From: Burkholderiales bacterium
GTDB taxonomy: Bacteria; Pseudomonadota; Gammaproteobacteria; Burkholderiales; SHXO01
Direction of reading: 5' to 3'
DNA: 64,000 nt
NCBI GenBank assembly: GCA_036787045.1
Contig: DAIQQA010000001.1
Location: forward strand, 40,167 to 104,166
Part shown: in pieces, positions 1 to 64,000 of the stretch
How positions within the stretch are numbered: the stretch's first letter is position 1
How the letters are laid out: each line of letters starts with the position of its first letter
Made by a program: the position numbers and the translations under genes
The notes under the pieces: generated by a model
Database searches by the model: none
What the model was told of the DNA's origin: nothing
The model's input: the letters and a program-made list of their open reading frames with translations, nothing else

Positions 1-783
1 GTGGAGAATCGCCCCGGAGCCGGCGGCACCATTGCCGCAACCACTGTGGCGAGGGCCGCGCCCGACGGTTACACCCTGCTGGTCGGCGCCACCTCCGATG
101 TCATTAACCCGCTTGCCCGGAAGGAAGTGCGGTACAGCATCGAGGCGAACTTCACACCTGTCGCCCTCATCTCCAGCGCGCCCAACGTGCTGGTAGTGCA
201 TCCTTCCCTACCGGTTGGCTCGGTGCAGGAGTTGGTCGCGTACGCCAGGGCGCACCCGGGAGCGCTCAACTACGGCTCCGCTGGTGTAGGCACGCTCAGC
301 CATCTCGCCGGGGCGTTCGTCGCCGCGACAGCGCAGCTGCAAGTCGCGCACATACCCTACAAGGGCACCGCGGCTGCACAGGTCGACCTGCTCAGCGGCC
401 GGCTGCAGTTCATGTTCGACAGCATGGTGAGCGCCCTGGCCAATGCGAAGGCAGGCAAGGTCAAAGCGCTGGCCGTCACCTCGCCGCAGCGCTGGCCGAA
501 CGCACCGATGCTGCCGACCATGGCCGAGAGCGGGTTTCCGGGCTTCGACATGATGGCCTGGTTCGGGCTGCTGGCGCCGGCGGACACACCCCCGTGGGTC
601 GTTTCACGTCTGTCCGATGCCTTGTCGAAGGGTCTGCAGGCCGGCGAGGCGCGCCGAAGAATCCGCGGTATCGGCGGCGAGCCGGGCCGCCTTACCCCGG
701 CTGAGTTCGGGCACTACATCCGCGCCGAGACTGCGCACTGGAGCAAGATCTTCGCCGACGGAGTGGTGCGCCTCGAGGAATGA
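1..783 (+). CDS. Bug/TctC-family tripartite tricarboxylate transporter substrate-binding protein (5' truncated by window edge)
   Basis: The translation has the typical Bug-family core (ENRPGAGGTIA..., YKGTAAAQVDLLSG, AWFGLLAP, HWSKI). The ORF is open to base 1 and stops at TGA 781-783. Confidence 0.85.
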   Translation: MENRPGAGGTIAATTVARAAPDGYTLLVGATSDVINPLARKEVRYSIEANFTPVALISSAPNVLVVHPSLPVGSVQELVAYARAHPGALNYGSAGVGTLSHLAGAFVAATAQLQVAHIPYKGTAAAQVDLLSGRLQFMFDSMVSALANAKAGKVKALAVTSPQRWPNAPMLPTMAESGFPGFDMMAWFGLLAPADTPPWVVSRLSDALSKGLQAGEARRRIRGIGGEPGRLTPAEFGHYIRAETAHWSKIFADGVVRLEE

Positions 784-800
784 AGCGAGGCGGGGGAGGG

Positions 801-1859
801 CTACGCCGCACTCAGCCGCAGAGCGTGCGCAGCCGCTGCGCTGGCCAGCCCCTCCAGGTTATAGCCGCCCTCCAGCACCGACACCACGCGGCCGCCGGCG
901 TGCTTCGCGGCGATCGCCAGCATGACGTCGGTCAAGTCGGCGAAGTCCCGATCGGTCAGGGTGAACTTGCCCAGCGGATCGCCGATGCGCGAGTCGAAGC
1001 CGGCGGAGATCATCACCAACTCGGGCTTGAACTTGTCGGCAGCGGGCACCAGCACTTCGCGGAAAGCACCGAGGATCTCCGCCCGCCCGGCGCCCGCAGG
1101 GAACGGACGGTTGACGATCAGGCCGCGGCCCTTGCCTTCGCCGATCTCGCCGGCGTGACCGGTGCCCGGGTACCAGGGATCCTGGTGCGTGTCGAAGAAC
1201 AACACCGAGCCATCGGACCAGAACACGTCCTGCGTGCCATTGCCGTGGTGCACGTCCCAATCGGCGATCAGGATGCGCTTCGCCCCGTGCCGGGTCTGCG
1301 CGACGCGCGCGCCGATGGCGATGTTGTTGAACAGGCAGAACCCCATTCCGCGTGCGGCCGATGCGTGATGGCCGGGCGGGCGCACTGCACAGAAGGCGTT
1401 TGCCGCTTCTCCAGTCATGACCGCGTTCACTGCCGACACGACAGTGCCGGCCGCAGCGAGCGCTCCCGCCCATGACCCCGGCGACAACGCGGTATCGCCG
1501 GTGCTGAGCGCGGCTCGGCCCTCGTCGATCTCGCGCCGCACGGTGTCCAGATAGGCGCGTGTGTGAACGAGCAGGACATCGTCTTCTCGCGCAGGCAGCG
1601 ACTGCGTGAGGGCCACACGCCCGTGCGCCTCCAGGCCGCGCATGACCGTCATCACGGCTTCGAACCGGGCCGGTGTCTCCGGATGATCGGGTCCCGTGGC
1701 GTGCACCAGGCAGGCCGGGTCATGGAAGACGTGCGTGCCAAGCCGTCGCTGGGCAAGCGTCGGCGTGGTGATGCCCCCGGCTGCCGCCAGCAGCAACACC
1801 GAGGACCGACGCAGGAAGGTCCGCCTCGGCCGGATCGCTGATGGGTCGGGATGGTCCAT
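801..1859 (-). CDS. Histone deacetylase-family (HDAC/AcuC/aphA-like) amidohydrolase with twin-arginine signal peptide
   Basis: HDAC motifs are present: RPPGHHA, DWDVHHGNGTQ, GFD, EGGY. I chose the internal Met (MDHPDPSAIRPRRTFLRRSSVLLLAAAGG) as the start because it gives a canonical Tat motif RRTFLR plus an h-region. The ORF track extends to 1967. Confidence 0.85.
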   Translation of the reverse strand: MDHPDPSAIRPRRTFLRRSSVLLLAAAGGITTPTLAQRRLGTHVFHDPACLVHATGPDHPETPARFEAVMTVMRGLEAHGRVALTQSLPAREDDVLLVHTRAYLDTVRREIDEGRAALSTGDTALSPGSWAGALAAAGTVVSAVNAVMTGEAANAFCAVRPPGHHASAARGMGFCLFNNIAIGARVAQTRHGAKRILIADWDVHHGNGTQDVFWSDGSVLFFDTHQDPWYPGTGHAGEIGEGKGRGLIVNRPFPAGAGRAEILGAFREVLVPAADKFKPELVMISAGFDSRIGDPLGKFTLTDRDFADLTDVMLAIAAKHAGGRVVSVLEGGYNLEGLASAAAAHALRLSAA

Positions 1860-1989
1860 ACGTGTGGAAGAGCGTACCGAACCCCGCTGGCTGCGGCAAT
1901 GCAGGCGGGTATTTCTGCTAACCTCCGATCCGGCTGTGGACCGGCACGGTCCGCGCGGGCACGACAACCTACAACATTGGGAGGCATCC

Positions 1990-2478
1990 GTGAGCAGACT
2001 CTATGGTGCGCAGCAGCGCGCCCTGCAGGACCGTTTCGACACCCGCCGCATCGCCGACAAGATCGAGGCGTTGGCGATCCATCCTGAGCTCGGCGACATG
2101 GAAAAGGCCTTCATCGAGAGCCGGGACATGTTCTGGCTGTCCACCATCGACGAGCAAGGCCGGCCGACCGTTTCCTACAAAGGCGGCGATCCCGGATTCG
2201 TCAAGGCGCAGTTCCTCGAAGCGCAGCTGGTGGTGCGGGTGGCCGTGACCGAAGTGTGGCCGAACTGCCCGCGCTACGTCCACCGCTACCAGAAGTCGCT
2301 ACGCTCGCGCTACGTGCCCCGCACCCAGTGCGAAACGCCGCTCGCCGGCTGGAAGCGCATCGACATCATTCAGGACGACCTGCCCGCCGCGGACCAGGGC
2401 CGCGCAGCGAAGGAAGGCGGGTTGGTCACGATCGAGGAGTGGTTTGGAAAGGTAGGCGTCGGCGCCGATGACGCCTGA
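1990..2478 (+). CDS. Pyridoxamine 5'-phosphate oxidase-family protein, unusually short (possible internal deletion)
   Basis: GTG at 1990 is preceded by GGGAGG (1979-1984). N-terminal LYGAQQRALQDRFDTRR...FIESRDMFWLSTID..GRPTVSYKGGDPGF and C-terminal PNCPRYVHRYQ...WKRID are typical of this family, but the middle is missing. Confidence 0.65.
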   Translation: MSRLYGAQQRALQDRFDTRRIADKIEALAIHPELGDMEKAFIESRDMFWLSTIDEQGRPTVSYKGGDPGFVKAQFLEAQLVVRVAVTEVWPNCPRYVHRYQKSLRSRYVPRTQCETPLAGWKRIDIIQDDLPAADQGRAAKEGGLVTIEEWFGKVGVGADDA

Positions 2479-3367
2479 GCGCAACACCCGCCCGTTGCGA
2501 GATTCGGACACCGCGAGAATGTCGGACGCAGCCCCAGACACGAGCAGCGTGGTCGCCTATTACGACGCCCACCCGATCAACGAGCAGCAGATCCTGCACG
2601 CGCTGGCCGCCAACGGAATCGCGCTGGACGGACTGACCGAAGAGGTCCTGAAGGATCACGACCAGGATCACTTCGGCGGCATCGAAGCCAATGAGACGCT
2701 CATCGCCAAGGCCGGCATCCTGCGCGATCAGCGCGTGCTGGACGTGTGCAGCGGAATGGGCGGGCCGGCGCGCTACCTGGCCGACCGCATCGGCTGCCAG
2801 GTGGTGGGTCTGGACTTCACCGAGAGCCGCCATCTCGCTGCCCAGCGCCTCACCCGGCTGGTCGGGCTCGAGCATCTGGTCGGCTTCCGCTACGGCAACG
2901 CACTCGACATGCCGTTCGAGGACGCGAGCTTCGACGTGGTGATCGGCCAGGAAGCCTGGTGTCACGTGCCGGACAAGCCGCGGCTGATCGGCGAATGCGC
3001 AAGAGTGGTCAAGCCAGGCGGCACGATCGCCTTCACCGACATCCTGCGCCGGCCCGCTCTCTCGGCTGCGGAGATGGCGCGGCTGACCCGGGAGATGACC
3101 TTCCCGACCCTGGAAACCCTGGACGGCTACAGCGCACTGCTCGCGAAGCACGGCTGTGCGATGCGCTCACGCGATGATCTGAGCGAGCATTGGGCGCGAA
3201 TTCTGGTGCAGCGCCTGGCCATGTACCGCGGATTGAAGGACGAAACGATCCGCAAGTTCGGCGCCGAGCACTTCCAGGGCTGGGACGATATGTACTCGTT
3301 CTTCGTGGGGTTGTATCAGGACGGCAAGCTGGGCGGGGGGCGGTTCGTGGCACGGCGGTCGCTGTGA
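2468..3367 (+). CDS. Class I SAM-dependent methyltransferase
   Basis: SAM-binding motif I VLDVCSGMGGPARYLA, followed by FDVVIGQEAWCHV and VKPGGTIAFTD. The ATG overlaps the previous stop. An alternative start is at 2519. Confidence 0.8.
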   Translation: MTPERNTRPLRDSDTARMSDAAPDTSSVVAYYDAHPINEQQILHALAANGIALDGLTEEVLKDHDQDHFGGIEANETLIAKAGILRDQRVLDVCSGMGGPARYLADRIGCQVVGLDFTESRHLAAQRLTRLVGLEHLVGFRYGNALDMPFEDASFDVVIGQEAWCHVPDKPRLIGECARVVKPGGTIAFTDILRRPALSAAEMARLTREMTFPTLETLDGYSALLAKHGCAMRSRDDLSEHWARILVQRLAMYRGLKDETIRKFGAEHFQGWDDMYSFFVGLYQDGKLGGGRFVARRSL

Positions 3368-3412
3368 GAACGAAGAAGCTCTCTTCCCGGCAGGGGCGAC
3401 CCATCAGCAGCA

Positions 3413-4098
3413 TTACGTCACGCACCGCACTGCCCGTGCGGCCAGCCTGTCGTACATGTCCAGCAAGCGCTGGCGCCAGGGGTGCACCGGGTCCGCCGGG
3501 TCCAGCAACTCGAAACCGGACACGCAGCGCGCCCACTGGAACATGCCGAAGACGATGTAGTCGGCATAGGCCGGCGAACGGCCGCAAACGAAGGGTTGAT
3601 CGGTCACAGAGCGCGCAGGGGTTCGAGCGCCTCACGGAACCTGCCGCGCGTGTCCTCGCGATTCGCGACGACCTCCTCGAGTGGCCTGCCAAGGCGTTTC
3701 TCGCGCGTCTCGCGGAAGTATCGCTGGTCGCTCTCGTGCAGTCCGGCCCAGACGTCGCGCACAACCATGCGCGTGACCAACGGATGCAAACTGCGCTCGG
3801 TCCAGTATTTGATCAGCAGCGCCGCACCCCGCGCCGCTTCGCAGCCGAGCAGCGGCTTGTCCGGATAGTGCTCGTCGAGATAAGTGGCGATCTTCCAGGA
3901 GTCGGCGAGGACGGTGGCGCCGTCCACCACCACTGGCACGGTCCCGTTGTTGGGCTGGGGAAGAGCGCCTCTGTCCGTGAACCGCCAAGGGATCGTAGCC
4001 AGCGGCAATCCCTTGTGCGCACAGGCCATGCGGGTGCGCCAGCAATAAGGGCTGAAGCGGTGGTTGTCGTCCGCTCCGGCGAGGTCATACATCTGCAT
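3413..4098 (-). pseudogene. Glutathione S-transferase split by a 1-nt frameshift at about 3604-3607
   Basis: The N-terminal part (4098 down to stop 3604) has the thioredoxin-like GST fold (FSPYCWRTRMA..., VPVVVDG). The C-terminal part (3607-3413, next frame) continues with the GST C-terminal helices (DQPFVCGRSPAYADYIVFGMFQWARCV). The two ORFs overlap in the sequence GTGA. RBS GGGGGA precedes ATG 4098. Confidence 0.7.
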
Positions 4099-4121
4099 CT
4101 GGATTCCCCCTAGGGCACAAG

Positions 4122-4315
4122 CTGAACGCCAAGGACGCAAAGGACGCCAAGGAAAGCCGGAAGGCTGTATCGAGAGGCAACGGAGCGTGCGTCGTTCACA
4201 GCGGGAATCGGCCGGCCGCTTCAGCTCCAGCCGAACCGTTATCGCGCTCCACTACGAGGCCCTCGTTCCCCGTTTTGCGCTTTCCCGTGGCGTCCTTGGC
4301 GTCCTTCGCGTTGAG
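4122..4315. repeat. MITE/REP-like inverted-repeat element (CCAAGGACG-type arms)
   Basis: The left arm is 4122-4158 (ctgaacgccaaggacgcaaaggacgccaaggaaagcc). The reverse complement of the right arm (4279-4315) is ctcaacgcgaaggacgccaaggacgccacgggaaagc. Confidence 0.88.
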
Positions 4316-4334
4316 AGGCTTTCTCTGTTGGAAA

Positions 4335-5033
4335 TTATCGCCGCACGGTCGCTGCACTCTGCCCGAACAGGAACTTCCTCGCCTCGTCGTCGACCACCGG
4401 CTGGCTGCTGATCGCTTTGCCCTTCTCGTAGGCGCGCTCAACCGCAGGGCGTGCTCGGATCGCCTCGAACCACCGTTTGAGGTTGGGGAAGTCGTCCAGG
4501 TCCTGGTTCTGCCGCTTGTGCGACACGGTCCAGGGATAGCAGGCCATGTCGGCTATGGAGTAGTCTCCGGCGACGAACGCGCGGTCTGCGAGCCGCTTGT
4601 CCAGCACCGCATACAAGCGCGATGTCTCCTTCACGTAGCGGTCGATCGCGTACTGGATCTTCTCGGGTGCGTAGTGCAGGAAGTGGTGCGTCTGTCCGGC
4701 CATCGGCCCGAGCCCGCCCATCTGCCAGAACAGCCACTGCATCACATCGACGCGCTGGCGCAGCTGCGCAGGGAGAAACCGCCCGGTCTTCTCACCCAGA
4801 TAGACCAGGATCGCGCCTGACTCGAACACGGACAGGGGCGGCCCGCCGTCGGCGGGAGCATGATCGACAATTGCCGGCATGCGGTTGTTGGGGGAGATCG
4901 TCAGGAAGTCCGGTTGGAACTGCTCGCCGCGCCCGATGTTCACCGGCTTGATGGTGTAGGGCAGCCCGGTCTCCTCGAGGAAGATGGTGATCTTGTGCCC
5001 GTTGGGTGTTGGCCAGTAGTAGAGGTCGATCAT
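4335..5033 (-). CDS. yfcG: Nu-class glutathione S-transferase / GSH-dependent disulfide reductase, YfcG-like
   Basis: It aligns by eye along its full length to E. coli YfcG (MIDLYYWPTPNGHKITIFLEE..., ISPNNRMPAIVDHAPADGG, FESGAILVYLGEKTG, WLFWQMGGLGPM). Confidence 0.85.
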   Translation of the reverse strand: MIDLYYWPTPNGHKITIFLEETGLPYTIKPVNIGRGEQFQPDFLTISPNNRMPAIVDHAPADGGPPLSVFESGAILVYLGEKTGRFLPAQLRQRVDVMQWLFWQMGGLGPMAGQTHHFLHYAPEKIQYAIDRYVKETSRLYAVLDKRLADRAFVAGDYSIADMACYPWTVSHKRQNQDLDDFPNLKRWFEAIRARPAVERAYEKGKAISSQPVVDDEARKFLFGQSAATVRR

Positions 5034-5042
5034 AGGTCGTAA

Positions 5043-5075
5043 GGCGTGAGGGGTGAGGGGTCAGGAGCAAGGGGA
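5043..5075. repeat. Solo microrepeat arm (GGTGAGGGG units)
   Basis: The sequence is ggcgtgaggggtgaggggtcaggagcaagggga. It is related to the reverse complement of 31681-31718. Confidence 0.65.
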
Positions 5076-5113
5076 TGCGGTCGACGAGGCTTGCTCCGCG
5101 GCCCAATGCGTAC

Positions 5114-5791
5114 CTACGCGTCGTCGACGGCAATGATGCGCTGCGCGACGACGCCCAGGTCGGGCCCGACGATGTCGGGCGGGTCGAAGAGCGGGTCGAG
5201 GACCATGCCGGGACGGGCGATGAACGCCGCTCTGCATCCCGCCCGCATCGCGCCCGCCACGTCCCAGGAGTGTGCTGCGACGAGGCGCACGTCTGCGGGC
5301 GCTACGCCGAAGCTGTCGGCGGCGTGCCGGTAGACCTCGGCCGCCGGCTTGAGGCGGTGCACGGCGTCCACGGACAGCATCTTGTCCAGGTGAGGGGCGA
5401 TGCCGGAGTTGGTCAGCTGGGCCTCCGCGACTGCCGGTGGCGAGTTCGTCAGGGCAGCGAGACGGAATTCCGCCGCCTTCAGCCGCTGGATCGCCGGCAG
5501 CACATCGGGGTGAGGCGGGAGCGTGCGCATGCCGCCCAGTATCGCCCGCGCATCGGCGTCGGACAAGACCACGCCGCGCCGGGCCGCCACCATCTCCAGC
5601 GCCGCACGGCCCACTTTGCCGAAGTCGGAATAGGGTCCGGTCACCACGGTGAGCAGCGCGCTCTGCAGCACCTGCCCGAACCACGGGTACAGCACCTCGC
5701 CGTCGCCAAACACCCGCTCGAACTGCGGCTGCAATGCCCGCAGGTCGAGCAGGGTTTCGTTGACGTCGAACACGATCACTCGCTTGCGCAT
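5114..5791 (-). CDS. HAD-superfamily hydrolase, haloacid dehalogenase type II-like
   Basis: HAD motif I is VFDVNETLLD, followed by LTNS and a later AAHSWDV block. ATG 5791 is preceded by GGAGG. The ORF-track extension to 6025 was rejected. Confidence 0.85.
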   Translation of the reverse strand: MRKRVIVFDVNETLLDLRALQPQFERVFGDGEVLYPWFGQVLQSALLTVVTGPYSDFGKVGRAALEMVAARRGVVLSDADARAILGGMRTLPPHPDVLPAIQRLKAAEFRLAALTNSPPAVAEAQLTNSGIAPHLDKMLSVDAVHRLKPAAEVYRHAADSFGVAPADVRLVAAHSWDVAGAMRAGCRAAFIARPGMVLDPLFDPPDIVGPDLGVVAQRIIAVDDA

Positions 5792-5849
5792 CCGGCCTCC
5801 TTTCCTGTCCCCTGGATCGGGGTCCAGGGCAGGCTCCGATGAGGTTGAG

Positions 5850-6893
5850 TCAGGGAATGATCCGCTCGGCACGGAACCCGGCCAGCAGGCGCAGAAACAT
5901 TTCCTCGGTATCGACGGATTCGCAGAAGCCCGCCCGGCGCGCCTTGCCCATGTCGGAGACAATGTCATAGTCGGAGCCGAACACGAAATCGCCGAAGCCC
6001 CAGGCGGCGATCTGCTCGTAGGCATAGGGCGCGAGGCCGTGCCTCGCCACGATCCGGTCCCACACCGGACCCTTGTCCGCCATGAAGCGGGTAAGGCTGA
6101 TCTGGCGCGGCGGCGCCAGCTCCATGTCGAAGAAGCGCGCGAAGCGGGGCCACAGGTTTTCCCAGCGGATCAGGTCGCCGTTGGTAATGTTGAAGGCCTG
6201 GTTTGCACAGTTCGGCACGGTGGCCATCCAGACCAGAGCCTTCGCCAGCAGCGCCGAGTCGGTGCACTGATACAGCGAACGGTAAGCGCCGGGCTTGCCC
6301 GGAAAGCTCAGCGGCAGCCCCAGTTCCTTCGAGATCGCAGCGTAGACGGCGATCACAGTCGACAGGTTCATCGGGTTGCCCACCGCGAAGCCGCAGATCG
6401 CGTGCGGTCGCGAGGCGGACCACGTCCAGCGCTTGCCCTTATGGCGCGCCTCCAGGAAATCCTGCTGCGAGTAGTACATGTTGGGCGGCATGTGCCGCGG
6501 GTCGGTCTCTTTGGCCGGCGTCTTGAACGGCCCCAGATGGCTTCCGTACCACTTGGTGCCCTCGACCAGATGAACGTGCTGCAGGTCTGGCGACGCGGCC
6601 TCCAGGGCATCCAGCAGGTTCACCAGCATCCCGGTATTCACCGCCACCAGTTCCTGCTGGTCCGGTCGCTCCAGGTAGGCGGCGTAGAACGCGTGAGTGA
6701 TGTCCCGGAGCGCGCCCAGCTTGTTCCTGCAGTCGGACGGATCGGTCAGGTCGGCCGCAACGTGAAGATAGTCGCCCGGCACGTCGGGCTTGCGCCGCGA
6801 CACGGCGACGACATCCCAGTCACCCCGCTCGAGCAGATGCATGAGGAGATAGCGGCCCACTATCCCAGTGGCGCCAGTGACGAGTGCTCGCAT
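5850..6893 (-). CDS. NAD(P)-dependent SDR-family oxidoreductase (progesterone-5beta-reductase/PRISE-like extended SDR)
   Basis: The protein starts MRALVTGATGIVGRYL (Rossmann GxxGxxG), is about 347 aa and has an extended SDR layout. The upstream part of the track ORF lies in repeat DNA. Confidence 0.8.
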   Translation of the reverse strand: MRALVTGATGIVGRYLLMHLLERGDWDVVAVSRRKPDVPGDYLHVAADLTDPSDCRNKLGALRDITHAFYAAYLERPDQQELVAVNTGMLVNLLDALEAASPDLQHVHLVEGTKWYGSHLGPFKTPAKETDPRHMPPNMYYSQQDFLEARHKGKRWTWSASRPHAICGFAVGNPMNLSTVIAVYAAISKELGLPLSFPGKPGAYRSLYQCTDSALLAKALVWMATVPNCANQAFNITNGDLIRWENLWPRFARFFDMELAPPRQISLTRFMADKGPVWDRIVARHGLAPYAYEQIAAWGFGDFVFGSDYDIVSDMGKARRAGFCESVDTEEMFLRLLAGFRAERIIP

Positions 6894-6908
6894 TCGGCGA
6901 TGTAAAGC

Positions 6909-6956
6909 GGTGAAGGGTGAGGGCGTGAAGGGCGAAGGGGGAAGGGGGAAGGGTAA
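6909..6956. repeat. Purine-rich microrepeat arm (GTGAAGGG/GGCGAAGGGGG units), inverted relative to 7071-7189
   Basis: The sequence is ggtgaagggtgagggcgtgaagggcgaagggggaagggggaagggtaa. Its reverse complement begins TTACCCTTC, like the arms at 7071 and 7118. Confidence 0.8.
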
Positions 6957-7070
6957 TCCAGCGACGCTGATTGCGCCAGCCTGGCGGGGACTGGGGTGCA
7001 GCGCTACCCGCGATAGAACCAGGTCCTGGTCTCCAGTCGCACGCTGGGCACTACCCTTTGCTCCCACGCG

Positions 7071-7103
7071 TTACCCCTTCAGGCCTTCACCCCCCTTCCC
7101 TCG
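7071..7103. repeat. Pyrimidine-rich microrepeat arm (TTACCCCTTCAGGCCTTCACC...)
   Basis: Read directly from the sequence. It is complementary in pattern to 6909-6956. Confidence 0.7.
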
Positions 7104-7120
7104 TCGGCCTTCCTTAGTTA

Positions 7121-7189
7121 CCCTTCACGCCTTCACCCTTCACGCCTTCACCCTTCACGCCTTCACCCTTCACGCCTTCACCCTTCACC
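7121..7189. repeat. Tandem repeat, 15-bp unit CCCTTCACGCCTTCA x 4.6 copies, ending 9 nt before the gor start codon
   Basis: There are perfect copies at 7121-7135, 7136-7150, 7151-7165 and 7166-7180, and a partial copy at 7181-7189. Confidence 0.95.
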
Positions 7190-7198
7190 AGCTTCGCG

Positions 7199-8572
7199 AT
7201 GACCAAACACCTCGACCTACTCACCATCGGCGGCGGCAGCGGCGGCGTGGCCGTCTCCAACCGAGCCGGCTCGTACGGCGCTAGGTGCCTGTTGATCGAG
7301 AGGGGGCGCCTCGGCGGCACCTGTGTGAACGTCGGTTGCGTACCCAAGAAGGTGATGTGGAACGGGGCCCAGATCGCGGGTGCACTCGAGGATGCGGCCG
7401 ACTACGGCTTTCGCGTCGGGGCGCACGAGTTCGACTGGGCGACGCTGAAGCGCAACCGTGACGAGCATGTGCGCGACCTCAACAAGCACTACGCACGCTA
7501 CCTGGCGAGCAACAAGGTCGAGGTCGTCGCCGGCGCTGCCCGCTTCGTCGGCCCGAAAACTGTCGAGGTCGGCGGCGAGCGCTATAGTGCCAACCACGTG
7601 GTCGTCGCCACCGGCGGGCACCCAATCGTCCCGGACGTCCCCGGCGCGCGCTACGGCATCACTTCGGACGGCTTCTTCGAGCTGGAACGCTCGCCGCGCA
7701 AGGTGGCCATCGTGGGCGCCGGATACATCGCCGCGGAGCTGGCGGGCGTGCTGCACGCGTTGGGCAGCGAGGTGACAATCGTCCTGCGCCGGGAACGCTT
7801 GCTCGGCACCTTCGACCCCCTGCTGCGCGAGACGCTCATGGAGCAGATGCGCGGCGACGGCATCGAGCTCGTCACCAGCACGCCGATCATCGGCCTGGAG
7901 AAGGACCATCACGGCCATCTGACGCTGTTGTGCGGCAGCGGTACGCGCCTGGGCGGATTCGACACCGTCATTTGGGCAATCGGCCGTGCGCCGTCCACTC
8001 GCGACCTCGATCTGCCCGCCACCGGACTGGCACCGGACGAACTGGGCTTCGTGAGCACCGACGAATACCAGCAGACTGCCGTGCCGGGTATTTATGCAAT
8101 CGGCGACGTAACCGGACGGGTGGCGCTAACGCCCGTAGCAATCGCCGCGGGACGGCGACTGGCGGACCGCCTCTTCGGCGGCATGCCGGACTGCAGGCTG
8201 TCCTACGACGACATCCCGACGGTGATCTTCAGCCACCCTCCGATCGGCACGGTAGGGCTTACCGAGCCTGAGGCCGCCGAGCGCTTCGGCGCGGATTCGC
8301 TGAAGGTCTACCAGGCCCGGTTCACGCCCATGTACCACGCCTTCACTACGCGCAAGGTGGCGACGGCCATCAAGCTCGTGGTTGCAGGCCCCGAAGAAAG
8401 GGTGATCGGCTGCCACATTATCGGCCCGGGCGCGGACGAGATGCTCCAGGGTTTCGCAGTCGCGGTAAAGATGAGAGCGACCAAGCGCGACTTCGACGAT
8501 ACGGTGGCGATCCATCCGACGGTCGCCGAGGAACTGGTCACCATGCGCACCGCTCGGCCGGCGGCGGTGTAA
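7199..8572 (+). CDS. gor: Glutathione-disulfide reductase
   Basis: [16 protein letters not shown]..., the redox-active site [13 protein letters not shown], and the C-terminal HPT.AEE dimer-interface motif. The length of 457 aa fits. Confidence 0.95.
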
Positions 8573-8624
8573 CGATTCCCCCGGCGAAACTCGTTCAGGA
8601 CGCCCCGGCGAGCCGACAAACTCA

Positions 8625-8776
8625 TTTACCACGAAGGACACGAAGGAACACGAAGGAAATCGTCTGGTACCTTCGGCCACATAACGTGGCAGTCGATGCT
8701 GGTTGCGGCTTCCTTGTCATCCCCGGCCGTTCGGTAGAACGCGACGTTCCTTGTTCCTTGGTGTCCTTCGTGGTGG
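8625..8776. repeat. MITE/REP-like inverted-repeat element (arms of ACGAAGGA-type microrepeats)
   Basis: The left arm is 8625-8662 (tttaccacgaaggacacgaaggaacacgaaggaaatcg). The right arm is 8742-8776 (cgacgttccttgttccttggtgtccttcgtggtgg), and the arms are complementary. Confidence 0.85.
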
Positions 8777-8789
8777 CTGCGGTTGGTTG

Positions 8790-9119
8790 TCAGGCACGCG
8801 CAGAGGGTGGAGGGACCGACACGAACACCTCCCCGTCCACCGTCCGCACCGGGAAGGTCCGGACCTCGCCGCGCTCGGGCGGCTCGACCTCGCCGCTGCG
8901 CAGATCGATGGTCCAGCCGTGGTCGGGGCACGCGACCTTGCACAGATCGTAGAGCACACCCTGCGACAGCGCGGCGCCCCGGTGCGGGCAGCGGTCCTCT
9001 ATGGCGTAAAGCACTCCATTCTCGGCACGGAACACTGCGATGCGGCCTGCGGCAGTGTCCAGCGTTCGCGCCCGGCCATGGGGCAGCTCCTCCTCGTTGC
9101 AGATGCGCAACCAGGCCAT
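8790..9119 (-). CDS. Rieske [2Fe-2S] domain protein (NirD / ferredoxin-subunit-like)
   Basis: Rieske motifs CPHRG and CPDHGW are present. The start is at MAWLRICNEEELP (ATG 9119). Confidence 0.75.
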   Translation of the reverse strand: MAWLRICNEEELPHGRARTLDTAAGRIAVFRAENGVLYAIEDRCPHRGAALSQGVLYDLCKVACPDHGWTIDLRSGEVEPPERGEVRTFPVRTVDGEVFVSVPPPSARA

Positions 9120-9437
9120 CTCAGCGCGCCCGCGTCGCGGCTGAGGCTCGAGGCGTGCGCCGGCGCGCTGCCCGGGGAAGGGCAAGGAGCGGAAGGGGAA
9201 GGCGCGGCGCGCTGGCCGCTCTGCCGGCGAGGTCGGTCATGATCGTGCAAGCAAGCGCGGAAGTTTACCCGTGGTGCATACGCGGGGGTAAGCCGTCTAG
9301 CCCGCCCCCACCTTTGGTGATACCTTTGCCAGCTGCCGGAAGTGCAGCCGCGCCGCACGGCTAGCCCGGAGCGCCGTGCGGGGCGTCCGGGCGGATAGCG
9401 TCAGGCAAATAGAACAACCATCACGCCCGGGGGAGTC

Positions 9438-10838
9438 ATGAGCAACGCGACCGTCAACGAAGCGGTGGAAGTCCAGAAGGGGCACTTCGATCCGTACCAG
9501 CTCGACCCCTCGCACATCCTCGAACCGCCGACCAGGATGCGCGAGATCCTCAAGAAGATCGGCCCGGGCATCATCCTGTCCGCTTCGATCGTAGGCTCCG
9601 GCGAGCTGATCGCCACCACTACGCTGGGCGCCGAGGTGGGCTACACGGTGATGTGGCTCATCATCTTCTCCTGCCTGATCAAGGCGCTCGTGCAGTCGTT
9701 CCTGGGCCGCTACACCATCGCCAAGGGCGAGACCGGGCTGGAGGCGTTCAACCGCATCCCGGGCAGGATCGGCAAGGTGAACTGGGTGGTGTGGGCGTGG
9801 GCGGCGATGGTGCTGGTCACGCTGTTCCAGATCTGCGCCATGTTCATCGGTGTGTCGCAGGCCATGAAGCTGGTCACCGGCATCGAGGTGGTCTGGTGGG
9901 TGCTCGCGTTCTTCGTGCTGACCCTGGTGCTGCTGCTCGGCGGCGCCTACCACCGCATCGAGCGCCTGGCCATGATCAAGGTCGGCGTGTTCACCCTCAT
10001 CACCCTGCTCTCGGCGGTCGTGCTCACGCGCATGCCGCAATACTTCTCCTGGAGCGATGTGGCGCAGGGGATGACCTTCAGACTCCCCGAGAAGGGGCTC
10101 GCCACTGCGCTGGCCGTGTTCGGGATCACCGGCGTCGGGGCGACCGAGCTGTACATGTACACCTACTGGTGCGTGGAGAAGGGCTATGCCCGCTACACCG
10201 GCCCGCACGAGGACAGCGAGGCCTGGCGGCGGCGCGCGCGCGGCTGGATACGGGTCATGAACGTGGATGTCATCTTCTCGATGGTCATCTACACCGTGGC
10301 GACCATCGCCTTCTACCTGCTGGGCGCGGGGATCCTGCACGGCATGGGGCTGGTGCCGGCCACCAGCGACATGATCCCGATACTGTCCAACATCTACACC
10401 GAGACGCTGGGCGGCTGGGCGAAGTGGCTGTTCTACGTCGGCGCGATCATCGTACTGTACGGCACCATCTTCGCGGCCACTGCCGGACACTCGCGCATGT
10501 TCGCCGACTTCATGCGGCTGCAGGGCGCCTTCGAGCACGACGACATGAAGGCGCGCAACCGCTGGCGAGACATCTTCATCGTCGTGCTGACCGTGATCCC
10601 GGTCGGGATGTTCTTCGCCTTCGGCGAGAAACCGGTCGCGATGGTCAAATGGGGCGGGCTGGCCCAGGCATGGACCCTGCCCATCCTCTCCCTCGGCACC
10701 GTGTACCTGATCCGCCGCTATCTGCCCAAGGAGATGAGCGCGACCCCGATCGGCACTGCGTTGCTCTGGATCGGTGCGATCGTCATCACCGGATTCGTGC
10801 TGATCAGCGAAGCGCGCCGCTGGGGACTGTTCGGCTGA
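9438..10838 (+). CDS. NRAMP-family divalent metal cation transporter
   Basis: GPGIILSASIVGSGELIATT motif, roughly 11-12 hydrophobic segments, 466 aa. RBS GGGGGAG lies just upstream of the ATG. Confidence 0.9.
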   Translation: MSNATVNEAVEVQKGHFDPYQLDPSHILEPPTRMREILKKIGPGIILSASIVGSGELIATTTLGAEVGYTVMWLIIFSCLIKALVQSFLGRYTIAKGETGLEAFNRIPGRIGKVNWVVWAWAAMVLVTLFQICAMFIGVSQAMKLVTGIEVVWWVLAFFVLTLVLLLGGAYHRIERLAMIKVGVFTLITLLSAVVLTRMPQYFSWSDVAQGMTFRLPEKGLATALAVFGITGVGATELYMYTYWCVEKGYARYTGPHEDSEAWRRRARGWIRVMNVDVIFSMVIYTVATIAFYLLGAGILHGMGLVPATSDMIPILSNIYTETLGGWAKWLFYVGAIIVLYGTIFAATAGHSRMFADFMRLQGAFEHDDMKARNRWRDIFIVVLTVIPVGMFFAFGEKPVAMVKWGGLAQAWTLPILSLGTVYLIRRYLPKEMSATPIGTALLWIGAIVITGFVLISEARRWGLFG

Positions 10839-11026
10839 CAGACTGGGGTTTCGGGTCTAGGGGCCACAGCACCCAGCTCACACACTGCCCTCGCGGATCG
10901 ACAGATAGGTCTCGTTCCCGCTTGCGGGAGGGCGTAGCGTGAGGGTTGGCGTCCCCGCCTCGTCACAGGCCGGGCATGTTTTTTTGGTATCGCGCCTCAA
11001 GGGCGCATTCAGCGGAGCGACACGCA

Positions 11027-11374
11027 ATGAGCATCGAACGCAAGCACATCGGGCCGCGGCTGTCCCAGGCCGTGATTCACGGCGACACCGTGTATCTGGC
11101 CGGTATCGTGGCCGACCATCCCATTCCCGATGCCGCCGCGCAGACCGGCCAGATTCTGGATCAGATCGACAAGCTGCTCGCCGAGTGCGGCACGGACAAG
11201 AGCAAGATTCTCATGGCCACCATCTGGCTGTCCGATGTGCGCTACTACGACGAGATGAACTCGGTGTGGGACAAGTGGGTGGCAGCCGGCAACACTCCTG
11301 CGCGCGCCTGCGTCGAGGCAAAGCTCGCGCAGCCCAAGTACCTCATTGAGATTCGCGTCGTGGCCGCGCGCTAG
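11027..11374 (+). CDS. RidA/YjgF/TdcF-family reactive-intermediate deaminase-like protein
   Basis: GDTVYLAGIVA..., QTGQILDQIDKLL, ARACVEAKL, about 115 aa. I chose the internal ATG at 11027. Confidence 0.85.
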   Translation: MSIERKHIGPRLSQAVIHGDTVYLAGIVADHPIPDAAAQTGQILDQIDKLLAECGTDKSKILMATIWLSDVRYYDEMNSVWDKWVAAGNTPARACVEAKLAQPKYLIEIRVVAAR

Positions 11375-11611
11375 CCAGCAGTTCCCTCCGCTCCTGCCCG
11401 AGGACGGGTGGCCACGCAGTGGGCGGGGTGGTGGGAGCCTGCCCGTGGCGCGTAGCGCCGGGGCGGTGGGAGCAGGTCCAGGGCTGCCCTGGCCCAAGGT
11501 GGAGAGGCAGCTCAACGCCATGCTCTGCTCGCGCCCCTGACCGTTCCACCGGGCCTGGCGGCCTGCGTAGGGCGGCTAGAATGATCGCGCCCACCACTCC
11601 GCCCGCTCACA

Positions 11612-13435
11612 ATGTCCCTGCTAGCTCAAGCCGCAATCTTCCTCGCCGCCGCCGTACTGGCCGTCCCCGTCTTCCGCAGGCTTAAGCTGGGCGCCGTGCT
11701 CGGCTATCTGGCGGCCGGCGTGATCATCGGTCCCTGGGCGCTGCGGCTGGTCACCGATGTCGAGAGCATCCTGCACTTCGCCGAGCTGGGCGTGGTGCTG
11801 CTGCTGTTCGTGATCGGGCTGGAACTGCAGCCCTCGCGCCTGTGGGTGCTGCGCAAGGCCGTGTTCGGGTTGGGCGGCGCGCAGGTCGCGCTCACCGGGG
11901 CAATACTGGCTGCGATCGGGCTAGCGCTCGGGCAGAGCTGGCAGAGCGCGCTGGTGATGGGGTTGGGGCTGGCCATGTCCTCCACCGCCTTCGTGCTCCA
12001 GGTGCTGGCCGAACGCAGGCAGCTGACCGCGCGACATGGCCGCTCCGCCTTCGCGATACTGTTGTTCCAGGACCTGTCGGTGATTCCACTGCTGGCGCTC
12101 ATCCCGCTGCTGTCGAGTGCGCCGGCAGTGCAGCAGTCCGGCAATCCCTGGCTTGCTGCCGGGCAGGCGGTGGCAGTGATCGCGGCAGTGATCCTGGGCG
12201 GGCGGTTGCTGCTGCGCCCCGTTCTGCGCGTGATTGCGGAGTCGCGCATCCAGGAGATCCTCACCGCGGCGGCGCTGCTCGTGGTCATCGGAGTGTCGCT
12301 GCTGATGGTCGGCGTCGGACTGTCCATGTCCCTGGGCGCGTTCCTCGCCGGCGTGCTGCTGGCGGACTCGGAGTACCGCCACGAGCTGGAAGCCAACATC
12401 GAGCCCTTCAAAGGCTTGCTGCTGGGGCTGTTCTTCATCTCGGTGGGGATGGCGGCAGATGTCGGCCAGGTGCTCGACCGGCCGCTTCTGGTGCTCGCCG
12501 GCGTGATCGGCCTGATGGGCGTCAAGGCCGCGGTGCTCTACGTCCTCGGGCGCCTGAGCAGGCATTCGGCCGACTCCTCGCGCGCCCTGGCCGCTTCGCT
12601 CTGCCAGGGCGGCGAGTTCGCCTTCGTACTGTTTGCCCTCGCCGAGGGCAGCCAGGTGATGGACCGTGGCCTGGTGGATCTGCTGGTGGTGGTCGTGACC
12701 TTGTCCATGGCTGCGACACCGCTGGCTCTGCTTGCAACCGACATCATCGGGCGCAGGCTGCGCGCCCGCGAGCCGGCGAAGCCGTTCGACACCATCGATG
12801 CCGGGGAGCAACCGCCGGTCATCATCGCCGGATTCGGGCGCGTCGGGCAGATCGTCAGCCGCATCCTGCTGGCGCGGGGCATCCCCATCACGGCATTGGA
12901 CATCGACCCAGCGCAGGTCGAGACCGTGCGGCAGTTCGGCCGCAAGGTGTACTACGGCGACGCGTCCCGCCTGGATCTCCTGCAGGCCGCGGGCACGGAG
13001 AAAGCGAAGCTCTTCGTGCTGGCGGTGGACAACGTGGAGAAGTCGCTGCTGATCGCCGAGACGCTGAAGAAGCACTTTCCGCATGTGAAGGTGTTCGCCC
13101 GCGCCCGCAATCGTTTCCATGCCTACCGGTTAATGGATATCGGCGTAGAGTACATTATGCGCGAGACGCTGCTGTCCTCGCTGCAGATGGCCGAGGAGGT
13201 GCTGCAGGCACTGGGCACGCCGGCGTGGCAGGCCAGGGAGATCGCGGAGCGCTTCCGGCTGCATGACGAGCGCATCCTGCAGGTGCAGCACGCCGTCTAT
13301 CACGATGAGACGCAGCTTCGGCAGACCTCCCGCGAGGCCATGCAGGAGCTGGACGCGCTGCTGCGCGGCGACCGGGAGGACGCGCAGGCCGACGGCGCGC
13401 GGCACACGGTGTTCTCGCCAAGCGACATAAGATGA
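11612..13435 (+). CDS. kefC: Glutathione-regulated potassium-efflux system protein (CPA2 antiporter with KTN/TrkA-N domain), KefB/KefC-like
   Basis: It aligns by eye with E. coli KefC (GSVLGYL.AG..IGPW.LRLVTD.ESILHFAE.GVVL.LF.IGLEL, GRSAFAILLFQD). KTN motif: IIAGFGRVGQ. Confidence 0.85.
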   Translation: MSLLAQAAIFLAAAVLAVPVFRRLKLGAVLGYLAAGVIIGPWALRLVTDVESILHFAELGVVLLLFVIGLELQPSRLWVLRKAVFGLGGAQVALTGAILAAIGLALGQSWQSALVMGLGLAMSSTAFVLQVLAERRQLTARHGRSAFAILLFQDLSVIPLLALIPLLSSAPAVQQSGNPWLAAGQAVAVIAAVILGGRLLLRPVLRVIAESRIQEILTAAALLVVIGVSLLMVGVGLSMSLGAFLAGVLLADSEYRHELEANIEPFKGLLLGLFFISVGMAADVGQVLDRPLLVLAGVIGLMGVKAAVLYVLGRLSRHSADSSRALAASLCQGGEFAFVLFALAEGSQVMDRGLVDLLVVVVTLSMAATPLALLATDIIGRRLRAREPAKPFDTIDAGEQPPVIIAGFGRVGQIVSRILLARGIPITALDIDPAQVETVRQFGRKVYYGDASRLDLLQAAGTEKAKLFVLAVDNVEKSLLIAETLKKHFPHVKVFARARNRFHAYRLMDIGVEYIMRETLLSSLQMAEEVLQALGTPAWQAREIAERFRLHDERILQVQHAVYHDETQLRQTSREAMQELDALLRGDREDAQADGARHTVFSPSDIR

Positions 13436-13492
13436 CCCGGGCGTGAGGCGCGAGGGGTCCCTGCTCACCAACTTGGGCCGTTGCGACTGGGC

Positions 13493-13536
13493 CTCTTGCA
13501 GTCCTTAGCGACCTTTGCGTCCTTGGCGGTGAGAGC
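13493..13536. repeat. Solo microrepeat arm (CCAAGGACG type)
   Basis: The reverse complement, gctctcaccgccaaggacgcaaaggtcgctaaggactgcaagag, matches the arm style at 4122-4158. No partner arm was found nearby. Confidence 0.6.
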
Positions 13537-13665
13537 TTGTAGAGCTAGCCTCGAGCCTCGCGCCCGATCTGTATCCGTTTTGCATAAATCTTGCTTCCCT
13601 GGTCCACCGTTTGAGCGCCCGACAGGGCATTCGTGGACCGTACCACTGTGACAGGAGGAAACGCC

Positions 13666-14037
13666 ATGAAGGGGTTGATGGGGCTGATCGGTGCAGCGCT
13701 GTTGATGTTCGTGTCCGTCGCCGCGTCGGCGCAGAGTCTGGAGGTGGCCGATGCGAAGCTCGGCAAGGGCGTACAGGACCGTGAGATCGTCGACGAGACC
13801 GCCACTTTCGCGGTCAACGAGAAAGCCTATCTGTGGATGCGCGTGACCGGCGGCCCGGGCGACATCAACGTGAACTGGAGCATCGGTGACCATACCGATA
13901 CTGTTCCGCTGAACATCGGCGGGAGCTCGTGGCGGACCTGGTCCAACAAGACGCTGTGGCAGGCGGGCGACTGGAAGGTGACGGTCACCGGCAGCGATGG
14001 ACAGGTGCTCAAGGAGATCACTTTCCAGGTGCAGTAG
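13666..14037 (+). CDS. Secreted small protein, DUF2914-like
   Basis: RBS AGGAGG precedes ATG 13666 and there is a signal peptide (MKGLMGLIGAALLMFVSVAASAQS). The pattern V.DRE.V...F......YLW..V.....I...W......RTWS.K....G.W.V.V matches DUF2914 as I recall it. Confidence 0.6.
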   Translation: MKGLMGLIGAALLMFVSVAASAQSLEVADAKLGKGVQDREIVDETATFAVNEKAYLWMRVTGGPGDINVNWSIGDHTDTVPLNIGGSSWRTWSNKTLWQAGDWKVTVTGSDGQVLKEITFQVQ

Positions 14038-14100
14038 CGTACGCAGCCGGCCGACTCGGGGGCGCAGGAGACTGCGCCCTTTTTCTTTTCCCGGCGTGCG

Positions 14101-14586
14101 ATGATTGCGAGCATGACTCGACTGCTCCTGGTTTTTCTCGCCGCAGTGGTCTGCACGCCGGCCCGCGCCCAGTCCATCGTGGCACTTTGGGACCCCGCGT
14201 ACGTCGCAGTGCGCCCGGGCGCGAGTGTGCAGATCATGGTCATCGCCGACATCCGGCCCGGCTACGTGGTAGTCGCTCACCAGGCGGCAGACGCGCAGCT
14301 GGCGCCACTGACATTGCGCTTTCCGGCGACGCGCGGGGTGGCCGTGGGCGCCCCACGCTACCCGGCGGCGCAGGATGCGAGGGTCGATGCCGATCGGCGC
14401 AGGGTCCCAACCTATGCAGGCACCCTGCGGATCGCTGTGCCGGTCACCGTCTCGAAGCAGACGCCACCCGGAGAATTGACCCTGCAAGGTGAGCTGCGCT
14501 ACCAGGCGTGCGTCGAACTGCGCTGCACCGCGAGCCGGACCTTGCCGGTCAGGCTCACCCTCGACGTCAAGCCCGTCGAGGACTAG
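14101..14586 (+). CDS. Secreted protein resembling the N-terminal (DsbD-alpha/DsbC-type) domain of thiol:disulfide interchange protein DsbD
   Basis: Signal peptide ...VCTPARAQS. The pattern Y.G...I.VPV......G...L.G.LRYQAC....C.....L.V.L.L is typical of DsbD N-terminal domain proteins. An alternative start is at 14113. Confidence 0.55.
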   Translation: MIASMTRLLLVFLAAVVCTPARAQSIVALWDPAYVAVRPGASVQIMVIADIRPGYVVVAHQAADAQLAPLTLRFPATRGVAVGAPRYPAAQDARVDADRRRVPTYAGTLRIAVPVTVSKQTPPGELTLQGELRYQACVELRCTASRTLPVRLTLDVKPVED

Positions 14587-14627
14587 TCGACTGTAACAAC
14601 GCAATGCGGAGCACACGCCCTCTCTCC

Positions 14628-14662
14628 CTTGCGGGAGAGGGTTGGAGTGGGGTACTACTGAA
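14628..14662. repeat. REP-like hairpin CCCTCTCTCCC-TTGC-GGGAGAGGG followed by TTGGAGTGGGG
   Basis: The stem-loop was read directly. Related copies lie at 31564, 31640 and 54332. Confidence 0.8.
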
Positions 14663-14851
14663 TCGGCTGCTAGAGTCCACTGGCTCGCCCGTGCATCCTC
14701 CTCCTGTCTTCACCCAGCCCAGACGCAGCGACGCCGACCGGCAACAGCAGGCGCACCCCGCGTGGCTGGACCCTGCTGCCCGGCCATGCCCGCGCGGAGA
14801 AGGTATACTCTTCGCTCCGCACACCACCCCGACCAACCAAGGACCGATTGC

Positions 14852-15406
14852 ATGCGCACCGAGGTACACGTACACGGCACCGTCCCGCTGCGCTCGGGTG
14901 TCACCCTGTCGCAGCTCGAGGCGGCGATGCAGCCCTGGCTGGACTATCTGGACGTCGAGGGCATCGACGAGCTGAAGAGCGTGCACCGGGACGAGCCGGG
15001 CATGGTGTTCGACCCACGCCGGCGCCTGCTGGAGATCTGCTGGACCGGCGATGTGGGGCGCAACTTCCGCAAAGTCATCGAGGACGCCCTGCAGGCCCTG
15101 TGCCGGTATACCGATCAGGCTGCGGAAGTACAGCTGAGCTACTACCACGAGGACGGCCGGGACGAGATCAGCATCGTATTCGTCGGCCCGAGCTCCGAGT
15201 CTATCCACGAGGCGCAGCGGCGGCGCATGGTAGAGGACATGTCCAACCTGTTGTCGCGTCACTTCGGGCAGCAGGAAGTGTCGGAGGTCGTGAATCACAT
15301 CAACGAGCTGTTCGCGCGCAACTGGAGTCAGCGTGGCGCGAGCGGCGAGATCGAGCTGTCCACCGAGCCGATCACCGTGCCCAAGGGCCGGAAGCATCTG
15401 CACTGA
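14852..15406 (+). CDS. Hypothetical cytoplasmic protein (184 aa)
   Basis: Third-position GC is strong from ATG 14852 (MRTEVHVHGTVPL...). I recognise no motifs. The upstream part of the track ORF lies in REP DNA. Confidence 0.6.
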   Translation: MRTEVHVHGTVPLRSGVTLSQLEAAMQPWLDYLDVEGIDELKSVHRDEPGMVFDPRRRLLEICWTGDVGRNFRKVIEDALQALCRYTDQAAEVQLSYYHEDGRDEISIVFVGPSSESIHEAQRRRMVEDMSNLLSRHFGQQEVSEVVNHINELFARNWSQRGASGEIELSTEPITVPKGRKHLH

Positions 15407-15581
15407 CCCCACGCGCGGGGCTCCAGGTGTCAGATCAGCCCGACGCGGTCATCCCCGGCGAGTACTGGTACATCGACGGCACCGGCGAGGTCCTGTGCTG
15501 CCTCGAGCACCGGCAGTGCGAGCGCACCAAGGTGACCGGGCAGACCCAACCGGGCCGGGGCGTCCCGGCCCAGGCGCACGA

Positions 15582-17051
15582 TCACAACGTCTTCAGATAC
15601 TCGATCAGCGCATTTTTCTGTCCTGCGCTTAGCGCAGTGCCGAATGCGTGGCCCTCACTGCTGCCAGCCCGGTCGCGCGTATCGTGCCGGGTGCCGATGC
15701 GCTGTGCCTCGGGTCCCTGAACTACGAAGCCCACGTTCGCCGGGTCGTGCAGATCGTAGCCGCGCCAGAACACCTTGGGCCGCTGCTCGGGTGGCTGCAG
15801 CAGATCGCGCAGCGTGGGCACCGACCCGTTGTGCAGGTAGGGCGCCCGCAGCCAGATCCCGTCCAAGAACGGCGGGTTGTAACCGTCGAGCGGCGCCTCC
15901 ACCAGACCCTTGCGCTCGATACCGAAGCTGCTCACCACTTTGTTGGCGGCGATGGCGTTGTCCGCGTTCCACGTGCCGATGCGCTCGGCGTCGGTCTTGA
16001 CCGCCGCCAGCGGCATGCGCTTGCCGGTCCGTTCGCTCGCATGACAGCTTGCACAATTGGCCTCGAACACCGGCTTGCCGGCCGCCGCGAGGGCCTGATC
16101 GATCGGGAACGGATACGGCGGGGGCTCCTTGGCGCGCAGGTAGTCCTGCAGCCACTTGACTTCCTCCAGGAACTCGCTGTTACGCTTGGGCGGCGCACCG
16201 AGCAGCCCGAGGGCCGAGTCGATGATGACCGAATAGGAATCGTGGCTGTCGCCGGCCCAGTTCATCGTCGTGCCCTCGCCATCGTACTTCTTGAGATTCC
16301 AGATCGCGGGGATGTCGGTGGGACCGAAGCTGTCGTCCATCGGCAGCTCGATCATGAAGTACTTGGTCAGGTTCATCGCGTCGTCGCGGCCGCGACCCCA
16401 GTCGGGGAAGTCCTCCCGGTAGATCCAGGCGAACTGCTGCTCGCGCTCGAGCAGGCGCTTTTTCGTGATCGGAATCAGGACGAAGCGATAGATCATGCTG
16501 TCGACGAACCCCAGATCGTAGACCAGGGAGATCTCGCGCATGATGTTGTCGGCGTCGAAGCGCGGATCCTTGGCGCAGTCCACCAGGAAGCGGAAGAACG
16601 CCACCAGGTTCAGCGTGTGGCCGTTGCCGGCGTTGACGAAAGTCGGGTTCTCATTGAGAGACTTGCGGTACGTCGCAGTGTGGCAGGCTGCGCAGTTATT
16701 TGCGACACGGGCGAAGCCGACGACCTTCTTGCTGAACCCTACCGGCAACTCCTGCCCCTGCTCCCAGGGTGCGCCCAGGGAAGCGTAGCCGCCCGGCCCA
16801 GGCAGCTTCTCCGGGAACAGGCGCGGCAGCACGACGAAGATCCAGTACGGAATGCCGGCATCGCGCTCGGCGCCGATCGAGCCGTACCTGAAGCGCATCT
16901 CCGGGTCGCTCGTGATCCAGTCCGGTTGCGGCTCCTCGCGGAAGAACTTGTACCAGGTGAAGATGGCGCCCGCTGCGGCGAGCACGGCGAGCAGCACGAT
17001 CGCGCCGATCAGCTTGCGCTTCCAACTACGCTTTGCGGTAATCGCTGCCAT
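15582..17051 (-). CDS. Membrane-anchored dihaem c-type cytochrome, CCP/MauG-like C-terminal half (paralogue 2)
   Basis: RBS GAGGAG is 5 nt upstream of the ATG, with an N-terminal TM anchor (LIGAIVLLAVLAAAGAIF). Two CxxCH motifs (CAACH, CASCH), WLRAPYLHNGSVPTLRDLL after the second haem motif, and C-terminus GHAFGTALSAGQKNALIEYLKTL. Confidence 0.85.
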   Translation of the reverse strand: MAAITAKRSWKRKLIGAIVLLAVLAAAGAIFTWYKFFREEPQPDWITSDPEMRFRYGSIGAERDAGIPYWIFVVLPRLFPEKLPGPGGYASLGAPWEQGQELPVGFSKKVVGFARVANNCAACHTATYRKSLNENPTFVNAGNGHTLNLVAFFRFLVDCAKDPRFDADNIMREISLVYDLGFVDSMIYRFVLIPITKKRLLEREQQFAWIYREDFPDWGRGRDDAMNLTKYFMIELPMDDSFGPTDIPAIWNLKKYDGEGTTMNWAGDSHDSYSVIIDSALGLLGAPPKRNSEFLEEVKWLQDYLRAKEPPPYPFPIDQALAAAGKPVFEANCASCHASERTGKRMPLAAVKTDAERIGTWNADNAIAANKVVSSFGIERKGLVEAPLDGYNPPFLDGIWLRAPYLHNGSVPTLRDLLQPPEQRPKVFWRGYDLHDPANVGFVVQGPEAQRIGTRHDTRDRAGSSEGHAFGTALSAGQKNALIEYLKTL

Positions 17052-17077
17052 ACCGTCTCCTCAGGTGTTGCCGCGGA

Positions 17078-18586
17078 TCAGAAGGTCTTCATATGCTCCA
17101 CCAGCGCGTCCTTGTCCGCCGCCGGTAGCGCCGTCCCGTAAGGGCGGCCCTCGTGCCCGCGGTTCGAGTTGCCGGGCACCGCAGTGTCGAACAGGAAATG
17201 CATGCGCCGGCCTTCCGAGGGGACATCCGACACGAAGCCCACGCGCTTCTGGTCGTACACGTCGTAGCCCCGGTAGAACGCTTTCGGCCGTTGACTGGCC
17301 GGTTCGAGCAGATCGCGCAGAGTGGGCACGGATCCGTTGTGCAGGTAAGGCGCGCGCAGCCAGACGCCATCCAGTGGCATGTTGGCGTAGCCGAAGGTCT
17401 TGCGGAAGTGCTTGAACCGGTGCTCCTCGTACCCGGTGTAGAGCTGCGCCTGGTTGGCTGCAAGCTCATAGGTGTACGAATCGAGACGGCCCCGGTCGGT
17501 GCCGATCTGCTCGATCGCCGTGACCTTCCCAACCCGATCGCCGCCGAAGTCCCGGCCCGTGGCGCCATGACAGCCGCTGCAATACTCGGCATAGATCTGC
17601 GCGCCCCGCCGCGCCTTTGCTTCGTCCACCGGGAAAGGATAAGCGGGCGGCGCCAGGTCGAGCAGCCAGTCCTCGATGCGATCCAGCGCGGCGTGATCGA
17701 TCGTCGGTGGTGTGGTACCCGCGCCGAAGGCAGCGCTCAGGTTGCGCTCCTCGACCTTGACGTTGTTGCCGTCCCAGTGCAGCTGCATATGCGCGTCCTT
17801 GCGCGGCCGCTGCAGCCAGATCGACGGGAAATCGCTCGGGCCCTTGAGCTCGTGCTCCGGGATCTGATCCATCGGGAAGTTGAAGATGGCCTTGGCGAAG
17901 TTGAAGGTATCCACCCGGCCCGGTCCCCAGGGCGCTTCCCGCCCGGCGAAAGAGAACCGCGCGTCCAGCATGCGGATGCGGTCCTGCATCAGAAACACCG
18001 CGAGCGGGTAGACGATGTAGCGGTCGATCAGGTCGAGCTCGCCGCCCGCGCGCTCGACCTCGGCGATCACCCGCTTGGGCGTGAACTTGCTGTCCTGCGC
18101 GCAGGCGAAGAAGAAGTTCTGGAAGCTCATCACGTCGAACAGGTTTGCCGGCATCCCCAGCAACAACCGGGGCTCGCTCTCCGGCGTCTCCCGCACGGTG
18201 CTCGTGTGACATACCGAGCAGTTCAGGAACACGCGATCCAGGCCGAGCACACGCCGTTTCGATACACCTACAGGCAGGTCCTTGTCCGCCTCGTACAGCA
18301 GCCCCAGCGACCGGTACCCCTCCCCCGGCAGCTTGTCTGCGCACAGGCCGGGGAGCGCCTGCCAGATCCAGTAGGGAAATCCGGATTCGCGCTCGCCGCC
18401 GAGCGACCCATACTTGAAATGCTCCGCGATGTCGGCGTACGTCACCGGCCGGTCGGTGCCGAAGCGGTTCGCCAGATACACGACCGCGGCCACGCTGATC
18501 AGCGCCAGCACCACCAGAATGCGCGCGACCCATCTCACCAACCGTCGTCCAGGATGCGACTGCCTCGGTTCCACGTCGGTCTCCAT
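17078..18586 (-). CDS. Membrane-anchored dihaem c-type cytochrome, CCP/MauG-like C-terminal half (paralogue 1)
   Basis: N-terminal TM anchor (ILVVLALISVAAVVYL). Motifs are CSVCH and CSGCH, with WLRAPYLHNGSVPTLRDLL and C-terminus GHEGRPYGTALPAADKDALVEHMKTF. It aligns end to end with the 15582-17051 product. Confidence 0.85.
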   Translation of the reverse strand: METDVEPRQSHPGRRLVRWVARILVVLALISVAAVVYLANRFGTDRPVTYADIAEHFKYGSLGGERESGFPYWIWQALPGLCADKLPGEGYRSLGLLYEADKDLPVGVSKRRVLGLDRVFLNCSVCHTSTVRETPESEPRLLLGMPANLFDVMSFQNFFFACAQDSKFTPKRVIAEVERAGGELDLIDRYIVYPLAVFLMQDRIRMLDARFSFAGREAPWGPGRVDTFNFAKAIFNFPMDQIPEHELKGPSDFPSIWLQRPRKDAHMQLHWDGNNVKVEERNLSAAFGAGTTPPTIDHAALDRIEDWLLDLAPPAYPFPVDEAKARRGAQIYAEYCSGCHGATGRDFGGDRVGKVTAIEQIGTDRGRLDSYTYELAANQAQLYTGYEEHRFKHFRKTFGYANMPLDGVWLRAPYLHNGSVPTLRDLLEPASQRPKAFYRGYDVYDQKRVGFVSDVPSEGRRMHFLFDTAVPGNSNRGHEGRPYGTALPAADKDALVEHMKTF

Positions 18587-18635
18587 TGGTTGTGCGCTGA
18601 CCCGATGTCATGCGCTCTGCGCGGTGCGGCCGAGG

Positions 18636-20897
18636 TCAGTCGACCGCTGCCGCGGTCGACTGCGCCAGGCAGGGTCGCAGGCTCTCGTAGCCGCCGGCCA
18701 GGTGCTTCCCCAGTTCGGGAGGCTGCCCGGATTCCGCTTCCAGCAGCGCTTCCACCTGCTGCACCAGTGCGGTGAGGTCGCTGCTGCGTTGCCAGTCGTC
18801 GCTGCCGAGCCCGTGTGGACGCAGAGCCAGCACCGGGGGCATCGGCGTTTTCGCGCGCTGCGCCGCGGGCACGCGCCACATGCTGAGACGCGCATAGATC
18901 CGGGGCGCGCAGTGCGCGATCTTTGCTTCGACCTCCTCGAGCGTGCTGCCGTCGAGGAAGTTCGGCGGAGTGAGTTCCCGCGTGCGGTGGCACGACGCAC
19001 AGTACGCGTAGAAGCGGTCCAGGCGCGCGACCGGTGCGCTGTGCGACTCGGCCGTCGCGCGCACCGCCTCGGTTTCGGCGGGCGGAAGGTTCCCAGCCTG
19101 CGTACAGCACCAGTCTCGCGCCGCGAACCCCAACGCTTCGAACAGAGCAGCCAGGCTGGGCGCGCGCCGGAACGGCTTCGCGGAGAACACGTCGCTGCGA
19201 CCGGCCACAGTGCTGCGATGGAGGTCCGCGACCGCAGCGGCCACAGGCCCGAACTCGTCTCGCAGGTTGGCGCGCACCTCTCCGCGCTCCCCGGACCAGG
19301 ACATGCTCAGCCGGGTGATCGCTTCGCCACGGTGGGTACGCGCACTCAGCCCGCGCCGGCCGAGCCGGAGATCGGCCCTGCCGCCGGAGGATCCTGCCGC
19401 GACGGTCCCGTCCAGGATCTGCAGCGCGGCAAGTGGTCCTGCGCCGGACAGGGTCATACCTTCGATCGAGCCACGCTCCACGCCGCCGGCATGCGCATAG
19501 AGCCGGCCGTGCAGGCTCAAGGGCTGGTCCTGCCCGCAACGGACGGTGAGCCTGATCCGGCCTGCTTCGACCGCCTTGCGTGCAAAGTCGCAGCGCGCAC
19601 GCACCTGGCGTACCGGTGCTCTGCGAGCGTGTGTGCTGAGATGCCGGTCGATCTCGCGCACGTCGCGCTCGCTGAAGAACTCGGACAAGCCGCGCACCAG
19701 CCGGTCGAGGTCGGCCGGGTTCGAATGCCGCCAGGTCTCCAGCGGCGCACGCGGGACCAGGGGATCGAAGGGCGCTGCCACGTCGACCGCCGAACCTGCG
19801 ACGCGCGCGACTCCCGTCTCCTCGCCCGCAAGCGGATTGCGGTTCGGGATGTCGGGATCTGGGATGAGCAGTCCCGCGGGCCAGAGCACCTTCCAACTCT
19901 GTGTCAGGCGCGTAAGATAGGCCAGCCGGTAGGCCTCGCTCGCGCGATCGAACTGCGCCGAATCGGTCAGGCGATACTGCAGAGCGAGCATGAAGGCAGC
20001 GGCGCGACATTCGGCTCCGGCACTATCGTCGGGTCCGCAGCCGCGCTGCCACAACAGTTGATAGGCGGCGAGCCGATTCGCCCGGTCGGTCGCGTTGTCC
20101 ACCGCGTAGGGCTCGTCGACCCCGCGCTGGACCGGCACGCCGTAGAGCTTGCTCCCATGCGCCGCCAGGCGTTCCTGCACGCGCGGGTTCGCGTTGGTCT
20201 CGTCCCATTGTTGGCGCGAGAAAATCGGCGCGTGGTTCTGATGGCAGGCGATGCACACGGTGCGGTTCGCATAGAGCACCCGAGGACGCGCCCCCGGGCG
20301 ATAGTCCTTCACGAGCTGGAACTCGAAGCGGGCGGCTGCTTCGTTGTAGCTGATCACCTCGAGCACGCCGGCGCTCTCCTGGTAGCCGATGTAGAGCCGG
20401 TCCTTCAGCAGCATGCCCGCGCCCCGTCCACGCGCCGGGACCTCGCCGTCCACGGCGATCACACCGCGCGGGAACTCGAAGAAGGCTGTTCCTGCGGCCG
20501 TGCGCTGCAAGGAACGCCCCAGAGGTATGAGCACGTGCTTGACTCCAGGTTTGCCTAGCGCGTCCCGCCCTGCATGCGCCGCCACCGCGTCAATCACGGC
20601 GGAGAACGGGAACGGGACGCGATAGTCGCCACCACGCGAGAACAAGTAGTCGAACAGCGAGCGCCCGACGGGAGGCAGATCGGTTCCGGGTGCGCTCGGG
20701 TCGACTGCCCATACCCCTTCCGTCCGATCGTCGGGGAACTGCGCAGCGTGAGCCGCAGCAAAGCCCTCCGCCAGGGTCACTGCAAACACACACAGCGCCA
20801 GCGCTGCCAATGTCCCATCCCGGGGCGGTGCTCGGTTTGGGTAGCCACGCACGGCTCCGCGGGTAGACCGGACCTCAGCCGGCCACCATCTGAACAC
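18636..20897 (-). CDS. Secreted 753-aa protein with two CxxCH haem-c motifs, otherwise unrecognisable
   Basis: Signal peptide LAALALCVFAVTLAEGFAAAHA-AQ. CIACH lies in the N-terminal third and CASCH near the C-terminus. Third-position GC is high. ATG 20897 overlaps the upstream gene by 23 nt, and an alternative GTG lies at 20852. Confidence 0.75.
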   Translation of the reverse strand: MFRWWPAEVRSTRGAVRGYPNRAPPRDGTLAALALCVFAVTLAEGFAAAHAAQFPDDRTEGVWAVDPSAPGTDLPPVGRSLFDYLFSRGGDYRVPFPFSAVIDAVAAHAGRDALGKPGVKHVLIPLGRSLQRTAAGTAFFEFPRGVIAVDGEVPARGRGAGMLLKDRLYIGYQESAGVLEVISYNEAAARFEFQLVKDYRPGARPRVLYANRTVCIACHQNHAPIFSRQQWDETNANPRVQERLAAHGSKLYGVPVQRGVDEPYAVDNATDRANRLAAYQLLWQRGCGPDDSAGAECRAAAFMLALQYRLTDSAQFDRASEAYRLAYLTRLTQSWKVLWPAGLLIPDPDIPNRNPLAGEETGVARVAGSAVDVAAPFDPLVPRAPLETWRHSNPADLDRLVRGLSEFFSERDVREIDRHLSTHARRAPVRQVRARCDFARKAVEAGRIRLTVRCGQDQPLSLHGRLYAHAGGVERGSIEGMTLSGAGPLAALQILDGTVAAGSSGGRADLRLGRRGLSARTHRGEAITRLSMSWSGERGEVRANLRDEFGPVAAAVADLHRSTVAGRSDVFSAKPFRRAPSLAALFEALGFAARDWCCTQAGNLPPAETEAVRATAESHSAPVARLDRFYAYCASCHRTRELTPPNFLDGSTLEEVEAKIAHCAPRIYARLSMWRVPAAQRAKTPMPPVLALRPHGLGSDDWQRSSDLTALVQQVEALLEAESGQPPELGKHLAGGYESLRPCLAQSTAAAVD

Positions 20898-21744
20898 GCT
20901 GCGTTCCGGGCCAGCAGTCCTCCGCTACGGCACCGGTGCTCTGGAACGCCTCGCCGTCGCGCTTCGCGATCTCCTCGTTGTAGAGCACGAAGTTCAAGAG
21001 GAACACTCGATCCGCATATGCACGGCCGAGATACAGCCCCGGCCGCACCATCCGGATCTCGTCGCGGATGCGCAGCCCGCGGCGGCCCGCGAGGAAGTCC
21101 GGGTTCTCGCGGTATCCCTCGACCTCGTCGCTGAACGCATAGTCGATGACGATCGACTCGCGCCGGCCATCGAGCAGGCTCTGTCCGCAGTAGAGCTTGG
21201 CGGGGAACAGCAGCCAGGCGTCGCGCCCGTTCACCGTGGTCTTCGGCAGCGAGCTGGGCGGGCCGTCGATCAGCGGGCCGAGGAGCGCCAGGTCCTCGAT
21301 CCGGTTGCGCAGGACGCGTTCGTCGCGATAGAAGACCTTACCTTTCCATAGGGTCTTCCCGACGATCTCGAGCTTGCGGCCTTTGAGGTTGACCACGAAG
21401 CCCTTGAGCCCGCCGACGATCTCGGCGAGGCGCCGATCGCCGCTCTCCCCTTTCGGGAAGAACAGGCCGCCATCGAACGCGCCGTCCGGGATCGGTCCGG
21501 CCGTGAGGCGCGCATAAATCTGGTCGATTTGCTCCTGATCGAGGACAGCGAGATTCTCCGGCGTGATCAGAGCGCGCTGTGCCGGGGTCAGCGGATGCTT
21601 ATGCTCCAGGCGCGCGAAGTCGGGCTTGCTGGCGTAATCCGCCCCGTACTCCATGAACGGAATGTCCGGCCCTTTCGGGCCGCAGCCGGTGATCGCCAGC
21701 GTCGCCGCCACTGCGGCATGGATGAACAATCTGCGCATCAGCAT
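20875..21744 (-). CDS. Lipoprotein of unknown function
   Basis: RBS GGAGGG precedes ATG 21744. The lipobox is MLMRRLFIHAAVAATLAITG-C. I recognise no catalytic motif. Confidence 0.75.
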   Translation of the reverse strand: MLMRRLFIHAAVAATLAITGCGPKGPDIPFMEYGADYASKPDFARLEHKHPLTPAQRALITPENLAVLDQEQIDQIYARLTAGPIPDGAFDGGLFFPKGESGDRRLAEIVGGLKGFVVNLKGRKLEIVGKTLWKGKVFYRDERVLRNRIEDLALLGPLIDGPPSSLPKTTVNGRDAWLLFPAKLYCGQSLLDGRRESIVIDYAFSDEVEGYRENPDFLAGRRGLRIRDEIRMVRPGLYLGRAYADRVFLLNFVLYNEEIAKRDGEAFQSTGAVAEDCWPGTQRVQMVAG

Positions 21745-21769
21745 CTGTCGTCCCTCCGCCTCTAGCCGA

Positions 21770-24277
21770 TCAAAGGGTGGCAAGGAACGCCGTGAGAGCG
21801 TTCTTGTCCTGTACCGACAGGTTCTCGCCGAAGCGATGACCTTTGTTCTCGATCAGGTCTGTACAGGAGCTGTAGGCCTCGACCAGCTTCGGCCGTTTGC
21901 GCAGCGTATCGATCAATGCAGCCGGGTTGGCGAGGACTTCTTCGGCGACCTGCGCGATCTCCCCGGCCAGCTCCGGCCCGCGCTTCTTCTCGAGTTGCTT
22001 GCGGTCGAGCTTCGCCAGCACGAGGTCGACGGCGAACTGCTTGTGCTGGAAGTTGCCCAGCGCACCCGCACTGGCCCCTGCCGGCACCGTCACTGTGAAG
22101 CCGAAGAGCTTGCGCTCGTCCTCTCCGTCCATCACCTTCGGTCCGAGATCGAGCACGATGTCGCGATCGAGCTTGGTGATCTTGGGGATGCGCTCCTGCG
22201 GATTCAGCAGCATCCGCATCGACTCCTTGTACAGCTTGAAACGCCCCTCCACAGTCGGGTCATATGCCCAGCAGGCCGGCTGCTGGTTGTCGGGCAGCAG
22301 GCGGTTCTCGCCGTCGACGTACACGGGACGATAGAACTCGTAAGGCCCCTTGCCGCCCCAGCCGCAGATCTCCGGACCCAGCGCATTGTTGTGCATGAAC
22401 GGTGCATGCGCCCACACGCTGAGCAGCGAGATGTTGCGATAGTAGCCGCGACCACCGTCCGAGGGTTCCCGGATCCCGGGAACCTGTGCGCGGGCCCGCA
22501 GGGTCTGCGAGCCGAACTCTTCCCAGACGTGGCCGCTCATGTGGTTGGAATGCAGCGAACGGCAGCGGAAAGTGTCGACCTCGGCCGCCGGCGTGGACTG
22601 ATCGTTGCCCATCCAGTCCTCACGCAAACCGGTCGTCGTGGACACCGCACGGAAGTCCCGATTGCGGAACGGCCCGGCCTTTTCCTCCGGAACGCTGGAA
22701 TGGCAGCGGGCGCATGTCTCGGCGAACACTTCCCTCCCGCGTGCGACCGCACCCGCACCGAACTCGCGCTCCAGATCTTCCACGAGATCGTCGTACTCGT
22801 AGCTGGCCGCGGGTTTCCTGGCCTTCAGCGCATTCGCGCGCGCGACGTGCAGATCGGTTGCGTCGTTCTCCTTGGACAGGAAGAACGCCAGGATGTCGGG
22901 CAGACGATCCTCGATCGCACGGAAGTTGGGGCAATCGCGCCGGCACTGCCCGATACCGAACGGCGTCTGGCCAAAGTTGCGCTGATTGGGATCGACCTGC
23001 CGCAGATCGGTCAGGTGATTCACCCAGCACGCCTCGGCGCAGGAGCCGATGTTGAAGTACACGCGTTGGATTGCGCCGAGCGCACCGATGCTGTCTTCAC
23101 CTCCTTTGAGGATGTGATGCACGGTCTCGGTCTGCTTGCTCTTGCGCCAGCACTTGGTGCTGCGGCCGGGCTCGCACCAGCACGTCTCGCCCTCGACACT
23201 GCTGGCATCGCACGAAGCGACCTTGCGCCAGGCGGTGACCTCCTCGCCTTCGAATACAGGCCGCTGGCTGATGTCGATCAGAGCGTTGATGGTGCCCGGA
23301 TTGTTGACCTGGTCGGTCGGCACTGCCGAGGTGTCGGAGGTGCCGGGGCGCGCATGCGCGAATATCTGCCACTCCGGGCTGTCGACCGGCATGCCCGACA
23401 CCATGATCTCGGAAATGCGCAGGTACTGGTTGCCGATCCCGCCCTTGATGTTGCTCCATTCGGGCCGGGCGGGGTCCTTCGGCGGGTTGAGCGGGTCGAA
23501 GGCAATATGGCAGGAGCCACACGACACGCCGATCAGGAACGGCGGCTCGATTGAGCCGTCGCCGATCCGGCTGGTGCGGCCGTCGGTGGTGGCATCATCG
23601 GACAGCCGGCGTCCGTAGCCGGCCCACGTGCCCACCTTGCCGTCGTTCAACGCCCGCCACTTCTGGGCATCGAAGCGGGGGTTGGGAAACTTGCGATAGC
23701 CGAGCGCTCCGGTCGACGTTCCGAACGCGAGATCGCAGGAGGACTGGCGCTGATCGCCGGGTCCATGCACATCGTTCTGCGCGATGGGCGCGTCCTGGAA
23801 GTCGCAGGCCGGATCGCGATATCCCTCCTTGCCTACGTGTGGCAGCAGCGCCTCGTCGCCGGCGCAGTAGTCGAAGCCGTAGGTTTCCTCCATGCTCCGC
23901 GCCGGGCATCCGGGCGAGCCTGGCGTGCAGCAGTCCGGATCGTTGATCAGGCCCCAGGTCTTGAAGCGCTGAGCACGCTCATCCGCGCGCAGGACCCTGT
24001 ACCAGTCGATCCACACGCCGAGGCGCTGCTGGAACACGTAGGTGTGGAACCGCGCGTTGCCTGCGGTGGCCTTGTACCAGATCTCGCGCCCGGCACGCTG
24101 TGAAGGCGTCAGGCCGCTTTCGCCTAGATAGAAGCCCGATGTCTGGGCCGCGCTGGTTGCCACCGGTGCATCGCGCGCCGGCGCCGATTCGTTGGCGCTG
24201 TCGCGGTCTGACGACAGCGCAACCGACAGGGCCGAAACCAGCACCAGCCCCAAGCTCACAAACACGCCTCGCTTCAT
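21770..24277 (-). CDS. Secreted Cys-rich 835-aa dihaem c-type cytochrome, CCP/MauG/RoxA-like
   Basis: Sec signal peptide (MKRGVFVSLGLVLVSALSVALS). CGSCH is encoded at 23507-23521 and CARCH at 22700-22714. SVWAHAPFMHNNALG follows haem 2, and the C-terminus NKGHRFGENLSVQDKNALTAFLATL matches the two smaller cytochromes. There are more than 20 additional Cys residues. Confidence 0.85.
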   Translation of the reverse strand: MKRGVFVSLGLVLVSALSVALSSDRDSANESAPARDAPVATSAAQTSGFYLGESGLTPSQRAGREIWYKATAGNARFHTYVFQQRLGVWIDWYRVLRADERAQRFKTWGLINDPDCCTPGSPGCPARSMEETYGFDYCAGDEALLPHVGKEGYRDPACDFQDAPIAQNDVHGPGDQRQSSCDLAFGTSTGALGYRKFPNPRFDAQKWRALNDGKVGTWAGYGRRLSDDATTDGRTSRIGDGSIEPPFLIGVSCGSCHIAFDPLNPPKDPARPEWSNIKGGIGNQYLRISEIMVSGMPVDSPEWQIFAHARPGTSDTSAVPTDQVNNPGTINALIDISQRPVFEGEEVTAWRKVASCDASSVEGETCWCEPGRSTKCWRKSKQTETVHHILKGGEDSIGALGAIQRVYFNIGSCAEACWVNHLTDLRQVDPNQRNFGQTPFGIGQCRRDCPNFRAIEDRLPDILAFFLSKENDATDLHVARANALKARKPAASYEYDDLVEDLEREFGAGAVARGREVFAETCARCHSSVPEEKAGPFRNRDFRAVSTTTGLREDWMGNDQSTPAAEVDTFRCRSLHSNHMSGHVWEEFGSQTLRARAQVPGIREPSDGGRGYYRNISLLSVWAHAPFMHNNALGPEICGWGGKGPYEFYRPVYVDGENRLLPDNQQPACWAYDPTVEGRFKLYKESMRMLLNPQERIPKITKLDRDIVLDLGPKVMDGEDERKLFGFTVTVPAGASAGALGNFQHKQFAVDLVLAKLDRKQLEKKRGPELAGEIAQVAEEVLANPAALIDTLRKRPKLVEAYSSCTDLIENKGHRFGENLSVQDKNALTAFLATL

Positions 24278-24410
24278 GGTCCCCCCGGATTGAATCCGGT
24301 TCTCGCGGGCACCGCCTGCACCGGTCTGGTGAACGCGGGTCGCGCGAGAACTCGACTTGCTGCGCTGCGTTTGTCGATCTGCCGCCTGTGCAACGTGGAG
24401 GCACGTCTAC

Positions 24411-24438
24411 TGTATAGCGCCTTCGCCCGTCCGCGCAA
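24411..24438 (-). promoter_or_regulatory. Candidate sigma70-type promoter for the cytochrome operon (-35 TTGCGC, 16 nt spacer, -10 TATACA on the minus strand)
   Basis: Read by eye in the 408-nt non-coding leader. The match to consensus is weak and the call is unsupported otherwise. Confidence 0.2.
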
Positions 24439-24684
24439 GGTGCCGGAAGGAATATGTCCTTGGTATGACGCGAGAAATGCCGCGGCGAAGGCGGACGATC
24501 GCGTGCAACCTCAGCGCTTCATCGGCAGCAGCGAGGCGGTGCACGCCGGGAGTCGGCTGCGCGATTGGGACTGGCGTTCGTACGGGAAGACGGCGCTCGG
24601 CGGATGCACGAGCGGATGCAGATCAGGATGCGAAAGATCGCCGCGGGCAGCGGCGATGCCAGCGCCCGTCAGTCGAGAGCGAAC

Positions 24685-24876
24685 TCAGTGTGCCGGTTTG
24701 ATGCTGACCGGCGCTTCGCCGGTGAGCGCCCGCAGGAGCTGGGTGAGACGGATCTCGCCGTCACGCGCCAGTCCGCTCACCTGCGGCTCGGATTTGGCCT
24801 GCGCACGCGCAGACGCCCGCCGGCCGGCGCCCTGCGCCGTGCGCCGCGTGCTCTGCGTTGCCTTACGCGATTTCAT
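24685..24876 (-). CDS. Small basic protein (63 aa), hypothetical
   Basis: A perfect AGGAGG lies 8 nt upstream of the ATG, and third-position GC is about 80 percent. The sequence is MKSRKATQSTRRTAQGAGRRASARAQAK... with a C-terminal amphipathic segment EIRLTQLLRALTGE. Confidence 0.5.
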   Translation of the reverse strand: MKSRKATQSTRRTAQGAGRRASARAQAKSEPQVSGLARDGEIRLTQLLRALTGEAPVSIKPAH

Positions 24877-25021
24877 GGGTTAATGCCTCCTGCATGCAAT
24901 AGCGGCATGCCGGGCAGCCGACTTTAGCCCGGAACCCGCCGCTCGCCCACGGCCGCGCCCCGGAGCGAGCCCCATGTTGTGTTCGTCCGTCCAGCCGTGA
25001 GGCGGCCGGCGGGCTTGCCGC

Positions 25022-26770
25022 TCACCCCGGCTTCGGGCCATGCCGCGCCAGGGTTTCGACCGCCTCGTGGGCGCTGAGGAACACCCGCCCTGGCGCGAGG
25101 TTCTGGATCAGTGCGGTATGCTTCAGGTGGTCCATTACCGGCCCTTTGACTTCGGCCAAATGCAGCGTGACGTCGGCCAGGCGCAGGGAATGCGCGAGCT
25201 TGCCCAGCATCTCCAGCGCGCTCAAGTCCACACCGTTGATGCTGCTCGCCACCACGACCAGATGCTTGAGGCGAGGTCTGCCTGCCACCCGCTCCATGAT
25301 CGTCTCTTCCAGGTAGGCGCTGTTGGCGAAGTTGAGGTGCTCGTCGACCCGCAACAACAGGATCTCCGGCCAGGTCTCCAGGTGATCGTAGCGTTTGACG
25401 TTGCGGAAGTGCTCGCTGCCAGGCAGCCGGCCCAGTTCCGCCACGTGCGGCCGGGACGCCCGCCACACATACAACAGGAGCGACAACACCACACCGAGTG
25501 TCAGGCCCGCCTCGATACCGACCAGCAGCACACCCAGGAAAGTGCCCAGCAGCACGAGTCCGTCGTGGCGGTCGTAGCGCCACGCCTCGACTGCCCCGTG
25601 GAAATCGATGAGCCTCGACACCGCTACGATGATGATGGCCGCCAGCGCCGCCTTCGGCACCTGCGCCAGCGCGGGCGTGAAGAACAGTGCGACCGTTCCG
25701 ACCAGCAAAGCCGTCAGGATGGTGGCGGCCTGAGTGCGCGCGCCGGCGCTGTAGTTCACCATGGTGCGGCTGAACCCACCCGCCACCGGCATGCCACCAG
25801 ACACAGCCGCGGCCAGGTTTGCCCCCCCCAGAGCGATCAGCTCCTGGTTGGGATCGATGGTCTGGCGATGCCGGTTCGCCAGTGTCTTGGCGATGGACAC
25901 GCTCTCCACGTAGCCCACCAGCGCGATCAGGAGCGCGGACGGGAACAGCTCGGCAAGCGTCTCCAACCCCGGCACGGCGAAGCCGAAATCGGGCAGTCCT
26001 GTGGGGAGGGTGCCGACAACTGCGACACCATGACCGGCGTCGAGCCTGAAGCCTGCAACCAGAAAGGTCGTCACCAGCACCACCGCCAGCGGCGCCGTCT
26101 TGCCGATGACCCCTGCATGCGCCGCGGTCATGCCCGCCCGCACCAGCGCGCGCTCCAGCGGTCGGCCGGAAAGCAGAAGCAGCATGACACTGAGGGCCCC
26201 GAGCCCGAGGGTCGGCAGATTCAGGTTGCGCAGCGCCTCGAGCGCCAGCCTCGGAGCGTCCGCGAGCGGCAGGTGCTTCGGCATCGTGAGGCCCAGCAGA
26301 TGAGGGAGCTGGGCCAGGATGATGATGATCGCCGCCGCCGAGGTGAACCCGGACAGCACCGGATGACTGAGGAAATTTGCCAGCACGCCGAGCCGCAGCG
26401 CGCCGAGCACCAGCAGCACAATGCCGGCGAGAAACGCCAGCAACAGCGCACTGGAAACATAGTCGGCTCCGGGTGAAAGACCGGCGAGCGCCTGCGCCAC
26501 CATGATCGCCGCCACCGACACCGGCCCGACAGCGAGTGTCCGGCTGGTGCCCAGGAATGCGTAGACCAACGGCGGCAGGATTGCCGCGTACAGGCCGGCC
26601 TGCGGCGGCAGACCGGCGAGCAGGCCGAAGGCCATCCCCTGCGGGACCAGCAGGATGGCGGTGACGATCCCGGCCAGCAGGTCGCCGCTCAGGTCCTCAC
26701 GCGTGTAGGCCCTGCCCCAGCCGAGGATCGGCAGCAATCGCTCGAGCCGCCCGTGCCGCCGTTGCGCCAT
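25022..26770 (-). CDS. SulP-family anion (sulfate/bicarbonate) permease with C-terminal STAS domain
   Basis: YTREDLSGDLLAGIVTAILLVPQGMAFGLLAGLPP, multiple TM segments, and a STAS-like C-terminus (LLLRVDEHLNFANSAYLEE...). I chose MAQRR (26770) as the start because third-position GC drops upstream. The track ORF runs to 26854. Confidence 0.88.
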   Translation of the reverse strand: MAQRRHGRLERLLPILGWGRAYTREDLSGDLLAGIVTAILLVPQGMAFGLLAGLPPQAGLYAAILPPLVYAFLGTSRTLAVGPVSVAAIMVAQALAGLSPGADYVSSALLLAFLAGIVLLVLGALRLGVLANFLSHPVLSGFTSAAAIIIILAQLPHLLGLTMPKHLPLADAPRLALEALRNLNLPTLGLGALSVMLLLLSGRPLERALVRAGMTAAHAGVIGKTAPLAVVLVTTFLVAGFRLDAGHGVAVVGTLPTGLPDFGFAVPGLETLAELFPSALLIALVGYVESVSIAKTLANRHRQTIDPNQELIALGGANLAAAVSGGMPVAGGFSRTMVNYSAGARTQAATILTALLVGTVALFFTPALAQVPKAALAAIIIVAVSRLIDFHGAVEAWRYDRHDGLVLLGTFLGVLLVGIEAGLTLGVVLSLLLYVWRASRPHVAELGRLPGSEHFRNVKRYDHLETWPEILLLRVDEHLNFANSAYLEETIMERVAGRPRLKHLVVVASSINGVDLSALEMLGKLAHSLRLADVTLHLAEVKGPVMDHLKHTALIQNLAPGRVFLSAHEAVETLARHGPKPG

Positions 26771-26909
26771 GCTCGTTCTGGTCGTCGCTGTCGGGTTTAT
26801 TGTGGTTGTTGCCGTCGAGTCTGCGACGTGCATTGTATCGGCACCCGCGGCCACACAACAGAATCGGGCGCCGGAGTCACCTCCGGCGCCCGTTATGACA
26901 GACCTGCTC

Positions 26910-27239
26910 TCAGCGGACTACCGCGTGAGGACGCGCGACCGGCAGCCCGGCGGCGGCCCACGCTTCGGTGCCACCGACGACGTTGTAGAGCTGACGGAAC
27001 CCGAGCTGGTGCAGGCGGTGAATGGCCATCTGCGAGCGAGCGCCCGACTTGCAGATCAGATAGACGGGTTTGTGCGCGTCCAGATGCGCGACCGCCGCGG
27101 GATCCATCCGGTCGAGCGGAATGTTCTCGGCGCCCTCCGCGTGGATGGTGGCGTACTCGGCGGGCCCGCGCACGTCGATCAGGTTGAGGGGTGCGGATTG
27201 CCGCTTCTCCCAGAGCTGGGCGGGCGTGATGCTGTACAT
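26910..27239 (-). CDS. Single-domain rhodanese (sulfurtransferase)
   Basis: LIDVRGPAEY..., the active-site loop CKSGARS, and GG..AW. RBS GAGAGGAA is present. Confidence 0.85.
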   Translation of the reverse strand: MYSITPAQLWEKRQSAPLNLIDVRGPAEYATIHAEGAENIPLDRMDPAAVAHLDAHKPVYLICKSGARSQMAIHRLHQLGFRQLYNVVGGTEAWAAAGLPVARPHAVVR

Positions 27240-27375
27240 GCTGGTTTCCTCTCGTGGTCACAGGCGCCCGGTACGTCGGGCAGCATGGCACGCGAGCTTA
27301 GCGGGCATCGGTCGGGCCGTCGGTGACCAAAGTCCCAGACCGGCTGCGCGGCGAAGCGCCGCCGGCGGAGGCTGG

Positions 27376-28872
27376 TCAGCTTCGCGCGATATACCCGTAG
27401 CGCAGATTGCTGGGCGAAGCGCCGTTGCGCTGGTACTCCGCCTTCGTCATCGCGAGCCGGTCGGCCAGACCGGCGTAGGTGACCGGCTCGATGCCGTAGA
27501 GCCGCGCGGAAGTCTCCCCGAAGATCGCGCTCTTCACGCGCCCGGTCGCGGTGCCGAGCGGGGCAAACCCGAACTTCTGCTGCATGTCCTCAGGGATCTC
27601 CAGCCGGCGCAGCCCTTCGATCTGCCACTGCGGCGCCCCGGTCCACACGGCGTCCGTCCCCCAGACGATGTGATCGGCACCCAGCCCCTTGACGAGGATG
27701 CCCATGATCGCCGCACACAGGCGCGGCTGAGCCACCGTGGTCATGGCGAACACCTGACCGAGATCGCCGTACACGTTGCGCACGCCGAACTTCTCCGGGA
27801 TCTCGGCAAGATCGCTCACCCAGTCGATGCGCCCGGTCTGCTCGAACTGCGCGAGCGCCTCCTCGGGCGTGCCGCCGCCCGGGAAGCGATAAGCCGAGTG
27901 ATAGATGATGAAGTTGAGCATGGGCCAGTCTTTCGCCGCCCGGCCCACATCGCGCACGTCGCAGTATTCGCGCAGATGCGGATACTGCTTCTCCACCGAA
28001 GGCGGGAACAGGCCCTTGTGCACGCAGACGTTGCGGATGCCGACTTTCCACAGCCGCTCATAGAAGGGATACAGACGCCGCTCGTCGTCCATCCGCCAGG
28101 GATGGCGGCTCAGATCCTTGTGCGTGTTGTCACCGATGGTGTAGCCCTTGAAGGAGTCCGGCTTGTCCTCCTCGATGGCCCGATCCACTTCCTCGACCCA
28201 GCCGAGCTGCCCGGGTGTGAAGATGGCGTGGCTCAACATCCGGCGCGATCCGGTCATCTCGTTGACACGCGCCCGGGCTTGCGCGGTCATCTGGTTGGTC
28301 AGGAACCAGTCCTCGGGGCGTTCCGAGGGGGCGCTGCTGATGATCGCGATCTTGGTGTCGCTGTCGAGGAACACCTCCTTGAAGTAGTTCTCGAACTTGA
28401 GGTCCTCGAGGCTCTGGGGCTTGTCCACCAGTGCGGGGTTCCAGCCGGCCTTGCCCACCGCCTCGCGCATGCGCACGAAGCCCTCCAGCCGGGTGTCGTC
28501 GCGCAGGAAGTGCGTATGCCCATCGAAGATGAACTGGCCGCCGAGCTGGTTCGCACGCTCGTCGGCCAGCTCCTGTGTGGCGGCCTCGGCCCGGCTCACC
28601 TGGAACAGCGGACCGTACACTTCGTTCATGGTGAGATAGGCGGCGGCCATGCCGGCCGCGGTACGGAGAAACTGCCGGCGGGTGATGCCTTGCCTGCGCG
28701 CCAGCTCGTCGGCCAGCAGTTCGAGCCGCGCCTCGACCTCGCGCTGCTTCGCCGTCTGCGGGACGGGCAGATATTCGTCGCTGGAGACGATCTGCGTAGG
28801 GATGGGGGTGTCGGCGGCGGCCAGCTCGGCGGGGGCGAGCCCCGCCCGCTCGTCATCGGTCAGCAGGTTCAC
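27376..28872 (-). CDS. Amidohydrolase-superfamily (TIM-barrel metal-dependent hydrolase) protein with RRxFLxxAAG motif
   Basis: FDGHTHF (metal-binding HxH-like) and later VHKG, YHSAY, WGTD blocks. GTG 28872 is preceded by GGAGA. RRQFLRTAAGMAAAYL lies about 66 aa from the N-terminus. Confidence 0.8.
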   Translation of the reverse strand: MNLLTDDERAGLAPAELAAADTPIPTQIVSSDEYLPVPQTAKQREVEARLELLADELARRQGITRRQFLRTAAGMAAAYLTMNEVYGPLFQVSRAEAATQELADERANQLGGQFIFDGHTHFLRDDTRLEGFVRMREAVGKAGWNPALVDKPQSLEDLKFENYFKEVFLDSDTKIAIISSAPSERPEDWFLTNQMTAQARARVNEMTGSRRMLSHAIFTPGQLGWVEEVDRAIEEDKPDSFKGYTIGDNTHKDLSRHPWRMDDERRLYPFYERLWKVGIRNVCVHKGLFPPSVEKQYPHLREYCDVRDVGRAAKDWPMLNFIIYHSAYRFPGGGTPEEALAQFEQTGRIDWVSDLAEIPEKFGVRNVYGDLGQVFAMTTVAQPRLCAAIMGILVKGLGADHIVWGTDAVWTGAPQWQIEGLRRLEIPEDMQQKFGFAPLGTATGRVKSAIFGETSARLYGIEPVTYAGLADRLAMTKAEYQRNGASPSNLRYGYIARS

Positions 28873-29005
28873 GGGTGGTCTCCGGATGGGCAGGTACGGT
28901 TGTGTGAGCGCGCCGCACCGCCGAAGTTCACCGCACAAGGTGACACGTCGATTACACCGTCACGCCCAGACGGGCTGCTCGGAAAGCCGTCGTGCCCTTG
29001 ATCGT

Positions 29006-29062
29006 TCCGGTTTTCTTCGTGTCTTCGTGGTGAGCGGTCGAACTAGTGTGTCTCACCACTAG
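29006..29062. repeat. Repeat module TCCGGTTTTCTTCGTGTCTTCGTGGT...TAGTGTGTC....CACTAG (copy 1)
   Basis: It is almost identical in layout to 37352-37399 and overlaps the parC stop codon (29059-29061). Confidence 0.8.
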
Positions 29063-31545
29063 TCCTCGGCTGTAGCCGGCTTCGGCGGCGCCTTCAGCGT
29101 GTGCGGCTTGAGCTTGTCCGGCAGCACGCGCCCCATCCGGGCACGGTGTCCGGCGTAGTGGCCCATGTCCTTGCCACGGATGGTGATCTCCTTCTCGCGC
29201 CCGCGAGAGATCCCGACAAGCATCAGGCTGGGCTGGTCGGACACGACAACCGCGACGAGCTTTTCGCCTTTCTCGAGGCCCATGATGATCACGCCGCGCC
29301 CCTTGGACATCTGCTTCATCTCGGCGACCTGGAACAGCAGCATGCGCCCCTGCTCCGACACTGCCGCGACGTAGTTGCCCGGCACATCCTCGTACATGAA
29401 CGGCGGGATGGGCGTTTCGCCCTCCTCTACGCTCATGAACTCGCGGCCCGCCTTGCGATTGGACATCATGTCCGCGATCTTGGTGAGGAACCCATAGCCG
29501 CCGGAGGATGCCACCAGAACGCTGGTCTCCGCCTTGCCGGCCACCACGTACATGATGTGCGCGCCCTCCTGCACCTCGACCAGGGAGGACGCCGGCGCGC
29601 CGTCGCCGCGGCTGGGCGGAAGCTGCGAGGCCTCCACCGTGTAGGCGCGGCCCTTGGAATCCAGGAACACCACCGGGTCGACAGTCCGCACCTGGATCAG
29701 CGCGAGCAGACCGTCGCCCTCTTTGAATGACAGCGTGGTCGGATCCACGCCCCAGCCCTGGCGGGCGCGCACCCAGCCCTTGCGGGAGAAGATCACCGTG
29801 ACCGGCTCGTCGATCACCGGCGTCTCGAGCTCGGCCTTCTCGGCTTCCTCGATCTTGGTGCGGCGCTTGTCGCCGAAGGTCTTGACGTCGTCCTCGATCT
29901 CGCTGACCACCAGATCCTCCAGCACCTTGCGGCTGCCCAGGATCTTCTCGAGCTGCTTCTGCTCCTTGCGCTTCTCGGCCAGCTCCTGCTCGATCTTGAT
30001 GTGCTCGAGCTTGGCGAGCATGCGCAGGCGCATCTCCAGGATGTCCTCGGCCTGGCGCTCGCTCAGCCTGAAGGCCTTGATCAGATCGGCTTTGGGATCC
30101 TCGGCATTGCGGATGATCTCGATCACCTTGTCCACGTTGAGGAGCACGATCATGCGCCCCTCGAGAACGTGGATGCGGTCCAGCACCTGGCTCAGGCGAT
30201 ACTGAGTGCGGCGGGTAACCGTGGTGAAGCGGAACTGCAGCCACTCCGATAGGATCTCGCGCAGGTTCTTGCCGGTGGGACGCCCGTCCAGCCCGACCAT
30301 GACCAGGTTGATCGGGACATTGGTCTCCAGACTGGTCTTGGCGAGCAATAGATTCACGAACTCGGTCTCGTCGATCCGCGAGGTCTTGGGCTCGAACACC
30401 AGCCGCACCGGATGCTGCCGGTCGCTCTCGTCGCGCGCCTTGTCCAGCATCGACAACACCAGCTGCTTCTCGCGCGTCTGCTCTGGCGTGAGCGACTTCT
30501 TCCCGGCCTTGGGCTGAGGGTTGGTGCTGGCGTCGACCTCCTCCAGGACCTTCTTCGTCGAAACGCCCGGGGGCAGCTCGTACACCACCAGCTGCCACTG
30601 ACCGCGCGCCAGCCGCTCGATGCTCCAGCGTGCCCGCACCCGCACCGAGCCGCGCCCGCTGGTGTAGGCCTCCTTCAGCTCCGCGCGCGGCGTGATGATC
30701 TGTGCGCCGCCCGGGAAGTCGGGGCCTTTGACGTGCTTCATGATCCCGGCGATGGAGAGCTCGGGATCGCGCACCATGGCGATGGCGGCCTGCGCAACCT
30801 CGTTCAGGTTGTGGCTGGGGATCTCGGTGGCCATCCCCACCGCGATGCCCGAAGCGCCGTTCAGCAGCACTACTGGCAGGCGCGCAGGCAGCACGACCGG
30901 CTCCTCGCGCGTACCGTCGTAGTTCGGTACGAAGTCCACCGTGCCCTGATCCAGCTCGGACAGCAGCACCTCGGCGAACTTGGTCAGACGCGCTTCGGTG
31001 TATCGGTACGCCGCCGCTTCGTCTCCGTCGCGCGAGCCGAAGTTGCCCTCGCCGTCCACCAACGGATAGCGCAGCGTGAAGTCCTGCGCCAGGCGCACCA
31101 ACGCGTCGTACACGGAAGCGTCGCCGTGCGGATGGTACTTCCCGAGCACGTCACCCACCACAGCTGCCGACTTCGTGCGCTTGGTGCCCGCGCGCGTGCC
31201 GTTGTCCCACATGGTGTAGAGGATGCGGCCCTGCACCGGCTTCTGGCCGTCGCCCACGCGCGGCAGCGCGCGGTCCTTCACCGTGGCGATGGCGTACTGC
31301 AGATACTGCAACGACGCATACCGTCCCAGCGGCAGCGCATCGCCGAACTCGCCCTGCATCGGCGCGAAGTGCGGCGGTAGGTTGCCCCCGCCGGCGCCAC
31401 CTGCCACCGGCTGCGTGGCCTGCTTCTCCGGCTTGCGCGGCTCACCGCGATTCGCCGCCGGGCGATCCTTCTCGGCTACTGCCGTGTCCTCGCCGGTGCC
31501 GAACAGATCACCGGTGGTATGGTCTGAGCGTTTTTTGCTGTCCAT
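29059..31545 (-). CDS. parC: DNA topoisomerase IV subunit A
   Basis: [49 protein letters not shown] (catalytic Tyr), and [17 protein letters not shown]. It lies immediately downstream of parE. The N-terminal extension is about 60 aa and low in complexity. Confidence 0.93.
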
Positions 31546-31563
31546 ATGCTGTCACCTCACCTC

Positions 31564-31590
31564 GGCCCTCTCCCGTCAAGGGAGAGGGCC
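31564..31590. repeat. REP-like hairpin GGCCCTCTCCC-GTCAA-GGGAGAGGGCC
   Basis: A perfect 11-bp stem, read directly, in the parE-parC spacer. Confidence 0.85.
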
Positions 31591-31639
31591 GCAAAACGCG
31601 CCTCGCGCGCCTGCCCATCTGCCGTCACCTTCACCCCTG

Positions 31640-31662
31640 CCCTCTCCCGTCAAGGGAGAGGG
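31640..31662. repeat. REP-like hairpin CCCTCTCCC-GTCAA-GGGAGAGGG (second copy)
   Basis: It has the same stem and loop as 31564-31590 and lies 76 nt downstream of it. Confidence 0.85.
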
Positions 31663-31680
31663 GGCCTAAGGCGCCTTCGT

Positions 31681-31718
31681 GCCTCGCCCCTCACTCCTGA
31701 CTCCTCACTCCTCACGCC
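31681..31718. repeat. Solo microrepeat arm (CCTCACTCC units), same subfamily as 5043-5075 in opposite orientation
   Basis: The reverse complement ggcgtgaggagtgaggagtcaggagtgaggggcgagg compares with 5043 ggcgtgaggggtgaggggtcaggagcaagggga. Confidence 0.7.
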
Positions 31719-31719
31719 G

Positions 31720-33708
<1,989 letters not shown>

Positions 33709-33716
33709 GGTTTACC

Positions 33717-34289
33717 TCATTGACTGCGTTTGACTGCCGCCGCTGCGGCCCGCCGTTTCTGAACCTGTCCGCCCTCGCGTCCGAGCCTGGCCTGCAGCTC
33801 GCGCACCGCGAGGTCCTGCACGTTGCCGCCCCCGGCTCGAATGGCATCTACCAGCGCGAGCAGCTCGTAAAGCTTCGGGTCGCGCCGTGCCGCTTGCGGC
33901 ACCGACTTGTAGAGCGGCGAGAACTCGGTGCCGCGCACCTCCCCATCCGGATCAGGCCACACCGGGGGGGGCTCTTCCGATTGTGGCAGTATCCCGCTCA
34001 GCGGCGGCGCGGCCTCGGCGGTGGGCATCCCCAGCGTCATCCCGCCGCGCGCCGGCGTGAACACATATTTCAGCCCGTGCACCAGAAACTCCCCCAGGGC
34101 ATCGGCGTCCGCGTAGCCCCAACCGTCGTCGAGCTTCATTAGCGACGCCTCCAGGGCACGCTTGACGGCGGCATGCACCTCCGAGGCCGACATTCCCAGC
34201 TCGTAGGCGAGCTGGCTGTAGGACCAAGGCGCACGCTCCAGCGCAACGATCTTGAGCAGGACGAAGACGTCCTGGGGCTTGAGGCTCAC
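33717..34289 (-). CDS. Hypothetical protein with N-terminal winged-helix/HTH-like segment, 8 nt upstream of parE
   Basis: The start is MSLKPQDVFVLLKIVALERAPWSYSQLAYELGMSASEVHAAVKRA. Third-position GC is high, and the stop at 33717 lies just before the parE ATG at 33708. Confidence 0.7.
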   Translation of the reverse strand: MSLKPQDVFVLLKIVALERAPWSYSQLAYELGMSASEVHAAVKRALEASLMKLDDGWGYADADALGEFLVHGLKYVFTPARGGMTLGMPTAEAAPPLSGILPQSEEPPPVWPDPDGEVRGTEFSPLYKSVPQAARRDPKLYELLALVDAIRAGGGNVQDLAVRELQARLGREGGQVQKRRAAAAAVKRSQ

Positions 34290-34394
34290 GGCTGACGTAT
34301 CGGCTCCTTGGCGTGGGGCTGCACCCTCGCCAGACCGGATGAGGAGGGAGGGCCTCCGCGATCCCTCCCGTTCAGGCCGGCCGGGGAGTACAGT

Positions 34395-34415
34395 CTATTC
34401 GCGAATCGCGAATAG
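34395..34415. promoter_or_regulatory. Perfect 9-bp inverted repeat CTATTCGCG-AAT-CGCGAATAG (candidate operator) in a divergent intergenic region
   Basis: Read directly. It is a locally AT-rich island between the divergent genes starting at 34289 (-) and 34560 (+). Confidence 0.4.
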
Positions 34416-34559
34416 CGAAAGACGTGCCGGGTGGCCGGCGCCGGGCTGTCGTCCGGCGGCGTCGCCGGGTGGCGCGGGCTTGATCGAGATCATGCCGCGA
34501 GCGTAGCGGTAGACTAAGTTGTTCTTGTAATCGTTCGAGATCAACAACAAGGAGATCAC

Positions 34560-34955
34560 ATGGCGGCACTGACCCAGGAACAGACCCGGCGCCTGCGGAA
34601 GGCGCTCGACGAGCGCTATGCGCTGCTGATCGAGGAGGTGCGCACCGAGCTCGAGCGCTCGGGCGAACAGCACTACATCGACCTCGCGGGGCGTGTAACA
34701 GACTCGGCGGACGAGGCGGTGGCGGATGTCCTCGCGGACCTGAACGCGGCCATCATCGACCGCCAGGTCCACGAGATCCGGGACATCGAAGCCAGCCGCC
34801 AACGGATGGAGGCCGGCACCTACGGGCGATGCATCGATTGCGGAACGGACATCGGCTTCGAGCGGCTGATGGCCTATCCCACCGCCAAGCGCTGCATCCA
34901 GTGCCAGAGCCAGCGCGAGAAGGGCTACGCGCACGGCGGCACGCCGCGGCTGTAG
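34560..34955 (+). CDS. DksA/TraR-family C4-type zinc-finger protein
   Basis: CIDCGTDIGFERLMAYPTAKRCIQCQ (CxxC-N17-CxxC), a coiled-coil N-terminal part, and RBS AAGGAG. Confidence 0.85.
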   Translation: MAALTQEQTRRLRKALDERYALLIEEVRTELERSGEQHYIDLAGRVTDSADEAVADVLADLNAAIIDRQVHEIRDIEASRQRMEAGTYGRCIDCGTDIGFERLMAYPTAKRCIQCQSQREKGYAHGGTPRL

Positions 34956-34970
34956 TGTACTTCCAAGGCA

Positions 34971-35187
34971 TGAACCACGGAGGACGCGGTGGACACGGAG
35001 GAAAAGCGATAAGCGCTAGGATCGAGATAGGTCGGCGCATCCCACGCACCGTTGGCCTAACGGGCCCAACAGCAAGTGCGCAGGTACGCTACCGCGCAAG
35101 AACCGAAGCGTGCCGTCCCAGCTTCCCGTGGCACCATTGGTCCGTTCTCTTCGAAGTCCTCCGTGTCCACCGTGTCTCCGTGGTTCA
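34971..35187. repeat. MITE/REP-like inverted-repeat element (ACGGAGGAC-type arms)
   Basis: The left arm is 34971-35006 (tgaaccacggaggacgcggtggacacggaggaaaag). The reverse complement of the right arm (35149-35187) is tgaaccacggagacacggtggacacggaggacttcgaag. Confidence 0.88.
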
Positions 35188-35218
35188 ATAGCGGTCTCGC
35201 AGGAGGGCTCGGAAGCAT

Positions 35219-35914
35219 ATGGCAGTAGAAATCGCACTGATTGTGGGCGCTGGCAGCGGCCTGTCGGGGTCACTGGCGCGGCTGTTCGCGCGAGAGGGGA
35301 TGCAGGTGGCACTGGCCGCGCGCCGGGTCGACAAGCTCGCCGAGTTGTGCGGGCAGACCGGGGCCCGGGCCTATCCCTGTGACGCTGCCGACCCGGCGCA
35401 GGTCGAATCGCTGTTCGATGCCGTCTCGCGCGACCCGGGCGAGCCCACGGTAGTGGTGTATAACGCCAGTGCGCGTGTGCGCGGGCCGATCGAGTCGTTG
35501 GACCCGGCACGTGTGATGGACGCGCTCGCGGTCAGCGCCTTCGGTGGGTTCCTGGTCGGTCAGCAGGCCGCCCGGCGCATGCTGCCGCGGGGCTCGGGCA
35601 CCATCCTGTTTACTGGCGCCACAGCGAGCGTGAAAGGCTTCCCGCAATCGGCCTCCTTCGCCATGGGCAAGTTCGCGTTGCGGGGCCTGGCGCAATCCAT
35701 GGCCAGGGAGCTCGCCCCCAAGGGAATCCATGTCGCGCACGCGGTCATCGACGGGGGCATTGCGTCGAGCTACGCCAAGACCGACGAGGAGCGCGCCAGC
35801 GACCGCTATCTCGCGCCCGACGCCATTGCGCAGACCTTCCTCCACCTGCATCGGCAGCATCGCAGCGCGTGGACCTGGGAAGCCGAGGTCCGCCCCTGGA
35901 CCGAGACGTTCTGA
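35219..35914 (+). CDS. Classical short-chain dehydrogenase/reductase (SDR)
   Basis: IVGAGSGLSGSLARLFAREG (TGxxxGxG-like), NASA and the catalytic region; 231 aa. Confidence 0.85.
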   Translation: MAVEIALIVGAGSGLSGSLARLFAREGMQVALAARRVDKLAELCGQTGARAYPCDAADPAQVESLFDAVSRDPGEPTVVVYNASARVRGPIESLDPARVMDALAVSAFGGFLVGQQAARRMLPRGSGTILFTGATASVKGFPQSASFAMGKFALRGLAQSMARELAPKGIHVAHAVIDGGIASSYAKTDEERASDRYLAPDAIAQTFLHLHRQHRSAWTWEAEVRPWTETF

Positions 35915-35955
35915 GACCGGCATGCAGCGTAGATTCACATCCTGGAAGCCGAAGA

Positions 35956-36092
35956 TGAACCGCGGAGGACGCAGAGGACGCGGGGTGAATTGATGTATTG
36001 CCTAGACCGATCCGCTCTTCATCGGGGTGAGCCCGATCCGATGCAGAAGCCCGTTGTCGCGCCTCCGCGTCCTCTGCGTCCCCCGCGGTGAA
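35956..36092. repeat. MITE/REP-like inverted-repeat element (GCAGAGGAC-type arms)
   Basis: The left arm is 35956-35985 (tgaaccgcggaggacgcagaggacgcgggg). The reverse complement of the right arm (36062-36092) is ttcaccgcgggggacgcagaggacgcggagg. Confidence 0.85.
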
Positions 36093-37278
36093 CTGCTCTG
36101 CCTTGATCGTCCTGGCGGCCCTGGCGTTGCCGCTGAGCACGGGTCTGGCCGGCGCACAGAGCGCGGTCATCCCGAAGAAGCATCAGGCGCTTTATCGCCA
36201 GCTCGGTGGACAGCTCGCCCAGTTCGCAGCCACAGTCCCGGGAACGGGCAGCGACCGGCCTGTCCTGCGCGGCGCCGCGTGGACAGCTGCCGGCTGCGAG
36301 CCCGTGCCCACACTCCTCGACGAGACGCGGCGGGAGCGTGCACTGCGAGAGCTGGACGCCCTAGCGCGGGCCGGCGCACAACTCGTGACGCTGGAGGTGT
36401 GCTATCCACTGATCTCCCCGCAGTTCCAGGATTCGCGCCCGGTCCTCGAGCGCTACGCCAATCTCGCCAACGCGGTGCGGTTGCGCGGACTGAAGCTGCT
36501 GGTGCGCAGCCGCGCACTGGCGCCGACCGATGGCAGCATCGTCGCACGCCGCTACTACGTGCGCATGGGCAAGCAGCGCTTCTTCCTCGAGCGTTACGAA
36601 GAGGCAAAGAGCATCGCGCTGGCGCTGCAACCCGACTACCTCACCCTGGTGGCGGACCCGCTCCGCGACACGGCGGGGCTCAAGCTCACCGCGCGCGATT
36701 GGCGCACCTTCCTGCGCAAAGCGAATGCGGATATGAAAGCGGATCTGGGAGACTTCGCGCCCGCGCTGGGCGGCGGCCTGGCACTGTCGGCCAGCGCCGA
36801 GCTGGTCGATGCTTTCGCCGCCGTCCCCGGGCTGGACTACATCGACCTGCGCGTGGATCGGCTGGCCACACCGAAGGAGAAGCTTCTGCCGCGTTTGCTG
36901 AGCTGGCCGGAGCGGATCCGCGCGATCGATCCCGGCAAGCGCCTCCTGATCGGCGACGCCTGGCTCTACAAGGCTGGCGCGGAGGAGGCTGCCGGCGCAC
37001 TGCCGCAGCCGGGGATCACGGCGCGAGACGTTTACAGCTTCTGGGCGCCGCTCGACATCGACTTCTTGCGCGTGCTCGTCCATGCCGCCCATACCGGGAA
37101 CATCGAGGCAGTGGTGGCTTCACAGCCTCGCTACCTGTTCGCCTACCTGGACTTCTTCGACCCGACCACGTTCCGCGCCACACCGCTGCTGCTGATGGAG
37201 CTGGCTGAGCGCCAGGCTGGGTATGCGATGGCGGGCGATCGGCTCACAGACACCGGCAAGGCGTTCGGCGCGCTCTAG
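36088..37278 (+). CDS. Secreted hypothetical protein (396 aa)
   Basis: Signal peptide MNCSALIVLAALALPLSTGLAGAQS. Third-position GC is high. The GTG start lies inside the right arm of the preceding repeat element, so the start is uncertain. Confidence 0.65.
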   Translation: MNCSALIVLAALALPLSTGLAGAQSAVIPKKHQALYRQLGGQLAQFAATVPGTGSDRPVLRGAAWTAAGCEPVPTLLDETRRERALRELDALARAGAQLVTLEVCYPLISPQFQDSRPVLERYANLANAVRLRGLKLLVRSRALAPTDGSIVARRYYVRMGKQRFFLERYEEAKSIALALQPDYLTLVADPLRDTAGLKLTARDWRTFLRKANADMKADLGDFAPALGGGLALSASAELVDAFAAVPGLDYIDLRVDRLATPKEKLLPRLLSWPERIRAIDPGKRLLIGDAWLYKAGAEEAAGALPQPGITARDVYSFWAPLDIDFLRVLVHAAHTGNIEAVVASQPRYLFAYLDFFDPTTFRATPLLLMELAERQAGYAMAGDRLTDTGKAFGAL

Positions 37279-37351
37279 TACCGAGACACATCAGTAGCGG
37301 AACATCGTATGTTAGAGCTGGCGAGCGCCGGAAGCCCTCATAGCCCCTGGC

Positions 37352-37399
37352 TCCGGTTTTCTTCGTGCCTTCGTGGTAATTAGTGTGTCGCAGCACTAG
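37352..37399. repeat. Repeat module TCCGGTTTTCTTCGTGCCTTCGTGGT...TAGTGTGTC....CACTAG (copy 2)
   Basis: It has the same layout and orientation as 29006-29062. Confidence 0.8.
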
Positions 37400-37743
37400 C
37401 CCGCGCGCCGATCACGCGCTCGCACCGCGTCTACCATGTGGTCGCACGCTGCCCCTGGGCGCCAGTGGACGCCACGCATACTTGGCCTATTGTGAACTCC
37501 GCCCGTCCCCGGCCTGCAGGCGAGTCGCGCAATGCTGCGCGGGTGCGTCGTGCCGCGCAGCGGACCCGCCGCCCCGCCGCAGCAGGGGCTGGGCGCGGAT
37601 GCCCGGTGAGCGCGCCCAGCCCCAGTTTGCAAACACCTCGGCCACACGGCCCGCCTCTGTCACTGGAACGAAACCTGCTGACCAACGGGGCAAGGATGGC
37701 GCAAGTGCGCCATATGTAAAGGGTTTGTGAAGCGAGGCAGACA

Positions 37744-38013
37744 ATGAGCGCAGACATCGACCTGAAAGCCTGCACGATCCTGGAGCGCCTGAGCGAGCAG
37801 CTGGCGGACGCGACCGTAGACTACTGCTGCACCCAAGACATACACGAGTTCATGATCACTCGTGCCGGCCTTACCCACGAGCTTGGTTTTCTGGAGCGGG
37901 TGCTGGAGCTGCGGGAGCTTCCCGACATCGAGCAGGTCGTGAACAAGCTGGTGGACGAAATCAAGGGCAGCAGCCAGCCGCGTCGCATCCGCGTCGGGAA
38001 CAACGCCTCCTGA
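37744..38013 (+). CDS. Hypothetical small protein (89 aa)
   Basis: GAGG lies 7 nt upstream of the ATG and third-position GC is high. I recognise no motif. Confidence 0.55.
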   Translation: MSADIDLKACTILERLSEQLADATVDYCCTQDIHEFMITRAGLTHELGFLERVLELRELPDIEQVVNKLVDEIKGSSQPRRIRVGNNAS

Positions 38014-38180
38014 TCCAACGCCCCCTCTTGGCGCCGCATCCCGCAGGCGCCGTCCCCGGTTTTACCCTACTGCGCCACTCCGGCGCGCCGCGTCCTAACA
38101 GGCGGTCGAACACAGGGCTGCGGAAGCGCCCGGATGTCTGACCGCCACACCTCGACGCCCTGCGGTCGCCTTTCGGCGCG

Positions 38181-39293
38181 TTAGCTGCGCTCCAGTTCGC
38201 CCACGCGCACGCCCAGGAGCCGAACGCGCCGGTCCAGCTTGACGCGGCCGAGGCATTCGAAGACGGCCTTGCGGATCAGCAGAGGGTCGCGAGTCGGTGC
38301 CGGCAGCGTCTTGTCGCGCGTGTGCGTCTCGAAGTCCGCGAAGCGGATTTTGATGCCGACGGTGCGGGCGAGGTAGCCGTCGTCCTTGAGATCCTCCGCC
38401 ACGCCGCGCGACAGCTCGGCCAGGCGCCGCGCGATCGTCTGCCAGTCGGCCGTGTCCTGTTGAAAGGTGCGCTCGCGGCTGCGCTGCTTGGGCTCCCAGT
38501 GGGTCACCAACGGCCGGTCGTCGATGCCGTGCGAGGCCTGGTACAGAAATAGACCATAGGACTGCCCGAACCGCGCCATCAGCTCGTCCAGCGGCAGGGC
38601 TGCCAGCTCGCCGATGGTGTGGATGCCCATACCTGCGAGCCGCTCCTCCGTCTTGGGACCGATGCCCGGCACTTTGCGCACGCCCAGCGGCCAGATCTTC
38701 GCTTCGAGGTCGCCCGCGCCAATCACCGTGAGCCCGTCGGGCTTGTTCATGTCGGACGCGATCTTCGCCAGCCTCTTGTTGGGTGCCACGCCGATCGAGC
38801 AGCTGAGCCCCGTTTCCTCCCGTACGCAGCGCTTGATGTCGCGCGCGATCGCGTCTGCCGGCCGGTCGCTGCCGGTAACCTCGAGATACGCCTCGTCGAT
38901 GCCAACATCCTGCGTCAGCGGCGAGAAGCGACGCAGAATGTCCTTGACAATGCGCGACATGCGGCTGTACTCGGCATAGTCCACCGGCAGAAAAATGCAA
39001 TCGGGGCACAGCTTATGTGCGGTGCGCAGCGGCATGGCCGAATGCACGCCGAACTTCCGCGCCTCGTATGAGGCGGTAGAGACCACCCCGCGGCGGGTCG
39101 GGTCTCCTGTTGCACCGATCACCAGCGGCCGGCCCTTCAGCTCCGGACGGCGCAGCAGCTCCACCGCCGCGAAGAAGGCGTCCATGTCCACGTGCAGAAC
39201 CTGGCGGGGCGGTCCGTGCGGCTCGCCCAGTGATTCGGTCGCTTCGATCTTCAATGCCCCGGGAAGCCGTACAATCCCACCGCCGACGCGCAT
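38181..39293 (-). CDS. dinB: DNA polymerase IV (Y-family translesion polymerase)
   Basis: LHVDMDAFFAAVE, STASYEARKFGV.SAMP and IDEAYLEVT. The N-terminal 30 aa are atypical, so the true start may be internal. Confidence 0.9.
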   Translation of the reverse strand: MRVGGGIVRLPGALKIEATESLGEPHGPPRQVLHVDMDAFFAAVELLRRPELKGRPLVIGATGDPTRRGVVSTASYEARKFGVHSAMPLRTAHKLCPDCIFLPVDYAEYSRMSRIVKDILRRFSPLTQDVGIDEAYLEVTGSDRPADAIARDIKRCVREETGLSCSIGVAPNKRLAKIASDMNKPDGLTVIGAGDLEAKIWPLGVRKVPGIGPKTEERLAGMGIHTIGELAALPLDELMARFGQSYGLFLYQASHGIDDRPLVTHWEPKQRSRERTFQQDTADWQTIARRLAELSRGVAEDLKDDGYLARTVGIKIRFADFETHTRDKTLPAPTRDPLLIRKAVFECLGRVKLDRRVRLLGVRVGELERS

Positions 39294-39305
39294 GCGTCCG
39301 AACCC

Positions 39306-39923
39306 GTGAGCCCGATTGTGTTCGACACGATTCTATTCGACCTGGGCGGTGTTCTCATCGACTGGAACCCGCGCTACCTGTATCGGCCGTTGTTCGGCGG
39401 AGACGACGCAGCCATGGAGGACTTCCTGGCGCGTGTTTGCCCGCCCGAATGGAACCTCGAGATGGACGCCGGCCGGCCGTTTGCCGAGGCGGTGGCCGAA
39501 CGCCAGCGCCTGTTCCCCGAGCACGCCGAGCGCATCGCCCTGTGGCATACCGGCTGGCCGCAGATGCTGCGCGACCAGATCCCCGAGACGGTCGAGGTGC
39601 TGGCCGCGCTGCGCGAGCGCGGTCACCGCTTGCTGGCGCTCACGAACTGGTCCGCCGAAACCTTTCCGATCGCACGCCAGCGCTTCGCGTTCCTGGGCTG
39701 GTTCGAAGATATCGTGGTCTCCGGCGAGGTCAAGCTCGCCAAGCCCGACCGGCGCATCTTCGAGCTCGCCATCCGTCGCGCCGGTCTCGAGCCGAAACGC
39801 ACGCTCTACATCGACGACTCCGCCGGCAACGTCGAGGCCGCCAAGGCGCTCGGATTCCGTACACACCACTTCGAAAGCCCGGCCGGCCTGCGTGCGGAGC
39901 TCGACCGGCACGCTTTGCTCTAG
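39306..39923 (+). CDS. HAD-superfamily phosphatase/hydrolase (subfamily IA)
   Basis: ILFDLGGVLIDW (motif I DxG), LTNW, KPD..IFE and YIDDS. The start is GTG. Confidence 0.85.
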   Translation: MSPIVFDTILFDLGGVLIDWNPRYLYRPLFGGDDAAMEDFLARVCPPEWNLEMDAGRPFAEAVAERQRLFPEHAERIALWHTGWPQMLRDQIPETVEVLAALRERGHRLLALTNWSAETFPIARQRFAFLGWFEDIVVSGEVKLAKPDRRIFELAIRRAGLEPKRTLYIDDSAGNVEAAKALGFRTHHFESPAGLRAELDRHALL

Positions 39924-39982
39924 AATCAGGCTGTCACTTCTCTTCAGCCTGGCCGGACCGAAACGAAAATCGCTGTCGCCGG

Positions 39983-40825
39983 ATGCCCGAGTCATACGCC
40001 CCGCCCCGCGCTCCCGCGCCGCCTCTGCCCTGGCGGCTCGACGACATCGATCTGAGCGCCATCGACCGGGAACGGGTCCGCGGTGACGAGACCCTGTTCT
40101 TTCTGCTTGCAACCTCGTCTTTCGTCGAGATCGCGTCGGCGCTGTACACGCGCAACCTGTCGGCCTACTACACCGCCGACAACGCGGTGCTCGAATGGCT
40201 CAACGGTCACTGGGAGCAGGAAGAGGTCCAGCACGGCCGGGCGCTGCGTGCCTACGTGCAGGCGGTGTGGCCGGAGTTCGACTGGGAAGGCGCCAACACC
40301 GCGTTCTATGCCGACTATGGGGCGCGCTGCACACTGGACGAGTTCGAGCCGACGCAGGCGCTCGAGCTGGCGGCCCGCTGCGTGGTCGAGATGGCCACGG
40401 CCACGTTCTACCGGACGGTCCACGAGTATACCGACGAGCCTGTGCTCAAGACGATAACCGGGCACATCAAGAGCGACGAAGTGCGGCACTACAGCCACTT
40501 CTGGCGGTTTTTCGAAGAGTACCGCGCACGCGAGCAGGTCGGACGCATCAGGATCCTGCGGGCGATCATGCGGCGGGTGCTGGAGGTGGCGAACGACGAC
40601 GGGCTGATCGCCTACCGCCACGCCTTCGCCGCGCGGTATCCGGACCGCAGCTTCGAGCGCCACCACTACGATGCGTTCCAGGCCGACCTGAAGCGCATCC
40701 TGCGCCGCCACTTCCCGATCGACATGAGCTTGAAGATGCTGCTCAAGCCACTCGACCTGCCCGCGGGGCTGCAGCGACTGGTCCTGCTGCCGGCGAGAAA
40801 GGGTGTCGGGCTGCTGCTGGCCTGA
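39983..40825 (+). CDS. Ferritin-like di-iron carboxylate protein
   Basis: Two ExxH-type motifs (EEVQHGRAL, SDEVRHYSHF) sit in a helical protein. The internal ATG 39983 was chosen. The track ORF (39110-) upstream overlaps dinB and the HAD gene and is compositionally shadow-like. Confidence 0.75.
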   Translation: MPESYAPPRAPAPPLPWRLDDIDLSAIDRERVRGDETLFFLLATSSFVEIASALYTRNLSAYYTADNAVLEWLNGHWEQEEVQHGRALRAYVQAVWPEFDWEGANTAFYADYGARCTLDEFEPTQALELAARCVVEMATATFYRTVHEYTDEPVLKTITGHIKSDEVRHYSHFWRFFEEYRAREQVGRIRILRAIMRRVLEVANDDGLIAYRHAFAARYPDRSFERHHYDAFQADLKRILRRHFPIDMSLKMLLKPLDLPAGLQRLVLLPARKGVGLLLA

Positions 40826-40831
40826 GCGCGT

Positions 40832-41290
40832 ATGGCCGTCTCTCCGATCGGACCGGTCTCCAACGCGACCAACTTCATCCAGGTCGCGCTGTCGCCGCGC
40901 CTGCTCACGCCAGCCCAGGCCTTCACCGCGGTGCTGGAGACTTCGCTCAGCGGTCCGCCGACCTCGCCCGTTGCACTGGCCGGCGCGGCACGGCCCGGGG
41001 AATTCGCTTCCGCGCTGGAGCAGGCGCTGTTCCGAAACCTGGTGAATACCGTCGACCGCGTCGATCTCTCGACGCTGACATCGGGGCTCCAGCCTCTGTT
41101 CGCGGCCGAGCTCAGCTTGACCTCGCCGCTGCCACCGGACGCGCTGCTGCCCCTGCTCGCCGGCGCCTCGCCCGCCGAACGCGCGGTCCTGTCGGCCAGC
41201 CTCGCATCCCTGTTCAGCATCATCCAGCTGCTCGGTGCCGAGCCCGATCAGGAACCGCGGTTGGGCGGCCTGCTCGATACGCTCGCCTGA
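40832..41290 (+). CDS. Hypothetical A/L/S/P-rich protein (152 aa)
   Basis: Third-position GC is very high throughout. It starts 6 nt after the ferritin-like stop. There is no obvious RBS and I recognise no motif. Confidence 0.5.
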   Translation: MAVSPIGPVSNATNFIQVALSPRLLTPAQAFTAVLETSLSGPPTSPVALAGAARPGEFASALEQALFRNLVNTVDRVDLSTLTSGLQPLFAAELSLTSPLPPDALLPLLAGASPAERAVLSASLASLFSIIQLLGAEPDQEPRLGGLLDTLA

Positions 41291-41309
41291 GCGTTGCGGA
41301 GGGTGCCGG

Positions 41310-41990
41310 CTATTCCTGGTTGATCCCGCGCAGGAAGTCGTCCAGCGTCTTGCCCGGCTCATCGGCAAACCCTCTGTCCGAAGCCAGGGCCTTCGAGATG
41401 CGATCGACGCGGAAGTTGCGAAAGTCCCGCCGCAGCTCGCACCACGCCGCCAGCGTCCACACCGCACCCCAGAAGTACAGCGCGAGCGGCCGCACTTCCC
41501 GGGTCGAGGTCTCGCCATCCTGGCGTCTGTAGTCGAAGCGCAGGACCCGCCGCTAATTGATCGCATCGCGCACGCAGTCCATGGTGCTGGTCACCTGGGC
41601 CGGCACGTTGAAGTCGAGCGCGAACAGGCGCGACCGGCGGATCTCCTTTCTCCGATCCGCCGGCAGCACTGCCTCGATCTTCACCAGGGAGCGGCGGGCC
41701 GCCTCCGACAGCGCAGTGCCGCCCCAGGCTTGCACGAAGCGCGCGCCGAGCACCAGGGCTTCCAGCTCCGCACGGTCGAACATCAGGGGCGGCAGGTCGA
41801 AGCCCTTGCGCAGCGCATAACCCACGCCGGCTTCGCCCTCGATAGGAACGCCGGACAGCACGAGGTCGCGCACGTCGCGGTAGATCGTGCGCTCGGAAAC
41901 CTCCAGCCGTTGCGCCAGGTGGCGCGCGGTGGTGAGGCGCCGGCCGCGCAGCAGTTCGATGATCTGGAACAGTCGGTCGGCACGGCGCAT
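41310..41990 (-). pseudogene. YafY-family (HTH + WYL domain) transcriptional regulator interrupted by an in-frame TAG at 41553-41555
   Basis: N-terminal MRRADRLFQIIELLRGRRLTTARHLAQRLEVSERTIYRDVRDL. After the TAG the same frame continues RRVLRFDYRRQDGETSTREVRPLALYFWGAVWTLAAWCELRRDFRNFRVDRI (WYL domain). Confidence 0.75.
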
Positions 41991-42003
41991 GGGGTCGGAA
42001 GGC

Positions 42004-42411
42004 TCAGTGCAGCGAATGCATGCCCACGCGGTTGCCTTCGCTGTCGATGAAGTGCGCGTAGTAGCCCACCTCCTCGCTCAGAAAAGTCTTTGGCAATGCG
42101 ACCTTGCCGCCTGCCGCCTCGACGCGCGCCAGGGGGACCGCCAGGTCCTGTCCGGCGTTGAGATAGACGACGGCGCCATCGGCTGCGGGAGCATAGCCGG
42201 GGCCGCTGATGACGCACCCTGAAACCGCCTGTCCGGCGTGGGGGAACAGCGCCATGACGTAGTCGCCCATGCGCTCGTCGGTGAGCTGCACCGAGAACAC
42301 GGTCTCATAGAAGCGCTTCGCGCGTGCGAAGTCGCGGACGGGAAGCTCGAACCACACCGCCATGTTCTGCTTGGACATCTCGGATCCGGCCATCTTTGCC
42401 ACTCCTTTCAC
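42004..42411 (-). CDS. VOC-family (glyoxalase/bleomycin-resistance fold) protein
   Basis: WFELPVRDFARAKRFYETVF... and YAHFIDSEGNRVGMHS. It is paired with a YafY regulator, as is common. An alternative start lies a few codons downstream. Confidence 0.85.
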   Translation of the reverse strand: MKGVAKMAGSEMSKQNMAVWFELPVRDFARAKRFYETVFSVQLTDERMGDYVMALFPHAGQAVSGCVISGPGYAPAADGAVVYLNAGQDLAVPLARVEAAGGKVALPKTFLSEEVGYYAHFIDSEGNRVGMHSLH

Positions 42412-42488
42412 TGGATATCGTGCGGGATCGCACGAGACACAGCATAGGCAGGGACTGCTGACAGCATCCTGTCAGCAGACTTGGCCGG

Positions 42489-43097
42489 TCATTCCGCCAG
42501 GCGGTATTCGATCATCTCGCCGCGCAGGTCGAAGTGGCCAGCCACCCAGTGACCGTCACCGTCGTACCACAGACTGCCGCGCAGGCGAGGCGTTGCGAAG
42601 GCATGCTCCCGCACGGGCACGGCAGCGCCGGCGAGCGTCATCTGCCCGGCCGACCGGGGTTCGGTGGTCAGGTCCAGCAGACTGCCGCTGTGCGCGTCGA
42701 GGATCCTGCGCTGGGTGAGGATGGCCCGGTTCCACAGGCTGTCGCTAGTGAATATCTCGTCCGGCAGCAGGGCTTCGCCGGGCGCCTCCAACCGGAAGCC
42801 GGAGTCACCGGCTGCGCCCCGCAGTCGAAGCGGCGCGCCCCCGTTCTCCCGCGTGGTCGCCGATAGCCGCGTCAACTTGCCGCGGCACCAGCGCTCCTCG
42901 CTCTCGTGATCCAGATCGTATAGCGTGATGAACCCGAGCTTGACCGTCAGAGCCACCCGGGTCAGAGCCTCGAGTTCGTCCTCGCGCTCGCGGAAGGCGA
43001 CCTGGTGCTCGCCGATCGTGCGTCCCTGCCAGGCAATCAGGAACCGGCGGTCCAGTGGGGTGACCGTTGGTGCGGTCGGAGCTTTCTGGGTTCGCAT
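42489..43097 (-). CDS. Hypothetical protein, possibly DUF6134-like
   Basis: The pattern G..IG.H.V.F......L.....L.VK.GFITLY...H...E.W..G.L..L...T..NG resembles that family as I recall it. No signal peptide is seen. Confidence 0.45.
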   Translation of the reverse strand: MRTQKAPTAPTVTPLDRRFLIAWQGRTIGEHQVAFREREDELEALTRVALTVKLGFITLYDLDHESEERWCRGKLTRLSATTRENGGAPLRLRGAAGDSGFRLEAPGEALLPDEIFTSDSLWNRAILTQRRILDAHSGSLLDLTTEPRSAGQMTLAGAAVPVREHAFATPRLRGSLWYDGDGHWVAGHFDLRGEMIEYRLAE

Positions 43098-43150
43098 GCG
43101 GCCAAGCTTAGCCGATCTGACCGATCACGAAGCCACCGGACGGCGTCCGC

Positions 43151-44002
43151 TCAGAGCCGCGCCGCCTGGAACGTATTGCAGCCCTCCAGATCCCCGGTCT
43201 CCAGCCCGTGCCGAAACCAGCGTGCACGCTGCTCCGCGCTGCCGTGAGTGAAGGAATCGGGAGAAACGTAGCCCTGGGCGCGCATCTGCATGCGGTCGTC
43301 GCCGATCTGGCTCGCTGCATTCAGCGCCTCCTCCACGTCGCCTTCCTCCAGGATCTGGCGCGAGCGGTCTGCGTGGTGCGCCCAGATCCCCGCCAGGCAG
43401 TCTGCCTGCAGTTCCATCCGCACCGAGAGCTCGTTGCCCTCTGGCTGTGAGACGCGCTGTTGGGCGCCGCGCACCTTGTCTGCGATGCCGAGCAGGTTCT
43501 GCACGTGGTGCCCGATCTCGTGGGCGATGACATAAGCCTGCGCAAAGTCGCCTGGGGCCCCGAAGCGCTCGCGCAGGTCGCCGTAGAAGTCCAGGTCGAT
43601 GTACAGCTTGCGATCCGTCGGGCAATAGAACGGGCCGACCGCAGCCTGGGCGAACCCGCAGGCCGACTGCACCGCGCCGGAAAACAGCACCAGTGTCGGC
43701 TCCTGATATTGCGCGCCGACCTGCTGGAACAACGCGCCCCAGGTGTCCTCCGTGTCCGCCAGCACCACGGAGATGAACTCCTTCATGGGGTCGGGACCGG
43801 TCTGGTCGGACTGCGGCGCAGGCGTCTGGGTGTTGCTTTGCGTACCCATGCCCTGAATCAGCAGCCTGGGATCGACGCCGAAGACCAGCGCCAGGACGAT
43901 GATCACGATTGCGCCGAGGCCGCCCCCGGCCAAGCCCGGCCATACACGCATGCCGCGGCGGTCCTCGACGTTCCCGCTCCTTCTGCCGGATTCCCAACGC
44001 AT
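43151..44002 (-). CDS. ypfJ: Neutral zinc metallopeptidase, YpfJ family
   Basis: MRWESGRRSGNVEDRRG, one TM segment, FYCP.D..(I/L)Y(I/L)DL.F, and the HExxH motif in VIAHEIGHHVQN. Confidence 0.9.
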   Translation of the reverse strand: MRWESGRRSGNVEDRRGMRVWPGLAGGGLGAIVIIVLALVFGVDPRLLIQGMGTQSNTQTPAPQSDQTGPDPMKEFISVVLADTEDTWGALFQQVGAQYQEPTLVLFSGAVQSACGFAQAAVGPFYCPTDRKLYIDLDFYGDLRERFGAPGDFAQAYVIAHEIGHHVQNLLGIADKVRGAQQRVSQPEGNELSVRMELQADCLAGIWAHHADRSRQILEEGDVEEALNAASQIGDDRMQMRAQGYVSPDSFTHGSAEQRARWFRHGLETGDLEGCNTFQAARL

Positions 44003-44015
44003 GCTTAGTTTCCCC

Positions 44016-44870
44016 CTATTTGAAGCTGACCGTTACACTCGGGTCGCCGGGCAGCCCAAGGTACTGCACGGTAACGGTCGTGCCCGGCTTGGTGGGCTGG
44101 AACGGCAGGAAGGCGCCAAGGCTGAGCAGGTCCCCTGCCTTCAGGCCCACACCGGAGCGCTCGAGGTCGTGCGCGAGCCACATGGCGGAGCTGAGCGGGT
44201 GACCCATGATCGCCGAGCCGGGACCGCGGGCGAGCTCGCGCCCGTCCTCGATCAGCACGACCGTCATGTTCGCCAGCGCGTCGATGAACTCGTCACTGGT
44301 CTGCATCGGGATGGGAGCGCCGAGTGCGCCCATGCGCGCACCCACATTGATCGCCACCAGCGCAGGGCCGTTGAGCGTCTCCTTCGAGTCGAGCAGCAGA
44401 TCCGGCAGCTCCATGAACGGCACGACGAAGGACACGCTCTCCGCCGCCTCGCGGGCCGTGCGCGCGCGCAGCAGCCCCGCAGGATCCTCCACCTCCACGA
44501 TGAGGTCGGCCTCCCATAGCGGGCGGGCGCCGAACTTCGCCGGCAGCTGTGCCCCGCTTCTCACCAGCATGTCGCGCAGCAGGAAGCCGCGCACCGGGTG
44601 ATCCACGCCGAAGCGCACCTGCACGGCGGGATTGGTCAGCCCCGCTTTGTACCCTGCGACGGGCCCGAGCGATTCACTCAGTCGTCGCACGACCTTCGAC
44701 TGTGCGCACAGGGCATCCTGCATGGTCAGGTCGGGACCGAAGCCCCGGCTTACCTGCAGGTCGCGGTAGTCGGACACAAAGGCGGCGACCTGGATATCGT
44801 CCGGGCAGGCGGCATGGACGCTGGCCGCGAGGCACGTCAGCAATAGAAACGCAACCGCGCTGCGGTACAT
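44016..44870 (-). CDS. 2-keto-4-pentenoate hydratase-like (FAH-superfamily hydratase/decarboxylase) with Sec signal peptide
   Basis: RBS GAGGA precedes ATG 44870. Signal peptide MYRSAVAFLLLTCLAASVHA. The GYKAGLTNPAVQ..FGVD.PVRGFL block is typical of MhpD-type hydratases. Confidence 0.7.
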   Translation of the reverse strand: MYRSAVAFLLLTCLAASVHAACPDDIQVAAFVSDYRDLQVSRGFGPDLTMQDALCAQSKVVRRLSESLGPVAGYKAGLTNPAVQVRFGVDHPVRGFLLRDMLVRSGAQLPAKFGARPLWEADLIVEVEDPAGLLRARTAREAAESVSFVVPFMELPDLLLDSKETLNGPALVAINVGARMGALGAPIPMQTSDEFIDALANMTVVLIEDGRELARGPGSAIMGHPLSSAMWLAHDLERSGVGLKAGDLLSLGAFLPFQPTKPGTTVTVQYLGLPGDPSVTVSFK

Positions 44871-45051
44871 GGAGTCCTCTCTTCGTTGACGCTCGCGGCC
44901 AAGTTTACTCCTACAGTCAACCGACGCCGCGCGCTGCGCCCGAAGCTCGGCCCAAGCTCTGGCAGCGACATCGACACCGCAGCCGCAAGGCAAGCGACGA
45001 TGCGGGTGAGCCGATGTGCCGGACACCCGACTGCATGAGCTGGGGGACATC

Positions 45052-45546
45052 TCACAGGCGCGCCTTGGGTGGTGGCGCCAGCACTTCGTCGAGAACCTCG
45101 CGCACGAACGCACCGACTCGCGGCTCCTTGGACGCGCGCGGCCCCGCAACGTTGAGCACATGCGGGCGGTGCGCGTCCAGGAATGCGCGCAGCAGGCTGG
45201 GCGCATCCACGTGGGGATGCAAGTGCAGGCAAGGCTTGCGCCGGCGCCTGGCGCACTCACGCGTCTCACGCGACCCCCCGGACAGGCGCTTGGAGAGCGA
45301 AAAGATCACAGTGGCGTCGCTGTCGCGCACGTTCCAGTCTGTCCGCTGACGGTACTCGGCCGACGGTGTTTCGGTGAGCGGATAGCGCGGATCCAGCGGA
45401 CCGTGCTCGGCCCGCCGACCGCGCGGGCACCAACCGCCGCAGCGGAGGCCGTGATCGAGCGCCCAGTCCAGGGCGCAGCGGTCCACACCGGTCTGTCCGC
45501 CGGAAACAAGCTTGAGCGCCTGCCAGCGAGCGCGGCTTTCAGTCAT
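45052..45546 (-). CDS. YpsA/'putative molybdenum carrier' SLOG-family protein
   Basis: LKLVSGGQTGVDRCALDWALDHGLRCGGWCPRGRRAE is the hallmark N-terminus of that family. The internal ATG 45546 was chosen. Confidence 0.65.
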   Translation of the reverse strand: MTESRARWQALKLVSGGQTGVDRCALDWALDHGLRCGGWCPRGRRAEHGPLDPRYPLTETPSAEYRQRTDWNVRDSDATVIFSLSKRLSGGSRETRECARRRRKPCLHLHPHVDAPSLLRAFLDAHRPHVLNVAGPRASKEPRVGAFVREVLDEVLAPPPKARL

Positions 45547-45727
45547 CGTGGTCCATCGGGTTTCGCGAGAAAGCGGCATCAGCTTCGCACCAACTCGTGT
45601 GAACACCACCGCTCGGAGCACTTTCAGACGTTGGCGCGAGCCGGCTCCACATGGCGGGATAGCCGCAGTAGTATTGTGCACGGCGGGAGATTGCAGCCCC
45701 AGACCCATGGATATCCCACATCACAAA

Positions 45728-46435
45728 ATGAGGAGACTGACAGTGAACATCACTCTGACGTGTACGCGGGCATCCGCGCTGGCCCTCGCCCTTACTCATC
45801 TGCCCCTTGCCGTATCGCCCGCAAATGCAGCAAGCGCGCAGGAAGAGCACGTCATCATGGCTGAGGCGACGCTGGCCAATTTCCTGCGCGACCCGAACAT
45901 GTCCTGGCTTCAGGAGAACCTCCACCGTGTGCATGGCCTCATCATCGTGCCCAAAGTCGTGAAGGCAGGGTTCATCTTCGGCGGTTCGGGCGGGCGTGCC
46001 GTCTACGTCGCGCGCGACGCCAAGGCGGGCAAATGGGTCGGACCTGCCTTCTACAATGTATCGACCGCGAGCGTGGGCTTCCAGATCGGGGTGGAAGTGG
46101 CCGAGGTGGTGGTCATGGTGATGTCCGAGAAGGGAGCCAACTCCCTGCTCGCAACCAGTTTCAAGATGGGCGGGGACGCGAGCGTTGCCGCCGGCCCCGT
46201 CGGGGCGGGAACCAAGGCGAGCGTCGAGGAGGACTTCATTTCCTTCAGCCGCTCGAAAGGCCTCTACGGCGGTCTCAATTTCGAGGGTAGTGTGGTGAAG
46301 ACGGCGGATGACTGGAACCGGGGCTACTACGGCAAGCCGGTGCTCCCACCCGACATTCTGCTCACGCAGTCGGTACATAATCGGCAGGCCGACGACCTGT
46401 TGAAGATGGTGGCAGGGGCTGCGCAACCGAGGTAG
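45728..46435 (+). CDS. SYLF (Ysc84/DUF500) lipid-binding domain protein, secreted
   Basis: Signal-like N-terminus. The pattern GLIIVP.VVKAGFIFGGSGGRAV...W..PAFY......S.GFQIG......V.V is typical of SYLF. An alternative GTG start is at 45743. Confidence 0.8.
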   Translation: MRRLTVNITLTCTRASALALALTHLPLAVSPANAASAQEEHVIMAEATLANFLRDPNMSWLQENLHRVHGLIIVPKVVKAGFIFGGSGGRAVYVARDAKAGKWVGPAFYNVSTASVGFQIGVEVAEVVVMVMSEKGANSLLATSFKMGGDASVAAGPVGAGTKASVEEDFISFSRSKGLYGGLNFEGSVVKTADDWNRGYYGKPVLPPDILLTQSVHNRQADDLLKMVAGAAQPR

Positions 46436-46493
46436 CGCCAAGAAGCGATTCTCGTCGCCGACCTCGATGGGGCGTGCTGCCAGGGTGGCTGCG

Positions 46494-48254
46494 TCATCCC
46501 GGTGACGAAGCGCTGCGCCTGGTCTCCAACTCGCCGAGCTCCAGTTCGCGCTGCTGGCTGACCACAGCATTCACCGCCTCCGCTGGCGTACCCACGCCTT
46601 CCAGCACACGCGCTGCAAGCTGGAGGCTGGACTCGACGGTCTCCGGCACAACACCGGTAGCGCCGGCCTGCAGCAACGTTTTCGCGTGGACTGCATCCCG
46701 CGCCCGCGCGAAGACCGGCAGCCAGGGCCATTGCCTGCGCACTGCCTCCACCGTGTGCGAGGCAGCCAGCGGGCTGTCCATGGTGATGACCAGGGCCTGT
46801 GCAGACTCGACGTGAGCGCGGCGCAGGATGTCGGCACGGCTGGCGTCGCCGTAGAACACCGGCAGCCCCGCGGCACGCTGTGCACCGACCGCCGGACCGT
46901 CGAGATCCAGCGCAACGTAGGGCAGGTTCTGAGCGTCGAAGATGCGCCCGAGCATCTGCCCCACACGTCCGAACCCGGCGATGATCACGTGCCCCTCGAG
47001 GCCTTCGATCTCTGGGCTCCCGCCGGCTCCGCCGACGTGCGTGCGCTGCTCGATGAAGCCGGCGAGTCGACGTGCCAGATGCGCCACCCCGGGCGTGATC
47101 GCCATCGTCAGGCCGGCGACAATGAGCATGAACTGCGCGGCATCCTCGGCCACCAGCCCGCGCATCGTGGCGATCCCCACCACCACGAACGCGAACTCGC
47201 CGGCCTGGCCGAGGAGCAGACCGGCCTCTGCGGCGGTATGCCGGGGAACCCCGAACGCGAGACACAGGCCGGTGGTGATAACTGACTTGGTCAGGAACAG
47301 ACCGATCACCGAAGCCGCCAGCCAGAGCGGCTCCTGTGCCACCGCCCGGAAGTCGATCGCCATCCCCACCGACATGAAGAACAGGCCGAGCAGGAGACCC
47401 TTGAACGGCTCGATATCGACTTCGATCTCGTGACGGAACTCCGTTTCGGCCAACAGCAACCCAGCGAGGAACGCGCCCAGCGCCATGGAAAGGCCCACGG
47501 CCCCCGTCACTGCAGCAGTCCCGATGATAGTGAGCAGCGTCGCAGCGACGAACAGCTCCGGGCTGCGCGCGGCGGTCACCAGCCGGAACAGCGGCCGCAG
47601 CACCAACCGTCCGATCATCAGGATCAGCACGATCGCGCCCAGCGCCTTGCCGACGGAGACCAGCAGCGCGACGCCGACGTCGCCGTCAAGGCGGGCGCCC
47701 AGCATGCCGAGCAGGAACAGGATCGGCACCACGGCCAGATCCTGCAGAAGCAGTACGGCGAAGCTCGTGCGGCCCAGTGTCGTTGCGACCTGGCGCCGCT
47801 CGGTCAGGAGCTGCATGACGATGGCAGTCGAGGACAGCGCCAGGCACGAGCCGAAGATGATCGAGGCCTGTGGGCTATTGCCGAATCCCCAGGCAATTGC
47901 CCCGATCACGGCCGCAGTGATCACGACCTGCAACGTCCCCAGGCCGAACACCAGCCGCCGTAGCGCCCACAACCGCTCCACGGAAAGCTCCAGCCCGATC
48001 ATGAACAGCAGAAAGATCACCCCGAGAGACGCCAGGCCCCTGACGCCGTCGATGTCGTCGATGACGGCGTAGCGCAGAAGACCGATGTCCTGTGCGAACA
48101 GCCCCAGGCCGTACGGACCCAGCATCGCCCCCGCGCCCAGAAAACCGAGCACCGGACTGACACGCAGGCGGTGGAACAGCGGCACGATCACGCCGGCGGC
48201 GATCAGGAACACCACGATCTCGCGCAGATAAGGGACGTGCTCGTGAGCTTCCAT
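46494..48254 (-). CDS. CPA2-family monovalent cation:proton antiporter with KTN/TrkA-N domain (second Kef-like paralogue)
   Basis: SPVLGFLGAGAMLGPYGLG, GRTSFAVLLLQD and IIAGFGRVGQ. The start is at MEAHEHVPYL (48254). Confidence 0.85.
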   Translation of the reverse strand: MEAHEHVPYLREIVVFLIAAGVIVPLFHRLRVSPVLGFLGAGAMLGPYGLGLFAQDIGLLRYAVIDDIDGVRGLASLGVIFLLFMIGLELSVERLWALRRLVFGLGTLQVVITAAVIGAIAWGFGNSPQASIIFGSCLALSSTAIVMQLLTERRQVATTLGRTSFAVLLLQDLAVVPILFLLGMLGARLDGDVGVALLVSVGKALGAIVLILMIGRLVLRPLFRLVTAARSPELFVAATLLTIIGTAAVTGAVGLSMALGAFLAGLLLAETEFRHEIEVDIEPFKGLLLGLFFMSVGMAIDFRAVAQEPLWLAASVIGLFLTKSVITTGLCLAFGVPRHTAAEAGLLLGQAGEFAFVVVGIATMRGLVAEDAAQFMLIVAGLTMAITPGVAHLARRLAGFIEQRTHVGGAGGSPEIEGLEGHVIIAGFGRVGQMLGRIFDAQNLPYVALDLDGPAVGAQRAAGLPVFYGDASRADILRRAHVESAQALVITMDSPLAASHTVEAVRRQWPWLPVFARARDAVHAKTLLQAGATGVVPETVESSLQLAARVLEGVGTPAEAVNAVVSQQRELELGELETRRSASSPG

Positions 48255-48374
48255 CCCGGGATAATAGCAAGCGCGTGCTCGACCCAGGTTCGCGGCTGTG
48301 CGCGCGAACGACACGTCTGTGCCGTTCTGCTATAGTCGCCCGCCCCTCCGCCGGCCACGCGCCGGCAGCCTCGC

Positions 48375-49814
48375 ATGGACCAAGCCGCCGCAGCCGCACA
48401 GCCCTTGCCTCGCCCGTTGCCGGCGCTGCGCCATGACGCGGACGGACGCCGCCGCGTGGACTACCGGGCCATGGTCGCTCTGGCCGCACCGTTGTTCCTG
48501 AACAGCAGCCTGCAAGCGATCCTCAACCTCACCGACACCTGGTTTCTCGGCCGCATTTCCACTCACGCGACCGCGGGGGTGGGGGCGGTGTACTGGTTCG
48601 TCATCGTCTTCGTGCTGATCTTCGGCGGCGTGGCCATGGCGGTGCAGACGCTGGTGGCGCAGGCGTACGGTGCGGGCGAACGGGAATCCGCCGCGCGCAT
48701 CACCTGGAGCGGCCTGTGGGTGGTGGCTCTCATGGCGCCGCTGTTCATCGCTGTGGCGCTGGCAGGCGGCCCGATGCTCGCACCGTTCGGGCTGGCGCCG
48801 CAGGTGCACACGCTCGCGATGGAGTTCTGGGGCCCGCGCATGGGCGGGGCGGTAGCCGGTGTGGCACTGTGGACCGTATCGAGCTTCTTCAACGGCATCG
48901 GACGCACCAGCGTGACGCTGGTCATGATGATCTGCGTCGCGGTCGCCAACGCGGTGCTCAACCAGATCTTCATCTTCGAGCTGGGCCTGGGCATAGCAGG
49001 CGTGGCCTGGGCCACCACCGCGGCCCAGGCGATCGGATTCGCCCTCGGACTGGCGGTGTTCCTGAGCCGCTCGGTGCGTGGGGAGTATCGGTCGCAGCAT
49101 TGCTGGCACCCGCGCCGCAGGGCGATGGTCAGAGCGCTCACGCTGGGCGTGCCCATGGGACTGCTGCCGGCAGCCGATCTTCTGGGGCTCGCGCTGTTCC
49201 AGCTGATGCAGGCGGGGCTCGGCACGGTCGCAGGTGCGGCGACGCAGATCGTGATGATGATGACCTCGCTCGCCTACATGCCGGCGGTGGGCATCGCCAT
49301 AGCCGGGACCACGCTGGTGGGACAGTCCATCGGCGCCGGCGATCGCGACTGGGCGCATAAGATGGGCAACTCAGCGATCAAGCTCAACGTCGCCTACATG
49401 GGACTGGTGAGCCTGGTGCTGGCACTCGCCGGCCCGTGGCTGCTGCCGCTTTTCGTCACGCCCACCGACCCCAACGCCGGCGCCGTGGTGGGGACCGCGG
49501 CGATGCTGCTGTGGATCGGCGCGGCGTATCAGGTCTTCGACGGCGTCAACCTCAGCGCCGGGTTCGCCCTGCGCGGCGCCGGCGACGTGCGCGTGCCCAC
49601 GCTGCTCGTCGTGCTGGTGTCGTGGCTCGGCTTCGTCCCGCTTACCCACATGCTGAGCTTCGCGCCGGGACAAGGCTGGGTGCACTTCCTGCCGCAGTTC
49701 GGCCTGGGCACCGTAGGCGGGTGGAGCGCGCTTCTGTTCTACACAGCCGCGCTCGGCGCGGTGATGTGGCTGCGGTGGCAGTCGGGTGCCTGGCGGAAGA
49801 TCAGGTTGCGCTAG
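48375..49814 (+). CDS. MATE-family multidrug/toxic compound efflux transporter
   Basis: 12-TM layout, with an N-terminus ...LAAPLFLNSSLQAILNLTDTWFLGR typical of MATE/NorM-like proteins. Confidence 0.88.
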   Translation: MDQAAAAAQPLPRPLPALRHDADGRRRVDYRAMVALAAPLFLNSSLQAILNLTDTWFLGRISTHATAGVGAVYWFVIVFVLIFGGVAMAVQTLVAQAYGAGERESAARITWSGLWVVALMAPLFIAVALAGGPMLAPFGLAPQVHTLAMEFWGPRMGGAVAGVALWTVSSFFNGIGRTSVTLVMMICVAVANAVLNQIFIFELGLGIAGVAWATTAAQAIGFALGLAVFLSRSVRGEYRSQHCWHPRRRAMVRALTLGVPMGLLPAADLLGLALFQLMQAGLGTVAGAATQIVMMMTSLAYMPAVGIAIAGTTLVGQSIGAGDRDWAHKMGNSAIKLNVAYMGLVSLVLALAGPWLLPLFVTPTDPNAGAVVGTAAMLLWIGAAYQVFDGVNLSAGFALRGAGDVRVPTLLVVLVSWLGFVPLTHMLSFAPGQGWVHFLPQFGLGTVGGWSALLFYTAALGAVMWLRWQSGAWRKIRLR

Positions 49815-49836
49815 CGCTGCTACCCCCTAGCCCCAA

Positions 49837-50014
49837 CACACAGACGCAGAGAACGCAGAGGAAAACGAGGGCGAGAGGGATTCCAGGGTCACGCGGAGCA
49901 GTGAGCTTTGCTGACCGGGTGCGCGACGGACTGAGATCGCCCTCGAGGATCCGGCTCAGCGACGTCGCACTCCTGGAGGTTTTCTCCGCGTCTTCTGCGT
50001 CTCCGCGCTGGGTG
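49837..50014. repeat. MITE/REP-like inverted-repeat element (ACGCAGAGRA-type arms)
   Basis: The left arm is 49837-49867 (cacacagacgcagagaacgcagaggaaaacg). The reverse complement of the right arm (49978-50014) is cacccagcgcggagacgcagaagacgcggagaaaacc. Confidence 0.85.
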
Positions 50015-50044
50015 TAGAGTCCGCGCCATGCCCGGGGTATAGTC

Positions 50045-50848
50045 TTGGGGTCGACATCACGCGAGGTCCTCGTGCGCCGTGTCCTGCTCTCGCTGGCTGT
50101 GCTCCTGCCTGTTCTGTGGCAGAGCCTGGGCTGGGCGCAGCAAGTCGAGCGTGAACCGGTACTGCTCGTGGCCACGCCCGACCTCCTCGACCCCAATTTC
50201 GCGCAGACCGTGGTACTGGTGCTGTTTCCCATCGGCGGTGGGCCGTTGGGGGTGATCCTGAACCGCCCGACTCCGCTCACCCTCAAGGAGGTGTTTCCGG
50301 ACCAGCCGCGGCTGCGGGAACGCAGTGAGGCGCTGTATTTCGGCGGGCCGGTGCGAACCACCGGGCTGATGTTCCTGTTCCGCGGCAGCGCTTCTGCGGA
50401 AGGCGTATTCCCCGTCTTCGACGACCTCTTCCTGAGCAACAACGGCGAGGTGCTGGACAGCTTGCTCGACTCGCCGCAGGACGGCGTGCAGCGATACTTC
50501 CTCGGTTACGCCGGCTGGGCGCCCGTGCAGCTCGAAGGCGAGATCGCACGCGGCGGCTGGTATGTCCTGCCTGCCGATAGCGACACCGTCCTGAACATGG
50601 ACCCCAAAGTCATGTGGCGGGAGCTGCTTTCGCGTGCGACGGCGATAAAGACCTGGCTGGACGTAGGACCTAGAGGAAAAGCGGCGTACTGCGCTTTTCG
50701 CTACCTCATACGTCCCACGTCCTACAATCGCCGGTGGCCTCAGACCACCGCCGGGAACTCCACCGGCGCGGCCCACCCCTTGAGCGCGAGCAGCCCGCGC
50801 CGCCACAGCTCCACGAACGCGTCCGGCGGCAACGGCGGACTGAAGTAG
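50045..50848 (+). CDS. YqgE/AlgH-family (UPF0301) protein with N-terminal signal-like segment and a non-homologous 3' read-through tail
   Basis: LLVATPDLLDPNFAQTVVLV..., GVILNRP and YFLGYAGWAPVQLEGEI..GGWYVLPA. Homology ends near 50655, and the ORF then crosses a hairpin and overlaps the convergent gene by 109 nt. Confidence 0.7.
   Translation: MGSTSREVLVRRVLLSLAVLLPVLWQSLGWAQQVEREPVLLVATPDLLDPNFAQTVVLVLFPIGGGPLGVILNRPTPLTLKEVFPDQPRLRERSEALYFGGPVRTTGLMFLFRGSASAEGVFPVFDDLFLSNNGEVLDSLLDSPQDGVQRYFLGYAGWAPVQLEGEIARGGWYVLPADSDTVLNMDPKVMWRELLSRATAIKTWLDVGPRGKAAYCAFRYLIRPTSYNRRWPQTTAGNSTGAAHPLSASSPRRHSSTNASGGNGGLK
50676..50699. terminator. Hairpin GAAAAGCG-N8-CGCTTTTC between convergent genes (candidate bidirectional terminator)
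   Basis: A perfect 8-bp stem. On the minus strand it is followed by TTTTCCTCT, 41 nt after the GGDEF-EAL gene stop. Confidence 0.4.
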
Positions 50849-53580
50849 TAGCCCTGCGCCTCGTCGCAGCCGTGACGGCGCAGGAACTCGAGCTGCTCGT
50901 CGGTTTCCACCCCTTCGGCCGTCACCACCAGGCCTAGGATCTGGCCCAGCCGGATCACCGCCTGCGCAATTGCGGCGTCGCCCGGGTCGGTCACGATGTC
51001 GCGCACGAAGGACTTGTCGATCTTGAGGCGATCGACCGGGAAGCGCTTGAGATAGCTCAGGCTGGAGTATCCTGTGCCGAAGTCGTCGACCGAGAGCTGC
51101 ACACCCAGCGCCTTGAGTGCGTTGAGCCGTGAGACGTCCTCTTCCGCGTCCGCCATCATCATGCTCTCGGTGAGCTCCAGCTCCAGGCATGCCGGCGGCA
51201 GGCCGGTGGCGCTCATGATGTCGGCTATGCGCTGCACCAGATCGTGCTGGTGGAACTGGCGCGCCGAGATGTTCACCGAGATCAGCTTGAGCTCGAGGCC
51301 GGCGTCGAGCCAGGCGCGCGCCTGCACGCATGCCTGGCGCAGGATCCACTCGCCCAGCGGCAGGATGAGTCCGGTTTCCTCGGCAAGCGGGATGAAGCGC
51401 ACCGGCGAGAGCATGCCCTGCTCCGGGTGCGCCCAACGCACCAGGGCTTCGGCGCCGATCAACATGCCGCTGCGCAGTGCGACCTTGGGCTGGTAGTGGA
51501 GCTGGAACTCGTTGGCCTGGATGGCCCGGCGCAGGTCGCGCTCGAGCGAGAGCCGCTCGCTCAGAGCGGCGTTGATCTCCGCAGTGAAGAAATGGAAGCC
51601 GTTGCGGCCCATGGCCTTGGCCCGGTACATGGCAGCGTCGGCATGCTTGAGCATGGTCTCGACATCGTCGCCATCTTGCGGGAACAGGCTCACGCCGATG
51701 CTGCAGGTCGTGGCAAACTCCTTGCCGAGCACCGGGTAGGGCTGCGCCATGATGCTGAGAACCCGCTCCACTGCATGGCTCACCGCCTGCGCGTCTGGTT
51801 GCTCGGCCAGCAGCAGCACGAACTCGTCGCCACCCAGCCGCGCTACCGTGTCCCCTTCGCGCACGCACCCGCGCAGCCGCTCGGCGGCTTGCTTGAGCAG
51901 AGCATCGCCCGCGGTGTGGCCGAGCGTGTCGTTGACGAACTTGAACTGGTCCAGATCCAGGAACACAACCGCCAGCACGCCGCCCTGACGCTTGACGTGT
52001 GCCATCGCCTGCAGCACGCGCTCGTTGAGCAGGTGCCGGTTGGCCAGCCCGGTCAAGGTGTCGTGAGTGGCCTGGTGCTCCAGCCGCTCGCGATACGTCT
52101 TGATCTCGGTGATGTCGGAGACGAATCCCTCCAGGCCGAGAAGCTCGCCGTCGGGCGAATACGTCCCCAGCCCCTTCTCCTGGACCCACTTCTCGCGGCC
52201 GTCGCGTGTGCGGATGCGGTACTCCAGCGCGAAGCGGCCGCCCGTGCGCAGGGCGCGGTGGATCTCGTCGCGCACACGTGCCCTGTCCTCAGCATGGGTG
52301 ATGCCCTCGAAGGTGACGGTACGCGAGAGCATCAGCTCCTCCGGGCGGTATCCCGTGAGCTCCAGGCAACCCTCGCTGACGAACTCCAGCGTCCAGTCTG
52401 CATCGTCACGGCAGCGGTACACCATGCCGGGAAGGTTGCTCAGCAGAATTTCCATCTGGCGCTGCTTGTCCCGCAGCGCGGCCTCGGAAGCGAAGCGCTC
52501 CAGCGCGACCGAGATCTCGCTCGCCATCCGGCTGAGCAGCTCGGTGAGCTGGCCGTCGAAGAAGCCGGTCTCGTTGGCGTAGTGCATGATGGCGCCGACC
52601 GGCCTGCCGCTCTGCCGCAGCGGGAACACGGCCACCGAGCGAAAGCCGAACCCCTGCGCCACACTGCGCCAGGGCATCGTCCGCGGATCGGCGTCCAGGT
52701 CGTTGCACACGTAGATGCGGTCCTCCCGGAGCGCCACCGCGATCGGGCCGTTGCCGGCGGGCCGCTGCGGGTCCAGCGGCACCTCGATGCTGCGCGCGTA
52801 CTGCGCGCCTGCCCCGCTGGAGGCTGCCGGCACCAGATGTTCGCCACCAGCGTCGATCAGGCCGATCCAGGTAGCAGAGAGGTGCCCGAGCTCCGCGGCG
52901 ATGCTGCAGACCTCGGCAAACAGCGCGTCGCGGTCGCGCAGCCGTGCCACAGCTTGACTGGTCCGGCTGAGCGCCGAATACAAGTCCGTCAGCCGAAGGA
53001 TGTGGCGCTGCGCCTGCTTGCGCTCGGTGATATCGCGCACGAACACCTGGATCGAGATGCTTCCTTCGGCGACCAGGAGGGAGGCGCTGACTTCGAGCTC
53101 GACGGCGGTGCCGTCGAAGCGCAGCCAGCGCATCTCGGTGGGCGGGACGCTCTTGCCGCGGAGCAGGCGCTGCAAGCGTGCCTGCGCCAGCTCGCGGCAG
53201 TCGGGTGCTACCAGCTCGGCCGGCGCGAGGCCGACAATCCGCTCGGCGCGATCGGCACGCAACAGCTCCATAGCGGCACGGTTGGCATAGACGAGCTTTC
53301 CGCCCGAGTGCATCAGGATGGCGTCGGGTGACAGATCGACCAAGGCGCGGAAGCGGCGCTCGGCGCGCCCCGGGCGTGCACCGTTGCGCGGCCGGCGGCT
53401 GCGCCGGCCCAGGCCCAGCGCGGCAAGCCCCGCGCACAGCATCGGAGCTTCCGAGCCCTCGAGGCCGGCAGGCGTCGGGATTTCGCCCCTGAGCGCCCCC
53501 GCCCCTGCTGTGCACGCGAGCAGCAGAACCAGGGCCACGAGGTGCGCCCGCGACCGGGCACGTTGACGATTCAGGTTCAT
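50740..53580 (-). CDS. Multidomain c-di-GMP signalling protein: N-terminal TM/signal, PAS-GAF-PAS, GGDEF, EAL
   Basis: RLGGDEFVLLL (GGDEF), EALVRW and ELELTES, DDFGTGYSSLSYL and KIDKSFV (EAL). PAS-like blocks (ILMHSGGKLVYANRAA; YRCRDDADWTLEFVSEG) flank a GAF-like region. Confidence 0.9.
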   Translation of the reverse strand: MNLNRQRARSRAHLVALVLLLACTAGAGALRGEIPTPAGLEGSEAPMLCAGLAALGLGRRSRRPRNGARPGRAERRFRALVDLSPDAILMHSGGKLVYANRAAMELLRADRAERIVGLAPAELVAPDCRELAQARLQRLLRGKSVPPTEMRWLRFDGTAVELEVSASLLVAEGSISIQVFVRDITERKQAQRHILRLTDLYSALSRTSQAVARLRDRDALFAEVCSIAAELGHLSATWIGLIDAGGEHLVPAASSGAGAQYARSIEVPLDPQRPAGNGPIAVALREDRIYVCNDLDADPRTMPWRSVAQGFGFRSVAVFPLRQSGRPVGAIMHYANETGFFDGQLTELLSRMASEISVALERFASEAALRDKQRQMEILLSNLPGMVYRCRDDADWTLEFVSEGCLELTGYRPEELMLSRTVTFEGITHAEDRARVRDEIHRALRTGGRFALEYRIRTRDGREKWVQEKGLGTYSPDGELLGLEGFVSDITEIKTYRERLEHQATHDTLTGLANRHLLNERVLQAMAHVKRQGGVLAVVFLDLDQFKFVNDTLGHTAGDALLKQAAERLRGCVREGDTVARLGGDEFVLLLAEQPDAQAVSHAVERVLSIMAQPYPVLGKEFATTCSIGVSLFPQDGDDVETMLKHADAAMYRAKAMGRNGFHFFTAEINAALSERLSLERDLRRAIQANEFQLHYQPKVALRSGMLIGAEALVRWAHPEQGMLSPVRFIPLAEETGLILPLGEWILRQACVQARAWLDAGLELKLISVNISARQFHQHDLVQRIADIMSATGLPPACLELELTESMMMADAEEDVSRLNALKALGVQLSVDDFGTGYSSLSYLKRFPVDRLKIDKSFVRDIVTDPGDAAIAQAVIRLGQILGLVVTAEGVETDEQLEFLRRHGCDEAQGYYFSPPLPPDAFVELWRRGLLALKGWAAPVEFPAVV

Positions 53581-53759
53581 CCCAGCAGACTCGCGTTCGG
53601 GTCAGGGCCCGCGCGGACGTATAATCTGAACGAGAAGCGCACATTCGTCCTGCGCGCGGAGTTTGGACAGCCCGAGTCGGGCTGCCGGGCATGAACCAAG
53701 GAGTGGTGCGGTGCTTCCGGTCGCCTGCCCGGTCTTCAGACATGGTTTTCGCAACAACC

Positions 53760-54251
53760 ATGCCACGAGATATTAACGGTCCTGCCGCCTTGTCCTTGAG
53801 TCGCTGCCTGAAGGTCCTCGCGGGGCCCGGTCCGTGGCGCTGCCTCGCCGCGCCTTTGCTGCTGGCCGGAGCGCTGGCGAGCGCCCGTGCAGAGGTCAGT
53901 TGCCCGGACCAGCTCAGCGTGCAGCAGCGCGCAGAGGTGCCCTCGGGCTGGTCGGTAAGCTACAGCGATACGCCACCGCGCTTGTCGGGCGTCACCCTGT
54001 TCGACGGGCCGCCGTCCAACCGCGTCAGCCTCAAGTACGACCGTCGCCGCCAGACCGGGAAGGAGCTGATCCTGTCCTGGCTCCTGCGCGACAGCCCGCG
54101 CAGCCACTATCTGCTGTGCAGCTACGAGCGAACCACGGCCCAGATCAACACCGCGCTGCCACCCGGCACGGGCCGCTGCGACGTGGTGTTCGACCGGACC
54201 ACCACCTACCCGGGCGGCGGGCTGCCGGTGAAGCGGATGGTTTGCCAGTAG
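53760..54251 (+). CDS. Secreted Cys-containing hypothetical protein, possibly STY0301-family
   Basis: Signal peptide ...LLLAGALASARA-EV. The pattern CP......Q.......GW........L.....FDGPP.....L..D...........W.......YLLC.Y..T......LP.....C.V matches that family as I recall it. Confidence 0.5.
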   Translation: MPRDINGPAALSLSRCLKVLAGPGPWRCLAAPLLLAGALASARAEVSCPDQLSVQQRAEVPSGWSVSYSDTPPRLSGVTLFDGPPSNRVSLKYDRRRQTGKELILSWLLRDSPRSHYLLCSYERTTAQINTALPPGTGRCDVVFDRTTTYPGGGLPVKRMVCQ

Positions 54252-54331
54252 CCCATACGGCGGGCGGACCCACGTGGGGTTTGCGACAGAGCAACTGAGC
54301 CGGCGCGCCGGCAGGTGGTCGGCAAGAAACC

Positions 54332-54370
54332 CCCTCTTCCCTCGCGGGAGAGGGCGGGAGTGAGGGGGGA
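54332..54370. repeat. REP-like hairpin CCCTCTTCCC-TCGC-GGGAGAGGG followed by CGGGAGTGAGGGGGG
   Basis: It has the same architecture as 14628-14662. Confidence 0.75.
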
Positions 54371-54395
54371 TTGTTACTTGGAAAAGGGAGTAACC

Positions 54396-55424
54396 ATGCG
54401 GGAGAGCCGCAGGAAGTTTCTGCAGGACATCGGCGCGACCGCCGCCGCGGCGACGGTGTCGGTGACATCGACCGGGGCAGCGCGCGCCGCGCACGAGAAG
54501 GACAAGCCGCGCACGGAAGATGCGGACCTGCCGTCTCGGTTGATGGTGGGTCATATCAGACGTGGCGGCAATCTGGCTCTCGCGGTCAAGACCGATCTCG
54601 GTGTGCTGGACGTGCACGGTGCAGCGGAAACGCTCAATTACGACGTGCCCCACTCGCTGGACGAGATGCTGCGCGAAGGCGGCGGGCAGCTCGTGAGCAC
54701 CGTCGTGCTGAAGGCGCGCGGCGCGCAATGGGCGCGCCGCCATTTCTTCCCCGAGGACCAGGTCGAGTTCGGGCCGCCGGTCATGCACCCGGAGAAGATC
54801 ATCTGCGTCGGACTGAACTACCGCAAGCACGCGGCCGAGACCGGTGCACAGGTACCCGCTACGCCGATGCTGTTCAACAAATACAACAACACGCTGATGG
54901 GCCACCGCGGCAAGCTCGCGCTGCCGGCCAAGGTCGCGAACCAGTTCGACTACGAGGTGGAGCTGGTCGTCGTCATGGGTAAGAAGGCGCACGAGGTGAG
55001 CGAGGCGGACGCACTCGGGCACGTGTTCGGCTATGCCACCGGCAACGACTTCTCCGCCCGCGACCTGCAGCGCAAGACCTCGCAGTTCATGCTCGGGAAA
55101 AGCTGCGACGGCTTCGCGCCGCTCGGTCCCTGGATCGTGGGTGCCGGGCTGGTGCCCGACCCGCAGAAGCTCGACCTATGGTGCGAGGTCAACGGGCAGC
55201 GGCGGCAGGCGTCGAACACCGCGGACATGGTCTTCAGCTGCGCGCAGATCGTGAGCTACATCTCACAGCACATGACGCTGATGCCCGGTGACATCATCTT
55301 CACGGGTACGCCAGAGGGCGTGATTGCCGGCATGCCTGAAGGCAAGCGCACCTGGCTCAAATCTGGCGACAACCTGCGCTGTGCGGTGGAGCCGCTGGGC
55401 GTGCTGGAGTTCCGCCTGACCTGA
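54396..55424 (+). CDS. Fumarylacetoacetate hydrolase (FAH)-family protein with twin-arginine signal peptide
   Basis: MRESRRKFLQDIGATAAAATVSVTSTGAARA (Tat motif SRRKFLQ). The FAH core is KIICVGLNYRKHA.E, FNKY, DYEVELVVVMGK, GNDFSARD and GDIIFTGTPEGV. Confidence 0.85.
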   Translation: MRESRRKFLQDIGATAAAATVSVTSTGAARAAHEKDKPRTEDADLPSRLMVGHIRRGGNLALAVKTDLGVLDVHGAAETLNYDVPHSLDEMLREGGGQLVSTVVLKARGAQWARRHFFPEDQVEFGPPVMHPEKIICVGLNYRKHAAETGAQVPATPMLFNKYNNTLMGHRGKLALPAKVANQFDYEVELVVVMGKKAHEVSEADALGHVFGYATGNDFSARDLQRKTSQFMLGKSCDGFAPLGPWIVGAGLVPDPQKLDLWCEVNGQRRQASNTADMVFSCAQIVSYISQHMTLMPGDIIFTGTPEGVIAGMPEGKRTWLKSGDNLRCAVEPLGVLEFRLT

Positions 55425-55430
55425 GACCCC

Positions 55431-55970
55431 TCACCCGGGGAAGCTGCTCCAGTAGGCTGCATAGAAGCCGACCCAGAGCAAGGCGAGCGCAAGGTAGCGC
55501 AAACGCAGCGACATCTTCGGCGCGAGCAGGCGCGAGGTCAGCCCTGCGAGGAGCGTGACGAGCATGAACCGGCCCAGCCGCGCCGGTACTGAGAGCGCGG
55601 CGAAGGCCTCCAGGGTGATCCCCGCCGCGTGCGCCTCCACGGCGTAGATCTTGTAAGGCACACCGGTGAAAGCACCAACGATTGTGGCGGCAGCGCCTTG
55701 CTCACGCAGCTGCTGCGTCACGCGGGCCATCGAACCGCGGCTGATAGCCGGCACTTTCTCCACCACGGCGGCCGCAGCAGCATGATCCCGTGCTGCCCAG
55801 AGGTACATCAGCGTGCCGCCGGCCAACGCACCCAGCAACGTGAGGAAGCAGGCCACCAACGCGGCGCGCAGGTCGCGCACTGCGATCGCGGTAAGCAGCA
55901 CATCGGGCACGACGAAGAACAGGGTTGCCTCGGCGAAGCCCCAGATCGAAGCAAGCAAACGAAGCTTCAT
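55431..55970 (-). CDS. Integral membrane protein (about 5 TM, possibly YqaA/DedA-VTT-like)
   Basis: Starts MKLRLLASIWGFAEATLFFVVPDVLL... and is hydrophobic throughout. The upstream 427 codons of the track ORF are antisense to dadA and were rejected. Confidence 0.6.
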   Translation of the reverse strand: MKLRLLASIWGFAEATLFFVVPDVLLTAIAVRDLRAALVACFLTLLGALAGGTLMYLWAARDHAAAAAVVEKVPAISRGSMARVTQQLREQGAAATIVGAFTGVPYKIYAVEAHAAGITLEAFAALSVPARLGRFMLVTLLAGLTSRLLAPKMSLRLRYLALALLWVGFYAAYWSSFPG

Positions 55971-56096
55971 CGACCCATTGTGCCCGAAGGCCGGAACCGG
56001 CGGCTGCGCGATCGAGCAGCCGTCGCGTGCAGCACCGGTTGCGCCGGAAGCCGGATGATGCGAGGCTAGCGGGTTTGTCAGCCAGCAGGCGTGAAC

Positions 56097-57347
56097 ATGA
56101 AAGTGATGGTTCTGGGTGCGGGCGTGGTCGGCGTGACCAGCGCCTGGTATCTGGCCGAGGACGGCCACGAGGTCACGGTCATCGATCGCCAGCCCGGCGC
56201 GGGGCTGGAGACGAGCTTCGCCAACGGCGGACAGGTTTCGGTGAGCCAGGCCGAGCCTTGGTCGAACCCGGGAGCGCCGGCGAAGATCCTCAAGTGGCTG
56301 GGCGATGAACAGGCGCCCTTGCTGTATCGTCCGATGGCCAGCCTGCGACAGTGGAAGTGGGCAGCGCAGTTCCTGTACGAGTGCCTGCCCGGCCGCACCC
56401 GCGACAACACCGTGCAGATCCTGCGTCTGGCGGTCTACAGCGGAGCGCAGCTCAAGCTGCTGCGTGAGAAGACCGGCGTGCGCTACGACCACCTCGAGCG
56501 CGGGCTCCTGCAGATCTACTACGACCCGCACGAGTTCGAAGGCGCCAAGCGGCGCGCCGAGCTGATCCGTCAGGGCGGGCTGGACGTGCAGGTGAAGAGC
56601 GCGCGGCAGTGCCTGGAGATCGAGCCAGCGCTCGGGCACGGCAAGGTCACACCAGTCGGCGGAACCTATGCGCCGTCGGACGAATCGGGAGATGCCCACC
56701 TCTTCACGCGCAATCTCGCGGAGATCTGCGCACAGCGGGGCGTGCAGTTCCTTTATGGCGTCGCGATCGAGCGCCTGGAGGGACACGAGGGCAAGGTGAC
56801 GGGCGTGCAAGTGCGCCCGCAGGGCGGCGCCTCGGACGTGCTGCGCGCCGACGCAGTGCTCGTGTGCCTGGGCACCTGGACGCCCTTCCTGCTCGAACCG
56901 CTGGGCATCCGGGTGCCGATCTATCCCGTCAAGGGCTACTCCATCACCGCCCCGGTCGTGCGAGCCGATCGCGCACCCAGCGTGTGCCTGACCGACGAGG
57001 GGCACAAGCTCGCCATCTCCAGGCTGGGCGAACGTCTGCGCGTCGCCGGCACCGCCGAGCTGAACGGCTACGACACCGGCATCAGCGCGGTTCGCTGCAA
57101 TGCCCTCATCGAGCGAGCCAAGGTGCTGTTCCCGGATGCGGTGGATTTCGACCGGGCGGAGCGCTGGGCCGGGTTGCGGCCTGCGACGCCCGGCAACGTT
57201 CCCGTCATCGGAGCTACACGCTACCCCAACCTGTTCATCAACGCTGGTCACGGCACGCTGGGCTGGACGCTATGCGCGGGCTCGGGGCGGGCGATCGCGG
57301 ACATCATCGCGGGACGCGCGCCGACGGTCGCGTTTCGCTTCCGCTAG
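56097..57347 (+). CDS. dadA: D-amino acid dehydrogenase small subunit (FAD-dependent)
   Basis: MKVMVLGAGVVGVTSAWYLA..GHEVTVIDR, ETSFANGGQ.S and NAGHGTLGWT. Confidence 0.9.
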   Translation: MKVMVLGAGVVGVTSAWYLAEDGHEVTVIDRQPGAGLETSFANGGQVSVSQAEPWSNPGAPAKILKWLGDEQAPLLYRPMASLRQWKWAAQFLYECLPGRTRDNTVQILRLAVYSGAQLKLLREKTGVRYDHLERGLLQIYYDPHEFEGAKRRAELIRQGGLDVQVKSARQCLEIEPALGHGKVTPVGGTYAPSDESGDAHLFTRNLAEICAQRGVQFLYGVAIERLEGHEGKVTGVQVRPQGGASDVLRADAVLVCLGTWTPFLLEPLGIRVPIYPVKGYSITAPVVRADRAPSVCLTDEGHKLAISRLGERLRVAGTAELNGYDTGISAVRCNALIERAKVLFPDAVDFDRAERWAGLRPATPGNVPVIGATRYPNLFINAGHGTLGWTLCAGSGRAIADIIAGRAPTVAFRFR

Positions 57348-57487
57348 CCCGCGGGAAGGGCTTCCGTCCAGCGATGGGGACGTGATACGGTTTATGTCCG
57401 AGGAGAGGATCGTGATACGTCTCGACTCTACGAGGCAGTGTCGCTCGCAGCCTGCGTCGACCATTTGCTCGTCCGCGATCTGAGCCT

Positions 57488-58387
57488 ATGCTGCCCGATC
57501 TGGTCTCCCTGGCCCTGTTCGTCCGCGTGGCAGAAACGCGGAGCATCACGAAGGCGGCAGAAGCCAGCCATACCGCTCTGGCTGCTGCGAGCCGTCGCAT
57601 CAGCCTGCTCGAGCACCAGTACGGAGTGAAATTACTGAACCGCACGGCCCGAGGCGCGGAGCTGACCCCCGCCGGCCGGGTCGTGCTGCATCGCGCCCGG
57701 CAGATCCTGAGCCAGGTCGATCAGTTGAAAGCGGAGCTGTCCGAATATTCGTCCGGGCGCAAGGGGCACGTACGCATCCAGGCGAGCGCGTCCGCCATTT
57801 CCCAGGTTCTCCCGGCGGATCTGGCGAGCTTCGCGACCCTGGCGCCGGAGGTGGTCATCGCGATGGAAGAGCGCTTCAGCGGCGAGATCGTGCAAGCGTT
57901 GCGTGAGGGCACGACGGACATCGGGGTGATCATGGAAGGCACGCCGATGGATGGGCTGGAATGGCTCGACTACAAGGCCGACAAGCTGGTCGCGGTGGTG
58001 CCGAAGAAGCACCCGCTGCGCAGCCGCAGCGTCGTGTTCTCGGCGTTGCTGGACAGCGATTTCGTGACGCTGGAGAGCGCGACCGCCACTACGCGCCTGC
58101 TGATCGACCAGGCGGCAGTCGCGCGCAAGCCGCTGCGTGCGCGCATCCAGGTCCACAGCTTTGCCGCCTTGTGCAAGATGATCGAGGCTGGGTTTGGCAT
58201 CGGGATCATGCCAGAGGGCGCCGCGCGGCCATTCGTCTCCGCCATGCAGCTTCGATTGGTCCGGCTGAGCGACCCCTGGGCGAAACGGCGCATGTTCGTC
58301 TGTGTTCGCGACTATGAGGCGCTGCCGGCCATCGCCAGGAAGCTGGTCGACCATCTGAAGCGGCAGGCGGAAGCGCCGCACAGCTGA
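57488..58387 (+). CDS. LysR-family transcriptional regulator
   Basis: LVSLALFVRVAETRSITKAAEASHTALAAASRRISLLEHQYGVKLLNRTARG is a canonical LysR HTH. A substrate-binding domain follows. Confidence 0.9.
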   Translation: MLPDLVSLALFVRVAETRSITKAAEASHTALAAASRRISLLEHQYGVKLLNRTARGAELTPAGRVVLHRARQILSQVDQLKAELSEYSSGRKGHVRIQASASAISQVLPADLASFATLAPEVVIAMEERFSGEIVQALREGTTDIGVIMEGTPMDGLEWLDYKADKLVAVVPKKHPLRSRSVVFSALLDSDFVTLESATATTRLLIDQAAVARKPLRARIQVHSFAALCKMIEAGFGIGIMPEGAARPFVSAMQLRLVRLSDPWAKRRMFVCVRDYEALPAIARKLVDHLKRQAEAPHS

Positions 58388-58477
58388 CGGCGAGTCTTCG
58401 CCTTCTGCGAAGCCTGCGTTGACGGATTTGGGATTCCCGCCGGGACGGGATTTCCCCAAGCTAATTGGTTTATGCTG

Positions 58478-58537
58478 CCTGGAACGCTGCGCCCCCTTGG
58501 ACTCTGCGGCCCCCGGAACTTTGCGGCCCTTGGCCCG
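58478..58537. promoter_or_regulatory. Three imperfect direct repeats with a 17-nt period (CTGCGSCCCC..GGAACT) upstream of the ABC transporter operon
   Basis: The units are 58487-58503 ctgcgcccccttggact, 58504-58520 ctgcggcccccggaact and 58521-58537 ttgcggcccttggcccg. Confidence 0.45.
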
Positions 58538-58621
58538 GCGGAAAGGCTGGCCTGATCAGTGTCGACCGGAGGGTGCCGACACGCAGCGCCAACGATTGAC
58601 ACGATAACAATGGAGGAGATC

Positions 58622-59887
58622 ATGTCTGACAACGCCGCAGGGCTGGGGAAACGCCGCCGATTCATCAAAGCCGCGGGTGCGCTCACCGCGGCCGCGGGAC
58701 TGGGTTTCCCCTTCGTCTCACGCGCGCAGAACAAGCCCATCAGGATCGGCGTTCCCACCATCCTGTCCGGCCGCGTCGCGCAACTCGGGATCTCGTCGCG
58801 CAACGCGCTGGCGATGCAGATCGAGAAGTTCAACGCCGCCGGAGGGTTGGGCGGCCGCAAGATCGAGCTCATCACGCGCGACTCGAAGGGCAAGCCCGAC
58901 GAGGCGGCGAACAACACGCGCCACCTCATCAACAGCGAGGGCTGCGAGATCATCGTGAGCGCAGAGTCCTCTGCGGGTGCCTTCGCAGTCCAGGAAGTCA
59001 TCCGCGAGCTCAAGGTCCTGTGCATCCACACCAACTCCGAGACCTCGTCGCTGTCGGCGGATCCGAAGATCCGCGTGCCCACCGCCTTCCGCACCGCGCG
59101 CCAGGGCATCCACGATGCGATCGTCAGCGCAGCCTACGCCGGCAACGTCGCCAAGGCGAAGGGACTGAAGACCTGGATGAGCTGCTCGCCGGACTACGCC
59201 TACGGGCGCGACAACACGTCGCTGTTCCTCGAATACCTCGAGCGCTTCCACCCGGAGATCCAGGTGGTGGGCGAAGCCTGGCCCAAGCTGTTCCAGGCCG
59301 ACTACACCGAGAACATCACCAAGATCCTGCAGACCAAGCCCCAGGCCCTCTACTCGGCCCTGTGGGCCGGCGACCTGGTGTCGTTCGTCGACCAGGCCAG
59401 CATCTACGGTCTGTTCACGCAGACCAACCTGTTCGCGATCAACATGGCCGACTACACCACCCTCACCGCGGTGAAGAACCTTCCCGCGGGGATCCACTCA
59501 GCTACGCGCTACCTGAAGACCTTCCCGACCGGCGCCGAGAATGCCGCCTGGGCGGACACCTACAAGGCTAAGCACGGCGACTATCCGACCAACTGGTCCT
59601 GGGAGAACGCGCTGGCGATGAGCTTCCTGTTCGCGGCGATGCAGAAGACCAACTCGACCGACTCGGCCAAGCTGGCCGATGCGTTGCGCGGAATGAAGAT
59701 CAAGTCGCCGTTCGGAGCGGACGGCACCGTCACGATGCGGGCGGAGGACCAGACCACCATCGGTTACGCGCTGGGCTGGGGCACCACCATCCCCAAGGAG
59801 CCGTACGTCCCCAACGTGACCCCCGGCGACTGGAAGACCATCCTCGAGCACGAGGCAGAGTGGAAGAAGAAGATGGGGTACGCGTAA
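58622..59887 (+). CDS. ABC transporter periplasmic substrate-binding protein (type I PBP, branched-chain amino acid/HAAT family-like) with Tat-type signal
   Basis: RBS GGAGGAG. Signal KRRRFIKAAGALTAAAGLGFPFVSRAQ, then IRIGVPTILSGRVAQLG. It is followed by HAAT-type permeases and ATPases. Confidence 0.88.
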   Translation: MSDNAAGLGKRRRFIKAAGALTAAAGLGFPFVSRAQNKPIRIGVPTILSGRVAQLGISSRNALAMQIEKFNAAGGLGGRKIELITRDSKGKPDEAANNTRHLINSEGCEIIVSAESSAGAFAVQEVIRELKVLCIHTNSETSSLSADPKIRVPTAFRTARQGIHDAIVSAAYAGNVAKAKGLKTWMSCSPDYAYGRDNTSLFLEYLERFHPEIQVVGEAWPKLFQADYTENITKILQTKPQALYSALWAGDLVSFVDQASIYGLFTQTNLFAINMADYTTLTAVKNLPAGIHSATRYLKTFPTGAENAAWADTYKAKHGDYPTNWSWENALAMSFLFAAMQKTNSTDSAKLADALRGMKIKSPFGADGTVTMRAEDQTTIGYALGWGTTIPKEPYVPNVTPGDWKTILEHEAEWKKKMGYA

Positions 59888-59967
59888 GCGGCCCCACTAG
59901 TTAGCCCATAGCGCGGCGCCGGACCTGCGGCGGCCGCTTACCACTGCGTCCGCTGCAAGGGGTCTCC

Positions 59968-60867
59968 TTGGATTTTCAGGCGCTTCTATCGTGCTTCGGG
60001 TCTGCCTCGTGCGTCGTCACGCAGGCCACGGGTGGCCTCATCAGCGGCATGCTGCTGTTCCTGGTTGCGGCCGGGCTGTCGCTGATCTTCGGCACGCTGA
60101 AGGTGATCAACTTCATGCACGGCTCCCTGTACATGCTGGGCGCCTATTTCGCCTATACCGTCTACAACCTGTCCGGCAACTACGCGCTCGCCGTGGTGGG
60201 CGCGACGCTCGGAGTCGGTCTGTTCGCGCTCGTGTTCGAGCGCTTGTTCATGAGCCGGGTGTATGGGTCCGACGTGCTGCTGCAGCTGCTGGTCTGCTAC
60301 GGCTTCATCCTCATCCTCGACGACGCGGTAAAGATCATCTGGGGCGCGGAGTTCCTGGCGATGGGCATGCCCCCCACCTTCCAGCGGCCACCGTTCGTGC
60401 TCGCCGGCGGCGTGCTGCCAGTGTTCTATCTGTTCCTGATCGTCGTCACCCTGCTGGTAGCCGCCGCTCTCGGGTATCTGATCGCCCGGACGCGAATCGG
60501 CAAGATCGTCCGTGCCGCCGCGATCAACCCCACGATGACCTCCGCCCTGGGAATCAACACGGCGCTGGTGTTCGGCGGCGTGTTCGCGCTCGGCGGCATG
60601 CTCGCCGGCCTCGCGGGCGCGCTCGCGGTGCCGGTGCGCTCGCTGGTCGCCGGCATGGGGTTCTCGATCCTGATCGAATCGTTCATCGTGACCGTGGTCG
60701 GTGGGATGGGCTCGGTGCCCGGCGCGCTGGTCGGGGCGCTGCTGATCGGCCTGGTGCGCAGCTTCGGAACGATCGGCTTTCCGCTGTTCACCGAGGGGCT
60801 GATGTTCCTGTTCATGACCCTCATCCTGATCGTCAAGCCGAGCGGCCTGTTCGGCAAGGAACGCTGA
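59968..60867 (+). CDS. livH: HAAT-family ABC transporter permease (LivH-like)
   Basis: The start is TTG with AAGGGG upstream. GLISGMLLFLVAAGLSLIFG, a multi-TM layout, and ...IVKPSGLFGK at the C-terminus. Confidence 0.85.
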   Translation: MDFQALLSCFGSASCVVTQATGGLISGMLLFLVAAGLSLIFGTLKVINFMHGSLYMLGAYFAYTVYNLSGNYALAVVGATLGVGLFALVFERLFMSRVYGSDVLLQLLVCYGFILILDDAVKIIWGAEFLAMGMPPTFQRPPFVLAGGVLPVFYLFLIVVTLLVAAALGYLIARTRIGKIVRAAAINPTMTSALGINTALVFGGVFALGGMLAGLAGALAVPVRSLVAGMGFSILIESFIVTVVGGMGSVPGALVGALLIGLVRSFGTIGFPLFTEGLMFLFMTLILIVKPSGLFGKER

Positions 60868-60870
60868 GCG

Positions 60871-61869
60871 ATGGGACGATCGTCGATCCGACGGGACGCG
60901 CTCATCGCCGCCGGCGCGCTGCTCGTGCTGGCTGCGCTGCCGCTGGTGTTCCCCGGGAAGGCCTTCTCGGACTTCGTCATCCGCCTGTCCGCCTTTGCGG
61001 TCTTCGCCACGTCGCTCAACCTTCTGGTGGGCTACGGCGGCATGGTGTCGTTCGGTCACGGCCTGTTCTACGGACTGGGAGCCTACAGCTTCGCGCTGCT
61101 AATGCAGAAGGCCGGGGTATCGATTCCGACGGCGTTCGCGCTGACGGTTCTGATCAACGGCGCCGTGGCCACGGTCATCGGCGCGATCTGCATCCGCCTG
61201 CGGGAGATTTACTTCTCGTTCCTGACGCTCGCCTTCCAGATGCTGCTGCACAGCCTCATCATCGCCTGGACCTCGCTGACCGGGGGCGATCAGGGGTTGA
61301 CAGGTGGCGTCCCGCGCCCGCCGTTCCTGGGCATCCGTCTGGACGACCCGCATCATCTCTACCTGTTCTGCTGCGTGGTGCTGGTGCTGTCGTTGTATCT
61401 GATGTATCACTTCGTGCAGTCGCCGTTCGGCTATACCTTGCGCATGATCCGCGACAACGCGCAGCGCACCGGCTTCCTCGGCATCCAGGTATGGCGCATC
61501 CGGCTGCTGGCGTTCGTGGTCGCCGGCATCTTCGGGGGAGTGGGCGGCACGCTCATGAGCCTGTTCGTCTCGAGCGCCTACCCGGACTTCGCCTACTGGA
61601 CGATCTCGGGCGAAGCCGTGTTCATGATCCTGCTGGGCGGGATGAGCGTGTTCCTCGGGCCCCTGGTCGGTGCGGTGGTCCTGCTGCTGCTGAGCGATAC
61701 GGTGACGCGGTTCACCGAGTACTTCGGTCTGGTGCTGGGCATCGTCATCCTGTTCTTCGCGCTCGGCCTGCGCAAAGGCCTGCTCGGGTCCGCGCTGGAC
61801 CTTTGGGCGCGGCGAGCCTCGGCTGCGCAGAGCGAGCCGCGCGCGGCGACCGTGGCCGGAAGGGATTGA
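60871..61869 (+). CDS. livM: HAAT-family ABC transporter permease (LivM-like)
   Basis: LNLLVGYGGMVSFGHGLFYGLGAY and GGDQGLTG. Confidence 0.85.
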   Translation: MGRSSIRRDALIAAGALLVLAALPLVFPGKAFSDFVIRLSAFAVFATSLNLLVGYGGMVSFGHGLFYGLGAYSFALLMQKAGVSIPTAFALTVLINGAVATVIGAICIRLREIYFSFLTLAFQMLLHSLIIAWTSLTGGDQGLTGGVPRPPFLGIRLDDPHHLYLFCCVVLVLSLYLMYHFVQSPFGYTLRMIRDNAQRTGFLGIQVWRIRLLAFVVAGIFGGVGGTLMSLFVSSAYPDFAYWTISGEAVFMILLGGMSVFLGPLVGAVVLLLLSDTVTRFTEYFGLVLGIVILFFALGLRKGLLGSALDLWARRASAAQSEPRAATVAGRD

Positions 61870-61870
61870 C

Positions 61871-62626
61871 GTGCTGCGGGTCGAGGAACTGCGCAAGTCG
61901 TTCGGTGGCGTGAGCGCGATGAACGGGGTGAGCCTGAGCTTCGAGGCTGGGTCGCTCACCGCCATCATCGGCCCCAACGGCGCCGGAAAGACGACGTTCT
62001 TCAACCTCATCACCGGCGCGTTCCGGCCCGACAGCGGCAGGGTCCTGCTCGAGGGCGAGGACATCGGGGGACTGCCCGCGCCGGAGATCGTGCGCAGAGG
62101 CATGGGACGCGCGTTCCAGATCGCGAGCATCTTTCCGACGCTGACGGTGCGCGAGGCGATCCTCGGCGCGGTGCACGCGCATCGGCACTGGCATGCCAGG
62201 CTCGGGCGGCGCTTTCCGCTGAGGGAGGCGCAATCGCGGGCCGACGAGGTGATGGAGCTGGTCAAGCTGTCTGCGCGGGCGCGCACGCGGTCGGGCAATC
62301 TCTCGCACGGCGACCAGAAGCTGCTCGACATCGCGTTGGCGCTCGCGCTCGAGCCGCGCGTGCTGCTCCTCGACGAGCCGACTGCGGGCATGGGACCGGA
62401 GGAGCGCTGGCAGATGATCGCGACCGTGCACGAGCTGTGGGAGCGCAAGGGTATGACGCTGATCTTCATCGAGCACGATATGGACATCGTCTTCCGCTAT
62501 GCCCAGACCGTGCGCGTGCTGAGCTACGGCACGGTACTCGCCGAAGGCACGCCGGACGAGGTGCGCCGGCATCCGAAGGTCATCGAGGCCTACCTGGGCG
62601 CCCATTTCGAGGCGCAGCCGGAATGA
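61871..62626 (+). CDS. livG: HAAT-family ABC transporter ATP-binding protein (LivG-like)
   Basis: Walker A GPNGAGKTT, signature LSHGDQKLL and Walker B LLLDEP. Confidence 0.9.
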   Translation: MLRVEELRKSFGGVSAMNGVSLSFEAGSLTAIIGPNGAGKTTFFNLITGAFRPDSGRVLLEGEDIGGLPAPEIVRRGMGRAFQIASIFPTLTVREAILGAVHAHRHWHARLGRRFPLREAQSRADEVMELVKLSARARTRSGNLSHGDQKLLDIALALALEPRVLLLDEPTAGMGPEERWQMIATVHELWERKGMTLIFIEHDMDIVFRYAQTVRVLSYGTVLAEGTPDEVRRHPKVIEAYLGAHFEAQPE

Positions 62627-63339
62627 GCGGTCGAGAGCTGGTCGCGGCCGAGGGCATCGACGTCTTCTACGGCACGAGCCAGATCCTGTTCGGCGTGAGC
62701 CTCACTGTGGCCGAAGGTCAGACCCTGGCCCTGCTGGGGCGCAACGGTGCCGGCAAGTCCACCACGCTCAAGGCGATCGCGGGCATCGCGCCCCCGGTTC
62801 GCGGCATCGTTCGGGTACGCGGAAAGCCGCTGCACGGCGTGAAGCCCCATGTCGTCGCGCGCGCAGGGGTCGGCTTCGTGCCGGAGGACCGGCAGGTTTT
62901 TCCCGAGCACACGGTCGAGGACAATCTGCTCATCGCCGCCAAGAAGGGTCCGGACGGCCAGGACTACTGGAACCCGGCGCGCGTGTACGAGATGTTTCCG
63001 CTGCTAGCGCCGTTGAAGAACCGCATGGGCGGCAACCTCTCGGGCGGCGAGCAGCAGATGCTGACCATCGCACGCACGCTGATGGGCAACCCGATGGTGC
63101 TGCTGCTCGACGAACCCAGTGAAGGCCTGGCTCCGGTCATCGTCGAGCGCATTGGCGAGCTGCTGCGCAAGCTGCGGGACATGGGGGTCACGGTGCTGCT
63201 CGCGGAGCAGAACATGCACTTTTGCCTGGGCATTGCCAGCCACGCGACGGTGATCGACAAGGGCCAGATCGTGTATCACGACACAATCGAGGCGCTGCGC
63301 CACGACGAGGCGGTGAAGAGCCGTTACCTGGCTTTGTAG
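62623..63339 (+). CDS. livF: HAAT-family ABC transporter ATP-binding protein (LivF-like)
   Basis: There is an ATGA start/stop overlap with livG. Walker A GRNGAGKST, signature LSGGEQQML and Walker B LLLDEP. Confidence 0.9.
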   Translation: MSGRELVAAEGIDVFYGTSQILFGVSLTVAEGQTLALLGRNGAGKSTTLKAIAGIAPPVRGIVRVRGKPLHGVKPHVVARAGVGFVPEDRQVFPEHTVEDNLLIAAKKGPDGQDYWNPARVYEMFPLLAPLKNRMGGNLSGGEQQMLTIARTLMGNPMVLLLDEPSEGLAPVIVERIGELLRKLRDMGVTVLLAEQNMHFCLGIASHATVIDKGQIVYHDTIEALRHDEAVKSRYLAL

Positions 63340-63340
63340 G

Positions 63341-63354
63341 AAGCCGGCCGGCTT
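63341..63354. terminator. 14-bp perfect palindrome AAGCCGGCCGGCTT in the 18-nt gap between convergent stop codons
   Basis: Read directly. The stem is short and there is no U-tract, so it is only a weak terminator candidate. Confidence 0.25.
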
Positions 63355-63357
63355 GCC

Positions 63358-64000
63358 TCAGGCCGCGCTTGCCACGCGAGAAACGTCTTTCTTCGCTGCA
63401 TACCGCTCGGGGAGCTCCACTGGCATGAGCCCCACCTCGCAGGCTTTGATCTGCAGGGCCAGGTACTTCGAGAAAATCCGGCACAGCGCGAGACTGCCGG
63501 CCGTGAACCAGAGGCCCTTCTGCGCCGTGCGCTTCCACATGTTGCGTAGCTCACCGCCGGCATCGAAGCCCCAGACCTGGCCGATGCGGCCCGCGACCTC
63601 GTCCCCGAGCAGCCGGCGTGCGACTTCCTGCTGGCTCTTGTACCCGGTGGCCAGCACCAACAGTTCCGCCGGCACCGTGGTGCCGTCACGCAGGCGTGCG
63701 CCTTCGGGCACGAAGCGCTCCATGTCGCTGAACTGGATAAGGCCTACCTCGCCCCGTATGATCAGATCGGAGCAGCCGACGTTAAAGTAATAACCGCCGC
63801 CGCGCTCGTGGTACCGGAGCTGGAAGCCGGCGTCGTTCTCCTGGAAATCGAGCTTGAAGCCCGCGGCCTCCAGCCCTTGCAGCAGCTTCTCGTCGTGGCG
63901 CCGCATGTCCGCCGTAGAGAGCTGATACGAGCGCAGCAGCACGGGGAACGGCATGGAGGTGGCCAGCAGGTCGCAATCCTCGAACGGCGTGCCGTCGGTG
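63358..64000 (-). CDS. Flavin-containing monooxygenase / NAD(P)-FAD-dependent oxidoreductase, C-terminal part (5' end beyond the window)
   Basis: LLVLATGYKSQ and RNMWKRT...GLWFTAG. The frame stays open upstream of the listed Met to base 64000. Confidence 0.75.
   Translation of the reverse strand, partial: TDGTPFEDCDLLATSMPFPVLLRSYQLSTADMRRHDEKLLQGLEAAGFKLDFQENDAGFQLRYHERGGGYYFNVGCSDLIIRGEVGLIQFSDMERFVPEGARLRDGTTVPAELLVLATGYKSQQEVARRLLGDEVAGRIGQVWGFDAGGELRNMWKRTAQKGLWFTAGSLALCRIFSKYLALQIKACEVGLMPVELPERYAAKKDVSRVASAA

Follow-up and report, generated by a model that had tools for sequence, protein, structure and literature searches.

Inverted tandem-unit elements in the operon spacers of a Burkholderiales genome: probable gene-less relics of small nuclease and four-helix-bundle cassettes

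Paired arrays of short tandem units in intergenic DNA have been recorded in bacterial genomes before. In Geobacter metallireducens, paired tandem octa-, nona- and heptanucleotides of classes 1-4 were described as 'putative global regulator binding sites' (Aklujkar et al. 2009, PMC2700814) and, like the elements considered here, they comprise 3-5 tandem 7-9-nt units, form pairs on opposite strands at a variable distance, are intergenic and fall into several classes per genome. Unlike here, they were treated as sequence features only and read as IHF/HU or regulator sites, were not connected with a cargo gene or with mobility, and have units (GTTGCTYN, TCTCCGTS, MTYCTGA) that differ from ours. 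Xanthomonas and Nostoc carry GGGAATC and GGGGA(C/T)T heptamer repeats, read as G-quadruplex formers without association with mobile elements (Rehm et al. 2015, PMC4692102); these arrays, similarly to ours, are enriched where neighbouring genes run in the same direction, at most 50 bp from stops or starts, and Xanthomonas has 70-75 convergent inverted heptamer pairs per genome (PMC4692102). Runs of four or more consecutive G3 tracts were not found in our elements, and units such as GCCAAGGAC, ACGGAGGAC or GTGAGGC carry only GG; since most units here are free of a G3 tract, the quadruplex reading does not carry over.

Other well-known systems share single traits with this locus. The 23S rRNA IVS with PF05635, which is the source of the family name, likewise holds a small four-helix-bundle gene in an insertion with stem-pairing ends; it lies in rRNA helices, whereas all elements of the window are located between protein-coding genes, no insertion within a 23S rRNA helix was seen there, and a search of the whole window with Rfam at gathering thresholds revealed no rRNA or other family. 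REP/REPIN-RAYT systems resemble our case in having short, dispersed, hairpin-capable intergenic inverted doublets with many gene-less copies and a rare gene-bearing copy with the same repeats, but their gene is a Y1 HUH transposase and not a PD-(D/E)XK nuclease or a four-helix bundle, while the arms here are tandem arrays separated by a long (70-190 nt) and unique spacer. Free-standing homing endonuclease genes are also small nuclease genes wedged between conserved co-directional genes, spread across phyla, and from one related genome to the next a given site may be occupied, vacant or hold a degenerate copy; however, they do without terminal inverted arrays, and no armed shells remain behind them. 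What marks the cargo here as a nuclease is its fold and the conserved D/E/K triad, and the PDDEXK_3 family is listed as of unknown function, with homing activity not demonstrated (PMC3424549). Our literature searches on the two protein families turned up no account of such cassettes, neither of stems made of tandem units nor of the GxxExxY counterpart.

The stretch of DNA analysed here (the window) comprises 64,000 nt of a Burkholderiales bacterium assembly, and it contains the following features.

E1, 4122-4315, no strand assigned: two-armed gene-less element of 9-nt units with a unique core of ~112 nt; left arm 4122-4162 (TGAAC GCCAAGGAC GCAAAGGAC GCCAAGGAA), right arm 4275-4315; in the spacer of two co-directional GST genes on the minus strand.
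Solo arm, 5043-5075, no strand assigned: purine-rich heptamer type with GTGAGGG units, between a GST start and a HAD-hydrolase stop; no complementary partner within 400 nt.
E2, 6902-7189, no strand assigned: heptamer type with GTGAAGG units; left arm 6902-6956, inner complementary arm 7071-7112, right arm 7118-7189 (a perfect 15-nt x 4.6 array); between divergent epimerase/PRISE and gor genes.
E3, 8617-8785, no strand assigned: 9/10-nt units ACGAAGGAC ACGAAGGAAC ACGAAGGAAA, between convergent gor and Rieske genes.
Degenerate heptamer element, ~13441-13570, no strand assigned: CGAGGCG units at 13441-13458 and 13548-13570, found by direct reading.
Solo arm, 29006-29062, no strand assigned: CACGAAGA 8-mer subfamily, between a parC-like stop and the next gene, followed by a small palindrome with a 7-bp stem (ACTAGTG...CACTAGT).
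Solo arm, 31681-31718, no strand assigned: pyrimidine-rich heptamer type with CCTCACT units, adjoining two REP-like palindromes.
E4, 34971-35187, no strand assigned: 9-nt units TGAACC ACGGAGGAC GCGGTGGAC ACGGAGGAA, complement at 35156-35187; between dksA/traR-type and SDR genes, both on the plus strand.
E5, 35956-36092, no strand assigned: 9-nt units TGAACC GCGGAGGAC GCAGAGGAC and an 81-nt core, between the SDR stop and the next gene.
Solo arm, 37352-37399, no strand assigned: CACGAAGR 8-mer subfamily, with the same downstream palindrome as 29006-29062.
E6, 49827-50017, no strand assigned: 9-nt units GCAGAGAAC GCAGAGGAAAA, complement at 49980-50017; between MatE and AlgH-like genes, both on the plus strand.

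Inverted-repeat and tandem-repeat scans together with direct reading recovered all six two-armed elements and five solo arms of the original prediction, with one revision: the 9-mer arm at 13493-13536, listed as solo, sits within the core of the degenerate heptamer element, whose orthologous spacer in the genome G021 of another species holds a clear CGAGGCN heptamer pair. Arms found by the inverted-repeat scan are 20-49 nt long and 74-96% complementary. The prediction had also placed elements in almost every larger intergenic space, which was too generous, as over the first 50 kb roughly half of the larger spacers contain one.

The arms are a real feature and not a product of chance. With the subfamily patterns we count about 215 arm pairs and about 215 unpaired arms in the genome, and the purine-rich array comes first in 215 pairs against a single reversed one; a purine-rich array followed by a pyrimidine-rich one within 400 nt occurs 96 times genome-wide and the reversed order twice, and a 25-nt 8-mer arm pattern gives 90 matches, compared with 1 for the same pattern read backwards. 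The prediction of one family with a common architecture, inverted-repeat elements in intergenic DNA whose arms consist of tandem units, is supported. The unit sequence does not vary element by element, as had been thought, and the differences separate a few discrete subfamilies that have tens of copies apiece, the largest being CACAGAG, CACGGWGGA and CACGAAGR. Element ends look fixed, with conserved outer termini (TGAACC, CTCAAC, CTCACC) and inner A-runs, while unit numbers of the arrays vary within the population, and nested insertions occur. The expected positional bias is evident as well: 122 of 148 elements are flanked by co-directional gene pairs against a background of 68%, the median gap being 12 nt on the side of the preceding stop codon and 23 nt on the side of the following start. 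Wider-spaced arm pairs with genes between them were also considered in this genome, and most proved to be neighbouring arms of different elements.

According to our analysis, arms with 8-10-nt units, the type of E1 and E3-E6, bracket in their full-length relatives a gene of a GxxExxY PD-(D/E)XK nuclease (TIGR04256 / PF13366). The units have the form C-R-C-N-R-A-G, with the purine-rich arm 5' on either strand, and inverted arms of such tandem units are present in E1 and E3-E6, while neither a GxxExxY gene nor a detectable remnant of it was found between the arms of E1 or of the other window elements. All three PF13366 genes of this genome are bracketed by 8/9-mer arms, and one of these copies, 4 kb upstream of the window (G000:C90:35750-36200), has the same three arm units as E1; the E3 arm type brackets a GxxExxY gene in another genome (G058, locus L086). 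Inverted arms surround 25 of the 29 PF13366 genes sampled across the order, 20 of them with clear 8-10-nt periodicity, and their subfamilies are those of the window. Among GxxExxY loci from many bacterial phyla and archaea 52 of 74 have such arms, some matching the ACCACAGAGRCACAGAG pattern of the window genome, and the same arms occur in groups as distant as Burkholderiales, Planctomycetota, cyanobacteria and archaea. The type of arm goes with the type of cargo gene, even when phyla are compared: on the cargo tree the arm class changes 36 times, compared with 48.9 (minimum 40) in 2000 shuffles, and CACAGAG-armed cargos of different phyla are mutual nearest relatives. For the largest subfamilies (CACAGAG, CACGGWGGA and CACGAAGR) a cognate gene-bearing copy is absent from this 98%-complete assembly.

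The cargo has a conserved D...ExK catalytic triad and is confidently predicted to fold as a minimal PD-(D/E)XK nuclease (pLDDT 94.9), with Cas4 and lambda-exonuclease-type enzymes as the nearest folds at marginal E-values; a Holliday-junction-resolvase-like fold was considered and is absent among these nearest folds. The cassettes occupy short spacers between co-directional genes. A cargo gene has the orientation of its upstream neighbour in 35 of 45 cases, and in about half of the cassettes the start codon of the cargo falls inside the purine-rich, Shine-Dalgarno-like arm or no more than 10 nt from it. Two intermediates with a truncated gene were found: one of the three PF13366 genes of this genome is truncated, and the second intermediate, at an orthologous site in G021, retains the arms around the 5' third of a GxxExxY gene that breaks off at the 3' arm.

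A parallel set of cassettes is built on 7-nt-unit arms, the type of E2 and of the heptamer solo arms, which bracket a gene of the four-helix-bundle '23S rRNA IVS' family (TIGR02436 / PF05635). The family also includes the DGR accessory protein Avd. The sole PF05635 gene of this genome (G000:C144:29302-29722) has GTGAGGC heptamer arms on both sides and its protein matches the solved Xanthomonas XCC0516 (PDB 2GSC, E = 8e-32), and across the order 24 of 30 PF05635 genes possess period-7 inverted arms with an inner length of 360-460 nt. E2 and the heptamer solo arms show this cassette architecture without the gene. Full-length cassettes of both kinds contain one gene, of roughly 120 aa, between the arms.

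Comparison of genomes shows that a site filled in one lineage can be empty in another. At the E5 site G021 has no element, the spacer there measuring 35 nt against 201 nt here, and the G021 spacer at the E6 position contains unrelated sequence without arms, while four of about seven compared spacers are occupied in both genomes. Where both are occupied, the subfamily may be the same or not: the E1 site of G021 carries an element of E1's subfamily with an unrelated core, and the E3 site a ACAGAGGAC-type element; orthologous sites carry differing arm subfamilies, and different genomes have their own arm variants. The distribution of the arms is patchy, with 46 of 301 genomes of the order and four of the six other searched genomes of the genus being positive, and beside more distant SDR orthologues (at most 74% identity, metagenome scan) no element was found at 71 upstream or 63 downstream positions. 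Strains more than 99% identical carry the same elements; E4 is unchanged in about 10 of their assemblies, and the right arm of E2 shows among such strains a 30-nt (2-unit) indel and a longer array. In exact look-ups for recent movement, two of the resident cargo proteins each had a single genomic context in all public assemblies holding them.

Core lengths (70-190 nt) cluster around 100 nt rather than spread over 0-400 nt, and the cores are mutually unrelated even inside one subfamily whose arms are nearly identical: an all-against-all blastn of 160 cores detected no shared core beyond leftover arm sequence and a nested REP-like repeat, and when the rest of the genome was searched for a source of the cores, 125 of 160 had no other match, the rest matching leftover arms or the nested REP-like palindrome. 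Six-frame searches of the 160 gene-less cores with both family HMMs gave no cargo remnant (best 2.7 bits, no better than shuffled), and both codon-position GC periodicity and an ATG excess near the arm were absent. Because of this lack of remnants and the clustering near 100 nt, simple decay of a resident gene does not fit most cores; as every core differs from all others, there is no sign either that gene-less elements multiply by copy-and-paste, and nearly identical arms without shared cores imply that arm conservation requires selection, homogenisation or another process.

We propose, with a probability of roughly 60%, that the window elements are gene-less relics of selfish small nuclease and four-helix-bundle cassettes inserted in operon spacers, in agreement with the predicted origin from mobile DNA, from which the elements do look derived. 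The ends of such a cassette are inverted arrays of 2-5 tandem purine-rich 7-10-nt units, and the cassette, as a selfish entity, would be carried along on the operon transcripts of its host. The iterated units may be recognition sites of the cassette's own protein, in the way that transposons use subterminal repeats and RAYT transposases use REP sequences. Internal deletion would then remove the gene and leave two arms around a short non-coding core, which may persist as a hairpin-forming shell. A bolder extension, to us rather unlikely, is that we deal with an undescribed class of mobile elements across bacterial phyla and archaea, consisting of shells and active copies, whose protein recognises iterated words in its own ends and renews or spreads these ends without copying the core. 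A minimal PD-(D/E)XK nuclease, or the parallel four-helix-bundle lineage, would recognise the 7-10-nt words, gene-less copies would arise with unique cores, and the arms would be more conserved than the protein.

A reading in which the elements serve the host, with the arrays being sites of a global DNA-binding protein, as the regulator sites proposed for Geobacter (Aklujkar et al. 2009, PMC2700814), or mRNA hairpins that terminate, stabilise or process operon transcripts (REP/BIME-like, RNase III substrates) and with the small genes as passengers, seems improbable to us. It would agree with the location in operon spacers near stops and starts, with very stable hairpins (folding z-scores of -6.8 for E5 as DNA and -5.1 for E1 as RNA), with the four spacers occupied in both species and with arms conserved above the neighbouring coding DNA (E1 arm bases match at 26 of 27 positions between this genome and G021, the flanking genes being ~80% identical). 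The original prediction took the co-variation of the arms for a compensatory pattern and for an argument that the hairpin or cruciform matters. An arm does match its own partner far better than arms in general (score of 22.4 vs 9.5), but inside the subfamilies this shrinks to 23.2 against 20.9 for other partners, and in the CACAGAG family (31 members) the own partner stands at the median rank (0.50); the advantage arises because discrete subfamilies exist and not through compensatory change. Mismatches compatible with G:U pairing number 67 on the sense and 78 on the antisense strand (p = 0.41), and with this asymmetry absent from the transcribed strand there is no visible selection on an RNA hairpin. 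The arm 'co-variation' is lineage identity of cassette ends, not compensatory hairpin evolution. Presence that is patchy even inside the genus, orthologous spacers of other lineages without elements, several arm subfamilies within one genome and an arm type that across phyla tracks the cargo gene and not the host also speak against a host function.

Templated making or renewal of arms, with repeats added at the two 3' ends of a DNA segment or through nuclease-driven gene conversion confined to the arms, would turn the gene-less elements into independent products or targets of the cassette machinery with cores unique from birth. It would account for nearly identical family arms around unrelated cores free of cargo remnants, for the strict polarity, the variable unit numbers, the arm variants proper to each genome and the different subfamilies at orthologous sites; however, no enzyme for such a process was identified, the two clear deletion intermediates indicate that some cores, at least, are gene remnants, and the conserved termini with the inner A-runs resemble fixed ends rather than open-ended addition, and we regard this course of events as doubtful. 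That the elements are ordinary MITEs or REPINs set in motion by an IS transposase or RAYT is highly improbable, and from the MITE/REP-like label given originally we can keep the terminal inverted repeats and hairpin-capable inverted doublets, along with small size, intergenic position and many copies. Copies do not have cores in common, the arms are tandem arrays and not REP palindromes, and the single Y1 transposase gene of the genome (PF01797, C185) is flanked by an unrelated perfect 21-nt inverted repeat; direct repeats of at least 2 nt flank 34 of 160 elements against 13 in a shifted control, 4 of them being 3-4 nt, and beyond 2 nt no clear target-site duplication emerged. The layout, a unique segment of 70-190 nt enclosed by inverted repeats and in many cases preceding a gene, might also suggest invertible switches with promoters flipped between the arms, and the varying unit number might suggest chance expansions of simple sequence, which we find very hard to believe: E4 and E5 keep one orientation in about 10 independent assemblies, most elements stand just after stop codons between co-directional genes, and the 215 to 1 orientation together with cross-phylum arm identity excludes chance.

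The elements make up ~0.7% of this genome by our own arithmetic from the genome-wide pair count, fragment its assembly and lie within operons that also hold essential genes, parC, parE and gor among them. Similar paired arrays have been on record since 2009 for Geobacter and since 2015 for Xanthomonas, and were never explained. Linking them to two abundant small proteins would give the families TIGR04256 (GxxExxY) and TIGR02436 (four-helix bundle) a testable role, and it would put a name to something that often gives rise to spurious ORFs, false CRISPR-like hits and broken assemblies. The combination of nearly identical arms with unrelated cores points to a mode of spread or homogenisation outside the standard models of MITEs, REPINs and homing genes.

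According to our analysis, the intergenic elements of the window are built with the same ends as cassettes that carry a gene, and we show that these cassettes are of two types. All six two-armed elements of the original prediction were recovered, and its five solo arms, which are unpaired arrays, were found too.

Two-armed elements of the window (window positions; each from inverted- and tandem-repeat scans and direct reading)
4122-4315, element E1
6902-7189, element E2
8617-8785, element E3
34971-35187, element E4
35956-36092, element E5
49827-50017, element E6

The proposed common architecture also holds, as each complete element has an outer motif (TGAACC, CTCAAC or TTACC) followed by two to four purine-rich tandem units and an A-run, and past the core all of this returns as the complement in reverse order. 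Folding energies are -42.3 kcal/mol for E5 as DNA (z = -6.8) and -103 kcal/mol for E1 as RNA (z = -5.1), and no Rfam family was found in the window. Downstream of both solo arms of the CACGAAG type (29030-29062 and 37375-37399) lies the same small palindrome, ACTAGTG-N8-CACTAGT, which suggests either that arm and palindrome form a longer shared unit or that arms of this type come with a terminator-like hairpin.

The window corresponds to G000:C90:40167-104166. Throughout the assembly, G000 (333 contigs, 5.55 Mb, 65.9% G+C), an unbiased scan for inverted repeats with periodic arms gave 160 loci, and subfamily patterns with up to 3 substitutions allowed gave about 644 arms, which form about 215 pairs and leave about 215 arms without a partner. 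The order of the arms is strict: whichever strand is considered, the purine-rich array precedes its partner (96 vs 2 in one count, about 215 vs 1 with the subfamily patterns). The arms sort into discrete subfamilies, namely CACAGAGR, CACGAAGR and CGCCAAGA with 8 nt, CACGGWGGA and CGCMAAGGA with 9 nt, GTGAGGC and GTGAAGG with 7 nt, and several smaller ones. No shared cores were found, not even inside one arm subfamily; 125 of the 160 have no other match in the genome, and the remaining ones hit residual arm sequence or a nested REP-like palindrome. Cores are non-coding in composition, their lengths cluster near 100 nt, and one element can be nested inside the core of another.

The REP-like palindrome, present in two copies at 31566-31662 as CCCTCTCCC-N5-GGGAGAGGG and elsewhere followed by TTGGGGTGAGGGG, belongs to a dispersed family of its own, represented genome-wide by dozens of copies, and some of these copies lie within the cores of heptamer-armed elements. 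The sole Y1 (IS200/RAYT-type) transposase gene of the genome (locus L193, G000:C185:1-986) is bracketed by perfect 21-nt inverted repeats, TCAGGCCTATACTTTATAGCT / AGCTATAAAGTATAGGCCTGA, whose AT content is high for this genome and which bear no relation to the tandem-unit arms.

All three PF13366 genes of the genome, named GxxExxY protein in NCBIfam (TIGR04256), stand between 8/9-mer arms, and its sole PF05635 gene, a four helix bundle protein (TIGR02436) at C144:29398-29685, stands between GTGAGGC heptamer arms, with a GTG start inside the last unit of the arm.

PF13366 cassettes of the genome (contig positions)
C90:35750-36200, GxxExxY cassette 4 kb upstream of the window; arms GCCAAGGAC GCAAAGGAC GCCAAGGAA with units identical to those of E1; gene ATG 8 nt past the arm
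C110:3730-4265, cassette with GCAAAGGAC-type arms
C289:5370-5690, cassette with a truncated gene and GCCAAGAC arms

The GxxExxY gene with E1-type arms (G000:C90:35785-36310) is missing the usual C-terminal stop codon, its frame continuing through the 3' arm as an open frame of 460 aa that ends in a scaffold gap of Ns; this gene may be extended or starting to decay.

The association of arms with these genes, which we call cargo, extends far beyond this genome, and we show that ends and gene are co-inherited across phyla. Within the order Burkholderiales, inverted period-7 arms flank 24 of 30 PF05635 genes, the unit varying from cassette to cassette, and of the 29 PF13366 genes 25 lie between inverted arms, which show a clear 8-10-nt periodicity in 20 cases and belong to the same subfamilies as in the window (for example, a ACGAAGGAC / 10-mer / ACGAAGGA arm resembling that of E3). 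Of 74 GxxExxY loci taken from numerous bacterial phyla and from two lineages of archaea, 52 are armed, compared with 15 in a control with the right flank flipped, and arms matching the ACCACAGAGRCACAGAG pattern of our genome are present in Planctomycetia, Phycisphaerales and Alphaproteobacteria. Arm class tracks the cargo tree, changing 36 times where 2000 shuffles gave 48.9 (minimum 40), in a kind of test that relatedness inflates. In about half of the cassettes the heuristically called start is no more than 10 nt from the inner end of the arm, and cargo and upstream neighbour are co-directional in 35 of 45.

In several Burkholderiales cassettes (loci L071-L076, L073, L083) the outer terminus (ATGAACC...) includes an ATG that shares the reading frame of the nuclease, so that the arm would be translated as MNRRGAEAQR... 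or ...HRDTETQR... and the 3' arm would encode a C-terminus ...SAPPRLCG; such readings may be genuine extensions or gene-caller artefacts. E4 and E5 begin with the same ATGAACC terminus.

The GxxExxY protein possesses a conserved GPGxLESxYE motif and a triad D71, E81, K83, and its structural model is confident (pLDDT 94.9). Among solved structures, its fold comes closest to those of Cas4, an alkaline exonuclease and lambda exonuclease (TM about 0.5, marginal E-values), and no sequence match to any solved structure was found. The four-helix-bundle protein matches XCC0516 of Xanthomonas campestris (PDB 2GSC), the species for which paired GGGAATC heptamer arrays were described. Both families are of unknown function according to the literature searched, where they are noted as wedged between cas genes and within rRNA insertions; no description of the armed cassettes was found there.

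[quoted passage not shown] Arms of one element do fit each other far better than arms at large (score 22.4 vs 9.5); within a subfamily the advantage of the own partner is nearly gone (23.2 vs 20.9), and in the CACAGAG family, with 31 members, the own partner ranks at the median. Transition mismatches in arms have no G:U bias (67 sense-compatible, 78 antisense-compatible, p = 0.41), and selection on an RNA stem is not visible. The own-partner match thus reflects lineage identity of the element ends. Arms stay near the family consensus and are better conserved than the cargo protein, as in loci L071 and L076, which have identical 26-nt arms but proteins of roughly 65% identity (an estimate). Conserved arms around unrelated cores of about 100 nt leave room for arm-limited homogenisation or templated arm-making.

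Several wetland metagenomes, as well as one NCBI assembly, contain contigs more than 99% identical to the window, in which E1-E5 are the same apart from a few SNPs and from gains or losses of units amounting to 27 or 30 nt. Samples of wetland sediment in which this organism occurs are JGI 3300009053, 3300009171 and 3300027818 (SRR5468425-39). In the right arm of E2 (7118-7189; loci L101, L103) such strains show a 30-nt two-unit deletion or a longer array, the latter lying 9 nt ahead of the start codon of gor; one short contig (L103) has a wholly different sequence upstream of the array, which could reflect either a chimeric assembly at the repeat or a rearrangement. The closest species compared, G021, has genes about 80-85% identical and syntenic across most of the window. 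More generally, we show gain, loss and re-occupation of sites.

State of the corresponding sites in G021
E1 site, same arm subfamily with an unrelated core
E3 and E4 sites, elements of other subfamilies
13.4-kb spacer, heptamer pair
E5 site, empty 35-nt spacer
E6 site, unrelated sequence, no arms
Site of the intact C90 cassette, GCAGAGGAC arms around just the 5' third of a GxxExxY gene

This gene fragment breaks off where the 3' arm is reached, with CTGTGTC as microhomology. We show that gene truncation occurs in place. No elements were found beside more distant SDR orthologues (71 upstream and 63 downstream flanks), and the elements are therefore lineage-specific insertions. Of 301 genomes of the order, 46 possess the 8-mer arm, and its distribution is patchy even within the genus. 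No recent movement was seen, each of two cargo proteins looked up occurring in a single genomic context.

Gene neighbours of the elements are co-directional in 122 of 148 cases, against a background of 2697 of 3977 spacers (68%; z about 3.8). Since the upstream stop codon is a median of 12 nt away and the following start codon 23 nt, the elements occupy intervals that without them would be short operon spacers. Public gene calls and Pfam confirmed the window neighbours: two GST genes, HAD hydrolase, epimerase, gor, Rieske protein, DksA/TraR zinc-finger protein, SDR, MatE, and AlgH-like, ParC-like and ParE-like proteins. The dksA/traR-type gene beside E4 (34560-34955) and the GST gene beside E1 (3412-4098) are without counterparts at the syntenic places in G021; small gene gains or losses coincide here with element-bearing spacers.

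In Geobacter metallireducens, paired arrays were recorded earlier and taken for putative sites of a regulator (PMC2700814); those of Xanthomonas and Nostoc were described as heptamers that form quadruplexes (PMC4692102). We suggest that the cassettes are selfish and may exploit host read-through transcription, that the purine-rich arm would act as a ribosome-binding site for the cargo, and that the iterated units may be recognition sites of the encoded protein. On this reading the elements would be a variant that belongs with the small selfish intergenic cassettes.

Follow-up and report, generated by a model that had tools for sequence, protein, structure and literature searches.

Five co-oriented genes on the minus strand (A to E, positions 15582-24277 of the window, that is, of the whole 64,000-nucleotide stretch analysed) constitute a real and widely conserved module, no member of which has been characterised. 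Judged by their sequences, D and E are bona fide RoxA-like dihaem proteins and A is a very divergent, Cys-rich, Sec-exported member of the same superfamily. B is predicted to be a lipoprotein with a calycin-like (lipocalin/FABP-like) antiparallel beta-barrel, and C is predicted to combine a haem with an open sixth site, a calycin/LolB-like barrel and a His/Met cytochrome c domain. By analogy with RoxA and with PA2077/PA2078, the closest analogues, we tentatively propose that the five genes may encode one envelope-located haem-enzyme pathway, which would oxygenate a hydrophobic substrate or process its hydroperoxide.

All five reading frames are present as first described: A at 21770-24277 (835 aa), B at 20875-21744 (289 aa from an ATG, 302 aa from an upstream TTG), C at 18636-20897 from a GTG (753 aa) or at 18636-20810 from the TTG at 20810 (724 aa, the form used in databases), D at 17078-18586 (502 aa) and E at 15582-17051 (489 aa). 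These genes, and all motifs within them given below, lie on the minus strand. The intergenic gaps are 25, 49 and 26 nt, the B/C junction being a separate case: a 23-nt overlap with the long start of C and a 64-nt gap with the short one. Ribosome-binding sites had been reported throughout the gaps. Purine-rich, Shine-Dalgarno-like stretches do precede A, B and E, but only weak ones lie ahead of C and D. A, C, D and E contain exactly two CxxCH motifs each, as had been noted, and B contains none. By a rough estimate, about 0.01 such motifs would be expected by chance in this much protein, and all eight are invariant in family alignments of the orthologues. A and C begin with a Sec-type signal peptide, D and E with an N-terminal hydrophobic anchor that follows basic residues (18464-18532 and 16944-17012, respectively). 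The operon had been described as free of regulator, substrate and Ccm genes, and the surrounding sequence, within about 5 kb, likewise showed no regulator, no Ccm gene and no obvious gene for a substrate. A SulP transporter and a rhodanese adjoin the operon in this window.

A genome scan with B recovered relatives in 338 stretches. Among the best 80 of these 338 loci, A-B-C is contiguous in 77, which is wherever the contig permits, and D(-E) also follows in 62. Nine of the other 18 loci end at a contig edge. In the remaining nine D-E does not follow C, and seven of these carry a common set of replacement genes that includes a DyP-type peroxidase-like gene. The flanks are unrelated from one locus to another, and across loci the module has no consistent link with any gene for a substrate, lipid metabolism or transport. 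The hosts are bacteria of soil, groundwater and sludge, including a Steroidobacter MAG; some belong to the Thiobacillaceae or Chromatiaceae, and most are ordinary heterotrophs. The first-pass annotation had regarded the arrangement as one without a recognised counterpart, and neither a loss of synteny in relatives nor a characterised pathway for any of the five genes was encountered, the latter in Pfam, NCBIfam, PDB-profile and literature searches. The HMM, AlphaFold/Foldseek and neighbourhood comparisons that it had suggested gave RoxA-like matches for D and E, a calycin fold for B, no solved match for C, and co-occurrence of the five genes.

D and E pass both PF21419, the Pfam family of RoxA (61.9 and 62.8 bits), and NF040606 (183.6 and 158.2 bits; cut-off 150). 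They already carry an NCBI family name, 'di-heme-cytochrome C peroxidase'. RoxA of Steroidobacter cummioxidans 35Y (PDB 4b2n) is matched by D alone at E = 1e-10 and by a joint D/E profile at E = 8.4e-21; hhalign relates D and E at 100%, E being a paralogue of D. The earlier placement of A, D and E in the CCP/MauG/RoxA superfamily stands, for D and E through these matches and for A through hhalign homology, and is refined to the RoxA/FadCcp branch, PF03150 (CCP_MauG) giving no match.

D and E agree with RoxA in the order of their two CxxCH haems (18206-18220 and 17567-17581 in D, 16680-16694 and 16041-16055 in E), in a P-Y-x-H-N-G-S-V-P motif and in a tail of the type G-H...L-x-E-Y-[IL]-K-T-L. 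In the collinear alignment both have Trp at the W302 position, and D only has Phe at F317. An APY(L/M)HN(G/N) block had been ascribed to three of the proteins; it is APYLHNG in D (17333-17353) and E (15825-15845), whereas the counterpart in A reads APFMHNN (22385-22405) and not 'APY'. The C-terminal GH...DK.AL...TL signature is indeed common to A (21827-21841), D (17135-17158) and E (15639-15653), and in alignments it corresponds to the C-terminal segment of RoxA. It includes the His that in RoxA ligates the second haem on the distal side; family alignments of A, D and E show no conserved Met for their second haem. The three proteins would be of the RoxA/FadCcp type, with an N-terminal catalytic haem open at its sixth position and a C-terminal, bis-His second haem whose second His may come from the GH signature.

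In D, LHWDG (17768-17782) and SAAFG (17723-17737) are predicted to line the distal pocket of haem 1; E has MNWAG (16251-16265) and DSALG (16206-16220) in their place. The pockets, His-Trp...Phe in D and Asn-Trp...Leu in E, differ from each other yet are conserved inside each orthologue group. The D pattern is invariant in 15/15 aligned D sequences, except for one Met in place of Phe; the position of W302 is Trp in every D orthologue, and conservation extends to the MauG-type motif and the C-terminal His. F301 of RoxA stabilises bound O2 (PMC6797691). D has His and E has Asn in its place, which makes simple RoxA-type dioxygenase chemistry doubtful for both. Unlike the secreted RoxA, D and E are N-terminally membrane-anchored and about 170 residues shorter; the RoxA/RoxB/RoxC equivalog models, whose cut-offs are 900-1000, give 45-75 bits here, and the operon of five genes includes B and C, which do not accompany RoxA.

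Besides RoxA and RoxB, which cleave polyisoprene (PMC6797691, PMC10837239), the characterised members of the branch are a second analogue, the FadCcp pair PA2077 (10S-dioxygenase) and PA2078 (7,10-diol synthase), tandem periplasmic paralogues of P. aeruginosa that make oxylipins from oleate (PMC4496055). According to their published description, they resemble D-E as adjacent, paralogous RoxA-like dihaem genes and share the motif PY(F/L)HNGSVP, a final Leu and, close to the C-terminus, an axial His. These paralogues, too, differ at the positions of RoxA W302 and F317, and such a difference would imply two different reactions on one lipid. They are dissimilar in length (634 and 624 aa), in being Sec-exported and in forming a two-gene operon without counterparts of A, B and C (PMC4496055). 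In parallel with this dioxygenase/diol-synthase pair, D and E may be specialised paralogues for two different steps, probably tethered to the inner membrane, and A would be soluble in the periplasm or secreted. The substrate would be hydrophobic and probably olefinic, for example an unsaturated fatty acid or an isoprenoid-type lipid, with oxygenation coming first and hydroperoxide processing next. The replacement genes at the seven variant loci, with their DyP-type member, point to peroxide or hydroperoxide chemistry. No better functional proposal has emerged than the initial guesses, an envelope oxidative pathway and the oxidation of lipids or polymers.

A stands further from RoxA, being much more divergent and containing large Cys-rich insertions. 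It falls under the cut-offs of both PF21419 and NF040606, and hhalign relates it to the E family over its C-terminal half (97.8%, E = 6.7e-13, residues 508-835). Of its haem motifs (23507-23521 and 22700-22714), haem 1 pairs with haem 1 in a collinear alignment of low confidence. Its orthologues in the best 80 of the 338 loci are 57-76% identical, and 17 of the 18 non-haem Cys (22 Cys in total) are invariant in the family alignment. Such a Sec-exported protein would fit a disulfide-stabilised exo-enzyme, and A could be a secreted oxidase that attacks extracellular or periplasmic polymers (rubber-like polyisoprenoids, lignin- or humic-type material), the other proteins handling the products. 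RoxA is a polymer-cleaving enzyme that is secreted (PMC6797691), and the habitats of the hosts, with Steroidobacter among them, and the DyP association in variant loci agree with such a role. Polymer attack is nevertheless very unlikely in view of the low equivalog scores, the replacement of F301, the membrane anchors of D and E and the finding of no linked uptake or beta-oxidation genes.

Bacterial dihaem proteins of the CCP/MauG/MbnH/BthA group (PF03150) are similar in being periplasmic and Ccm-matured and in having two haems, an inter-haem Trp and a His-containing 'MauG motif'. They differ in that none of the five proteins matches PF03150, that the second haem here lacks a conserved Met or Tyr ligand, the C-terminal His probably serving instead, and that no MADH, MbnP or phosphatase partner is present. 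The module might be a membrane-associated peroxidase chain in which periplasmic H2O2 or organic (lipid) hydroperoxides are reduced with respiratory electrons; these would enter through the His/Met domain of C, with A, D and E as the peroxidatic components. The family name of D and E and the class-I-like His/Met domain of C would suit this, as would an invariant His beside the inter-haem Trp of D, a possible acid-base catalyst that is absent in RoxA (PMC6797691). The DyP-type gene that follows C in seven loci without D-E there also fits. However, besides the missing PF03150 match, A, D and E lack the conserved Met for the high-potential His/Met haem of canonical bCCPs, no OxyR- or PerR-type regulator is linked, and five genes including a barrel lipoprotein are elaborate for detoxification, so that a peroxidase chain appears unlikely.

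B, with a lipobox LAITG-C21 (21682-21699), is by its alignments the most conserved protein of the module. Mean column identity is 70% in the family alignment and about 70% across orders, and more than 3575 cluster representatives are 64-94% identical, every one 'hypothetical'. There are no sequence matches in Pfam, NCBIfam or PDB. The AlphaFold model (pLDDT 78, pTM 0.77) is most similar in Foldseek to the uncharacterised 4mve_A (E = 9e-4), followed by CRABP-II, FABP and lipocalins, similarities that are weak overall (E = 1e-3 to 1e-2). The predicted antiparallel barrel resembles these calycin lipid binders; unlike them, B is lipid-anchored and carries an additional helical region at its N-terminus, and it shares no sequence similarity with them. 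Allene oxide cyclase, a barrel enzyme of this class in the jasmonate oxylipin pathway of plants, comes directly after haem enzymes and acts on a derivative of a fatty-acid hydroperoxide; it is absent from the top 50 Foldseek matches of B. B could bind, present or isomerise a greasy substrate or product. Its predicted FABP/CRABP/lipocalin class of fold would argue for the oxygenation of a hydrophobic substrate, and so does the conservation of the module as a unit between unrelated flanks. Against that reading, the conservation of B is extreme, covers both faces of the strands and exceeds what would be required of a passive carrier. The finding of no consistently linked gene for a substrate, lipid metabolism or transport and the weakness of the Foldseek matches count against it too.

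The invariant residues of B include W132, W176, Y138, Y184, Y210, Y237 and Y242 and two non-lipobox cysteines, C185 and C276; C contains an invariant vicinal WCC (19104-19112). These features would be compatible with protein-cofactor maturation in the style of MauG-preMADH or MbnH-MbnP, in which the dihaem enzymes oxidise conserved Trp, Tyr or Cys of B or C to a protein-derived cofactor and the modified protein is the functional product. MbnH acts on its partner MbnP. More generally, the wider superfamily includes dihaem enzymes that act on neighbouring partner proteins (PMC6405878). Yet the RoxA/FadCcp branch, in which A, D and E fall, is known to act on hydrocarbons, small or polymeric, and not on proteins; the MbnH model reaches 10-16 bits against a cut-off of 363, there are no MbnP, MauA or MauB homologues, and it would be without precedent for a single substrate protein to be served by three enzymes as well as C. 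Maturation is distinctly unlikely.

C had been counted as a fourth superfamily member. This assignment is rejected: hhalign finds no relation to A, B, D or E, and there is no profile match in PDB. Against PDB, its model (pLDDT 84.6, pTM 0.86) gave zero Foldseek matches at E <= 0.001 and just weak ones of the LolB/LolA/lipocalin type; matches for B and the barrel of C range from E = 1e-3 to 1e-1, with TM 0.2-0.6. Haem 1 (CIACH, 20241-20255) has no conserved second His or Met. It is followed by the barrel (residues ~400-517), haem 2 (CASCH, 18987-19001) and an invariant KTPMPP (18834-18851), whose Met sits 49 residues past the His of haem 2 in the His/Met cytochrome c domain. In the proposed oxygenation pathway, C would connect its open-site haem, which is of a second type, and its LolB/lipocalin-like barrel with a cytochrome c domain able to exchange electrons with the respiratory chain. 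It is highly improbable that the four cytochromes only relay electrons, as in a respiratory or lithotrophic unit that oxidises, for example, metals, sulfur or nitrogen compounds. The presence of eight c-type haems in proteins of the envelope, the adjoining SulP and rhodanese genes and the Thiobacillaceae or Chromatiaceae hosts would agree with such a unit, but the sulfur-related neighbours are not conserved at other loci, the hosts are mainly heterotrophs, and the single open catalytic haem of RoxA-like proteins is unsuited to relay. Moreover, no TsdA or Sox model scores above threshold, and MtrC-type matches are far under their cut-offs.

Upstream of A, a 744-nt intergenic region (24278-25021, minus strand) is the presumed promoter site. 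No sigma-70 consensus, no Rfam match and no motif common to other loci were found in it. Inside this region lies a 63-aa ORF (24685-24876), not conserved, with a strong Shine-Dalgarno sequence.

Three RoxA-type enzymes appear to be combined in a fixed operon with a structurally unmatched dihaem protein and an almost invariant barrel lipoprotein. ORF calling recovers the five minus-strand genes at the places assigned to them in the first-pass annotation: A (21770-24277; 835 aa), B (20875-21744; 289 aa from an ATG, 302 aa if an upstream TTG is used), C (18636-20897; 753 aa from a GTG), D (17078-18586; 502 aa) and E (15582-17051; 489 aa). A motif count bears out that A, C, D and E each carry exactly two CxxCH motifs and B none. 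None of the eight motifs varies within the family alignments, and by a rough estimate of our own about 0.01 motifs would be expected by chance in this much protein. The export signals agree with those described before: B has a canonical lipobox (LAITG-C21), while A and C have Sec-type signal peptides. The N-termini of D and E consist of a basic stretch and a hydrophobic helix of about 23 residues without an obvious cleavage site, which is probably a signal anchor and fits the membrane anchoring proposed for them.

The spacing of the genes is confirmed for the gaps A-B, C-D and D-E (25, 49 and 26 nt). The 23-nt overlap of B and C is found with the long start of C only, at the GTG at 20897. Public gene calls (P0121, a database protein 100% identical to C) begin 29 codons further in, at the TTG at 20810, so that the product has 724 instead of 753 residues and the overlap may in reality be a 64-nt gap. 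A signal-peptide-like hydrophobic stretch is kept by either start. Of the ribosome-binding sites reported in the gaps, Shine-Dalgarno-like purine runs are present before A, B and E, and those of C and D are weak.

The arrangement is conserved far beyond this contig. Scanning one genome per species with B yielded 338 stretches with a B relative, and the best 80 loci were analysed. A-B-C are contiguous and co-oriented in 77 of these, the other three ending at contig ends; D(-E) follows C directly in 62, and nine more end at contig ends. The co-occurrence of the genes is thereby upheld, and the loss of synteny that had been named as evidence against the operon is not observed. In the remaining nine loci A-B-C is present and other genes follow C; thus A-B-C is an invariant core and D-E a usual but replaceable accessory. 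The flanks of the module differ completely between lineages, and when all ORFs were clustered no gene family outside A-E occurred in more than 11 of the 80 loci.

The exceptions take several forms. In locus L065, D-E lies upstream of A-B-C and is divergent, and in L060 unrelated genes lie downstream of the core. Seven related loci from metagenome-assembled genomes (L013, L018, L019, L036, L045, L053 and L058) have in common at least the final gene of a replacement set, which, where examined, encodes a 432-aa membrane protein, a DyP-type peroxidase-like protein and a 413-aa protein (for example, L058:13019-17075 and L019:13000-17322). The DyP-like protein (500-585 aa) has a GFRDGISQP motif, scores below the cut-off of TIGR01413 (E = 8.6e-22) and just above that of PF20628; the other two belong to no family. 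The A-B-C core may here be served by a different set of accessory genes. A gene downstream of the DyP-like gene that looked catalase-like by eye was dropped, as Pfam, NCBIfam and PDB searches gave nothing.

Most hosts are uncultured Burkholderiales and Gammaproteobacteria from soil, groundwater and sludge. Cultured, tractable hosts exist as well, namely Piscinibacter (Ideonella) sakaiensis 201-F6, three Aromatoleum species, Azoarcus sp. L1K30 and Lysobacter cavernae. The P. sakaiensis module lies at about 2.043-2.053 Mb of NZ_CP182947.1; its gaps A-B, B-C and D-E are each 9 nt, and the listed reading frame of D overlaps C. Full-text literature searches found no paper on this cluster, and all database copies of its proteins are called 'hypothetical protein', 'cytochrome c' or 'mono/diheme cytochrome c family protein'. 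The module is common and tightly conserved, lends itself to experiment and is wholly unexplored; if its substrate were found, three large 'hypothetical protein' families would acquire functions.

D and E are the members that can be placed by curated cut-offs, and they are the only ones. D scores 61.9 bits with PF21419 (RoxA-like_Cyt-c; cut-off 26.7) and 183.6 bits with NF040606 (CytoC_perox; cut-off 150), and E scores 62.8 and 158.2 bits. Among the families suggested in the first-pass annotation, the RoxA-like one thus holds for D and E, while none of the five proteins matches PF03150 (CCP_MauG) at E <= 1; the MbnH model TIGR04039 gives 10-16 bits against a cut-off of 363. NCBIfam calls NF040606 a 'di-heme-cytochrome C peroxidase' subfamily, so the subfamily of D and E is already named, and it is functionally uncharacterised. 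D alone matches the structure of rubber oxygenase A (RoxA, 4b2n) at E = 1e-10, and a joint D/E profile does so at E = 8.4e-21 in four collinear pieces, including RoxA 496-541 and 620-662.

In the joint alignment the PYLHNGSVP block of D and E falls on the MauG-type motif of RoxA and their C-terminal GH on the RoxA GGH near residue 641. In RoxA itself the C-terminal haem has His641 as its second axial ligand. The C-terminal signature GH...DK.AL...TL is present in A, D and E, as was noticed earlier, and since the GH of D and E aligns with this GGH it would represent the ligand-bearing tail of the RoxA fold. In PA2077 and PA2078 of P. aeruginosa, modelled on RoxA, this role falls to a His that precedes the C-terminus by about 20 residues (H611/H603 in Table 1 of PMC4496055). 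The block after the second haem motif had been read as APY in all three proteins; D and E have APYLHNG and A has APFMHNN. The two CxxCH motifs, P-[YF]-x-H-N-[GN] after haem 2 and the RoxA-like C-terminal His are invariant in A, D and E.

The two proteins are clear paralogues (hhalign, 100%) that seem to have diverged in the distal pocket. The Trp of the HWDG of D aligns on RoxA W302 and the Phe of its SAAFG on F317; His-Trp-Asp-Gly occurs in 15/15 aligned D sequences and the Phe in 14/15. In the E sequences the first position (RoxA 301) is Asn in 16/16 cases, the Phe is replaced by Leu in 15/16, and the Trp is variable. Judged by these alignments, D and E are clearly differentiated, with group-specific residues predicted to line the pocket. 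In RoxA, the O2 on the haem has F301 and F317 on either side and stays bound only if both are present (PMC6797691). F301 is kept by neither paralogue, being His in D and Asn in E, so that the hydrophobic pocket with Phe at both positions is absent from D and E. Their scores with the RoxA, RoxB and RoxC equivalogs (NF050033, NF050034, NF051462) are 45-75 bits against cut-offs of 900-1000, and on both grounds D and E are rejected as rubber oxygenases.

To our knowledge, the characterized RoxA-type dihaem enzymes are few: the rubber oxygenases and one oxylipin pair of P. aeruginosa. The chemistry of such enzymes is rare, in that they use c-type haem and O2 to cleave or oxygenate unactivated C=C bonds, and characterized members of the RoxA/FadCcp branch act on hydrophobic olefins. 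In the FadCcp subfamily, PA2077 and PA2078 are periplasmic tandem paralogues described as a 10S-dioxygenase and a hydroperoxide-converting 7,10-diol synthase acting on oleate (PMC4496055). By that description they resemble D and E, which are adjacent, differentiated RoxA-like paralogues, and the module as a whole can be classed with the RoxA/FadCcp-type dihaem oxidative systems.

A scores below the cut-offs of PF21419 (11.6 bits) and NF040606 (24 bits), and a PDB profile search with it gave no significant match. Over its residues 508-835 it shows homology to the C-terminal half of E (hhalign 97.8%, E = 6.7e-13) and to that of D (94%); a permissive, low-confidence alignment is collinear over the full length, with haem 1 on haem 1. 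On the basis of this profile-profile homology, A appears to be a highly elaborated member of the RoxA-like superfamily, forming a new and very divergent branch. It contains large insertions and 22 Cys, of which 18 lie outside the haem motifs. Since 17 of these 18 are invariant among 41 orthologues, A is suggested to be a disulfide-rich exported protein, which would mean about nine disulfides, or perhaps an additional metal site; a C-x9-C-x-C-x7-C cluster lies around residues 356-376.

C stands apart. It belongs to no Pfam or NCBIfam family, has no PDB sequence or profile match, is unrelated to A, D, E and B by hhalign and lies outside the superfamily of the other three cytochromes. The AlphaFold model of C is confident (pLDDT 84.6, pTM 0.86), and a Foldseek search with it returned no solved structure at E <= 0.001. 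The best matches are weak and comprise beta-barrel proteins such as LolB/LolA, lipocalins and nitrophorins. They are attributed to a strand-rich segment at about residues 400-517 of the model, the search output giving no aligned residues. The conserved His residues are two, both proximal haem ligands, and a single Met is conserved, in an invariant KTPMPP 49 residues past the His of the second haem (C604xxC607H608 and P656-M657-P658-P659). A CxxCH, a Met about 50 residues on and Pro-rich surroundings characterize class I His/Met domains, and C has this pattern at motif level only, its match to PF13442 being weak (E = 8e-4, below cut-off). We infer a class-I-type His/Met electron-transfer haem for haem 2 and, for haem 1, a sixth position that is either open or ligated in an unusual way, with several conserved Tyr and one Lys as candidate ligands. 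An invariant Trp-Cys-Cys (residues 567-569; 19104-19112, minus strand) lies between the barrel and the C-terminal cytochrome domain, and its vicinal Cys could form a vicinal disulfide or a redox-active site. A purely electron-transfer or lithotrophic role of the whole module is less well supported and seems very improbable.

B is the most conserved protein of the module: of its more than 3575 cluster representatives the best 120 show 64-94% identity, and the mean column identity in the family alignment is 70%. A profile search of 1.84 billion representative proteins gave 536 clusters at E <= 0.001, and B alone has thousands of metagenomic relatives. It matches no Pfam or NCBIfam family, gives nothing significant in PDB sequence and profile searches, and is unrelated to A and D by hhalign; longer homologues in the representative search contain no Pfam domains that would indicate fusions. 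B and C are thus families without annotation. The model of B (pLDDT 78, pTM 0.77) has N-terminal helices followed by an antiparallel barrel. The top Foldseek match is 4mve, an uncharacterized structural-genomics protein (E = 9e-4), followed by many CRABP-II, FABP and lipocalin structures at E of about 1e-2. With these modest scores B is read as a calycin-type barrel, a fold classic for binding greasy small molecules.

The extreme, two-faced conservation of B and its invariant Trp, Tyr and Cys could also be accounted for if the cytochromes matured a protein cofactor in B or C in the manner of MauG or MbnH. This seems improbable, given that the enzymes are on the wrong branch and that no known type of partner, such as the MADH subunits or MbnP, is adjacent: neither B nor C is recognised by a Pfam or NCBIfam model, and the neighbouring genes are unrelated. 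An attack on an extracellular polymer is less well supported, and more improbable again.

The olefin chemistry of the RoxA branch, the tandem pattern of D and E and the barrels of B and C together lead us to favour an envelope pathway acting on lipids, held with rather less than even confidence. A RoxA-type enzyme would oxygenate an unsaturated lipid or isoprenoid and the other haem enzymes would convert the resulting hydroperoxide, with the invariant pocket His of D suited to peroxide chemistry. B would bind, shuttle or isomerise the substrate or product, and the His/Met domain of C would tie the system to periplasmic electron carriers. In this scheme the family memberships, fold classes, conservation and gene order rest on the analyses, while substrate, details of localisation, haem ligation and reaction order are inferred. 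If D and E are anchored as predicted, their active sites would face the outer side of the inner membrane. A lipocalin-like B with a second barrel in C fits the handling of a water-insoluble molecule. In the jasmonate pathway of plants, a dioxygenase is followed by a haem enzyme acting on the hydroperoxide and then by a lipocalin-fold cyclase, which parallels the proposed order of oxygenase, haem enzymes and barrel.

The pocket His, the cytochrome domain of C, the NCBIfam name of the D/E family and the substitution of D-E by a DyP-like protein would suit a chain of peroxidases that removes hydroperoxides or H2O2. We regard this as unlikely, because PF03150 is not matched and the His/Met high-potential haem of true bacterial cytochrome c peroxidases is lacking. 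As to the envelope lipid pathway, its substrate, once found, would define a new oxidative pathway, and biocatalysts for olefin or lipid oxidation might be gained from it. A more specific version can be put forward tentatively: A-B-C(-D-E) would make or destroy oxidised lipids, similar to oxylipins or apocarotenoids, in the envelope of many soil and water Proteobacteria, by means of three RoxA-type oxygenases or hydroperoxide-converting enzymes, C and a catalytic barrel B. If true, this would be a second and far more widespread bacterial oxylipin system beyond the only one known, that of P. aeruginosa.

As had been stated, no regulator, Ccm gene or candidate substrate gene was found nearby in the window. 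On one side lie genes for a KefC-type antiporter, a DUF2914 protein (13633-14037), a weakly DsbD_N-like periplasmic protein (14101-14586) and a DUF6806 protein (14642-15406), the latter three small, on the plus strand, convergent with the operon and without an evident tie to it. On the other side are SulP, rhodanese and topoisomerase IV genes. The 744-nt gap upstream of A contains a very basic 63-aa ORF (MKSRKATQSTRRTAQGAGRR...; 24685-24876, minus strand) preceded by a strong AGGAGG ribosome-binding site. At the other loci no equivalent of this ORF precedes A, and it was discounted as a module member. Neither a sigma-70 consensus upstream of the operon (promoter scan) nor a clear terminator after E was found; the whole window has no Rfam match, PADLOC defence models gave none, and the upstream DNA of 71 loci has only GC-rich background k-mers in common.

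Some flanking genes elsewhere deserve mention. In P. sakaiensis a 1010-aa hybrid PAS/GAF histidine kinase with a receiver domain is encoded directly upstream of A and co-oriented with it (L067:4144-7176), a candidate regulator in this species only. The locus L002 (ENA contig_8674) is flanked by genes for a patatin phospholipase, a PMT_2 glycosyltransferase and an SRPBCC protein (4310-7309) and by genes for a caspase-like peptidase C14, DUF7379, an LCAT-like acyltransferase and a CHAT domain protein (15856-20861); these lipid-related and cell-death-type genes are not conserved elsewhere. In the Burkholderiales MAG chromosome OZ257154.1 (L001:16105-20870) and about six other loci, a haem-uptake cluster (hemP, ChuX/HemS, a periplasmic binding protein, a FecCD permease, an ABC ATPase and TonB) lies right downstream of E in convergent orientation, its ABC ATPase gene recurring in seven loci. 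This link is probably lineage-specific, yet suggestive for an eight-haem system.
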